IMG/VR virus record: IMGVR_UViG_3300010362_000056
Location: 1 to 36,877 of that record
Origin: a virus
Taxonomy: Duplodnaviria; Caudoviricetes
Strand: one strand, 5' to 3'
Length of the DNA: 36,877 nucleotides
In this document: one piece after another, positions 1 to 36,877 of the stretch
How the letters are laid out: every line of letters starts with the position of its first letter
Numbering within the stretch: the stretch's first letter is position 1
Position numbers and translations under genes: made by a program
Notes under the pieces: generated by a model
The model's input: only the letters and a program-made list of their open reading frames with translations
Told to the model about the DNA's origin: nothing
Database searches by the model: none

Positions 1-335
1 CGAGCCGGAGAAATTCAGAAGACCCGCAGTCTGTAAGCGTGCCGTCACCGAGTAGAGGCCCGAGACCTAAGAGCGAGCCGACGCCGTCGAAGCGAAGAAG
101 CCCCGTGAGAAGGAAGCGAGCCGCCGAAGCTTAGAGACCCGAACCAGCGAAGCGAGCCGTGCAAAGACCCGTCACGCTGGAGCGAGCCGGACATGGCGAG
201 AGACACGTTGGAGTCCAGCGAGCCGACACGTCCAAGAGTCCCGAAAGGAGATAGCGAGCCGTCGTGGCGTAGAGAACCGACCGAAGTGCAAGCGTGCCGT
301 AACAGGCAAGAGACCCACGGAGCCAAAGCGAACCA
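1..335 (+). ncRNA. TIGR-like dual-repeat guide array 1 (about 9 units, truncated by the window start)
   Basis: AGCG(A/T)GCCG and AGAGACCCG-like 9-10 nt repeats alternate with mostly 9-nt variable spacers, giving a 36-nt period. Example: AGCGAGCCG 115-123, CCGAAGCTT, AGAGACCCG 133-141, AACCAGCGA, AGCGAGCCG 151-159. Confidence 0.85.
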
Positions 336-356
336 ACAACGACGAGGAGAAATCCC

Positions 357-1109
357 ATGGCCGAGATCAACCGTAAGGTCCTCGACATCAGTCACCACAA
401 CAACGTCACATCGTGGGAGCAGGTCAAAGCCGCCGGGATTGTCGGCATCATTCACAAGGCGACCGAGGGCACGAGCTACACCGACAATCAGTATCTGCCG
501 CGCGCGAAGCAGGCGCTCAATGCCGGGCTGTTGTGGGGCGCCTATCACTTCGCCAACAACAGCGACGTCGAGGCTCAGGTCAACCAGTTTCTCCGTGTCG
601 TCGGCATCGACAACGAGACGCTCTATGCGCTCGACTGGGAGGATGAGCCGAACGGCAAGACCATGTCGCGCGATCAGGCGAAGCGCTTCCTGCAATTGCT
701 CGAAGAGCGCACCGGCCGCAAGGGCGTGGTCTATTCCGGCAACCGGGCGAAGGAAGCGCTCGGCAAGGATCACGACGAGTACTTCGGCGCGCACAGGCTT
801 TGGCTCGCGCAGTACGGCTCGACGCCGCAGGCACAAGTCTCGTGGGATGAAATCTGGCTCTGGCAATATTCCGATGGTCAGGTCGGCCCACAGCCGCGCG
901 GTTGCCCGGGCGTGACGGGCTACGTCGATACGAACTCGTGGGACTTTTCCGACGACGACTTGCGCGCGCAATGGTCGGGCTGCGACGAGGCCCCGGCGCC
1001 TGGACCGACGCCCGAGACCGCAGTCGTCAGCATGCGGCTCACGTCGGATCGCCCGGTGACGGTCAAGATCGAGACCGGCCTCGGCGTGCAAATCGAGTAC
1101 CAGCCGTAG
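357..1109 (+). CDS. GH25 family muramidase (endolysin-like)
   Basis: Motifs DISHHN, KATEG, GAYHF, LDWE, LWLAQY, LWQYSD and VDTN are typical of glycoside hydrolase family 25. GAGGAG RBS upstream. Confidence 0.9.
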   Translation: MAEINRKVLDISHHNNVTSWEQVKAAGIVGIIHKATEGTSYTDNQYLPRAKQALNAGLLWGAYHFANNSDVEAQVNQFLRVVGIDNETLYALDWEDEPNGKTMSRDQAKRFLQLLEERTGRKGVVYSGNRAKEALGKDHDEYFGAHRLWLAQYGSTPQAQVSWDEIWLWQYSDGQVGPQPRGCPGVTGYVDTNSWDFSDDDLRAQWSGCDEAPAPGPTPETAVVSMRLTSDRPVTVKIETGLGVQIEYQP

Positions 1110-1111
1110 CC

Positions 1112-1438
1112 ATGAAGCAGTACCAAGGCACGCGCATCGAGGGCGGCAAGTGCGTCGTCGAGGTGATCGGGTGCGACAGCCGCCGGAAGCTCAACCCGCG
1201 GCTCGACCTGTCCAATCATTCGCCCACGGGCTTCGAGTGGGGCTATGGCGGCTCAGGCCCGGCACAGCTCGCGCTCGCATTGCTCGCCGATGTGATGGGC
1301 GACGACGACGCTGCGCTGCGCATGCATCAGCACTTCAAGTTCATGATCGTGAGCAGGCTGCCGCGCGAACGCTGGCATCTGAGCGAGCGTGATATCCGCG
1401 ATTTCATCGACGACCACTTCACGGGCGGTCTGAAATGA
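1112..1438 (+). CDS. Conserved hypothetical protein (DUF6166-like)
   Basis: HSPTGFEWGYGGSGPAQLALALL motif. The ATG lies just after the muramidase stop codon. Confidence 0.7.
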   Translation: MKQYQGTRIEGGKCVVEVIGCDSRRKLNPRLDLSNHSPTGFEWGYGGSGPAQLALALLADVMGDDDAALRMHQHFKFMIVSRLPRERWHLSERDIRDFIDDHFTGGLK

Positions 1439-1695
1439 AGAACGAACGAGTCGAACGGCATATCGACCAGATGAATACGTTCGGCAACATGGTCAAAGCC
1501 TCGATCGGCGTCAGCGTCGAAGCGTGCCTCGACGTCGGCGAGGAGCAAGGCGTGCCCGATCATTTGATGCGCTCGGCAGTTGCTGCCGAAGGTCTGCTGC
1601 TCGCGGCCAAGATGGTCGCGCACAAGAATCATCCCGAGAGCTTCATGCGCATGGCGCGCGCGGCGTTCGAGGCCGCCACTAAGAAAGGCACATGA
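1435..1695 (+). CDS. Hypothetical protein
   Basis: ATGA overlap with the upstream gene and GC3-rich codon usage. Confidence 0.65.
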   Translation: MKNERVERHIDQMNTFGNMVKASIGVSVEACLDVGEEQGVPDHLMRSAVAAEGLLLAAKMVAHKNHPESFMRMARAAFEAATKKGT

Positions 1696-1859
1696 TCAAA
1701 ACGTGGGTCCTGATCATCCTCATCGGCGGGCAGAGTCAGCCGATCGTTGTGCCCGACTACGGGGCCAGCGCCGAATGTGAGCAAGCCCGCGCCATCATGG
1801 AGCGGTGGTCGAGAAACGCCCGCGCTGTCTGCATCCCCGGCCCGGTGCGGCCGAATTGA
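1692..1859 (+). CDS. Small protein with hydrophobic N-terminus and two Cys (55 aa)
   Basis: Read manually as MIKTWVLIILIGGQSQPIVVPDYGASAECEQARAIMERWSRNARAVCIPGPVRPN. ATGA overlap and AAAGG RBS. Too short for the ORF track. Confidence 0.55.
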   Translation: MIKTWVLIILIGGQSQPIVVPDYGASAECEQARAIMERWSRNARAVCIPGPVRPN

Positions 1860-1869
1860 GGAGGACGAG

Positions 1870-2016
1870 GTGAAGCAAGACGAAGCCGACGCCATGCATG
1901 CGGAGCTGCAGGAGCTGAAAGGCCGCCTGCACGAGCTGCAGGAGGCGCTCGCCGAGCTGCGATCGACACCGCAGCCATCGGCGCCGAAGAATTCGAAGCA
2001 GCCCAAAGTGAAGTGA
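1870..2016 (+). CDS. Small coiled-coil protein
   Basis: GTG start after GAGGAGG. Heptad pattern ELQELKGRLHELQEALAEL. Confidence 0.5.
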   Translation: MKQDEADAMHAELQELKGRLHELQEALAELRSTPQPSAPKNSKQPKVK

Positions 2017-2031
2017 AGGAGTGCTCGTGTA

Positions 2032-2508
2032 ATGCGTACCATCGTGAGTGCTATCGTGCTCTTCCTGATTGCCATCACGCCTGCCGTCGCCAAGTCGAGC
2101 AAGGCGCAAGTCGCAGGCAATTGCCTCTCGCAACGCGAGGCGCGCTCGGCCTGGAGCGAGGCCTATCTCAAGTATCGCGTGGTCGACGGCCGCCGGTGCT
2201 GGTATGCGCCGGGCAAGACCATGATCGCCAAGCGAAAGAAGCCTGTCCCGGTGCGGATCGCGTCCCGCCTGCCGATCCCGGTGCAAGTCTCCGAGCCGGT
2301 AGCCGAGCGAGTCATCACCCAGGAGCCCGACAATCTCGACCGCGTGCATCAAGCGCTCTGCGGCGGACCATGCCCGCGCTTCGATCTCGATGACCCGGTG
2401 TATCAGGCGCTCTGCGGCAAACCATGCCCCGACTTCCACGCCATCTATCGCATCGAGAATGCCTTCGATGCCTTCGGACACGTCACCATCGGACGCCGCA
2501 CGTGGTGA
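2032..2508 (+). CDS. Secreted/periplasmic Cys-rich protein
   Basis: Signal-peptide-like start MRTIVSAIVLFLIAITPAVA. AAGGAG RBS. Duplicated QALCGxPCPxF motif. Confidence 0.7.
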   Translation: MRTIVSAIVLFLIAITPAVAKSSKAQVAGNCLSQREARSAWSEAYLKYRVVDGRRCWYAPGKTMIAKRKKPVPVRIASRLPIPVQVSEPVAERVITQEPDNLDRVHQALCGGPCPRFDLDDPVYQALCGKPCPDFHAIYRIENAFDAFGHVTIGRRTW

Positions 2509-2706
2509 GGCCTGCGGTGTTCTGTCTCAAGTGAAGGAATATGCATATGCCTGCAAAACCCGCGGACATAGTACCCACTCAAGTAGCGGCGCTCTCGGCC
2601 AATGGGCGAGCGCGCGTCTATGGCGCTGGAATTCGTGTGGAATGGCGGGCCTTTCCGTCGACTCTTCGACACTTGCAATCGTCACAAATCGGTCGTCTAG
2701 TGTAGG

Positions 2707-2733
2707 ATCAAAACCACGCCAAGGGGTTTTGAT
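2707..2733. promoter_or_regulatory. Inverted repeat, candidate operator
   Basis: ATCAAAACC-N9-GGTTTTGAT, ending about 35 nt upstream of the HTH gene at 2769. Confidence 0.4.
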
Positions 2734-2768
2734 TCGGCAACGACGACGCATGTGCGGGATGCGTCCTA

Positions 2769-3197
2769 ATGGCCACAAAAAAGAACAGGACCATCGGTTC
2801 ACGTATCGCTGAGCTTGTCCATCGTCGAGGCCTCACCGTCATCGACTTCGCAGGCCGCCTTGGCGTGAGCCGATCGCAGACTCACAACTATCTCAGCGGC
2901 TACAGCGAGGTCTCAGCCGACCGGCTCAAGCAGATTGCGGCCGTGCTGGAGTGCAAGCCCGAGCACCTGCTGCAGCCGCCGGGCTCGCGCATCCCGCGAC
3001 GCATCCCGCACAAGCCGCCCCTGGTCCCGCCCAGCAGCGGCACCTCGCTCGTCCCGCCAAGCACGGCAACTTTCGTCAATGCCTTCGAGGTGGCGCGAGC
3101 GCACATCAGCGATCCCAGGTTTCGGAAAATCATCCGCGACTACATCGATGGGTTGCAGCGGGTTGCAAAAACCAAGAGCGAGGCACCGCAATGCTAA
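2769..3197 (+). CDS. XRE-family HTH transcriptional regulator
   Basis: IGSRIAELVHRRGLTVIDFAGRLGVSRSQTHNYLSG...LKQIAAVLEC fits an HTH_3/Cro-C1 pattern. Confidence 0.8.
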   Translation: MATKKNRTIGSRIAELVHRRGLTVIDFAGRLGVSRSQTHNYLSGYSEVSADRLKQIAAVLECKPEHLLQPPGSRIPRRIPHKPPLVPPSSGTSLVPPSTATFVNAFEVARAHISDPRFRKIIRDYIDGLQRVAKTKSEAPQC

Positions 3198-3490
3198 CGC
3201 TCATGCTGCTTCGGCCTCATCATGCAGAGGTCAACCATCGCCTGGGTCGCGACCTTGCACGCGTCAAAGCCGATCAAGCTCGCAAGCCGCCAGAACTCCA
3301 CGACGCCGATCCGCCGCTCGCCGCTTTCGACCCGCGCAAGCCATTGTTGCGAAAGGCCGATCACACGGCAAACATCCTGCTGGCGCAAGCCGCGAGCTTG
3401 CCGCTCGCGCTTCAAGGCCTCTCCCAGGCTCTTATCTCCGCGCTTGCCTTCCCCACGGAAGACAGTCCCCCGACGCGATTTCCTGGGCAT
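3194..3490 (-). CDS. XRE-family HTH regulator (repressor candidate)
   Basis: LGEALKRERQARGLRQQDVCRVIGLSQQWLARVESGERRI is a classic XRE HTH. Confidence 0.85.
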   Translation of the reverse strand: MPRKSRRGTVFRGEGKRGDKSLGEALKRERQARGLRQQDVCRVIGLSQQWLARVESGERRIGVVEFWRLASLIGFDACKVATQAMVDLCMMRPKQHER

Positions 3491-3591
3491 TGCTCGCTCT
3501 GTACGTTTATAACATACCGAATTAAGTCATTAGCTTTAGCGACGGACTTTATTCATTTTGCGCATAGCAGGCAAGACCGGGGCACAGCAGC
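3491..3591. promoter_or_regulatory. AT-rich divergent promoter region (possible genetic switch)
   Basis: AT-rich intergenic stretch (TTTATAAC, AATTAAG, TTTATTCATTTT) between the leftward HTH gene and the rightward operon. Confidence 0.5.
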
Positions 3592-3840
3592 ATGACTGCC
3601 AACCCCGAGCACGTCGACGCCCTGGTCGACGAGATAAAGCCGATCCTTGCAGGGCATGCGCCCAATCTCGTGGGCGCCGTTCTTGCCGACCTGCTCGCGA
3701 TCTTTATGGCCGGACTCCATCCCGCCCTGCGCGAGGAAATCCTGGAGATGCACATCAAGTCGGTGCGCGGGCTCATCCCGATCAACGAAGCCCGCATGCG
3801 CGAAGAAGGTCGATACCCACCAGACTGGAGACCGCAATGA
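3592..3840 (+). CDS. Hypothetical protein
   Basis: GC3-rich ORF overlapping the next gene by ATGA. Confidence 0.65.
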   Translation: MTANPEHVDALVDEIKPILAGHAPNLVGAVLADLLAIFMAGLHPALREEILEMHIKSVRGLIPINEARMREEGRYPPDWRPQ

Positions 3841-4196
3841 AAGGCGAGCTGCTCACCCTCAAGCCCGACGGCACCCGCGACAAGCAACCGCTCACCGGCG
3901 AGCCCGGGCTCGACCTGCTGCACGACATTGTCGGCGGCTACATCGAGGTCGTTCCCTACTTCTCGACCATCGAGATCGACGGCGTCGTCCACAATTGCAT
4001 CGCTTTCTGCAACGAGGAGGGCAAGTTCGCACGACCCGAGCCACTGCCGCTCAACGCGCGCGCCACCGACGCGTGGGACAGCTCGATGCGCCGCGCAGGC
4101 ATCCCGACCGGCGCGATGCCTGATCACCTCGTCGGAAATATCGCCGTGATAATCGGCGACGAAGTTCTGCAGGCCATGCGAACCGACAGCGATTGA
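3837..4196 (+). CDS. DUF3846-like protein
   Basis: LHDIVGGYIEVV...FCNEEGK...LPLNARAT...LVGNIAVI pattern. GGAG RBS. Confidence 0.75.
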   Translation: MKGELLTLKPDGTRDKQPLTGEPGLDLLHDIVGGYIEVVPYFSTIEIDGVVHNCIAFCNEEGKFARPEPLPLNARATDAWDSSMRRAGIPTGAMPDHLVGNIAVIIGDEVLQAMRTDSD

Positions 4197-4227
4197 AAAA
4201 CAAAACCGCTGAAGTGAAGGGGACACT

Positions 4228-4902
4228 ATGAAGCTAGCGAAGCACCACCGCGAGATCACAGACGAATTAGCACGCTACGGAATCAAGCCGGACATCGAGC
4301 CCAACGGCCGCGGCCACGTGCTCATGCACTGGCGCGTGCACGGTCATCATCAAAGCATCACGGTCGCGAAAACACCGAGCGACTGGCGCGCACAACGCAA
4401 CAACATCGCGAAGGTGCGCCGCCTCCTGCGCAACGCAGGCGTCGACACCACTGCCGAGCAAACCGTGAGCGTGCCGCTCTGCAGCCTGTCACCACAGCAG
4501 CGGCAAACCATCTTGCTCGAAGACCGCATCACGCAGCTTGAACGCGACGTCGCCATGCTGCTCGACCGCCTCACCGCTCCGGAGCTGCCAGCACCAGCAC
4601 TGGCGATCGAGCCGCCACCGCCGCCCGCACCGATCGAGGAGCCGCCACCGCCCAGGCGGCACCGCGGGCGCCCGCGGGCAGACCTGTCATGGCTGTGGCG
4701 CGTCATGCGCTACGATGCTTTTCGGCCGTACGACGCCATCGCCAAGGATGCTGGCCGCAGGGTCGGCTATGTGAGCACGGTGCTCATCCGACTGAAAAAG
4801 CGCGGGCTGGTCGAGCATCGGTACCGCGAAGGCTGGCGCAAGCATCGCAGCGTCGAGCGCACCAACGGCCACGCCAACGGGCACGCGGAGGCGCGGCCAT
4901 GA
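4228..4902 (+). CDS. Protein with HicA-like N-terminal fold, Pro-rich linker and putative C-terminal wHTH
   Basis: N-terminus GRGHVLM...ITVAKTPSDWRAQRNNIAKVRR. PPPPP linker. C-terminus IAKDAGRRVGYVSTVLIRLKKRGLV. Confidence 0.55.
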   Translation: MKLAKHHREITDELARYGIKPDIEPNGRGHVLMHWRVHGHHQSITVAKTPSDWRAQRNNIAKVRRLLRNAGVDTTAEQTVSVPLCSLSPQQRQTILLEDRITQLERDVAMLLDRLTAPELPAPALAIEPPPPPAPIEEPPPPRRHRGRPRADLSWLWRVMRYDAFRPYDAIAKDAGRRVGYVSTVLIRLKKRGLVEHRYREGWRKHRSVERTNGHANGHAEARP

Positions 4903-5102
4903 GCGTCGGCGAGATCAATTCAGGCAGCACGGAATTCGCCAAGCTTGCCGAGGGCATCTGTCCCGACTGCGGTCATCGCGGCTTCGTGCTCGGGCCACGC
5001 GGCGGAGCCAGCATCAACGTCGAGTGTGGGAATCGTGTGTGCGCAGCACGATTCAGTCTTGCCACGTTCGGATGGGAGTTGATGGCCGCGCAACGAATCT
5101 AA
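4899..5102 (+). CDS. Small zinc-ribbon protein
   Basis: CPDCG...ECGNRVC motif and ATGA overlap. Confidence 0.65.
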   Translation: MSVGEINSGSTEFAKLAEGICPDCGHRGFVLGPRGGASINVECGNRVCAARFSLATFGWELMAAQRI

Positions 5103-5557
5103 AGTGCCGTGAACGAGAAGAGCCCCTGAATACGATAGCGAGCCGCGCTACCGCAGAGACCCGAACCAGCGAAGCGAGCCGATGAACGAGAGAGACCCGC
5201 AACTCGGAAGCGAGCCGAATCTAAAATAGAGACCCGACGTGTAATAGCGACACTGAGACCCGCCGCGCCGGAAGCGTGAGAGAACCGAGACCATAAGCGA
5301 GCCGCGAAAATGAAGAGCACCGTCGACACCAAGCGAGCCGCGTGACCCGAGAGACCCGAAGCAGGCGAGCGAGCCTGGAAGTTGAAGAGACCCGTGGAAG
5401 TTTAGCGAGCCGAGCGAAGACAGAGCACCGCGGGACTCTAGCGAGCCGAGCCTAAGGAAGCGAACCGCGACAATGAAGCGAGCCGAGAGGCGCAAGAGAC
5501 CCGAAACGGCCCAGCGAGCCGAAATTGGAAAGAGACCCGTGAAAACCTAGCGACCCA
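5101..5557 (+). ncRNA. TIGR-like dual-repeat guide array 2 (about 11 intact plus 2 degenerate units), upstream of the tas gene
   Basis: AGCGAGCCG at 5137, 5173 and 5209 and AGAGACCCG at 5155 and 5191 give an exact 36-nt period with 9-nt spacers. Ends at AGCGACCCA 5549-5557. Confidence 0.88.
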
Positions 5558-5573
5558 GGAAGGGGAGAGTGAC

Positions 5574-6554
5574 ATGCCTTACGAACCAAGGATTCGATCG
5601 CTGAGAGTAATGGTGAAATCCGCCTATGCCCTCCAAAAACTTAGAATCCAAACAGGCTTACGCCTTTGCGCAAACCTGCGCGCCAAGCTCAAGGATGAGG
5701 CGCCGACCGAAACGCTGGTCGATGCCGATGCCGAGGATCTCAGCGCCGACGCCAAGAAGCTCATCAAGGACTTGTACGCTGCATATCGGCGGCTCACCGA
5801 CGGCGTGGCGAAGCGGCGCACGTTGCCTGCCGAGCGCGGCTTTCAAGGCGAGGGCGTGATCTCCGACTTCGCCGAGCTGGTGATCGCGCACAGTTACTTC
5901 GAGCTTGAACGTCAGGAGCGCGAGCAATTCCGCCTCATGGGCGAGGTGCTCGATACGATCCCGGTCTACAAGCACTGGCTCGGCAAGCAAGTCGGCATCG
6001 GCCCGGCCATGGCGGGCGTGCTGGTCACGTACTTCGATATCAACAAGGCGAGCTATCCGTCGCAGTTCTGGGCGTTCGCCGGGCTCGACGTCGGCCCGCC
6101 CATCAACGGCGTGCACCTCGCACGATCGCGGCGCAAGGAGCACCTCGTCGAGCGCTCGTATGTCGATCGCAACGGCGAGACCAAGACCAAGATGTCAACG
6201 ACGTTCGATCCGTGGCTTCAATCGAAGCTCATGGGCGCACTGGCGGTGTCGTTGATCAGGCTCAACTCGCCGTACCGGAGCTACTACGACTACTATCGGC
6301 ACCGGATCGAGAGCGACCCGAACCGCATGAAGGGCACGCTCAAGGACAAGAAGAAGCTGAGAGACGCAGGCGAGAGCGGCGAGAACCTGTGGCATCCCCT
6401 GCGAATTCACCGCGCGAGCCTGCGATACATGGTCAAACAGTTTTTGGCCGACTTCTGGCGGCAGTGGCGCGAGATCGAGAAGTTGCCGACGCGTCCTAGA
6501 TACCAAGAACAGTATCTTGGCCACCGCCACCACGGTCAGGCGGCGGCCGAGTAA
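5574..6554 (+). CDS. tasA: TasA-like Nop-domain / IS110-related RNA-binding protein lacking a nuclease domain
   Basis: IS110/Nop-like coiled coil (LRVMVKSAYALQKLRIQTGLRL), HhH-like VGIGPAMAGVL...SQFWAFAGL, and C-terminal RIHRASLRYMVKQFLADFW. No N-terminal DEDD/RuvC or HNH. Directly flanked on both sides by 36-nt dual-repeat arrays. Confidence 0.8.
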   Translation: MPYEPRIRSLRVMVKSAYALQKLRIQTGLRLCANLRAKLKDEAPTETLVDADAEDLSADAKKLIKDLYAAYRRLTDGVAKRRTLPAERGFQGEGVISDFAELVIAHSYFELERQEREQFRLMGEVLDTIPVYKHWLGKQVGIGPAMAGVLVTYFDINKASYPSQFWAFAGLDVGPPINGVHLARSRRKEHLVERSYVDRNGETKTKMSTTFDPWLQSKLMGALAVSLIRLNSPYRSYYDYYRHRIESDPNRMKGTLKDKKKLRDAGESGENLWHPLRIHRASLRYMVKQFLADFWRQWREIEKLPTRPRYQEQYLGHRHHGQAAAE

Positions 6555-6555
6555 A

Positions 6556-7068
6556 AGCGAGCCGGGATGCCGCAGAGACCCGAGATATTCCAGCGAGCCG
6601 CTCGGCATTAGAGCCCCGTAGAGTCGCAGCGAGCCGCATGAAGTCAGAGACCCGAACCGGAGTAGCGAGCCGTACACCACGAGAGCCCCGGAACCGATAA
6701 GCGAGCCGCGCGAAGTTAGAGACCCGAGCGGTAGAAGCGAGCCGACCCAGCGCAAGAGACCCGAGGTGGTAGAGCGAGCCGCGATGCAACAGAGACCCGA
6801 GGGGGAACAGCGAGCCGACATCGAAAAGGTGACCCGCAAAGCAGCTAGCGAGCCGAGGCGCCGCAGAGACCCGTTGTAGTAGAGCGTGCCGCCCAAAGTA
6901 AGAGAAACCGGAAGTGGACAGCGAGCCGACCTCGCACAGAAGACCCGGGAAGACGAAGCGAGCCGCGTTCGAGAAGAGACCCGTGCCGCACGAGCGAGCC
7001 TGGACCCGTGAGAGCCCCGTAACGAAATAGCGAGCCGATAACCGCGAGAGAACCGATGGATTACAGCG
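6556..7068 (+). ncRNA. TIGR-like dual-repeat guide array 3 (14 units), downstream of the tas gene
   Basis: Starts 2 nt after the TAA: AGCGAGCCG-GGATGCCGC-AGAGACCCG-AGATATTCC-AGCGAGCCG. Runs through to ATGGATTAC-AGCG, just before the ATG at 7070. Confidence 0.9.
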
Positions 7069-7069
7069 T

Positions 7070-7459
7070 ATGCGTGCCATCCTGATCGACCCTGAAATGC
7101 GAACCGTCAGCTACATCCAGCTCCCCCGCGACGCCGTCGAGGAGATGCACACCATCATCGGATGTGAAGGCCTTGATCACATGACGATCTCCGACATGCA
7201 CGATTCGTTGTGGGTCGACGACATGGGGCTGCGCAAGGGGCCGGTTTATGCGTTCAAGCTGCCGATCGCGCGCGATCCGATTCCGGGCCGGGCGATCGTG
7301 ATTGGTGCCGACGAGGCGGGCCGGACGTGCCCGCCATTCTTCCCGATCGACATCTTGCGCCGGGAGATCGAGTGGCTCGGGCGCATCGTGCCCGAAGTAA
7401 ATTGGTTCGAGGAAGGCAACCGTCACTATGCCGTCGTCACCTACGCCCGAGAAAAATAG
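7070..7459 (+). CDS. DUF3846-like hypothetical protein
   Basis: MRAILIDP...MHTIIGC...LWVDDMGL...IPGRAIVIG pattern. Confidence 0.65.
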   Translation: MRAILIDPEMRTVSYIQLPRDAVEEMHTIIGCEGLDHMTISDMHDSLWVDDMGLRKGPVYAFKLPIARDPIPGRAIVIGADEAGRTCPPFFPIDILRREIEWLGRIVPEVNWFEEGNRHYAVVTYAREK

Positions 7460-8120
7460 CCGCAAGTGCGGTGATTGCACCTTGTGCTGCCGACTGCTGC
7501 CGCAGAAGGCGGGCACACACAGGCGCGTCGAGATCACGGAAGCGATCAACGCCATGACCGAGCGCGGGCTCGTCGACCCGAAGGACTTCGTCGGCATGCT
7601 GCCCGAATTCGACAAGGCGGCAGGCGAGCGCTGCCAGCACCAACGTTTGCACGGCTGCGGCATCTATGCGCGGCGGCCGTTTAGTTGCCGGTTCTGGAAT
7701 TGCCGTTGGCTGGTCAACAACGACATGGACGGCATGCGGCGGCCTGATCGTGCGCACTACGTCGTCGACATCATGCCGGACTTCGTGACGCTGCAGGCGG
7801 GCGATGCCGAGCCGTTCAACATCGAGGTCGTGCAGATATGGATTGATCCGCGCCACGGCGACGCTTGGCGCAAGGATGCTGCCCTCATGGCCTACATCGA
7901 GCGCCGGGCGCATGAGGGCATTGCGGCACTCGTCCGTTCCGACGCGAAACAGGCGACCACCGTCTTCGCGCCGCCCATGGCGAGCGACAAGCAGTGGCAC
8001 GAGATCGCCGGGCGCGGCAGTGGCGAGCACCGCGGCCAAGCCCTGATCGAGGGAATCGCCAAGGCGCGCCACGTCATCATCAAGCCAGAGGAAGAAGATG
8101 GCCGATCGCGCGTACCTTGA
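7428..8120 (+). CDS. YkgJ/CxxCxxCC-type Cys-cluster (Zn/Fe-chelating) protein
   Basis: CGDCTLCC...CQH...GCGIYARRPFSCRFWNC. Confidence 0.75.
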   Translation: MPSSPTPEKNSRKCGDCTLCCRLLPQKAGTHRRVEITEAINAMTERGLVDPKDFVGMLPEFDKAAGERCQHQRLHGCGIYARRPFSCRFWNCRWLVNNDMDGMRRPDRAHYVVDIMPDFVTLQAGDAEPFNIEVVQIWIDPRHGDAWRKDAALMAYIERRAHEGIAALVRSDAKQATTVFAPPMASDKQWHEIAGRGSGEHRGQALIEGIAKARHVIIKPEEEDGRSRVP

Positions 8121-8691
8121 GCGTCTCACGAAGCGACTGACCGACGAGGGCAGGCTCATCGAGGCCGGTTGGGTCGGGCTGCGGCTGGCTGCCATCGCCG
8201 ACAATGCCCCGGCCGCGCAGCTCGAAGAGATGAGGATGGCCTTCATGGGAGGCGCCGCGCATCTGTTCGCCAGCATCACGAGCATCCTCGACCCGGGCGA
8301 GGAGCCAACCGCGGACGATCTCGCGCGCATGAACAACATCCACAACGAGCTGCGGGCATTCGAGGAGGAGTTCAAGCGCAAGCACGGTCTCGGCAAGCGG
8401 GCCGAGCCACCACCGCAGCCAGCACCGACGCTCGGCGACCAGCCGATCGAGCGCGGGCACGTCGACGCAATGAACGTCTGCGCACACATGCTTGACAAGT
8501 TTTTCAACGGCGACGCCCAAGGCGACGCGCGAAAGATGGGCTTCGTGTTGCTGCTGTTCAAATTCGGAGAGCAGGACACGAGCCGTTGTAACTTCATCTC
8601 GAACGGTGCTGACCGGCGAGATGTGGTGACCCTGTTCAAAGAAATGATTGCCCGGTTTGAAGGCCAGCCAGAAATGGAGGGCCGAGCATGA
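8098..8691 (+). CDS. Hypothetical phage protein
   Basis: GC3-rich ORF with GAGG RBS. Confidence 0.7.
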   Translation: MADRAYLERLTKRLTDEGRLIEAGWVGLRLAAIADNAPAAQLEEMRMAFMGGAAHLFASITSILDPGEEPTADDLARMNNIHNELRAFEEEFKRKHGLGKRAEPPPQPAPTLGDQPIERGHVDAMNVCAHMLDKFFNGDAQGDARKMGFVLLLFKFGEQDTSRCNFISNGADRRDVVTLFKEMIARFEGQPEMEGRA

Positions 8692-9211
8692 GTTGAGCCG
8701 CGCTTTGGAAGCAGACCCGTTGGAGTAGAGCGAGCCGTTCCCGAGAAGAGACCCGGGCCGCAAGAGCGAGCCGAGGCCGCCGAGAGACCCGTTGGAGTAG
8801 AGCGAGCCGTTGTTGCGAAGAGACCCGCGAAAGATTAGCGAGCCGTGATTTGCAGCGACCCGAAAAAGGAAAGCGAGCCGGGGATCGGCAGTGACCCGTT
8901 TCCTGCGAGCGAGCCGTGAGAGCGGAGAGACCCGAAAGGCCTCAAGCGAGCCGTTGCCGATGAAGTGCAGATGATCCGAAGTGGCCAAGCGAGCCGAGTG
9001 CCCGGAGAGAACCAGAGCCTGCTAGCGAGCCGTATCTGTAGAGAGACCCGTGACGCTCAAGCGCTGCCGTAACGCGTTAGAAGAACCGCGTGGTCTAAGC
9101 GAGCCGCGATAATCGAGAGACCCGTCGTCGAGGAGCGAAAGCCGTGACTGTCAAGAGCACCGTAACCGTGTAGCGAGCCGAGCGGTAGAAGAGACCCGAG
9201 ATGAGTTAGCG
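8692..9211 (+). ncRNA. TIGR-like dual-repeat guide array 4 (14 units), no adjacent tas gene
   Basis: Same two repeats and 9-nt spacers. Begins right after the TGA ending at 8691 and ends with AGCG immediately before the ATG at 9212. Confidence 0.88.
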
Positions 9212-9487
9212 ATGATGGGACGTTTCCGCGTGCAGTGGATCGACGGCGGGCGTGAGGCGCAGGCGCCGTCCGATCCACGCTACCCAAACGGTATTGACCT
9301 CGACACCGCGGGCAGGATGGCAGCCCGCCGTTGCCGGGTGCGGCTGCCCTATCCCGCCAAGCGCTGCGGCCAATACCTGATCGAGTGCCAGACGTGCGGC
9401 TTGTTCTCGGTTGTCACGGCTGCCGGACGCCGTGATGATCCGCGATCGGTCACGGTTGGCTGCAGGAACGGGGTGGTACGCAAATGA
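9212..9487 (+). CDS. Hypothetical Cys-containing protein
   Basis: ORF with CQTCG and additional Cys. ATGA overlap with the next gene. Confidence 0.6.
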   Translation: MMGRFRVQWIDGGREAQAPSDPRYPNGIDLDTAGRMAARRCRVRLPYPAKRCGQYLIECQTCGLFSVVTAAGRRDDPRSVTVGCRNGVVRK

Positions 9488-9684
9488 GGGACAAGGTGGG
9501 GTTTCGCTTGGTGCCGCACTTCAACGGCGGCCACATGGTCGAGGTTCTCGACGGGAAGGAGCTGATCGCCGGTATCTATGCGGGCGATCGTAGCGTGCGC
9601 GTGATCTCAAAGCATCCAATGGCCGCGGTAGACGAGGAAGGTCGACCGCAGGCGATAACGATCGAGATTGGGAGGAGACAATGA
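9484..9684 (+). CDS. Hypothetical protein
   Basis: ATGA-coupled small ORF. Confidence 0.6.
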   Translation: MRDKVGFRLVPHFNGGHMVEVLDGKELIAGIYAGDRSVRVISKHPMAAVDEEGRPQAITIEIGRRQ

Positions 9685-9881
9685 ATCGAATCGTGAATGA
9701 GCGCGAAGCCGCCGAGGCGAGCATCCTGCTCGCTGAGTGGCATGCGAAGTGCGGGCACGAGGCCGAGCGGAAGAACCGCAAGATGGCGAGCCGCTATCAC
9801 TTCAAGCTGGCGCGGATGCTCAACGAGGATGCGAAGCCGCGCGGCGAGGTCTGCCGGTTTCCAAAGCGGGGAGCACGATGA
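9681..9881 (+). CDS. Hypothetical protein
   Basis: ATGA-coupled, GGAGGAG RBS. Confidence 0.6.
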   Translation: MNRIVNEREAAEASILLAEWHAKCGHEAERKNRKMASRYHFKLARMLNEDAKPRGEVCRFPKRGAR

Positions 9882-10069
9882 TGATGACTGAATACGAACA
9901 CTGGGAAAGGCGCGCGCGTGCTGGTGACGGTCAATTCGCGATCGCGTGCGGCTTGTTTCTGCTAGCGCGCGCAGTCGAAGGATTGGGCGTAGGCAACACC
10001 TCGACCAACGGCGCGATCGCACGGCTTTGCAATTCCCTGGATGACATCGCGCATGCGTGCCGAAAATGA
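9878..10069 (+). CDS. Hypothetical protein
   Basis: ATGA-coupled, GGGGAG RBS. Confidence 0.5.
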   Translation: MMMTEYEHWERRARAGDGQFAIACGLFLLARAVEGLGVGNTSTNGAIARLCNSLDDIAHACRK

Positions 10070-10557
10070 GTGAGAAAGAGTTGCGTGCGTTGATCGACTT
10101 GTCGTCGAAGGCGATTGGCGACCTGTTCTACAAGGATGGTCACATCATTCCGATGTGGCACGCCATTGACGACAAGGGCCGTGAGCACCTGTTGCCGTCG
10201 ACATTGCAGGACAAGGACACCACGGTCGCTTTTGTCCGCGCGCTGTTCGAGATCATGCACGTCAAGCGCTACGTGTTCATCGACGAGGCGTGGATGCTCA
10301 GCACGCAGATGCCGCAGGAGGCCGAGGTCAAGGAAATCCACAAGCGCGGCATTGCCAACCATCCGGAGCGGATCGAGATCGTCCTGTTTTCCGGCGAGGA
10401 TTCCGAGTGGGGCCAGCTCATGGCACACCGCAGGATCGAGCGCCCGCCGGGCAAGCGCGCCTATCTCGGTCCGCTGCAATTCCCCGACGGCGGCAAGCTC
10501 ATGAGGGCGGAAGGCCGTATGGTCGGCCTGCTGCCTGCACAAGGGGCGAAGCAATGA
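10066..10557 (+). CDS. Hypothetical phage protein
   Basis: ATGA-coupled ORF starting MSEKELRAL, with strong codon bias. Confidence 0.7.
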   Translation: MSEKELRALIDLSSKAIGDLFYKDGHIIPMWHAIDDKGREHLLPSTLQDKDTTVAFVRALFEIMHVKRYVFIDEAWMLSTQMPQEAEVKEIHKRGIANHPERIEIVLFSGEDSEWGQLMAHRRIERPPGKRAYLGPLQFPDGGKLMRAEGRMVGLLPAQGAKQ

Positions 10558-10784
10558 CGCGCCTGCAGACCAACATGGGCGAGAAGCCCGACGACCGCGA
10601 TGACGATGCCGATGCCTATACGATCCCGGAGTTCTGCCGTCGGCATCGCATCTCGGAATCGTTTTACTACAAGCTCAAGGCCCGCGATCTCGGCCCGCGG
10701 ACCATGGCGGTCGGCACCAAGGTGCTCATCAGCAAAGAAGCCGCCGCTGAGTGGCGGCGGCATCGAGAGCAGAGCGGGAAGTAG
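10554..10784 (+). CDS. xis: Excisionase / AlpA-like wHTH recombination directionality factor
   Basis: YTIPEFCRRHRISESFYYKLKARDLGPRTMAVGTKVLISKEAAAEW, located next to the integrase. Confidence 0.7.
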   Translation: MTRLQTNMGEKPDDRDDDADAYTIPEFCRRHRISESFYYKLKARDLGPRTMAVGTKVLISKEAAAEWRRHREQSGK

Positions 10785-10786
10785 GG

Positions 10787-10963
10787 CTATGAACCCCACC
10801 TCTGCCAAGGGACCAGCGCGAGTGGCCACAGGAAGAGTACGAGCAGTGCGCCGCTCCACTTGCCACCCGGGAGATCGCGATACGACAGCGCGGCGAGCAC
10901 GGCCCCGACGAGGAGCCATGCGACCCCCGCCCAGGTTACGATGGTGATGATGGTGTCGAGCAT
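10787..10963 (-). CDS. Small two-TM membrane protein
   Basis: MLDTIITIVTWAGVAWLLVGAVLAAL...GALLVLFLWPLALVPW. Starts 2 nt after the integrase stop. Confidence 0.55.
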   Translation of the reverse strand: MLDTIITIVTWAGVAWLLVGAVLAALSYRDLPGGKWSGALLVLFLWPLALVPWQRWGS

Positions 10964-10964
10964 G

Positions 10965-12212
10965 TCACGCCGCGAATGGCACGATGTTGTTCGGGTTGGT
11001 ATCGAGCAGCCCGAGCCGCGCGACCCGATCGCCCTGCTTGGCAGCCGCCTCCGCGATCCAGCGCGCATAGTGGGTCTCGATTTCCTTGACGCTGGTGTCG
11101 TGGTTCTTCGCGACCAGCAGAACGGGCGTGCCTGCCAAGATCGCGCGCACGATCGAGGAGTGGCGCAACGCGTAGAGCGTGATGGTCGCGGGATCGAGCC
11201 CGGCCGCCTCGACGACGGTGCGGAAGGCCCGCCGGTGCGCATCGTTCTTGCGGCTATGGCCCCAGGCCTCGCCCTTGCCGTTGAGCAGCAGGGGCGCGTC
11301 GGCGATCCGGCCTCGTGCGCCAGCCTTGAGCGCTGCTGCGAGCGCGGGCGAGATCGGCACCGGGACGCGCTCGGTGTTCTTCTCGCCGCGGTTCTTGTGC
11401 CCGCCCTTGTCAGAGCGCGGCATCATCAATTGTGCCGATCCATCCAACAAGTCCTCGACGACCAGCCGCGCAAACTGCGATTGCCGTGCGCCGGTCTGCG
11501 CGGCCGTCTCGACCATGAGCCCGAAGGCGCGATCATGCTCATAGGCGAGATATACGATCCGGCGCACGGTCGCGTCGTCGAGCACCATCTTGCGGGCGCG
11601 GTTGGCGCCGGGGATCGGCTTCAATCCGATCTCCCACGGCTGCCGACTGCTGATGCCATTCGACTCGTCATCGGCTGCCAGCGTGAGTGCTGCACGCATG
11701 CAGCTCATTGTGCGGTTGGCGCTCGCCGGTGCCATCTTGGCGACGAGCGTGGCGCGCCACTGCTTCCAGTCCTTGACCGCGGTGAGGCGGACCGCCTTGG
11801 TGAGCAGCGCGGCCGGGAGGTAGCTCCCGGCGCGATCGGCGTTGTAGGGGTCGCCGTTGCGCGTGATCAGGTCGTCCTTGTAGGCGTCGAGCGCGTCACC
11901 GACCGTGATCGGCCGGGTCTCGACCGTCTCGCCCGAGCCGGTGCGCACGAGAGCGCGCGCGGTGTCGATCGCCTGCCAGTACGTGAGCACGGTCTTGCCG
12001 TCGGCCTGCTCAAGGTCATCGGCGATCGCGATGCGTTTGATCCACTGCGCGCCTTGCGCGGTCGAGCGCACGCTCCACGTGCCTGCACCATCGTTGCGCC
12101 GATAGCCGAGCGCGATGCCCGGGCTAATCACTTTCCAGTACGGCCGCTTCGCTACCGGCAATTTCAATCGCGCGGTCGCAGTCTCCAATTTGAAGTCTCT
12201 CACTTTCGGCAT
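10965..12212 (-). CDS. int: Tyrosine recombinase / phage integrase
   Basis: N-terminal arm-binding-like region (LGYRR...GTWSVR). Catalytic R in TGARQS, YALRH, NHDT, and Y in ETHYA. Confidence 0.92.
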   Translation of the reverse strand: MPKVRDFKLETATARLKLPVAKRPYWKVISPGIALGYRRNDGAGTWSVRSTAQGAQWIKRIAIADDLEQADGKTVLTYWQAIDTARALVRTGSGETVETRPITVGDALDAYKDDLITRNGDPYNADRAGSYLPAALLTKAVRLTAVKDWKQWRATLVAKMAPASANRTMSCMRAALTLAADDESNGISSRQPWEIGLKPIPGANRARKMVLDDATVRRIVYLAYEHDRAFGLMVETAAQTGARQSQFARLVVEDLLDGSAQLMMPRSDKGGHKNRGEKNTERVPVPISPALAAALKAGARGRIADAPLLLNGKGEAWGHSRKNDAHRRAFRTVVEAAGLDPATITLYALRHSSIVRAILAGTPVLLVAKNHDTSVKEIETHYARWIAEAAAKQGDRVARLGLLDTNPNNIVPFAA

Positions 12213-12242
12213 AGTCCAGTCGGTCCCTTCAGTATCAAGCGA

Positions 12243-12489
12243 GTGTCAAAACCCGCGGTGTGGAGCGGTGTGCTCCTCTAAGGAGTGATATGAAGAGAAA
12301 TGCCCATAAACTCAAGGCTTTTCATTGCGCGCGGACTTCGACTTTGGATCATGTTGCGCGATCAAAACATCAAAAGTTGCCCTATCGCGGCGCCTGACCG
12401 CGGGCGGCCAGAGGCGGAAAATGATGATAGAACAGTACCTTAGTCGAAAGCGGCCGGGGCCGGTGTCAACAGGGTGTCAAAAACCGCGG
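12243..12489. repeat. Direct repeats, candidate integrase arm sites (attP region)
   Basis: GTGTCAAAACCCGCGG (12243-12258), GTGTCAAC (12463-12470) and GTGTCAAAAACCGCGG (12474-12489) flank a relatively AT-rich non-coding stretch upstream of int. Confidence 0.5.
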
Positions 12490-12540
12490 CGGGAACCCTT
12501 GCATGGCCGATATGCAAGGGGCATGATCCTGGGGCGGCAG

Positions 12541-12609
12541 GGCCGAGGCCTCCAAGTGCTCCGATCGTAGGCAGCCCTGCCGCCATTGGTAAGAGACCCG
12601 AAAGCAGAC
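12541..12609 (+). repeat. Two degenerate TIGR-like units
   Basis: GGCCG-AGGCCTCCA-AGTGCTCCG-ATCGTAGGC-AGCCCTGCCG-CCATTGGTA-AGAGACCCG-AAAGCAGAC. The 9-nt spacing is kept. Confidence 0.55.
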
Positions 12610-12689
12610 CCAAGGGCGGGCGGGCCGGTTGTCCATTTCCGGTTCCGTCCGCCTGATCTTTGCGCCGGGCTTGAACGTGACACCTGCCC

Positions 12690-12766
12690 GGTGAGCCGAC
12701 AGAGACCAGTAGACCCGTGCCTCGCCAGCGAGCCGAAGATAATAAGAGACCCGTGACGAGCCAGCG
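12690..12766 (+). ncRNA. TIGR-like mini-array (2 units)
   Basis: GAGCCG-ACAGAGACC-AGTAGACCCG-TGCCTCGCC-AGCGAGCCG-AAGATAATA-AGAGACCCG-TGACGAGCC-AGCG. Confidence 0.75.
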
Positions 12767-12776
12767 AGATCGCCTG

Positions 12777-12935
12777 ATGTTTGAAGTGCCTGCCGTGAGC
12801 CGATTGCGCGCCGTGTTGATCGGCGTGCTCTCGGCCACGGCGCTCATCACACTCGCGGTGATATACGCAGCCGCGTTCGGACCATTCACGCCGGTGTCGA
12901 GCGGGTGCTGCCTTGTCACTACCCAAGCTCCTTGA
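12777..12935 (+). CDS. Possible small membrane protein
   Basis: Single hydrophobic helix AVLIGVLSATALITLAVIYAAAF. No clear RBS. Confidence 0.35.
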   Translation: MFEVPAVSRLRAVLIGVLSATALITLAVIYAAAFGPFTPVSSGCCLVTTQAP

Positions 12936-13065
12936 GTGGCTTCTGTCTGCCGCACTTATTGCGATCCTAATCGTGGTGACGATCGGGGTCACTCAAGTCT
13001 ACTTAGAGGGTAGCGGGTTCAAGACTTGGCTAGCGGATAACGATCATTGCCCCTCGTGGGTCTGC

Positions 13066-13101
13066 AGCGAGCCGATTGGAAACAAGTGAACCGCAAGACC
13101 T
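13066..13101 (+). repeat. Solo degenerate TIGR-like unit
   Basis: AGCGAGCCG-ATTGGAAAC-AAGTGAACCG-CAAGACCT, followed by the ATG at 13102. Confidence 0.45.
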
Positions 13102-13839
13102 ATGCCGACAGAGCTTAATGCCCTTGATCGTTCGGTGGATGACTGGACCGTTGCGAGCTTGCGCGATGCGTTCTTTGCCCATGGCTGCGCGATCGTGCGC
13201 GGCGCCGTTGACGTCGAATATCTGGCTCGGCTGGCGGTGTCCGTTGATCGGGCGTATCAGCGGACATCCGAGGCGCACGTCAATGAAGGGGAGATTGTCG
13301 CAGCGGGCTTCGGCGTCTCGGGATTTGAAATTGGCGACCAGCCGTTGCTGCGCGGGCTCTTGGATGCAGTGTTTCGTGGCCGCGAGAACTATCAGCCCGC
13401 CTATGTGGCAGCGCGGCGCGTGCATGGTCAGAAGAAGGACGAGAGCTTTCAGCCGCCGTTGGACCTGCATGTCGACGCGCAATATCACGGCCCGCGTTTC
13501 GTCGTGAATTTCTGGCTCCCGTTGCAGGCATGCGGCGTCGACCGGCCGACGATTCTGCTGGTGCCAGTCGATCGGCATCGCACGCGAGCGCATGTCGGGT
13601 TTACGGGCGAGCGGCTGCGGCAGGGCGGCGACTGGTATCTCGATTGGTTCGATTTGGACACGATGACGGTTGATCGCGTGCGCGATGCGTTCGGTGATGA
13701 TTGCTTTCTGCATCCGGTGATGGCGCGCGGCGATGTCGTGATCGCCTCAAGTTGGATCATTCACGGATCGTGGTGGACCAAAGCAATGACCCGGGGCAGG
13801 AAGAGTGTCGAGGTGCGCTACATCGGCGACGTGACGTGA
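13102..13839 (+). CDS. PhyH-like Fe(II)/2-oxoglutarate dioxygenase
   Basis: HxD (LHVDA), VNFWLPL, GDVVI...IIHGS, and distal R (RKSVEVRY). Confidence 0.8.
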   Translation: MPTELNALDRSVDDWTVASLRDAFFAHGCAIVRGAVDVEYLARLAVSVDRAYQRTSEAHVNEGEIVAAGFGVSGFEIGDQPLLRGLLDAVFRGRENYQPAYVAARRVHGQKKDESFQPPLDLHVDAQYHGPRFVVNFWLPLQACGVDRPTILLVPVDRHRTRAHVGFTGERLRQGGDWYLDWFDLDTMTVDRVRDAFGDDCFLHPVMARGDVVIASSWIIHGSWWTKAMTRGRKSVEVRYIGDVT

Positions 13840-14023
13840 GTCGTCAAAAAGCATCTTTGAAAAATATTTTTTGTGCGTTTGCTTAGGCAAACGTGCGCCA
13901 AAGCACCGCTAACCCATTGATCGTCGCAACATCACCAGCAGTGTAAGCCGCTTTGTGCGATAATAGTCCTGTCGGTGGCGGTGGTCGCCACCGGCAGGCT
14001 GTTTGACAAAGTGGAGAAGTAGA

Positions 14024-14275
14024 ATGCCTGCGAATGATACTCGCGTTCGCGCGAGCGAAGCAATCCCCATGCCTGCGCGGAAGCGATTGCTCAACACCGG
14101 TCAGCCCATCAAGGCCAGCGAGCTGGTCCAGCGCCGACACGTTGAGGCGCAGAAGGCGATGGAGCGGGCGATTGCGCGGCGCGAGGATTTGCTCCTCAAG
14201 GTCGCACGATTGCAGACGAAAATCTGGACGCTCGGTCGGCAGGTGCAGCGCTACGCGAAGAAGATCGGCGAGTAA
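14024..14275 (+). CDS. Basic coiled-coil hypothetical protein
   Basis: GGAG RBS upstream. Ends at a terminator hairpin. Confidence 0.5.
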   Translation: MPANDTRVRASEAIPMPARKRLLNTGQPIKASELVQRRHVEAQKAMERAIARREDLLLKVARLQTKIWTLGRQVQRYAKKIGE

Positions 14276-14304
14276 AAAAAGGCCCGGACGCGAGTCCGGG
14301 CCTT
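14274..14304 (-). terminator. Rho-independent terminator, likely ending the leftward structural operon (possibly bidirectional)
   Basis: Perfect stem GGCCCGGAC-GCGA-GTCCGGGCC preceded by A7 (a U-tract on the - strand), between convergent genes. Confidence 0.8.
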
Positions 14305-14425
14305 AGTCGTTCCTGGGGGAGGTTAAAGGAAAATGACCCGGCGGAGGGTGAGAGCCGCCGGGCCGAGGGAAGGTAGGTTCACTATGCACCGCTGGTTGCC
14401 CCGAGGGGATCGGGACAGAGCTTAT

Positions 14426-14854
14426 CTAAGGCTCTTCCGGCACGATCGCAACGGGCGCGCTCGGATCGGCTTGGTTCGGGTCTTGCAAGTGACGCAGATG
14501 TGTCCACGGCTCATCGGGCGCGATGCCATGCTCCGCGCGATAGGCGAAGAACACCGCGTTGCTGTGCAGGTCGTGATACTGGCAGTCGTAACTCTCCCGG
14601 CCGCAGATGAGACAGATGCGCGGGTTCGAGCTGTTCGCCCGATTGCGATCGGAGATACGCGCACGCGCTTCGAGTTCGTCGACGCTCATGTCCTTCTGCT
14701 CAGGCCAAGACGGATTTTGAAACGGCCAATAGAAGCGGTCGGGATCGAAGTTGGGATAGAGCTTCGTTTCCCCGAGCGCGGCGACCTTGGGATAATCACC
14801 GGGCACCAACTCGGGATCGGGCACTACCGGTTCGATATCGGTCTTCTCGTCCAT
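14426..14854 (-). CDS. Hypothetical protein (tail-distal)
   Basis: ORF in the structural operon with a CLICG...C motif. Confidence 0.6.
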   Translation of the reverse strand: MDEKTDIEPVVPDPELVPGDYPKVAALGETKLYPNFDPDRFYWPFQNPSWPEQKDMSVDELEARARISDRNRANSSNPRICLICGRESYDCQYHDLHSNAVFFAYRAEHGIAPDEPWTHLRHLQDPNQADPSAPVAIVPEEP

Positions 14855-14857
14855 GAA

Positions 14858-15148
14858 TCACACTCCCGAAGCGGCGGGCGGCTCGACCGTGTACTCGTCC
14901 GCATTGAGCGCGTGCGTCTCGCCACTGCCACTCGCGGGCGCCGAGCTGCTGCCACTTTGCTGCGCGGCCTCGGGCGCGGCGAGCCAGCGGATCGCGCCGG
15001 GCGGCGTCGCAATGCCCTGCGACGTCTGGAAGTCCGCCCACTCGGTGTCGGTGTGGGAGCAGGGCGGAAGGTTTGCCGGATCGCTCCATATCTGACCGCA
15101 GTACGCGCATTTGAACGGCGGGCCGTCGAGCACAGATGTACCGGTCAT
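14858..15148 (-). CDS. Hypothetical protein (tail-distal)
   Basis: GAGG RBS and CAYCG...CSH motif. Confidence 0.6.
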   Translation of the reverse strand: MTGTSVLDGPPFKCAYCGQIWSDPANLPPCSHTDTEWADFQTSQGIATPPGAIRWLAAPEAAQQSGSSSAPASGSGETHALNADEYTVEPPAASGV

Positions 15149-15155
15149 GATGTCC

Positions 15156-16445
15156 TCACGTGTAGATCATTGAGTTGTTGTTGCCGACCTCGTTGAGAGT
15201 CGGCGGCGAGATCACACCGCTCGCCCCGCCGTTCAAGACCGCGCCGTTGACGCGGCACGAGGCGCCACCGCGGATATAGACCGAACCTTCGACGTTGCCT
15301 TGGAATGTGGCGAAGTCCGCCCAGCAGAAGCCGCCATCCATTTGCAGGCCCCAACCTTGGTTGAAGCGGCAGTAGGCGCCGCGCATATCGAGCGTCGAGG
15401 CGCCCGCGACGAAGATGCCACCGACATTGTTGCTATCAATCTGGCTGCCCACACCGCTGATGACGAATTGCGTGCCCTGATTCACGTGCAGCGCTCGGTT
15501 GGTCGGCGGCGGGTTATGGCCGCGGCAATCGACAAGCCAGACATGGACCAAGGTGCCCCATGTGTTCCAACCGCAAATGCCGTTACTACAAGTAATCCAC
15601 CACTGGTTGCCCGAATCCCACACACGGCCGCCGGTGACGACAATCCCAAAATTGTTGCAGAAGCACACCACGATCGAGAGCGAGGTCTGCGACAGAAGCT
15701 GGCACGAGTTGATGTTGATCCCGATGTGGCCCATGCCCCAAACGGCAACGCCATCAACCCACACATCGCCAAAGGCATCGATTCCGACTTGGTTGCCGGT
15801 CTGGCTGCCGGTGAGCAGCAGATAGCGCAGCGTCACGCCGTCACGATAGGTGATGAAGCCCGAGCTGCCGCCGGTGAAGATAAGCTCGGTCGCATACACC
15901 GAGCGCAGGTAGATGATTTGATTGGTGCCGTCGGTCGGCGAGTGAAAGCCCGTCACCGAGATGTTGGGCGGCAACGGCGACGCGCCCTTCAGCGCCGCGC
16001 CCTGGACCGCAATGCGGTTGGCGTTCGCGTGGTTGACCTCGATCGGCTCGACGTAGGTCCATTGCCCGCCCGCCACCAAGAACGTCACATATCCCGACGG
16101 CGTGATGACGTAGCGCGCAACCCACTCCATCGCGTCGATAAGATTGGGGAAATCCGCACCTGGTCCGTGCACGCTCTTGAAGATGTGCGTGGTGATGAAA
16201 CGCTGCGCAAACAAAATCTGCAGCGCTTTCCAGAGCTGTTCGAGATCGTCATGCGAGGGCGTTTGCGCCATGCCCTCGTCGGCGCCCGCCTTCATGATGA
16301 CGGTGAGTATCTCGATTTGCACTTCGTCGAACGCGCGCGCAGGCGGGATCGACCCGGCGGTGCCAGTAACCGGATTGCCGTTAATATATCTCGGGAAGGT
16401 GCCAAGTGGCGGCTCGGGGGTACCAAACGGTTGGTTATACCGCAC
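15156..16445 (-). CDS. Tail fibre/tailspike with probable parallel beta-helix
   Basis: Mu-like fibre N-terminus (YINGNPVTGTAGSIPPA...QIEIL...QLWKAL) followed by Gly/Asn-rich beta-strand repeats. Follows the baseplate genes. GGAG RBS with GTG start. Confidence 0.75.
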   Translation of the reverse strand: MRYNQPFGTPEPPLGTFPRYINGNPVTGTAGSIPPARAFDEVQIEILTVIMKAGADEGMAQTPSHDDLEQLWKALQILFAQRFITTHIFKSVHGPGADFPNLIDAMEWVARYVITPSGYVTFLVAGGQWTYVEPIEVNHANANRIAVQGAALKGASPLPPNISVTGFHSPTDGTNQIIYLRSVYATELIFTGGSSGFITYRDGVTLRYLLLTGSQTGNQVGIDAFGDVWVDGVAVWGMGHIGININSCQLLSQTSLSIVVCFCNNFGIVVTGGRVWDSGNQWWITCSNGICGWNTWGTLVHVWLVDCRGHNPPPTNRALHVNQGTQFVISGVGSQIDSNNVGGIFVAGASTLDMRGAYCRFNQGWGLQMDGGFCWADFATFQGNVEGSVYIRGGASCRVNGAVLNGGASGVISPPTLNEVGNNNSMIYT

Positions 16446-16495
16446 GTGACTACTCCACTGCTTTCGGGTTAGGCTTGAGGCGAGCGCGCACGACG

Positions 16496-16531
16496 TGCCG
16501 GTGCGATACAGAGACCCGGGTTGATTGAGCG
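16496..16531 (+). repeat. Solo 36-nt TIGR-like unit, antisense to the tail operon
   Basis: TGCCG-GTGCGATAC-AGAGACCCG-GGTTGATTG-AGCG in the intergenic gap 16446-16548. Confidence 0.65.
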
Positions 16532-16548
16532 GTGCGCGCTCTCACTCG

Positions 16549-17307
16549 CTACGGCGTGCCCGCCATTGGATCGCCCGGCAGCCCGGCGCCGCTGTAATCG
16601 AAAAGGACTTCTGTGTGTGCCGGTCGCCAGCGTCGGATGACACATTCGAGGTCGAGCGCGAGCGTGATGCGAAGATGTGGGTCGATGCCTGCCTGTCCGC
16701 GCGATGCGCGAAACCACACGAGGCCCAAGTCGGCCACATGGATGGTCCACGCAAACCGCATGACCGGGTCTCCGATTTGACACGGCCATTCACCGAGTGA
16801 TCCATCGGGCAGATACTCGCGATTGTCACCCGCACGATCGATGCCGACCATGAAGGGTCGGTACTCTGAGATCGTGATGTTGTCGTAGCCGAGAAATTTT
16901 CCGACGCCGATGAAGAACGCGCGCGACTGTGCGCCGAGCAGTGTCATGCGCAGCACGAGGTGGCGCTGGCGTTCACCGATGGTCAGCGGCCCGGCATAGC
17001 AGGGATCGGGCAGGCCCCAGTTGCGTTCCCAATCGTCGAGGAGCCCGTCGGGCATTCCGTTGGGCAGGATCACGTCGGTTGCTTGCCGCGGGTCGCTTTC
17101 GCGTTCGAGGAGGTCGGCGGCGCGGCCGTCGGCCCAACCGAAGATGCCTGCGAGCCCATAGACGACCTTCATCAGCACGGTCTCGGGCCAGCGTGGCCAT
17201 GCGATGCCTTGTGGCAACAGCATCGAGAGCGCGTGCGCGTATTCGGGTTGGCCGCGCCGGATGTGGCGGTCGATCGGCTTGGGGAATTCCGTGAAGGGTG
17301 TGGTCAT
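16549..17307 (-). CDS. Baseplate wedge protein, Mu gp48/YmfQ (DUF2313)-like
   Basis: LLPQGIAWPR...LLERESDP...LDDWERNWGLPD...LECVIRRWRPAHT. Confidence 0.85.
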   Translation of the reverse strand: MTTPFTEFPKPIDRHIRRGQPEYAHALSMLLPQGIAWPRWPETVLMKVVYGLAGIFGWADGRAADLLERESDPRQATDVILPNGMPDGLLDDWERNWGLPDPCYAGPLTIGERQRHLVLRMTLLGAQSRAFFIGVGKFLGYDNITISEYRPFMVGIDRAGDNREYLPDGSLGEWPCQIGDPVMRFAWTIHVADLGLVWFRASRGQAGIDPHLRITLALDLECVIRRWRPAHTEVLFDYSGAGLPGDPMAGTP

Positions 17308-18404
17308 GGCTCGGGGTAGGTGATGGTGCCGAGCACGGCGAGGCAGCCGTTATGTGGCATGACGTGATCGCTCATCGTCAGATTGAAGTCGTTGGTCACC
17401 CGGTTGATCGCCTCGGCGACCCATGACGCCATGATCGTGACCGGCGGGAAGAGTTCGCCGTTGATGGCGTGCGCCGGTGCTGATTTGTCGTGCAGCATGG
17501 CGGCGACGCTGTTGGCGACCTGACTGCGCAAGGTGAGCGAGTCGTGTGTGAGCGAGAGATTGAAGTCGATCGGTTCGGGCACGGGGCCTTCGACGAAGAA
17601 GTCGCGGACGGCGACCGGGCGCACGGTGTCGATGTAGTCCTTGACGATCTTGACGTCTTCCGGTGTCGGGAAGCCGCCGTTATCGGCGCGGAGCGCGTCG
17701 CACATGAAGCGCACGGTCACGGTGCCCATGCCCATCTCGCGCGGTGCGCACCATGCCCGGGTGACGGATGGAATCGACATGGCCCAGGCCACATAGTCGT
17801 CGGCGTCGCCGCCCATGGGCGGTTTGCGGATGCGTTCGAGGATGCGTGCGCGGAGCTGCTCGTCGGTCTCGACCTCGGTGCCGCCACGCAGGTCGACGAC
17901 GGTGACGGTGCCTGAGACGCCGGTGACGGGTGTCCCGAGCGCGAGCAGGGTGCCTGCCGGTTGATTGCCTGCGCTCCCGGGCGTGAGCGCGCGCACGGCG
18001 ACTTGCACCGGCTCGGTGGCGAGCGTGATGAATTCGAGGGTCTCGTAGCTCTGTCCGTTGGGCGCGATCACGACGGTGCCCTCGGGCACGACGATGCCGG
18101 GCACGCCGGTGAAGCTCACCGTACCGGAGGCTCGTGTTGCGTTCTTACGGCCGAGCGAGCCGTCGGCGTTGACCAGCCAGATTTGCCCATGGCGATCGAG
18201 CCATTCCCGCTCGGCGGTGTCGGGCATCAATTGCAGCGCGAGCCAGTCGAGATATTTCAGGATCAACCGCGCGAGCCCGGCCTGGGCGTCCGACATGACC
18301 CGCAGCACAGTGTTGCCGACGATCACCGCGCCTTCGAGCGACATGGTGATGTCGTTGCGAACTTGCTCGCGCACTTGCCGCAATGTCGGTGTGAACCAAG
18401 GCAT
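17304..18404 (-). CDS. Baseplate J-like protein (Mu gp47-like)
   Basis: PDTAEREWLDRHG...ETDEQLRARILERIRKPPMGGDADDYVAWA. Confidence 0.9.
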   Translation of the reverse strand: MPWFTPTLRQVREQVRNDITMSLEGAVIVGNTVLRVMSDAQAGLARLILKYLDWLALQLMPDTAEREWLDRHGQIWLVNADGSLGRKNATRASGTVSFTGVPGIVVPEGTVVIAPNGQSYETLEFITLATEPVQVAVRALTPGSAGNQPAGTLLALGTPVTGVSGTVTVVDLRGGTEVETDEQLRARILERIRKPPMGGDADDYVAWAMSIPSVTRAWCAPREMGMGTVTVRFMCDALRADNGGFPTPEDVKIVKDYIDTVRPVAVRDFFVEGPVPEPIDFNLSLTHDSLTLRSQVANSVAAMLHDKSAPAHAINGELFPPVTIMASWVAEAINRVTNDFNLTMSDHVMPHNGCLAVLGTITYPEP

Positions 18405-18901
18405 CAGGCCTCCCGAATTTCAGCCCACAGGTCCTGAAAGATCAGCTCGATATCGGGGTCGGGTCTGCGGTAGAGGATGACTTGCACATCGATCCGTTGC
18501 AGCCCGACGCGTGCGGCGTAGACGTCGATGGCGCTCACCATGCGCATCTCGACGAGCGGCTGCAGCGCTTCGCGGGTGTAGTTCTCAGCCCGTACCACGG
18601 TGTCGCCTTCGAAGGCGTCGATGCCGGTGATCTTGGCGCGGGTGAGCAGCCAGTTCTTGGTGCCGATCGGCCAGCCGCGCCAGATTTCACCTGCTTCGAG
18701 ATCGCCCCACCAGCCGCGGCGATCGTCACTGTCGGGATCGGGCCGGGTCTCGGTCTCGGACGAGAGCCGATCGGTCATGATCGCGACCTTGACGTAGTTC
18801 GCCAGCTCCTCGCTTTCGTCGAGCGTGCCGTCCGGTTTGAGGAGCCAGTCGGCGACGGTCTCGCGCAGCGTGGCTTTAGAGACGATTCGGACGTCCGACA
18901 T
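18404..18901 (-). CDS. Mu gp46-like baseplate protein
   Basis: DDRRGWWGD...IGTKNWLLTRAK...AENYTREALQPLV. Confidence 0.85.
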   Translation of the reverse strand: MSDVRIVSKATLRETVADWLLKPDGTLDESEELANYVKVAIMTDRLSSETETRPDPDSDDRRGWWGDLEAGEIWRGWPIGTKNWLLTRAKITGIDAFEGDTVVRAENYTREALQPLVEMRMVSAIDVYAARVGLQRIDVQVILYRRPDPDIELIFQDLWAEIREA

Positions 18902-20135
18902 TGCTCAGCACTCGAATGGTCGTGGGACAGAAGGCGGGGTGAATGATGTCGTTCTCGTCCTCGATCTCTTCGTAGCGTGAGGCGTCCTGATAGATGCGAT
19001 TGGCGAGGTAGAGCGACGGCATCGGGACCTGGGTTGAGTAGCCGACGAAGCGCGGAAGCTGCAGCTCGATCGAGCCGAGATGGTTGATCAGTGCACCGCC
19101 GAGCGCGGTGATGGTCTGGTAGACGATGGCGTCGATATCGTCGACCGCGAGCTGCTGTGCCTGATCGAACATATCGCGCACGTGCAGGATCATGTTGTGC
19201 ACCTGCTCCTTGGTCTTGAAGCGCATGCGCGAGATGATTTTCGATTGCAGCGCGAGCGTCATCACGAGGATCGGGCGCAGCAGCATTTGCGTGATGAGCG
19301 AGTTGCTCGTGGCCGCCGACATGACGAACACGCGCGTTGCCTCGATTCCGCGGTAGGTTGCGCCAGCGAGGTTGGCGTCGAGATTGATTTGCTCAAGCTC
19401 GGCACCGAGCCCGGGGCTGCGGACGGCTTGGTCGGCGCGTGCCCGGAGCGAGGCGATCTCGCCGCGCACCTTGTTGATCTCGTCGGTAGTGCCGGACGGA
19501 ATCGAGGCGAGGAGGTGGTCGAGGTACTGCCGCAGGAAGTCCGAGGCCTCCTGTGCCTGCGTGTAGAACGACGGCGGGAAGGTCGGCGGCCGGACGTCCT
19601 GCGTGAAGCGCGGGAAGCCGAACGAGGGCGAGCCGGTCCAGTACGCATTGACCCGCAGCGCGTAGGTGATGAGCAAAACGGGCGGCGGATCGCCATAGGT
19701 TGGATCACCGACCCAATAGGGGTCCGCCGTCAGTTGGGCGTTGAAGGCAAGCCGTGGTGCACCGAAGTCGGGCGAGCCGGTCGCGCTCGCGTTGGCCAAG
19801 AGCACGAGATTGCGAACGATCGCCGGGGTGCCGAATTGCGGGCGCTGCGTCCAATACGGCGCGACTGCAAAATTGTGCACCTGCCGCATGATCGGAGCGC
19901 CGAAGGTCGGCGAGCCGACGACGTAGGCGTTGGCATGCAGCGTGATCGTTTGCGCTGCAAGCACCGGCGTGGCGAATTGCGGCGAGCCGGTCCAGTAGGC
20001 ATTCGCCGAGAGCGCTACCGCGAGCGCTGGTGTTGCGAATTGCGGCGAGCCGAGCGTGTAGGTCGGTGCAATGAAGATGAAGCCGACCTGAAAGGCGTTG
20101 TTCTGAAATGCGTCGACTTGGAAGCCGGAAGGCAT
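18876..20135 (-). CDS. Repeat-containing protein fused to the C-terminal part of a Mu N/gp43-like DNA circularisation (tail hub) protein
   Basis: About 8 N-terminal repeats of YxxGSPxFxxP. C-terminus MPSLYLANRIYQDASRYEEI...IIHPAFCP resembles the Mu N-like C-terminus. Confidence 0.7.
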   Translation of the reverse strand: MPSGFQVDAFQNNAFQVGFIFIAPTYTLGSPQFATPALAVALSANAYWTGSPQFATPVLAAQTITLHANAYVVGSPTFGAPIMRQVHNFAVAPYWTQRPQFGTPAIVRNLVLLANASATGSPDFGAPRLAFNAQLTADPYWVGDPTYGDPPPVLLITYALRVNAYWTGSPSFGFPRFTQDVRPPTFPPSFYTQAQEASDFLRQYLDHLLASIPSGTTDEINKVRGEIASLRARADQAVRSPGLGAELEQINLDANLAGATYRGIEATRVFVMSAATSNSLITQMLLRPILVMTLALQSKIISRMRFKTKEQVHNMILHVRDMFDQAQQLAVDDIDAIVYQTITALGGALINHLGSIELQLPRFVGYSTQVPMPSLYLANRIYQDASRYEEIEDENDIIHPAFCPTTIRVLSNVGRPNRL

Positions 20136-20136
20136 G

Positions 20137-21414
20137 TCAACCGATCATGCCGTGGATGGCGCCGCTATACGTCGCGCCCGCCGCAGTCGTGTGGCCCATA
20201 AAATCAAAGAAGGCTCCTCCCTCTGCTGGCATGACGACGCCCATCACGGCAGGGCTGCCAGCATCAGTGACGACCTGAGTTTGCGTCGCAGCCACTACAA
20301 AAGGTGACGGCGAGCCGTTCATCCCGATTCCGGCGCTGATGATCACGGGTGCGGTCGACGAGTTGGACACCTGCAAATTGGTAAGCCCGACCCAGATCGC
20401 CTCGTCGGCCCATTTCAACATGATCACGCGCGAGGTTGGACTATTCAGAGGCACCCAGCCGCCGGGCGTATTCAGCACGAATCCGGTTGTTGAGGTGGCA
20501 ATGAAATGAACGCGGACGCGGTTGAACCAAGTGCGGACCTGCCGGAAGTTGGGCGCGTCAACAAATTGGTTCGCACCCGTTGTTGAGACCATGCCGACGA
20601 GCGTGCGGGTATTGTCGCCGGTGCGGATTTCAACGCCCACATTGCCGGGCGTCGCGCTGGCCGAATGATTGCCAGCGCCACCAGCGATGGACCAGAAGTC
20701 GAGCGCGAGCGTTCCGGCATTGTTGAACGCATAGACGAAATACGAGGTGCTAGCCGCCAGCGCCCCGGCAACACCGGCGACGAAGGTGCCGCTTGGTGTT
20801 GCAGTTATTCCCGCAGCCGGGATGTCGTAGATCAGGCCGTCAATCTTGATCTTGTTGCCGAGGAACGGGACGAACGACACCGTGTTCGCATCGACCCACA
20901 CAAACCGTCCGCTCGTCGGGATCGCGCTATTGGGATGGACGTGATCCGCACGCGCCCAACGCAGCGCCGTGCCGACCTGTGCGACACCGGCGTCGGGCAA
21001 CGGCGCAACGACGGCTTGTCCGCGCGTCACGATCGCGGCGTAGTTCGTGCCGTCCGAGAAGATGATGGCGTTGTCGCTCTGCTGCAGGACAAGCGACGAG
21101 GTCTCGTTGATGGTCGAGGTCGTCGGCGTGATGGTGACGGTGCCAGCGCCGCGAGTGCGGATGAACGTCACCCAACCATTCGGGAATCCGGCACTGCCCG
21201 CCTGCGGCAAGGTGGCGGCGACGGCGAGCGGCGAATTGTATTGCACGAGCGCCATGTGATCGGCGGCAACGAACGTATCCGTTGTGGCCGTGACGACGCG
21301 GCTGCCGAGCCAGAGGTCGTGGTCGTCATTCCAGTTCGACGGGCGCACGATGCTCGTGTTGGAGTCGTCCGCGATCGTCGAATTGAATTTGTGCTTGAGC
21401 GACTTGGCAGCCAT
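20137..21414 (-). CDS. Putative fibre/structural protein
   Basis: Thr/Gly/Ala-rich beta-type sequence. WARADHVHP motif resembles those seen in phage fibres. Confidence 0.6.
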   Translation of the reverse strand: MAAKSLKHKFNSTIADDSNTSIVRPSNWNDDHDLWLGSRVVTATTDTFVAADHMALVQYNSPLAVAATLPQAGSAGFPNGWVTFIRTRGAGTVTITPTTSTINETSSLVLQQSDNAIIFSDGTNYAAIVTRGQAVVAPLPDAGVAQVGTALRWARADHVHPNSAIPTSGRFVWVDANTVSFVPFLGNKIKIDGLIYDIPAAGITATPSGTFVAGVAGALAASTSYFVYAFNNAGTLALDFWSIAGGAGNHSASATPGNVGVEIRTGDNTRTLVGMVSTTGANQFVDAPNFRQVRTWFNRVRVHFIATSTTGFVLNTPGGWVPLNSPTSRVIMLKWADEAIWVGLTNLQVSNSSTAPVIISAGIGMNGSPSPFVVAATQTQVVTDAGSPAVMGVVMPAEGGAFFDFMGHTTAAGATYSGAIHGMIG

Positions 21415-21427
21415 GGGGTGCCTCTAA

Positions 21428-21808
21428 TCAGGAGCCCGGAATCCCGAAGTCGAAGGCTGGCAAGCTGAAGACGTTACCCGCGGCGACCGCCTGGGGGGCG
21501 GCGAGGTCATTGTCGACGAGGAGCCGCGAGTTGACGCTGTCGACGAGTGCCCAGCGTGCGGCGTTACCGGCGCCGGTGACGACGCCATCGGTGACCGCCA
21601 CGGTCGTGACCTTGCGGCCGTTGGGCGTGCGATCGAACGGACCGGTGAGCGTGTTGCCCGCGCCGAAGTTCTTGTTGCCGAGGGCCAAGGTCGTGGTTGC
21701 TTCGGCGAACGACGTCGGCTCGGCCGAGCAGATATAGATGTGGGTCGCAGTTGCCCGAAGCTGCCCGAGCCCGTTGTCGAGCACCCACGCGTTGACCTTT
21801 CCTGCCAT
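21428..21808 (-). CDS. Small virion structural protein (fibre-subunit-like)
   Basis: 126-aa beta-rich ORF with AGGAGG RBS inside the tail module. Confidence 0.6.
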   Translation of the reverse strand: MAGKVNAWVLDNGLGQLRATATHIYICSAEPTSFAEATTTLALGNKNFGAGNTLTGPFDRTPNGRKVTTVAVTDGVVTGAGNAARWALVDSVNSRLLVDNDLAAPQAVAAGNVFSLPAFDFGIPGS

Positions 21809-21825
21809 GGCTTAAGCCTCCTGTT

Positions 21826-22530
21826 TCAAGGATTTCTGCCGATGTCCTCGATGCCGAGCTGCTGGTCGAGCGATTGGCCTGCGGCATCGGTTGCGGCATC
21901 GGCGGCCGTATTGACGCTTCCGGCCGTATCGACTTGCGGCTGGTTATTGCCGGGGATGCCTGCCTCGACGAACGACATATCGAGAGTGGCGAAGCCGCCG
22001 CGCTCGCGCGATTCGACGATCGTGTAGCGCTCGCACATGAACAGCAGCGGACCTTGCCCGGTGTAGCCGGTGAGCGTGAGCACCGGGTTGTACGGATCGA
22101 GCAGGACGCCGGGCGATTTCTCCATCAAGCGCGCTTCGAGCTGGTCACGTGCCGTGTCGTAATCGCGCGGCATGTTGCCCCGATAGGCGGGCGGCGGGCG
22201 GCGCGAGAGCTGCACCCCGAATTGCTGCACCTCGGTGCGGCGGTCCTCGATGTTCTCCGACAAGGGCAGATTGGCGAAGCGATCGAATTGCCCCGACGCC
22301 GCGGGCGGCGCTTGGATCAGATAGCCGGTCATCTGATAGCGCAGGGCATGGCGCCCCATGTCCTCGGCGTAGGGCATGTCGCGCTTGGGATACTCATGGA
22401 CGACGGTGCGGCGCCCCGAGCTGCGGCCTTGTTGCTCGACGTAGAACGGCGCGCCCTTGAACGAGGCCATTTGCAGGCGCTTGCGCCAACGCGGATCGCT
22501 GCGCGGGTCGCCTCTGCTCGGAATCGCCAT
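21826..22530 (-). CDS. DNA circularisation protein N-terminal domain (Mu N/gp43-like)
   Basis: WRKRLQMASFKGAPFYV...GRRTVVHEYPKRD.PYAEDMGR...FVEAG. Confidence 0.85.
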   Translation of the reverse strand: MAIPSRGDPRSDPRWRKRLQMASFKGAPFYVEQQGRSSGRRTVVHEYPKRDMPYAEDMGRHALRYQMTGYLIQAPPAASGQFDRFANLPLSENIEDRRTEVQQFGVQLSRRPPPAYRGNMPRDYDTARDQLEARLMEKSPGVLLDPYNPVLTLTGYTGQGPLLFMCERYTIVESRERGGFATLDMSFVEAGIPGNNQPQVDTAGSVNTAADAATDAAGQSLDQQLGIEDIGRNP

Positions 22531-22533
22531 TGG

Positions 22534-23427
22534 CTACTCGGGCGGGTCCGGCGGGCTCTTCTGCTGGATCGGCTTCGATGACCAGATGCCGTCCTTGTCG
22601 ATCCAGACCGCGTCCTCGCCGAAGCGGAGAAGCGTCCATTCCTTGGTGCCCTCGTAGGCTTTCTTGTTGTCGCCTTCGAGATGGAAGCCCCAGCGCTTCG
22701 CTTCTTTGTCGTAATAGCCGTTCACACCGTCGCCGACGCGGAATTCCATACGGCTTTTGTTGACGCGAAACTCGGTGTTGACCGTCTCGCCTTCGTGCTT
22801 GTAGCGGTCCTCTTCGCGCACTTGCTGACCGGGCTGGCGTTTCTGCGGCTTGCGATCCTGCTTCTTCTTCTCGACGTGGCGGATCGAGACCATGCGCTTT
22901 TGCTTTTCCTGCTGGCCGTTGCCTGCCGTCGGCGTCGTGCCGCCGCCCTGCTGCTCATCCTGATCGTCGCAAGAGAGCATGTAGACGCCATTGGCCTTGT
23001 GCAGCACCATTTGACCCGAGCCGTCGGGCGCGTAGTGCGCGCCTTCGCCTTCCTGCATGTCGTAGGGACGCACGCGCCGGTCGTCGATGCCGATGCACAC
23101 CGGGTGATCACGCTGACCGTTGGGATAGAGCATCATGCCCTCGGCCGACGGCTCCTTCGGCTGGTCGTTATTCCACTCCTCACCGCCACCGTTGCCGCCC
23201 TGTTGCTGACCTTGCTGTTGCTGCTGCTGTTGTCGTTGATCCTGCTTCTTGGGCACCGCGGTAATGCCGAGCGGCTGGAAGCGCTCGAAGTCGGTCGGCG
23301 TTTCCGAGTGGTGCACGTCGGCCTGCTTGATCTCCTGCATGAGATGGTTGTCGTCACACTCACGGATCGTGCAACGCGAGACCGTGTTCGTGGCGCGGCG
23401 GAAAGCTTCGCGGGTGTTGGTGCGCAT
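22534..23427 (-). CDS. Baseplate spike, Mu gp45-like
   Basis: ERFQPLGITAVP...GQRDHPVCIGIDDRRVRP...EGEGAHY. Contains a poly-Gln insertion. Confidence 0.8.
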   Translation of the reverse strand: MRTNTREAFRRATNTVSRCTIRECDDNHLMQEIKQADVHHSETPTDFERFQPLGITAVPKKQDQRQQQQQQQGQQQGGNGGGEEWNNDQPKEPSAEGMMLYPNGQRDHPVCIGIDDRRVRPYDMQEGEGAHYAPDGSGQMVLHKANGVYMLSCDDQDEQQGGGTTPTAGNGQQEKQKRMVSIRHVEKKKQDRKPQKRQPGQQVREEDRYKHEGETVNTEFRVNKSRMEFRVGDGVNGYYDKEAKRWGFHLEGDNKKAYEGTKEWTLLRFGEDAVWIDKDGIWSSKPIQQKSPPDPPE

Positions 23428-23430
23428 GCC

Positions 23431-24609
23431 TTATTGCCCTTGTGGTGTGAGATCGCGGCCTCGCGACAAATCTTCCTCGCGTTTCAATTCGAGCGTGGCG
23501 CGAGTACCGTTTTGATTATCCTGCGTGAAGGTCACGGCCTTCACGACCAACATCTCGTTCATGATCAGCATCGGCGAGTCGACGAACACCGTGTCCCACG
23601 GTCGCCACAACCCGCCGGTCGGCCGCTGCCAGCCGAGCTGCGTGATGGTCACCGTCACCTCGGTGTCGGCGGAAATCTTCGCCTCGAACTTCTGGCGGTT
23701 CTTGAGCATGTCGACGGTCCAGCCCGGGATTTCACCGAGCTGGCGCAGCGTCTTGGGCAGCGTGAGGCCGGGCGTGCCGAAGTTGGAGCCCTCGACATGG
23801 CGGCCATGGGTCGGGTCACCGCCCCACTGATCATCGTTGCCGGGCGCTTGTGAGAACGTGCCCTGCGATGTTGCGGCCGTCTTGCTGTGCAGGACTTCGC
23901 GGCCGATCAGGATATTGCGACCTTCGATCAGTTGCGCCGGTCCGCTGGTGAAGGCGCCCGGTCCGGCCAGCGTCAACGCGCCGAACTTGTTCGGACCGAA
24001 CAGCACGCCGACTTGGCGCGAATATTTTTCGAGCGCCTCGCGCACCGTCTCGGTCGTGAGCGACACGCGCGGGAATTTGAAATCCGGCAGCTTGCCCAGC
24101 GTCTGGATGCGCACGCCGGACGAGGCCGAGAGCGCGTTGGCCAGCTCCTGCAGGGTGATGTTCTTGAACTCGTTGGTCTTGAGCTTGGCTGTGGTGTCGC
24201 CGAGGATTCCGGAATCGCCCTGGCCCTGAATTTCAACGACGTGCTGCGTGGCGTCGTATGCGACTTGCCGCTCGACCACGGAGCCCGAGATCGCAAGCTC
24301 GCCGTCGAGATAGATCGCGCATTTCTGCCCAGGCCGGATGCGCAGGAAGGCCCACGACTCGGCGAACGGCGTTTGCTCGGTGCAGGTGAAGCGGAAGGTT
24401 TCGAGCGGGTCCTCCTGCAGCGCAAGCCGCACCGACACCGACGTCCATTCCCAATAGCGCATGCCGTCGATGACCACGACGGCGACCGTGAGCGGCATCG
24501 GCGGCAGCAGGAATTCGTCGAAGTGCCTCGCAGGCCCAGGCGCGCCGGGAGTGGCCGTCGGCGCGGTGACCTCGATCTCGTCAAGAGGGATCGGATCGCC
24601 GTTCGCCAT
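23431..24609 (-). CDS. Baseplate hub, Mu gp44/P-like
   Basis: DGMRYWEWTSVSV...PGQKCAIYLDGELAISG...GWQRPTGGLWRP...GTRATLEL. Confidence 0.85.
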   Translation of the reverse strand: MANGDPIPLDEIEVTAPTATPGAPGPARHFDEFLLPPMPLTVAVVVIDGMRYWEWTSVSVRLALQEDPLETFRFTCTEQTPFAESWAFLRIRPGQKCAIYLDGELAISGSVVERQVAYDATQHVVEIQGQGDSGILGDTTAKLKTNEFKNITLQELANALSASSGVRIQTLGKLPDFKFPRVSLTTETVREALEKYSRQVGVLFGPNKFGALTLAGPGAFTSGPAQLIEGRNILIGREVLHSKTAATSQGTFSQAPGNDDQWGGDPTHGRHVEGSNFGTPGLTLPKTLRQLGEIPGWTVDMLKNRQKFEAKISADTEVTVTITQLGWQRPTGGLWRPWDTVFVDSPMLIMNEMLVVKAVTFTQDNQNGTRATLELKREEDLSRGRDLTPQGQ

Positions 24610-24614
24610 TCAAA

Positions 24615-27269
24615 TCATTCCTCGTTGTAGTTGCTCGAATCCTCTGACCCGAACGAGCCAGTCGTCGCCATCTGCTTGGTTCTTTTAATGCGCACTTTCT
24701 CAAGGAGGCCTTCGCCCTTGGCGTTGGTCTCGACGCTGTCCGGCACGTTCTTGAAGTTCACATTGACCTCGGCCTTGCCGTTCGCACCGTTGGCGCCTCC
24801 GTTCACCTTGTCGATCGCGCTACGGTCGGGCTCGGCCGCGGCCTGTGGCCCCTGGCCACGCCGCCTGCGCTCCAATGCCTGCCGGGCGACGTCGGCATTG
24901 CGGACTTCGAAATGCCCAATGTCGGAGCGCCTACGAAAGCGACTGCCGGGCCACAGCCCCCATTTGTCCGCCAGCGCATCCTCGGTTTCGCGCGGGAGCG
25001 TTCTGCCGGTTCTGGATCGAATGCCATAGCCGACCTGATTGACGTCGATCGCCATCCCGCGCGGGTGATAGCTCGCGTTGCCGCGCGAACCGAGCCCGCC
25101 CGATGCAGGACCGATCACGCCACCGGCCGCTTCGTAATCATTGAGGAAGCCGCGGAAGTTCTCGGCGAATTCTGCTGCGACCGTAAACCGTCGACCCGAG
25201 TCCGTCCTAATGGTCGTAAGACCGCCCGGCGCTCCACGCCCTCCGCGCCCCGCCATCGGCTCGGTCATCCGCGCCGCACCGGGGAGCTGCCCCTCGCCAG
25301 CGCCGACGACGCCACTGCTCTCGCTATTCCCGCGCGGTGCTGGCTGTGGCGCGCCGCTTTGGCCGGTCGCCAACCTGTTCTGTTGGTCGGCAAAGCGCCG
25401 CGCGTCATCGATCGAAAAACCCACGCCGCGACGGCGACCTTCCCAAAAATTGTAAACCTCTTTCGAGCCCGGCACCGAAACACGACCGGGAAGATGAGCG
25501 CCGGGATCGGAGGTCATTCCCTGATTGACGCGGCCCTGGATGATGTTGCTGCCGCCAAGAGCCTCGTCGATGTTGGCCTGAAATTTCTCCGCTTGCGCCG
25601 CACTGATAGCCCTGCGCTGCGCAACGCCGCTCTTGATCGGACCATAAAACCCGCTGCTGAGTTCGTCCTTGATGCCGTAGCCGGGGACCTTCTGACGAAT
25701 CATCGCGGTGCGATTGAACAGCGACTCGACGGTGGCCGTGCCGCCGCCTTCGGTCGACATCATCTGCATCATCAGTCTGCGAGTGGCGGGATCGGCCTCA
25801 TCCCAAAGCTCCTGGCGCTGCTGGCTCAAACCGCCGCCGCCGCCACCACCACCGCCACCGCCGCCCTGCTGTGAAGGCGCCGCGCCGGTGCTATCGGCAG
25901 CACCGGTGCCACCGCGGGGCGTTGGCGCTACGACGTTTCCGCCGCCACCGCCACCGCCACCACCACCACCGCCGCCGCCGCCACCGCCGCCACCACCGCC
26001 GCCGCCAACCCCAGGAACTCCACCGAAGCCCGCACCACCGGGGTTAAACCGATTTTGGAAGGTGTCGGGACCGCCGCCGGTGCCGGGCACTCCAGGCACA
26101 CCGGGTGTGCCGGGTGTGCCGGGCGCGCCGGGTGTGCCGGGCGCGAAGCCCGATGAGGGCGGGAATCCAAACAGCTTCCGCCACCACGGCGTCCCAGGTG
26201 GCCATTGCTGCATTTGGACCGGCGGCTGTACTTCCCCCTTGCCCCACTGGAACTGCCATTCAAGCGCATGCCTGCCTATCTGCACGACGAGCAGGAGGAT
26301 TTCAGAGAGCTGTCGTTTAACCGGCAGGAGTTCTTGATCGATCTTGGCCCATGTGGCCGCATACTTATCGGTCTCGACCCGCAGCCGCTCCATCGTCTCC
26401 TCTTGCTCTTTCATTCTTCTGAGGGCGACGGGATCGCTGTAGAGCTGTTTGTACTCCTGCAGATACTTGACGAGCCGTTGATTCATCAGCTCGAACGGTA
26501 GGCCATAGTCCCGCTCAAACTGCCGCCGAGTTTCCGCGGGCGCCGTGGAAAGCCGCTGGATAAGCTCCTCCATAGCTTTCATCGGCTCGCCGCCTCGCGT
26601 CATTTGCGCGAGTTGGACGGCTAGCTCACGACCGCCGCCGCGATAGCGTTCGAGAACCCTGAATAGGTTCGACCGTTCGCCGAGGTTCGCCAGCTCGTGC
26701 AGATCGCCGACGACCTTCTTGATAATCTGGTCGGCTTGCGCAGCCTCGACGCCCATGCGCTGCGCGGCGCCGCGAAATGCGTTGATGTTGGCGTCGTTGA
26801 TCTCGCCGAGCAGGTCTCTGAAGGCGCGCCCGCGGATATGCGCTTGCGAGATCGACTCCGCGAGACGGTTGATCCCGTAGTAGAGCCCGCCGATCGCGCC
26901 AGTCATCCCGATCGTGGTGCCGACGGTGCCGCCCATGATCGAGCCGAGATTGCGCAGGCCCGCGATGGCGGTCGTGATCAGCGTATTCATCGAGCCGAAA
27001 GAGCCGCCGGTCTTTGCAAGCGTCTCGGCCAAGTCGCCGAATGTGCCGCGGATGCTGCGAACCGACTTCGAAAGTCGATCTTCGAGGTCTTTGAATTCGT
27101 CCTTGACTTTCCGAGTCGCTCGCCCGGTTTTCTCCTGCCCTTCGGTGCCCTCCTTGTTGATGTCTTGCATCTTGCCGACGAGACCGTCGAGCGATTCGGC
27201 AATGCTCGCTATCTTGTCCGACATTTCGTCGGTCAAGGTCAGCGTGACATTGGCGCTTTCGTCAGCCAT
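24615..27269 (-). CDS. Tape measure protein with poly-Gly linkers and C-terminal peptidoglycan-hydrolase-like domains
   Basis: Follows the tail chaperone. Helical N-terminus, long Gly runs, and an M15-type SYH...AID...DIGHFE motif. Confidence 0.8.
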   Translation of the reverse strand: MADESANVTLTLTDEMSDKIASIAESLDGLVGKMQDINKEGTEGQEKTGRATRKVKDEFKDLEDRLSKSVRSIRGTFGDLAETLAKTGGSFGSMNTLITTAIAGLRNLGSIMGGTVGTTIGMTGAIGGLYYGINRLAESISQAHIRGRAFRDLLGEINDANINAFRGAAQRMGVEAAQADQIIKKVVGDLHELANLGERSNLFRVLERYRGGGRELAVQLAQMTRGGEPMKAMEELIQRLSTAPAETRRQFERDYGLPFELMNQRLVKYLQEYKQLYSDPVALRRMKEQEETMERLRVETDKYAATWAKIDQELLPVKRQLSEILLLVVQIGRHALEWQFQWGKGEVQPPVQMQQWPPGTPWWRKLFGFPPSSGFAPGTPGAPGTPGTPGVPGVPGTGGGPDTFQNRFNPGGAGFGGVPGVGGGGGGGGGGGGGGGGGGGGGGGNVVAPTPRGGTGAADSTGAAPSQQGGGGGGGGGGGGLSQQRQELWDEADPATRRLMMQMMSTEGGGTATVESLFNRTAMIRQKVPGYGIKDELSSGFYGPIKSGVAQRRAISAAQAEKFQANIDEALGGSNIIQGRVNQGMTSDPGAHLPGRVSVPGSKEVYNFWEGRRRGVGFSIDDARRFADQQNRLATGQSGAPQPAPRGNSESSGVVGAGEGQLPGAARMTEPMAGRGGRGAPGGLTTIRTDSGRRFTVAAEFAENFRGFLNDYEAAGGVIGPASGGLGSRGNASYHPRGMAIDVNQVGYGIRSRTGRTLPRETEDALADKWGLWPGSRFRRRSDIGHFEVRNADVARQALERRRRGQGPQAAAEPDRSAIDKVNGGANGANGKAEVNVNFKNVPDSVETNAKGEGLLEKVRIKRTKQMATTGSFGSEDSSNYNEE

Positions 27270-27441
27270 GGTCGGCGGTTGTCTCGATGTTCATTCGCTC
27301 GACCAGCCGATCGGTCCACATCATGTGGCGATGCACTTCGGACAGCGGCTTGGCGAGAAAGACGGATGGATCGACCGAATAGAATTTGCCCAACCGGTAG
27401 CAGTCGAGAATCAGCTCATCTACAGATCGGGAATGAAAAAA
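27262..27441 (-). other. -1 frameshift extension of the tail assembly chaperone (G/GT type)
   Basis: Slippery T TTT TTC at 27441-27435. The -1 frame stays open (FHSRSVDELILDCYRLGKFY...TADHG*) until it overlaps the tape measure start. Confidence 0.7.
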
Positions 27442-27803
27442 TTTACCAGCATCCAGGCGCCCGTCGTCCAGTCACGCGGATGCATCGAGCGAATGGTCGA
27501 CGGCGGCACACCGGCGAGATGCGCCATCATCTGAGTCATGATCGCGCTCTCGAAATGCACCTTCGGCTGTTGCTCGAAGACGCCCATGGTGACCGGGTTG
27601 CCGATGCGCTCGATGTCGCCGCCGGTCGGCTCGCGGAATTTGAGTTGCATCACGGTCTCGCCGTTGGCGACGACAGCTTTGCGCAGCACGAGCGTGCCAT
27701 CCCAGGCGAGCGTTGCGCCGTTGGTCTTCGGCGTCTCGGCATCAGGCTGCGGCGTCGACTGCGGTGTGGCCTGTGGCGTTGGGTTGGGATTAGTCTCAGC
27801 CAT
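27420..27803 (-). CDS. Tail assembly chaperone (Mu gp41-like)
   Basis: LKFREPTGGDI...LAGVPPSTIRSMHPRDW. Lies between the tube and tape measure genes. Confidence 0.85.
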   Translation of the reverse strand: MAETNPNPTPQATPQSTPQPDAETPKTNGATLAWDGTLVLRKAVVANGETVMQLKFREPTGGDIERIGNPVTMGVFEQQPKVHFESAIMTQMMAHLAGVPPSTIRSMHPRDWTTGAWMLVNFFIPDL

Positions 27804-27811
27804 GCGCCACC

Positions 27812-28174
27812 TTATTTAATCTCGTCGCAGGTGATGCCCTCGAAGCGCACGCGGGTTTGACCGTCCCGAGTATTCAACTCGAACGCCGCCCGGCACCACG
27901 CCTCGCGCAGCACATAGACTGTTTCGTTGGCCAGCTCGGCAGTGACTGTCGCGTTGGTGATGTTGGCCACATCCTCCATCGACAATTCAGGGACGAGCGA
28001 GACGTCGCCCTCGATGTAGGGCACGCGCGGCAGCTCGCTGTAGCCGTGCACGTAGTCCTGCCCGGCGAGGCCCGCGCGCTCGTACGGTGACGGCGACACC
28101 GTGAAGTTTCCACGCAGCGGATAGAGATCGCCATCGACCTTGAGGAAGGCAATACCCGCGATTCGTTGCGCCAT
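27812..28174 (-). CDS. Tail tube protein (Mu gpM-like)
   Basis: IAGIAFLKVDG...GQDYVHGYSELPRVPYIEG...TVTAELAN...VRFEG. Confidence 0.9.
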   Translation of the reverse strand: MAQRIAGIAFLKVDGDLYPLRGNFTVSPSPYERAGLAGQDYVHGYSELPRVPYIEGDVSLVPELSMEDVANITNATVTAELANETVYVLREAWCRAAFELNTRDGQTRVRFEGITCDEIK

Positions 28175-28255
28175 GACTCATGGCTCCCCTGTTCTGAGGT
28201 TGCGAAGTTTCCGAGTTGTGGGAAGGAGGTCGGCGAAGCGCCGACGAGACGACGA

Positions 28256-29800
28256 CTAGAGGATCGCGGTATCGATGCCGCGGTCGTATTGCAGGCGGAA
28301 TTGCGCGAGCACGGCGAACACCCGCAATTGATTGATCAGGTCTGGCGGGTAGAGCACGTTGAGCCGGTTGGGATCGTTCACGTCACGCTCGACGATCAGA
28401 TTGGCCTTGAAGGCATTCATGTTCTCGCACAGCCCATTCCACGCATCGATGGCGTACTGCGCGACGAGCTCGGCCTTGATGATCTTGGGCGTCACGATCG
28501 CCTGTCCCGGGCCGAAGCGGGTGCCGTCGTCGGCGAGCTTGTGGCGCGGATATTTCGACGTGATCACTTGCCGCTGATTGCGGATGAGCTTGGCGAGTGT
28601 TGCGAGCGTGGTGACCAGCTCGAAGGCGTCGTCGCCCTGGCCGTAGAGGTTGAGCTGGTAGGTCGTGGTTTCCCGTGAGATCATCGGCACGTTGTCGGAG
28701 AGCGTGCGCTGTGTCGCGATGCCGGTCGAGGCGAGCGCGTTGAGTTCGAGCAGGTTGAAGCGATCGTGTCCCTTGGCGGGCAGGATGGTTTCGAGATGCA
28801 GGGTCTGCAGCGGCCGGGCCGGATCATTGAGCAGGCCGCGTGCGGCTTTGCCCGCATAGGCGGCCGACCATTCATAGACCGGTGACGGCGCGGTTGCCTC
28901 GATGCCCATGCACGAGAGAATCTTGCCGTTGCGGGTGAGGCCCCAGGTGATGAGGTCGCTGTACGATCCGCGCTTGGCCGAGAACAAGTGCCCATACAAT
29001 TGCCGCATCCAGCCCCAGCGTCCGGAGTCGGAGAAGCCGTACTCGGCCTCCCAGGCCTGCAGCGTCGTGGAGTCGGTGTAGGGCAACGAGACGAACTCGT
29101 ATTCGTCTTCGCCGAGGTTGGCGATTGCGGCGGTGAAATCGGGCGTGCCCGCCCCGCCGGTGAGCTGGAAGCCCGAATAGGTGAGCGTCAGCCCGGGCGG
29201 CAGCTCCTCGCCGCCGACCCGGCCGTGGTAGCTGTCGAACATGGTGATGTCGTTGCCGGTGACACCGAACCATTTCGCCGTGAGCGTCACGATCGCAGCC
29301 GCAGCGACCGCCGTAACCGGCAGGTTCGGGTTGTCATTGATCGACGAGGCGATGGCAGCGGCCACATCGTTGACCACAGCAGCGGCAGGCACGCCGACGC
29401 GCACCGCGGTGCCCGCAATGTAGAGCTGGATGGTGCCAGCCTCGGTCGGCGCGTTCGCGACCGTGATGGTGCCCGTCGCCGCGGTGCCAGCGGTCGGCTC
29501 GGCGACCGGCAACGCCCACATTTCTTGTGCCTTGTTGTTGGCGAAGAACGCCTTGAATTGGTTCGCCAGCTCCGAGCCCTGGCCGAATTGATGGTCGGCC
29601 TCGGCTTGGCGGCCGATCGGGATCGGCACATCGGGGCGCGCCACGCCATTGAGCGCGGTGTTGGTCTGCGCGGTCATCATGGTGCCGACCAAGAGGCCGC
29701 GCATGTGGCTTCGCGGAAAGCCTGCCTTTGAGCCGTCGACCTCGACCCAATACAGCGGCTGCTTCCAATTGGCGGGGATCGTCTCAAAGGAAATCGGCAT
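28256..29800 (-). CDS. Contractile tail sheath protein (Mu gpL-like)
   Basis: ISFETIPANWKQPLYWVEVD...DPARPLQTL...YPRHKLADDGTRFGPGQAIVTP...PDLINQLRVFA. Confidence 0.93.
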   Translation of the reverse strand: MPISFETIPANWKQPLYWVEVDGSKAGFPRSHMRGLLVGTMMTAQTNTALNGVARPDVPIPIGRQAEADHQFGQGSELANQFKAFFANNKAQEMWALPVAEPTAGTAATGTITVANAPTEAGTIQLYIAGTAVRVGVPAAAVVNDVAAAIASSINDNPNLPVTAVAAAAIVTLTAKWFGVTGNDITMFDSYHGRVGGEELPPGLTLTYSGFQLTGGAGTPDFTAAIANLGEDEYEFVSLPYTDSTTLQAWEAEYGFSDSGRWGWMRQLYGHLFSAKRGSYSDLITWGLTRNGKILSCMGIEATAPSPVYEWSAAYAGKAARGLLNDPARPLQTLHLETILPAKGHDRFNLLELNALASTGIATQRTLSDNVPMISRETTTYQLNLYGQGDDAFELVTTLATLAKLIRNQRQVITSKYPRHKLADDGTRFGPGQAIVTPKIIKAELVAQYAIDAWNGLCENMNAFKANLIVERDVNDPNRLNVLYPPDLINQLRVFAVLAQFRLQYDRGIDTAIL

Positions 29801-29835
29801 AGCTTGCCTCCTTCAATGCTCGCGGGTTGCTTCGC

Positions 29836-30099
29836 TCACGACGTCGGCTGGCTCGGCGGCGGCTCGGTCGGCGGCGTCGTGGGCTCGGTCGGCGGTGGCT
29901 CGGTCGGCGGCGGTGTCGGCTGCGTGGGATCGGTTGGCTCGCCGCCGCCTGCTTCAAGCGTGATGTCGCCGTCGCGCAACCGGCGCCGGGTGAATTGATC
30001 GTCGGGCCACGTGGCCTCGCCTGCATCGTTGAAGCGAAGCTTGCCGGTCGGATGCCAGATGTATTTTCGAATGTTTTCGTTCTTGGCGTAGACCTTCAT
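29836..30099 (-). CDS. Small Mu gp38/DUF2635-like protein with Pro/Thr-rich tail
   Basis: HPTG...WPDDQFTRRRLRDGDI, immediately upstream of the sheath gene. GGAG RBS. Confidence 0.7.
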   Translation of the reverse strand: MKVYAKNENIRKYIWHPTGKLRFNDAGEATWPDDQFTRRRLRDGDITLEAGGGEPTDPTQPTPPPTEPPPTEPTTPPTEPPPSQPTS

Positions 30100-30713
30100 T
30101 GTCGTCTCCATGCTTGCGTCTTGAGGTCGTAGACCACGAGGAACGGCTCCTCGGCATTCGGGTCGTACGGCCACGGGTAGGCGACCAAGACGTGGATGCT
30201 GTCGAGGTCGTCGGTGATGACCGGACGGAAGCTCGTGCGATGCTTGACCGTCAGGTCCATGCGCAGCTCGGCATACGGCGTCTCGTTGTCCTTCGTCGCG
30301 TTGCCGAAGATGTGCTGGCGCGAGCCTTTGGCGATGCCCTCGATCTCGACCGGCGGAAACGGCTTCGGCATCGGGAAGCGGTGCCAGTCCTGCCGCGTGA
30401 GGTAGTTCATGATCGCCCAATGCGCGGCGTCGAGATTTTCCTCGGCGGCGTCGGGGATGTTGTTTTGGATGACGACGGAGAACGAGACTTTGACGTTGTG
30501 GATGAAGCGCGGCTCGGCGGCGTTCGGATCCCCGTCCGGCAGCATCTGCTCGTCCGACAGGTAGCAGCCGAGATAGGGAATATGCTCGGGCTGTATCTGC
30601 CGCATCGGGCTCGACGCAAAGCGCTTGACCGACTCGAAGATCGGCAATTGCTTGATGCGCGCGAATATCCCCTCCTTGATGATCAGCGAGTAGCTGTGGA
30701 TGTCGGGCGTCAT
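30096..30713 (-). CDS. Probable tail terminator / neck protein
   Basis: Size and position between the head-joining genes and the sheath. Confidence 0.6.
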   Translation of the reverse strand: MTPDIHSYSLIIKEGIFARIKQLPIFESVKRFASSPMRQIQPEHIPYLGCYLSDEQMLPDGDPNAAEPRFIHNVKVSFSVVIQNNIPDAAEENLDAAHWAIMNYLTRQDWHRFPMPKPFPPVEIEGIAKGSRQHIFGNATKDNETPYAELRMDLTVKHRTSFRPVITDDLDSIHVLVAYPWPYDPNAEEPFLVVYDLKTQAWRRQ

Positions 30714-31276
30714 GCGGCGACGAGGTCTGGCGCGTCGAAGCTCGGCGCATCGACGTCGAGGCCAAGCGCGTTGATGACGATGCTCGATGCGAGGCTCGGC
30801 TCGTCGAAAGCGGGCGCTCCGACGGCGAGGCTAAGCGGGTAGATCATGTCCGATACTTCGAACAGGTGCGGCCGACCGAAAGTCGGCGGACCGACGTCGA
30901 GGCCGACCGGGTAGACGATGTTCGGCTTCGGATCGACGATCCGCCGCAGTGTCAGAGTCAGCTCACCCCCACCATTGTCGTCGGCGTCCTCGACCTCGAA
31001 GAGGCCGCCGTCGATATCCTCGTTGTAGGGAATGTCGACGAGATCACCCTGGATCGGCAGGGTCGGATATTCCTTGATGATCAGGTCGAGCTGCGTTTTC
31101 TGATCAGAGATGATCGCGCCGTCGAGCCCGATCACGTCGGTCTCGTTGGTGTCGAAGATGCCGCGGCCGGGATACGCAGGCGCACCGGGTTGGCTCGCAA
31201 CCGGAATGATCGTAACCGGGCGGGCGAACACGGCGAAGTTTGGCTCGTAGACAAACTGCGGAAAGTTGACAGCCAC
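30710..31276 (-). CDS. Head-tail joining protein (lambda FII-like) with C-terminal repeats
   Basis: GRGIFD...PIQGDLVDI...FEVEDADDNGGGELTLTLR followed by three GxPxFxxP-like repeats. Confidence 0.7.
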   Translation of the reverse strand: MAVNFPQFVYEPNFAVFARPVTIIPVASQPGAPAYPGRGIFDTNETDVIGLDGAIISDQKTQLDLIIKEYPTLPIQGDLVDIPYNEDIDGGLFEVEDADDNGGGELTLTLRRIVDPKPNIVYPVGLDVGPPTFGRPHLFEVSDMIYPLSLAVGAPAFDEPSLASSIVINALGLDVDAPSFDAPDLVAA

Positions 31277-31533
31277 TACCAGTCTCCGAAGAAATCCTTG
31301 AGCCGGTGATACATGACGATCTCGACCCAGCGGGCTTGCTGTGGTCCGGTCGCGTGCGGCATGCGGCCAACCCGGCGGCGCCGCAGCGTGATCACTTGCG
31401 GTCGACGGCGTTGCGCGGCTGCATCGGCACGCGCCATTGCCTCAGTGACGGCGTTCGGCACCATCTCGGTGGCACGGCGATGAAACAGCCGAGACAGCTC
31501 TTGGAGTTCGCTCGTGTCGAACGCGTAGCGCAT
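31276..31533 (-). CDS. Hypothetical neck-region protein
   Basis: ORF starting MRYAFDTSEL that fills the gap, with its start and end abutting the neighbouring genes. Confidence 0.5.
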   Translation of the reverse strand: MRYAFDTSELQELSRLFHRRATEMVPNAVTEAMARADAAAQRRRPQVITLRRRRVGRMPHATGPQQARWVEIVMYHRLKDFFGDW

Positions 31534-32180
31534 CACACCCAATGGCGGATGAAATGATTGAGCACCGAGTTGACGGCCTGCACGGCGGCAGGCGAGAGCG
31601 CGGTGCCCGAGGTGCCGCCACTCGGGTTGTTCTGGTCGTAGTACATGACGCGTGCTTGCTTGTGCGCGATCATGCGCACACCGGCGAGCGTGGCGCCGCG
31701 TGTGGTCGTGTAGTAGCCCTCGCGCGCGAGCACGACGGCGAGCTGCTTGAGCGCGGGCGGCACCTCGTCGGGGCACTTGTAGCCGCCGGAATAGACCGAG
31801 TTGACGGTGCCTTGCCACGGCCCCTGGATGTTGTAGGCGGTGCCGTTCTCCTCTTCGAGAATCCAGAACGGATCGTCGAGGATATCGACACCGTTGAGCA
31901 GCAGCATCTCGATGTCGGCAAACTTCACCGGCCAACGCGAGAAGAACAGCCGCCGGTCCTGATGGTCGGCGATCTCGTAGAAGTTCTCCTCGACCTTCTC
32001 GTAAGCGAACACGCGATTGGCGAGCGTCGCGAGCACGTCCGACGCCTGATCGATCAGTTGCGTGAACATCTCGTCCTTGGTCGTATCGGTCGTGGCGATG
32101 CCGAGCGCGATCTTGAGTTCGTCGAGCGTGAGCAGGTCGTCGACGAGCGCGGGCTCGATCACGTTCAAGATGTGCTGCAT
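31533..32180 (-). CDS. Head-tail connector/adaptor (gp6-like)
   Basis: LLTLDELKIALGI...LIDQASDVL...YSGGY...VPPALKQ. Confidence 0.8.
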   Translation of the reverse strand: MQHILNVIEPALVDDLLTLDELKIALGIATTDTTKDEMFTQLIDQASDVLATLANRVFAYEKVEENFYEIADHQDRRLFFSRWPVKFADIEMLLLNGVDILDDPFWILEEENGTAYNIQGPWQGTVNSVYSGGYKCPDEVPPALKQLAVVLAREGYYTTTRGATLAGVRMIAHKQARVMYYDQNNPSGGTSGTALSPAAVQAVNSVLNHFIRHWV

Positions 32181-32181
32181 G

Positions 32182-33303
32182 TCAGCCTCGGCGCTCGTTG
32201 TCGTATTGGGCAAACAGCGCCCGCAGCGAGATCGTCGGCCCCTCCGAGCCGTCACTCATCACGGCGGTGATGCTGTAGCTCTCAGGCTCGACCTTGACGC
32301 CGACCCATTCGAGCGCGTCGACGCCCTTCTCGCCGCGCTCGCCGCGATCGCCACGCAGCCCCTTCTCGCCCTTCTTGCCGACCGGGCCGGATTGCCAGTC
32401 TGGCCCCGGGCACGGGCCGGGGTTGTCCTTGCGGGCGGCAAACCAGCCATAGTCACGCGTGACGACGTCGAGCGCGCGATAGGTGGCATTCTCGGTGTAG
32501 GTGCCGCGCATCGTGAACGAGGCGCCGGGCTTGCCTGCGGCCGAGATCAGTTGCCAGTCGGGCGAGCTGCCGGGCTCCTTGCCGGTATCGCGCTTGGCCT
32601 GCCACGTCGATCCGGCGTGCATCGCGAGGACGCCGCAGTGATGCACCTCGTCGGTCCACGGCGCGACCGCCGTGAGCAAGCCGCGCTCGCCACGCTCGCC
32701 GGGCTCGCCCTTGAGGCCCTTCTCGCCTTGCTGACCAGCGAGACCTTGCTCACCCTTCTCGCCCGGCGCACCTTGTGGCCCTGGCTCGCCCTTCTCGCCT
32801 TGTGCGCCCTGTGGACCTTGTGCGCCCTGTGGCCCTTGCGCGCCGGTGACGCTGTCGCCCTTCTCGCCCTGGTCACCCTTCGCACCTTGTGGCCCCGGCT
32901 CGCCCTTGCCGCCCTGCGGACCGATCGGCCCGGGCTCGCCGCGCAAGCCGCGTTCACCGGTGTGGCCGATCGGGCCGACGATGGTCTCGCCCGGCTCTCC
33001 CGGCTCGCCGCGCTCGCCGCGCGGACCACACTCGCCGGGCGGACCGCGCTCGCCGTCCTTGAGCGCCTTGAGCCGCAGCTCGACCTCGTCGCGCAGTGCC
33101 GCACGCAGCTCGACGTTCTCGGCGCGCAATTGCGCGATCACCTCGCGCGCCTGGGCGGCGACGGCATCCAGCTCGCGCCGCCACTCGCGGCGCAATTCGG
33201 AAATGACATAGCCACCGGCTTCGAGCAGCGCATCAGCGAGCTGATGCTCGGCGTCGGTCGATATCGAAGGCCCGGGCAAGCAGTCGTTTGCCGTTGATTG
33301 CAT
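32182..33303 (-). CDS. Collagen-like (Gly-X-Y) protein
   Basis: Long GXY runs ([22 protein letters not shown]...) after an N-terminal coiled coil. Confidence 0.85.
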
Positions 33304-34663
33304 CGGGAGGGCTCCTTTGCGTAGGCGCACCTTCGGCGGTTGCGGTTGGTGCGGCTGGCGCTGGCGGAGCGGACGGCGATGCTGGAATTTTACCCGCTGC
33401 GCTCAGCGGGACGACTTGTTGTTGCACGCGCGGCTCGTCTCCATACGGAACGTCGTCGTAGCCTTCGAGGTTGCGCGCCTCGTTCGGGGCAAAGACGCCG
33501 CCTTGCACGGCGCGCACGAGCGCCTCGATCCGATCCTTGAACATCGAGCGCAGCAGTGCCGCGGTGTCGAACTCGACATACTCCTCGGGCTGGCCGCGCA
33601 ATTGGAACGTGAGACCGAAGGCCTCCTCGATGTGGTTGAGGCAAAAGCCCAGGCCCGATGCAATCCACGACTGCATGAGCGCTTCGGTCGAGGAGAACGG
33701 CGCGCCGCCGAGCCCGAGGATTTGCAGCGGGATGCGAAACGCGAGCGCGATGCGTGTCTCCGACGCCTTGATCAGCTCGGCAATCTGCGCGTCCTTGGGC
33801 GGAGTGCCGATCGGGATCGGCTTCAGGCCGCCGGTGAGGATCGGCGTGCCGCCAGCATTCACGCCGCGGGTCTGATCATTCCAGCGGTCACGCAGCGCGG
33901 TGACTTGATCCTTGTCGAGCAGGAGGTCGGTCGTCAGCACGAACGATGGCCGAGCCTGGTTCTGGAAAAACGCCATCTGCTGCGCGACCATCGCATCACC
34001 GGCGGCGACGTCCTGCACTGCCGACCAGAGCGGAGATTCACCGACCAGCGGATCGCGCGATTGATTGACGTGCAAGCGGACGTGCAGCACGTCACGCTGC
34101 GGAACGAGTGGCAGCACACCGAGGCGCCGCTCGATGATCGGGTTGCCGTGCAAGCGATAGAACACCTCGCCGTTGACCGCGATCTCAGGATGCGACTGAC
34201 GCGAGTCCATCAGGTGCATTTCACTGATCTCGTAACGGTCATTGCGCAGGCAGAGCGCATACGCGTTGCCGTCGAGATAGAGCGAGCGCGTGGCGTTGAG
34301 CAGGAAATCCGAAATGGTCTGATAGTCGTTCGGTGCGCGCAGGATGCGCGAGAGCGCCGAGGTGGTGACGCGATCACGGCCGCCCTTGTCGTTGAGGCGC
34401 CAGTGATCGCCCGGGCACATCGCCACGGTTTGCGAGTACGCGGAAACGCAGGCCTCGACGATCGCCGAGCGCGAGCCGAGCCCGCCTTCCGGATCGAATC
34501 CGAGCTGCCACCAATTCCAGAATTGTCCGGCCTGTTGCGTGAGCCAACCGCCCGTGACCGGGAGGAAGTACGGCCCCGGGCGGTATTGCCCCTCGGCAGC
34601 GCGCGCGACGACGGCCACGCTGCCGGTGAGCTTCTCGTAAACGCGTCGAGCGAGCGACGGCAT
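33233..34663 (-). CDS. HK97-family portal protein
   Basis: PNDYQTISDF...LYLDGNAY...GESPL...IALAFRIP...PNEARNLEGY. Confidence 0.92.
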   Translation of the reverse strand: MPSLARRVYEKLTGSVAVVARAAEGQYRPGPYFLPVTGGWLTQQAGQFWNWWQLGFDPEGGLGSRSAIVEACVSAYSQTVAMCPGDHWRLNDKGGRDRVTTSALSRILRAPNDYQTISDFLLNATRSLYLDGNAYALCLRNDRYEISEMHLMDSRQSHPEIAVNGEVFYRLHGNPIIERRLGVLPLVPQRDVLHVRLHVNQSRDPLVGESPLWSAVQDVAAGDAMVAQQMAFFQNQARPSFVLTTDLLLDKDQVTALRDRWNDQTRGVNAGGTPILTGGLKPIPIGTPPKDAQIAELIKASETRIALAFRIPLQILGLGGAPFSSTEALMQSWIASGLGFCLNHIEEAFGLTFQLRGQPEEYVEFDTAALLRSMFKDRIEALVRAVQGGVFAPNEARNLEGYDDVPYGDEPRVQQQVVPLSAAGKIPASPSAPPAPAAPTATAEGAPTQRSPPDAINGKRLLARAFDIDRRRASAR

Positions 34664-34667
34664 CTTT

Positions 34668-34892
34668 TCAGGGCGTGGTCGGCTCGGTGGTGCCGCCGCC
34701 ACTGAGCGGCTCCGGGTTGGCCGTTGGCCCCTCGGCCGGGCTGCCGTCCTCCTTGAGCGGCCACGGCGATACACCCATCGCCATGAGGTCGTTCTCTTCC
34801 TGCGTCGGCGTCGGCGTCGAGCCGTCCGCGAGTGACTTGCCGATGAGCTTTCGCGCCGCGACGATCTTGGCTTGCGCTTCTGCTTTGTCCAT
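34668..34892 (-). CDS. Small hypothetical head-region protein
   Basis: GGAG RBS before MDKAEAQ. PTPTQEEND motif. Confidence 0.55.
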   Translation of the reverse strand: MDKAEAQAKIVAARKLIGKSLADGSTPTPTQEENDLMAMGVSPWPLKEDGSPAEGPTANPEPLSGGGTTEPTTP

Positions 34893-34943
34893 GTGTGCGA
34901 TCTCCGTGTTCAAAGAACTCGCTTGAGGCAGCGCGCGTGCGCG

Positions 34944-36875
34944 CTACCAAGTGACCGCGTCGATCCACGCGACCATGCCGGGCCTTCTGATAGTCCAGTT
35001 CATGGGCAGGATGAGTCGCAACGCGAGGCTGTCCGTTTGCCACAGCGAGCGCACCGGTGTCGCTGGTGTGCCGTCGACGATCGGCAGCGGCGCCGTGTCT
35101 TCCATGTGCAACGTCGCTTGATCGCTCACCTCGAACCGCGGGGTGTCGGCGCCGACACTGACGAAGTCGGCGGCGTCGATCGCGATCACCATGCCGGGCG
35201 GCACGGTGCCCGACACGATCACGGTCGTCATCAGCAGCCTGCCCTGGTCGATTTGCGCCTGGAACGGGAAGACGCCGTTGACCGCGGGCGCTTGCGCGAG
35301 CGAGATCGACAACGCCTGCAGCGGGTTCATGATCAGCATCACGCGGCGGATGTTGCCGTTGGTGGCGGTCAAGAGCGCGCCGATGAGCTGCTTCATATCG
35401 GCTACGACCGCGTCGAAGCCGCCGCCCGTGGTCGGGGTCAATCCGGCGACGCCGTTGCGGATACCGGCAGGCCTGATCGCGGTCGCCGGGTTGGTGTCGA
35501 GCAACACCGCGTCGAGCGACATGGCGGTGTCTTCTTGGATCGCCTGCCGCAGCAAGCCCTCGACCGCGGGCAACGAGTGCTCGTCGAGTTCACGAGTCCA
35601 GCTCGTGATGACGGCCATCTTCTTGGGAGTCAGCGTGACCGCCACGAATTGCCCTTGCCGCACCGGGATCGGCTGGCCTTCGCCGACGAACGAGCCCGCG
35701 ATCGTCGGGGTCTTGTTGCGGGTCGGCACCACGATCTTGCCCGCACGCCCGAACGACAGCGAGAGCCCCGCCGCCGAGAGTTGCGGATAGACCGAGGCCG
35801 GGAGCAGCAATTCCATGAACGCGGCGTTGACCTGCTGCACAAGCTCGGCCGCCCAACCGGTGACGGTCGTCATGGCGGGCGCGGTCGCGGCTTTCGTCGT
35901 GTAGTCGACGAAGGCCTTGGTCGCCTCGTCGGGATAGTACTGCTGCAGCACCTGCGCGATCGGCAGGCGATCCCGGTGCGCGAAATAGGCGGCAACGCCC
36001 TGGCGCACGAGATACTCGACCGGGTTGACCTTCTTGGCGGGCACGCTGAACGGCCGCCGCGGCTCCGGATTGCCCTTGTCGTTGGTGCTGCGCTCGGACG
36101 TGGTCGCGAGCGTCGCTTCGGCCTTGTGCAGATTGCCGAGATTGCGTTGCGCCGATTCAATCTGCTTGTTCAGCTCCTCCTGCGCCGTCATCTGCACATC
36201 GTCCGGCTGCGCGTCGCCGAGCTTGTCCAGAAGGTCTTGGAATTGATCTTGCAGTTGCACGAGATACTGCTGCGCACCCTCGATGCGCTTGCTGAGTGAG
36301 ACGGTCATCGTCGTTCCTCGGACACGAGGTTTTTGCTCGGCATGCTCGCCGGTTTGCGCGCGCGTCCTCAGTGCTGGCAGGCTCGCCATAAGGGTGCGGC
36401 GGGAAGAGCGACGTGACTGGTCGGCGCTGGCAGGCTCGCCAAAGACCAGCGTTTGCGTCGCCTTGGAAATGTGCAGGCTCTTGGCCACCGCGAGAGCGTT
36501 CGGGTTGGCCGGGATGCTTACCAACGAGGTCTCGATCAGCTCGGCGCGGGTGTAAAGCATCCCGCCGCGCTTTGATTCCTCGCGGGCTCGCTGCTCGATC
36601 GGACGGAAGCCGACCGAGACGGCTTTCAGAATTCCGGCTTTGATCAGTGCGCGGATTTCATCGATGCGTGCCGAGCTGCCTTGCGGCGCAAGCACAAGAT
36701 CACCACGCAAGGAATCCTTCTCGATGCGAAGATTGCGCCACGTGCCGATCGGCCAATCGGAATTGTGATTGAAGAGCGCGACCGGATTGCGCTTGAAGTT
36801 GTCGAATACCCAACCGGACGGCTCGACCACGTCATCGAAGCGATCGGGCGTCGCATCCGACAGGATGAACGCCAT
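34944..36875 (-). CDS. Fused prohead protease and HK97-fold major capsid protein (may extend beyond the window)
   Basis: Protease motifs NPVALFNH, AVSVGF and ETSLVSIPANPNA, in frame with capsid motifs FVGEGQPIP, LTPKKMAVI and SLWQTDSLALR. Confidence 0.9.
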   Translation of the reverse strand: MAFILSDATPDRFDDVVEPSGWVFDNFKRNPVALFNHNSDWPIGTWRNLRIEKDSLRGDLVLAPQGSSARIDEIRALIKAGILKAVSVGFRPIEQRAREESKRGGMLYTRAELIETSLVSIPANPNALAVAKSLHISKATQTLVFGEPASADQSRRSSRRTLMASLPALRTRAQTGEHAEQKPRVRGTTMTVSLSKRIEGAQQYLVQLQDQFQDLLDKLGDAQPDDVQMTAQEELNKQIESAQRNLGNLHKAEATLATTSERSTNDKGNPEPRRPFSVPAKKVNPVEYLVRQGVAAYFAHRDRLPIAQVLQQYYPDEATKAFVDYTTKAATAPAMTTVTGWAAELVQQVNAAFMELLLPASVYPQLSAAGLSLSFGRAGKIVVPTRNKTPTIAGSFVGEGQPIPVRQGQFVAVTLTPKKMAVITSWTRELDEHSLPAVEGLLRQAIQEDTAMSLDAVLLDTNPATAIRPAGIRNGVAGLTPTTGGGFDAVVADMKQLIGALLTATNGNIRRVMLIMNPLQALSISLAQAPAVNGVFPFQAQIDQGRLLMTTVIVSGTVPPGMVIAIDAADFVSVGADTPRFEVSDQATLHMEDTAPLPIVDGTPATPVRSLWQTDSLALRLILPMNWTIRRPGMVAWIDAVTW

Positions 36876-36877
36876 CG

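What the first reader, a model, noticed from the sequence alone, without database searches (positions are those of the whole stretch)
1..16531. One effector, many scattered arrays: about 50 guide units at 7-8 loci across 16 kb
Seen in sequence: the same repeat pair forms large arrays at 1-335, 5101-5557, 6556-7068 and 8692-9211, plus small clusters at 12541-12609, 12690-12766, 13066-13101 and 16496-16531. All are on the + strand and essentially intergenic, and only one tas-like gene is in the window. Inference: orphan arrays supply guides in trans from different transcripts, possibly at different infection stages. The units seem able to seed new loci, which bears on how such spacers are acquired. 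No Cas1/Cas2-like or reverse transcriptase gene is visible here.
Basis: partly seen in the sequence, partly recalled or inferred. Interest (0 to 1): 0.8.

Follow-up and report, generated by a model that had tools for sequence, protein, structure and literature searches.

The report
Scattered phage guides, one TasA effector
A soil phage spreads about 52 two-part guide units of the known TIGR-Tas type over four arrays and several lone sites around a single nuclease-free tasA gene, and one lone unit matches the start of the gene beside it except at silent positions, which suggests the guides likely silence rival phages' versions of neighbouring genes.

Summary
Confirmed. There are 48 dual-repeat TIGR units in four arrays and 4-6 outlying units, all on the + strand, with one nuclease-free tasA (5574-6554). 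Two outliers are weak on motif alone. The contig starts inside array 1, so a second tas to the left is not excluded. Dispersal is common in this clade: 8 of 15 related whole phage records have units >10 kb from their only tas, including three complete genomes.

(1) Two lone units sit inside perfect 10-11-bp hairpins.
(2) The lone antisense unit at 16496 matches the first 17 bases of the adjacent tail-fibre gene, with three mismatches, all silent. Clade-wide, 11 of 1465 guides have such a recoded match within 400 bp (permutation mean 0.6-0.7), six in tas itself.
(3) Half-spacers are shared between distant arrays.

Best reading: one TasA likely loads all guides and represses kin phages, with some guides linked to the phage's own immune allele. 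Expression is untested, and the other guides in this window have no target found. This scan noted solo units, recoded neighbours and half-shuffling before on other DNA. The logic resembles viral mini-CRISPR arrays.

The parts
3..330 (+). TIGR dual-repeat array 1: 8 full units plus one with a shortened spacer A; cut by the contig end; followed by a GH25 endolysin gene (357-1109)
   Evidence: endolysin
5105..5552 (+). Array 2: 12 units, directly upstream of tasA
5574..6554 (+). tasA, 326 aa, Nop-domain protein with no nuclease domain; Y310/H317 align with the SpTasH Y289/H296 processing dyad
   Evidence: phmmer TasH E 7e-12, TasR E 2e-6; model pLDDT 86, helical N-terminus; top 10 Foldseek hits TasH/TasR; Y310 invariant in 58 homologues
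6560..7068 (+). Array 3: 14 units, directly downstream of tasA, ending 1 nt before the next ATG
8696..9211 (+). Array 4: 14 units, 2.1 kb from tasA, between a stop codon (8691) and an ATG (9212)
12533..12584 (+). Lone unit enclosed flush by a perfect 11-bp inverted repeat (stem-loop-like form); a degenerate unit follows at 12578-12615
12694..12766 (+). Two-unit mini-array next to the integrase gene region
13066..13106 (+). Probable degenerate unit (full edge repeat, last box reads TG), weak on motif score
16482..16541 (+). Lone unit (16496-16531) inside a perfect 10-bp inverted repeat, antisense in the junction between the baseplate wedge gene and the tail-fibre gene
   Evidence: genes
16429..16445 (-). 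First 17 nt of the tail-fibre gene: silent-only (3 mismatches) cognate of the 16496 guide when the two halves overlap by one base
10965..12212 (-). Tyrosine integrase: context, marks the phage as likely temperate

Best explanation
The phage carries one nuclease-free TasA gene and about 52 two-spacer TIGR units at seven or eight gene junctions; the one TasA likely cuts out and loads 36-nt guides from all of them and would bind, without cutting, matching DNA of related co-infecting phages to block transcription, while the phage's own copy of a targeted gene likely escapes because it differs at silent positions. Shown: the units, the single tas, the hairpins and the silent-only match at 16429-16445. 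Inferred from published TIGR work: processing by the Y/H dyad, loading in trans, repression. Inferred here: the guides target kin phages, and at least some outlying units sit where they do because a guide against a gene is inherited together with the immune allele of that gene. Also inferred: units are copied between loci and re-paired half by half, with no Cas1/Cas2-like module.
For: Family identity. One tas-family locus in each of 13 records searched with the broad phrog_4285 model. 10 of 15 whole related records have units >2 kb from tas, 8 of 15 >10 kb, 6 of 15 on the opposite strand. 12 of 18 distal arrays start within 90 nt of an upstream same-strand ORF end. All loci in the window keep one repeat consensus. 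Silent-only near-matches to the phage's own coding DNA: 11 of 1465 guides within 400 bp and none at 400-1500 bp; control geometries give 0, 0 and 1; two permutation nulls give mean 0.67 and 0.60, max 3 in 30 rounds each. One such guide (L034) matches the tas gene of two other contigs (L036, L044) 18/18 while missing its own by 6, and its homologue in L046 differs at three wobble positions. Identical half-spacers within a record: 27 B-B and 13 A-A among 33,534 pairs, against about 0.5 each expected; at least 11 of 42 sharing pairs span separate loci. TasA represses transcription when guided (10.64898/2026.09.09.750476).
Against: Only 1 of the window's units has any cognate. None of 53 window guides has a site with <=1 mismatch (18-bp rule) in 2.8 Mb of related phage DNA, and counts equal the control geometries. 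The 17-bp rule also gives no excess. None of 15 related tail-fibre starts matches the 16496 guide exactly (3-8 mismatches). A control geometry also produced one exact 18-mer hit. Near-identical guide pairs show no general codon-phase signal, and guides show no peptide-level enrichment for tas. Local cognates are 0.75% of guides, so linkage cannot explain the long distal arrays by itself. Five of 15 whole records and the complete cultured phage RSL1 (one 37-unit array) show no dispersal. L110 has a second divergent tas-like ORF, so some 'orphans' can have their own effector. The DNA left of position 1 is unread.
Confidence: 0.6

Rival explanations
1. Autoregulation: the guides tune the phage's own genes through mismatched binding (for example, 16496 dampens its own tail-fibre gene, and tas-matching guides limit tas).
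For: The cognates found lie in the phage's own genome next to the guide, one at a start codon, six in tas. TasA is a repressor.
Against: The test selected silent-only mismatches, and the excess of such matches fits escape from targeting. The L034 guide is perfect for two other contigs and 6 mismatches from its own gene. No exact self-target was found in the window. Seed mismatches block TasR cleavage (PMC12045711).
Confidence: 0.12
2. The distal loci are silent relics, left by module exchange or lost tas genes, and only tas-adjacent arrays work.
For: Several outliers are degenerate. No consensus promoter was found at any of them. L110 has two tas-like genes.
Against: Array 4 keeps the consensus as well as arrays 2-3. 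The 16496 unit is near-perfect with an intact stem and a local cognate. No tas remnant was found near distal arrays in 13 records. Ten stem-enclosed lone units in L083 show different but pairing stem sequences.
Confidence: 0.1
3. A second tas gene lies in the unassembled half of the genome and serves array 1 or other loci, so there is not one effector.
For: The record is about 50% complete and starts inside array 1. A contig of run X1 continues about 1,983 bp to the left.
Against: Three complete relatives with distant units have one tas. The 5.3-kb right-hand extension L251 has no tas and no units. This would not explain array 4 or the lone units.
Confidence: 0.1
4. Most guides silence host chromosomal genes (defence or metabolism), and dispersal gives staged expression.
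For: Most guides have no match in the phage DNA searched. The loci fall in at least three likely transcription units.
Against: The only significant target signal points to phage genes. The host is unknown and no host genome was searched, so this rival is untested rather than refuted.
Confidence: 0.08

Closest known systems
Dual-repeat TIGR-TasA systems (FpTasA; Faure et al. 2025, PMC12045711; Xu et al. 2026, 10.64898/2026.09.09.750476)
   Same: 36-nt units with alternating edge and loop repeats and two 9-nt spacers; solo Nop-domain protein; Y/H dyad; arrays up- and downstream of tas; phage-borne; no adaptation genes.
   Different: Those papers describe arrays around tas: flanks of at most 10 kb were extracted for context, and clusters under four half-units are discarded. 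Here the units occupy 7-8 loci, including lone and antisense ones, and relatives reach 48 kb. Box D reads AG. The last bases of A and B are complementary in 549 of 1436 guides (359 expected), whereas Faure et al. saw no obvious covariation.
Stem-loop TIGR arrays (PlTasA, BlTasA, MbTasA)
   Same: A spacer pair enclosed by a palindromic stem, as at 12533-12584 and 16482-16541; PlTasA has three subarrays about 450 nt apart.
   Different: Published stem-loop systems form separate Tas clades that lack the Y/H dyad and use a CUU motif. Here hairpin units with dual-repeat motifs coexist with dual-repeat arrays and a Y/H-bearing TasA.
Virus-borne mini-CRISPR arrays (Medvedeva et al. 2019, PMC6858448)
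   Same: One- or two-spacer units away from any effector gene, targeting nearby genes of related viruses while the carrier's own locus is mutated.
   Different: Those borrow the host's Cas nuclease and adaptation module. Here the effector is the phage's own non-cutting TasA, the guide is split in two, and no acquisition enzyme is known.
IS110 recombinases with bridge RNA
   Same: Related Nop-domain fold (Foldseek E about 3e-3); PHROG label 'transposase'.
   Different: No DEDD/RuvC domain in the model; arrays of short guides instead of one bridge RNA.

Membership tests
Dual-repeat TIGR-Tas | About 36-nt units with alternating edge and loop repeats and two 9-nt spacers | tested here: met
Dual-repeat TIGR-Tas | Box C / box D anchors; edge gap with complementary end bases | tested here: met
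   CC(G) and AG anchors invariant in 34 strict units; edge gap CGAG pairs, loop gap AGAC does not, fitting the rule read; box D is AG, not UG
Dual-repeat TIGR-Tas | Adjacent Nop-domain Tas protein | tested here: met
Dual-repeat TIGR-Tas | C-terminal Y/H processing dyad | tested here: met
   Y310/H317 align with SpTasH Y289/H296 (residue numbers); sequence alignment only
Dual-repeat TIGR-Tas | Array typically ends in a rho-independent terminator | tested here: not met
   No terminator-like site directly after any of the four arrays; they run into the next gene. A typical feature, not a strict one
Dual-repeat TIGR-Tas | Expression and processing to 36-nt tigRNAs bound by Tas | not testable with these tools
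   needs RNA data or pull-down
TasA subtype | No HNH or RuvC domain | tested here: met
   no Pfam family; residues 1-126 helical in the model
TasA subtype | RNA-guided DNA binding and repression | not testable with these tools
   shown for MbTasA in 10.64898/2026.09.09.750476, not for this protein
Stem-loop TIGR | Palindromic stem round each spacer pair | tested here: inconclusive
   met for 2 lone units only; not for the array units; fold z-scores only -1.0 and -1.5
Stem-loop TIGR | Tas lacks the Y/H loop | tested here: not met
IS110 transposon | N-terminal DEDD recombinase domain | tested here: not met
CRISPR / mini-CRISPR array | Single 25-36-nt repeat with spacers of similar size | tested here: not met
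   two alternating 9-nt repeats; no Rfam match in 1-17400

The most novel reading that the evidence does not exclude
New TIGR guides are born on the spot from the neighbouring gene (spacer A an inverted copy and spacer B a direct copy of adjacent DNA, as at 16429-16531), first as hairpin-enclosed lone units. The phage's own allele is then recoded, giving a linked guide-plus-immunity cassette that acts as an RNA-guided allele drive among co-infecting phages. Such units later grow into arrays and trade halves. This would be the missing acquisition route of TIGR systems and a bridge between the stem-loop and dual-repeat forms.
Probability: 0.25. Interest if true: 0.85.

Novelty: new variant of a known kind. 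Interest (0 to 1): 0.62.

Why it matters
The TIGR papers I read name three open questions: natural targets, how spacers are acquired, and what TasA does in nature. Genome-wide orphan arrays and lone units fall outside the published annotation design, so guide repertoires are likely undercounted. The 16496 unit gives a concrete guide, an own allele and a predicted rival allele that can be tested with one binding or reporter assay. The clade-wide excess of recoded neighbours, the 1-bp overlap signal and the half-spacer sharing constrain any acquisition model.

Tried and rejected
Targets:
- Exact or 1-mismatch self-targets under the 18-bp rule with gaps 0-2: none in the true geometry.
- Window guides against 2.8-3.2 Mb of related phage loci: no excess over controls.
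- General codon-phase test on 53 near-identical guide pairs: no signal.
- Peptide-level test for anti-tas guides: 20 against 23, 14 and 13 in controls, no enrichment.

Array dynamics:
- Simple crossover chimeras with both parents surviving: 0 of 40 half-sharing pairs had both halves shared.
- CRISPR-like polar growth: no gradient of repeat conservation along arrays, and shared units come in permuted order in several of 12 related pairs.

Left flank of the contig: no exact match in viral contigs; L043 does not overlap it. It remains unread.

Expression: no RNA holder listed. The promoter scan was at chance level.

Acquisition genes: no Cas1 in 5 related records. No Cas1, Cas2 or reverse transcriptase family among 46 window proteins scanned with Pfam, which is not every ORF.

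Other searches: the single-sequence tas search of viral contigs found nothing, so an alignment was used. 82 loci found by sheath or capsid held no arrays. G013 and L116 gave no array model and were left out of the dispersal counts; G001 was left out because its tas is too divergent for the tblastn anchor. G006 and G017 were not fetched because they looked redundant. The host was not identified.
Full report
Observation. A weight-matrix scan with flexible spacer lengths resolves four arrays: 3-330 (8 units plus a shortened one), 5105-5552 (12), 6560-7068 (14) and 8696-9211 (14). Outliers lie at 12541-12615, 12694-12766, 13066-13106 and 16496-16531. The units at 12578 and 13070 score within the range that shuffles reach, so the total is 52-54 at 7-8 loci. 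One contig of run X1, possibly the source, spans 1-17400 without a difference. A second sample covers most of the arrays with none. The record is a linear viral contig, an estimated 50% complete, that starts inside array 1. L251 extends it 5.3 kb to the right with terminase-like ORFs (read by eye) and no units.

Context. Tail, capsid and portal genes lie on the - strand. Endolysin, a repressor-like HTH protein and many small genes lie on +, and a tyrosine integrase lies at 10965-12212. This fits a temperate myophage; the listed holders are soil metagenomes. Arrays 2-4 start a few bases after stop codons, and arrays 3 and 4 end at the next ATG, so they are likely co-transcribed with one gene run (inference). 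The 12.5-13.1 kb units lie in a small + strand cluster beside the integrase, and the 16496 unit is antisense in the tail operon.

Effector. ORF 5574-6554 matches TasH (E 7e-12) and TasR (E 2e-6) by sequence. Its model (pLDDT 86) has TasH/TasR as the top 10 Foldseek hits and a purely helical N-terminus. It is therefore a TasA. Y310/H317 align with the SpTasH processing dyad Y289/H296. It is the only tas in the record.

Dispersal in relatives. I fetched 17 of 19 related viral records whole and learned a repeat model per record with shuffle-set thresholds; 15 had both a model and an anchored tas. Ten of 15 have loci more than 2 kb from tas, 8 of 15 more than 10 kb, 6 of 15 on the opposite strand, and 5 of 15 none. 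The broad family model finds one tas locus in each of 13 records searched, including complete G004, G018 and G019, whose distal units lie 19-48 kb away. Twelve of 18 distal arrays begin within 90 nt of an upstream same-strand ORF end. Against this, L110 has a second divergent tas-like ORF, and the complete cultured phage RSL1 has one 37-unit array and no distal locus. Dispersal is thus common in the clade but not universal.

Hairpin-enclosed lone units. Perfect inverted repeats enclose the units at 12533-12584 (11 bp, flush with the boxes) and 16482-16541 (10 bp). Locus L083 has ten such lone units beside ordinary dual-repeat arrays, with differing but pairing stems, placed after stop codons and before ribosome-binding sites (three shuffles gave 0, 0, 1). 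The other 38 records and loci scanned showed this at background level. The baseplate-to-tail-fibre junction that holds the 16496 unit carries no unit in 15 orthologous junctions of 0-599 bp, two of them in TasA phages. These relatives are only 50-75% identical in protein, so gain is inferred, not shown.

Targets. Under the published rule (A on one strand, B on the other, 18 bp) no window guide has a site with at most one mismatch in its own genome or in 2.8 Mb of related phage DNA. Among 1465 guides, one had exact hits: the first unit downstream of tas in L034 matches the tas genes of L036 and L044, and misses its own by 6. Its homologue in L046 differs at three wobble positions. A control geometry also gave one exact hit, so this alone was a lead. 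Earlier scan notes suggested a 1-bp overlap and recoded neighbours, which I then tested. The last bases of A and B are complementary in 549 of 1436 guides against 359 expected (z 11.5; next cell 3.1), and in 17 of 51 in the window. With the overlap, the 16496 guide matches the first 17 nt of the adjacent tail-fibre gene with three mismatches, all silent. It is the only full 9+9 guide with such a hit in 34.9 kb of own genes; controls gave one hit each at 4-5 mismatches. Across 72 non-redundant records, 11 of 1465 guides (10 independent) have a silent-only match within 400 bp and none at 400-1500 bp. The three control geometries give 0, 0 and 1 within 400 bp, and permutations give means of 0.67 and 0.60, maximum 3. 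Six of the 11 lie in tas; 2 of 21 lone units have one against 9 of 1444 array units. Matches farther than 1.5 kb are at background. No related tail-fibre start equals the predicted site (15 starts, 3-8 mismatches). General codon-phase and peptide tests were negative.

Array dynamics. In the window three half-spacers recur exactly (null mean 0.05): B of 119 and 5141, B of 8696 and 8769, and B of 6704 as A of 9176. The last pair shares 14 of 18 target positions when read in mirror orientation. In 73 records (1785 units) there are 27 B-B, 13 A-A, 1 A-B and 1 whole-unit duplicates, against about 0.5 expected per same-class category. At least 11 of the 42 span separate loci, up to 17 kb apart. The partner halves are only slightly closer than random (mean edit distance 4.9 against 5.9), and in 0 of 40 cases are both halves shared. 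Related arrays share units in permuted order, with no polarity in repeat conservation. Distant loci therefore exchange sequence.

Mechanism. Shown: units, single tasA, hairpins, local silent-only cognate, shared halves. Inferred from published work: Y/H-dependent processing and guided repression. Inferred here: loading in trans, kin-phage targeting, and linkage of guide and immune allele as one cause of dispersal. Linkage accounts for under 1% of guides, so the long distal arrays need a further cause, likely copying of units into co-transcribed gene junctions.

Literature seen. PMC12045711: passages, the Discussion in full, and a search of four supplementary files that found none of six terms. 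10.64898/2026.09.09.750476: parts 1-6 of 7 and passages; its supplements and TIGRSafari tables were not seen and may list distal arrays within 10 kb. 10.64898/2026.08.11.744272: part 1 of 5 and passages. PMC13421893 and PMC6858448: passages. These papers describe arrays upstream, downstream, on both sides of or inside tas, and three subarrays 450 nt apart, and call targets and acquisition unknown. Searches for TIGR with orphan, superinfection, spacer acquisition, array expansion, natural targets and synonymous returned nothing or only general TIGR papers and reviews, some seen as listings only. The library lacks most subscription papers. Viral mini-CRISPR arrays that target neighbouring genes of kin viruses are published and are the closest functional precedent.

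Verdict. The genome-wide orphan loci, the mixed hairpin and dual-repeat forms, and guides beside recoded cognates make it a new variant of a known kind. Interest is 0.62, because it makes the target and acquisition questions directly testable, though expression is unshown and only one window guide has a cognate.

Noticed in passing
L083:4955-15320: Ten hairpin-enclosed lone TIGR units, placed after stop codons and before a strong ribosome-binding site, beside normal dual-repeat arrays and one tasA: a gene-by-gene layout of guides.
   Followed up: partly
L034:5552-5587, L046:858-893; also L110, L014, L032, L106: Guides aimed at the tas gene itself. The L034 guide is exact for the tas of L036 and L044 at the codons around the processing tyrosine, and recoded in its own tas.
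   Followed up: partly
L266:13180-15574 (NC_010811.2, phage RSL1): A cultured jumbo phage has a tas homologue annotated 'transposase' followed by an unannotated 37-unit dual-repeat array.
   Followed up: partly
window 12496-12520: Perfect 9-bp inverted repeat with a 7-bp gap just upstream of the hairpin unit, overlapping weak -35/-10-like words seen by eye; may be an operator or att-related site.
   Followed up: no
window 5444-5480, 155-184, 5250-5299: Irregular units: an edge-like repeat in a loop position, and partly deleted spacers, consistent with slippage at the repeats.
   Followed up: no
L110:7636-8600 and G001 between its two arrays: Divergent tas-like ORFs barely detected by the clade profile; L110 carries two tas-like genes about 2 kb apart.
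   Followed up: partly
window 13102-13839: PhyH-like dioxygenase ORF (weak, E 7e-4) in the cargo cluster beside the integrase, directly after the 13066 unit.
   Followed up: no
window 3837-4196 and 7070-7459: Two DUF3846-like ORFs on either side of the tasA locus.
   Followed up: no
L171, L173, L174, L223, L226, L237-L241, L243, L249: Tail-sheath matches in several relatives span about 250 bp more than in the window, suggesting an insertion.
   Followed up: no
G018 and G019 distal three-unit loci: Both complete genomes carry a similar irregular three-unit cluster with the same linker far from tas, but different spacers.
   Followed up: no

What the first reader, a model, noticed from the sequence alone, without database searches (positions are those of the whole stretch)
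5574..6554. The effector appears nuclease-less: programmable binder or repressor rather than cutter or transposase
Seen in sequence: the protein begins directly with the coiled-coil helix, and there is no DEDD/RuvC N-terminal domain or HNH motif. Where IS110 transposases have GLxP...SG with the catalytic serine, it reads AGLDVGPPINGVHLARSRRKEH, followed by a basic insertion. A second basic insertion (RMKGTLKDKKKLRD) lies near the C-terminus. Inference: a TasA-type protein that may silence host or competitor genes by binding, or recruit a partner in trans. The co-oriented neighbours (Zn-ribbon 4899-5102, Cys-cluster 7428-8120, HicA-like fusion 4228-4902) are partner candidates.
Basis: partly seen in the sequence, partly recalled or inferred. 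Interest (0 to 1): 0.7.

Follow-up and report, generated by a model that had tools for sequence, protein, structure and literature searches.

The report
Phage TasA, nuclease-free RNA-guided DNA binder
This phage gene encodes TasA, the already described member of the TIGR-Tas RNA-guided systems that has no DNA-cutting domain; it sits among 42 two-part guide units and likely binds and blocks matching DNA, so it is a real but ordinary new example of a known kind.

Summary
ORF 5574-6554 (326 aa) starts at the coiled coil, has an in-frame stop 44 codons upstream, and carries no RuvC/DEDD, HNH or IS110 'SG' motif. Its predicted fold matches TasH and TasR only downstream of their nuclease domains. 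It lies among dual-repeat TIGR arrays (42 units in five arrays) in a likely temperate myovirus-like phage fragment. This is TasA, defined in 2025 (PMC12045711); RNA-guided repression by a stem-loop TasA was shown in 2026 (bioRxiv 2026.09.09.750476).

(1) Y310/H317 align with the TasH guide-processing dyad Y289/H296, so the protein is likely still an RNase for its own guides.
(2) The partner candidates are not conserved: 0, 0 and 2 of 46 related phage records carry them.

The two 'insertions' are conserved features of this clade. No natural target was found in the phage itself (0 of 43 parsed units at two mismatches or fewer), or above control level in kin phages. An integrase is present here but in only 1 of 46 related records. 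Repression by a dual-repeat TasA remains untested in what I read. The scan has reported TasA loci on other DNA before. Low interest.

The parts
5574..6554 (+). tasA: 326-aa solo-Nop TIGR-associated protein (coiled coil about 4-126, Nop/CTD about 130-301, C-terminal loop with Y310/H317)
5101..5557 (+). TIGR dual-repeat array A1, upstream of tasA; 11 parsed units (edge AGCGAGCCG, 9-nt spacer A, loop AGAGACCCG, 9-nt spacer B)
6556..7069 (+). TIGR array A2, downstream of tasA; 13 parsed units; ends in a truncated edge repeat directly before ATG 7070
8692..9211 (+). Satellite TIGR array A3; 11 parsed units; ends in a truncated edge repeat directly before ATG 9212
18..335 (+). Satellite TIGR array A0, at the contig edge and possibly cut by it; 5 parsed units; upstream of a GH25 endolysin
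12690..12770 (+). Short, degenerate TIGR array A4 (2 parsed units); a single-unit remnant also lies at 13066-13093
6501..6524 (+). Codons Y310 to H317: predicted guide-processing dyad, aligned with SpTasH Y289/H296
   Evidence: alignment; residue roles in PMC13421893; conservation

Best explanation
The gene encodes a solo-Nop TasA of a dual-repeat TIGR system, which likely cuts its array transcripts into 36-nt guides, dimerises, and binds matching 18-bp DNA sites without cutting them, likely blocking transcription or replication of foreign DNA (competing phages, plasmids or host genes). Shown here: the domain content, the array grammar, the absence of an N-terminal nuclease, and the lack of a conserved partner gene. 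Inferred from TasH and TasR: dimerisation through the coiled coil, tandem pairing of spacers A and B with opposite DNA strands, and guide maturation by Y310/H317. Inferred from a stem-loop TasA: repression by steric block. Not shown: expression, binding, and the natural targets.
For: Top structural matches are all TasH/TasR, and sequence hits are to 21kl and 9mty. Forty-two array units have alternating edge and loop repeats with mostly 9-nt spacers. 55 of 66 non-redundant related loci with both flanks show 36/37-nt periodicity, against 22 of 400 control window pairs. 89 of 93 closed-frame relatives allow at most 58 extra N-terminal residues; of the four longer ones, three read through array-like DNA and none hits a nuclease family. 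No second tas copy was found in this contig or in 46 related records. Four fetched relatives (L142, L143, L154, L157) are listed in Table S1 of PMC12045711. MbTasA binds target DNA and represses reporter and chromosomal genes (bioRxiv 2026.09.09.750476).
Against: Repression was shown with a stem-loop TasA, not with a dual-repeat one. In human cells TasA-activator fusions gave only low activation, and deleting RuvC from TasR abolished activation (bioRxiv 2026.07.30.739400), so solo-Nop binding may be weak. No target was found anywhere: 0 of 43 parsed units at two mismatches or fewer in the contig, and no excess over control geometries in 0.74 Mb of tas loci, 1.1 Mb of related phages or 0.95 Mb of kin phage loci. 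H317 is kept at the same column in only 54 of 115 homologues. The contig is about 50% complete, so an unlinked partner gene cannot be excluded.
Confidence: 0.68

Rival explanations
1. TasA's main job here is RNA processing: the arrays fill the gaps between co-oriented early genes, so cutting at edge repeats would split the phage's polycistronic mRNA, including the tasA message, and tune gene expression; DNA targeting is secondary.
For: A1, A2 and A3 each begin at or within a base of an upstream stop codon; A2 and A3 end directly at a start codon. No terminator-like site follows them. The Y/H dyad is retained. In 19 phage records, 12 of 26 arrays that end in a truncated edge have a gene start within 30 nt, against 12% of random positions.
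Against: In dense phage genomes any intergenic element ends near a gene start, so the control is weak. Terminal edge repeats are truncated, and processing was shown only with full edge repeats (PMC12045711). 685 of 700 spacers are distinct, which is not needed for mRNA cutting. There is no RNA data.
Confidence: 0.1
2. TasA is a targeting module that recruits a neighbouring protein (HicA-like 4228-4902, Zn-ribbon 4899-5102, Cys-cluster 7428-8120) or an unlinked nuclease in trans.
For: The genes are co-oriented and contiguous with the arrays. One close relative (L083, 63% identical Tas) has a 41%-identical Cys-cluster gene about 2 kb upstream. A TasA-ParB operon is described in PMC12045711.
Against: The three neighbours are near 0, 1 and 4 of 165 tas loci and in 0, 0 and 2 of 46 records (searches had no positive control for their own query). 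No non-array gene family recurs in more than 9 of 99 loci, and the top ones are helicase, polymerase and similar replication genes, judged by eye. ParB is absent here and present in 3 of 47 records.
Confidence: 0.07
3. The guides regulate the phage's own genes (for example the lysis-lysogeny switch) by binding its own genome.
For: The contig carries two Cro/C1-type HTH genes (2769-3197, 3194-3490) and a tyrosine-integrase-like gene (10965-12212). Half of the genome is missing.
Against: 0 of 43 parsed units match the contig at two mismatches or fewer, the same as shuffled pairs. 0 of 350 units from 19 phage records self-match at two mismatches or fewer.
Confidence: 0.06
4. TasA bends target DNA as an RNA-guided aid to the phage integrase (a speculation in PMC12045711).
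For: A tyrosine-integrase-like ORF lies 4.4 kb downstream, weakly matching PF00589.
Against: PF00589 is in 2 of 47 records including this one, and in 0 of 10 near-complete ones. PF00239 is in 0 of 47. Controls rang in 14 and 12 of 14 genomes.
Confidence: 0.04
5. The protein is a cryptic DNA nuclease or recombinase, or a truncated IS110 transposase, using S185 as nucleophile.
For: S185 is conserved. The protein hits phrog_4285 'transposase' and, weakly, Transposase_20. The IS110 fold match is Z 13.1.
Against: IS621 S241 works only with the DEDD residues of a RuvC domain (PMC11208158), which is absent. FpTasA has no serine in that loop, by eye. The family is full-length without RuvC and array-linked.
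Confidence: 0.03

Closest known systems
FpTasA, dual-repeat TIGR-TasA of Flavonifractor plautii (PMC12045711)
   Same: Solo Nop domain starting at the coiled coil; dual-repeat array with 9-nt spacers and 36-nt units. By eye against the sequence in Table S1, motifs match along the whole length, for example 17 of 34 identical residues in the C-terminal helix and loop, including the Y and H.
   Different: Longer insertion around residues 244-277 (33 aa here, 14 in most distant relatives); five dispersed arrays; a myovirus-like phage record. No computed alignment with FpTasA was made.
MbTasA and PlTasA, stem-loop TasA (bioRxiv 10.64898/2026.09.09.750476; 10.64898/2026.08.11.744272)
   Same: No DNA nuclease domain; shown to bind target DNA (both) and to repress transcription (MbTasA).
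   Different: [quoted passage not shown] This one is dual-repeat and keeps Y310/H317.
SpTasH (PDB 21kl, 9w03, 9w04) and TaTasR (PDB 9mty)
   Same: Coiled coil plus Nop core (Z 17.8 and 17.4); the Y/H dyad aligns with SpTasH Y289/H296; dual-repeat arrays.
   Different: No N-terminal HNH or RuvC domain here.
IS110 bridge recombinases (IS621, ISCro4)
   Same: Related coiled coil plus Tnp/Nop fold (Z 13.1).
   Different: No DEDD RuvC domain, no SG catalytic loop; guides are a tandem array, not a bridge RNA.

Membership tests
TIGR-TasA (dual-repeat) | Nop domain with N-terminal coiled coil, homologous to Tas proteins | tested here: met
   phmmer E 7e-12 to TasH and 2e-6 to TasR; profile E about 1e-15; Foldseek and VIA-align top hits
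TIGR-TasA (dual-repeat) | No N-terminal RuvC or HNH domain | tested here: met
   In-frame stop 44 codons upstream with no start codon between; model starts at the helix; 0 of 115 homologues with a DEDD or HNH Pfam hit
TIGR-TasA (dual-repeat) | Adjacent array of alternating edge and loop repeats with about 9-nt spacers, 36-nt period, shared box C/D-like motifs and truncated terminal edges | tested here: met
   42 array units; edge AGCGAGCCG, loop AGAGACCCG; AG and CCG shared by both repeats. Assigning AG and CCG to boxes D and C is by analogy with UG/CCA in PMC12045711.
TIGR-TasA (dual-repeat) | C-terminal Y/H guide-processing loop of dual-repeat Tas | tested here: met
   Y310/H317 align with SpTasH Y289/H296; Y in 115 of 115, H at that column in 54 of 115; a His within +6 to +10 in 89 of 89 relatives that have the Tyr
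TIGR-TasA (dual-repeat) | Array transcribed and processed to 36-nt tigRNAs bound by the protein | not testable with these tools
   Needs pull-down and small-RNA sequencing
TIGR-TasA (dual-repeat) | Guide-dependent DNA binding or repression without cleavage | not testable with these tools
   Shown for MbTasA only; no natural target found here
IS110 recombinase | DEDD RuvC domain and catalytic serine in an SG loop | tested here: not met
   No N-terminal domain; SG within 16 aa after G170 in 8 of 93 relatives and not in this protein; requirement from PMC11208158
TasH / TasR | N-terminal HNH or RuvC nuclease | tested here: not met
   Structural alignment starts at TasH residue 66 and TasR residue 110
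TasA-TasParB operon | parB-like gene in an operon with tasA | tested here: not met
   No PF02195 match in the contig; controls rang in 10 of 14 genomes. A divergent ParB could be missed.

The most novel reading that the evidence does not exclude
This phage uses dispersed TIGR arrays as cleavage cassettes inside its early operon, so that TasA is both an RNA-guided DNA blocker and the RNase that splits and tunes the phage's own polycistronic mRNA, including leaderless messages where an array ends at a start codon.
Probability: 0.08. Interest if true: 0.55.

Novelty: new member of a known kind. Interest (0 to 1): 0.13.

Why it matters
It adds one more dual-repeat TasA with 42 guide units to a family of which thousands of loci are catalogued. 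Its modest value is as a test case: in the papers I read, repression was shown only for stem-loop TasA, and natural targets of TIGR guides remain unknown. The comparative counts here also argue against three standing ideas for this clade: a fixed neighbouring partner, self-targeting, and help to an integrase.

Tried and rejected
Target searches:
- Own contig, four geometries plus shuffled pairing: nothing at two mismatches or fewer among 43 parsed units, one of them an isolated unit at 16492 later dropped.
- 350 units from 19 records against their own record: 0 at two mismatches or fewer. Against all 19 records: 13 at two mismatches, versus 12 and 17 at two or fewer in control geometries.
- 42 units against 86 loci of kin phages (0.95 Mb; gaps 0-2): 1-3 hits at two mismatches, versus 0-4 in controls. 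These kin are only 57-73% identical in the sheath protein, so close-kin targeting was not really tested.
- Whole-collection searches for predicted 18-bp targets were not run, so host and distant-phage targets stay open.

Other searches:
- Longer fused homologues: none, which is weak evidence.
- The first single-protein viral scan found no relative; the alignment-based scans did.
- No RNA holder listed among sequencing runs. DNA contigs of one other sample cover the locus with no listed difference in tasA.
- No sigma-70-like promoter in 3300-9400, with 0.8 expected by chance.
- The protein's own motifs were not found in the held part of Table S1 of PMC12045711, which was cut when stored. It may still be catalogued there or in the closed supplements of the 2026 preprint.
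- L308 continues the phage beyond base 36877 with terminase-like genes and shows no tas or array.
- No complex prediction was sent: the neighbours are not conserved, and a TasA dimer would pass by likeness to solved structures.
- No computed alignment with FpTasA was made; the comparison is by eye.

Full report
Observation. The ORF at 5574-6554 encodes an intact 326-aa protein. The frame upstream has a stop 44 codons before the ATG and no start codon in between. That stretch is array DNA with no Pfam match, and a purine-rich site precedes the ATG. An AlphaFold2 model from 115 aligned sequences (pLDDT 90.7, pTM 0.85) starts with a long helix at residue 4. Foldseek's ten best matches are all TasH or TasR chains. 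VIA-align gives TasH 21kl residues 66-290 (Z 17.8), TasR 9mty residues 110-316 (Z 17.4) and the IS110 recombinase ISCro4 (Z 13.1), then a drop to 7.3. The match therefore begins after the nuclease domains. None of the 115 sequences hits a DEDD or HNH Pfam family; 58 hit Transposase_20. Among 99 non-redundant related loci, 93 have a closed upstream frame and 89 of these allow at most 58 extra residues. The four longer ones are array-like read-through (three) or a charged extension (one), with no nuclease family. A search for longer fused forms found none, which is weak evidence.

Context. The window is a linear phage record estimated 50% complete, with capsid, portal, sheath and baseplate genes, two Cro/C1-type HTH genes and a tyrosine-integrase-like ORF at 10965-12212, so it is likely temperate. 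The gene is flanked by dual-repeat TIGR arrays: edge AGCGAGCCG and loop AGAGACCCG alternate with mostly 9-nt spacers. A strict parse gives 43 units. 42 lie in five arrays (5, 11, 13, 11 and 2 units at 18-335, 5101-5557, 6556-7069, 8692-9211 and 12690-12770), and one isolated unit at 16492 was dropped. The extra C-G pair in the first repeat and the truncated copies at array ends mark it as the edge repeat, by analogy with PMC12045711. Of 66 related loci with at least 500 nt on both flanks, 55 show 36/37-nt periodicity, against 22 of 400 control window pairs.

What is known. PMC12045711 (passages; sections 6 and 7; supplement searches; its supplementary PDF could not be read and Table S1 is held cut) defines TasA as a solo Nop domain, shows FpTasA binding 36-nt guides, and proposes non-cleaving interference, help to integrases, and a ParB link. 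bioRxiv 10.64898/2026.09.09.750476 (parts 1-4 of 7 and passages; supplements not seen) shows that the stem-loop MbTasA binds target DNA and represses reporter and chromosomal genes, and says natural targets are unknown. bioRxiv 10.64898/2026.08.11.744272 (passages) gives PlTasA structures bound to target DNA. bioRxiv 10.64898/2026.07.30.739400 (part 1 of 3) found only low activation from TasA fusions. Four of my fetched relatives (L142, L143, L154, L157) are rows of Table S1, and the motif RSRRKEHL occurs 209 times in the held part. This exact protein was not found in that part.

Correction 1: probably not RNase-free. PMC13421893 (passages) names Y289 and H296 as the SpTasH residues that process precursor guides; I did not read the original paper on that dyad. 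The alignment places Y310 and H317 of this protein on them. Y310 is invariant in 115 of 115 homologues, while H317 is kept at that column in 54 of 115. All 89 locus-derived relatives with the tyrosine have a histidine 6-10 residues later. 'Nuclease-less' is therefore right for DNA only.

Correction 2: no conserved partner. Local tblastn over 165 loci (the window's own copy excluded; 95 with at least 2 kb upstream, 101 with at least 2 kb downstream) found the HicA-like ORF near 0, the Zn-ribbon near 1 and the Cys-cluster near 4, three of these at 23-25% identity. In 46 whole records the counts were 0, 0 and 2. The two empty searches had no positive control of their own, but the Tas family rang in 46 of 46, with no second copy. 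Clustering all ORFs within 4 kb found no non-array family in more than 9 of 99 loci. ParB is absent here and present in 3 of 47 records. Tyrosine integrases are in 2 of 47 and in 0 of 10 near-complete records; serine resolvases in 0 of 47. The HicA label itself is unproven.

The insertions and the serine. The segment after GLDV (residues 184-211) is strongly conserved in the clade; by position it likely corresponds to the wedge region of Tas proteins. The second basic stretch sits in a segment of about 33 aa in close relatives and 14 aa in most distant ones, likely the 'insertion 2' that the 2026 preprint describes as longer in dual-repeat Tas. S185 is conserved but not in an SG pair. The IS621 serine needs RuvC acidic residues (PMC11208158, passages), so transposase chemistry is unlikely.

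Targets. I used the geometry spacer A followed by the reverse complement of spacer B, derived from the 8-nt 3' overhang rule. No unit matches the contig at two mismatches or fewer. None of 350 units from 19 records self-matches at that level. Cross-matches among those records and to 0.95 Mb of kin phage loci equal the control geometries. Host DNA and close kin were not available, so these remain the likely target classes by exclusion, not by evidence.

Verdict. This is a genuine dual-repeat TIGR-TasA, most likely a self-processing, RNA-guided DNA blocker acting on foreign DNA (confidence 0.68 for that mechanism; membership is near certain). It is a new member of a known kind, and the scan has reported similar loci elsewhere. 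The one unusual reading left is that arrays wedged between co-oriented genes let TasA cut the phage's own operon mRNA; this is inference with a weak control. Interest 0.13.

Noticed in passing
window 5101-5557, 6556-7069, 8692-9211: The arrays fill whole intergenic gaps. Each starts at or within a base of a stop codon, and two end directly at the next ATG (7070, 9212). In 19 records, 4 of 26 arrays with truncated ends have an ATG within 6 nt, versus 2.5% of random positions.
   Followed up: partly
window arrays A0-A3: Spacers are reused between arrays and roles: the same B spacer in units 115 and 5137, one 9-mer as B in unit 6700 and as A in unit 9172, and one B spacer twice in A3 (8711, 8783). 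This may hint at array growth by recombination of half-units.
   Followed up: partly
G004, G009, G012, G017, G021, G024, G028, G030: Satellite arrays several kb from tas are common in this clade, up to six arrays per record, so the dispersed layout here is not special.
   Followed up: yes
G043 position 11487 and G029 position 19625: One complete guide unit (both spacers) is identical in two different phage records.
   Followed up: no
window 10965-12212 (-): 415-aa tyrosine-integrase-like ORF, below the Pfam cut-off, with R...R-H...H...Y-type residues by eye.
   Followed up: partly
window 3837-4196 and 7070-7459: Two DUF3846 genes flank the locus; a homologue of the first lies near tas in 3 of 165 loci, two of them the same contig.
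   Followed up: partly
window 357-1109: A GH25 endolysin sits right after array A0, in the early-gene orientation and away from the structural genes; a 64%-identical homologue lies next to tas in L133.
   Followed up: no
L308: A 5.4-kb contig overlaps the window's right end by 123 identical bases and carries terminase-like genes, judged by eye. Run X1's contig extends about 2 kb beyond window base 1; that DNA was not seen.
   Followed up: partly
Ralstonia phage phiRSL1, AB366653.2 13249-14202: The only cultured phage in the collection with a homologue (33% identity), annotated as hypothetical protein or transposase; a possible native test system.
   Followed up: no
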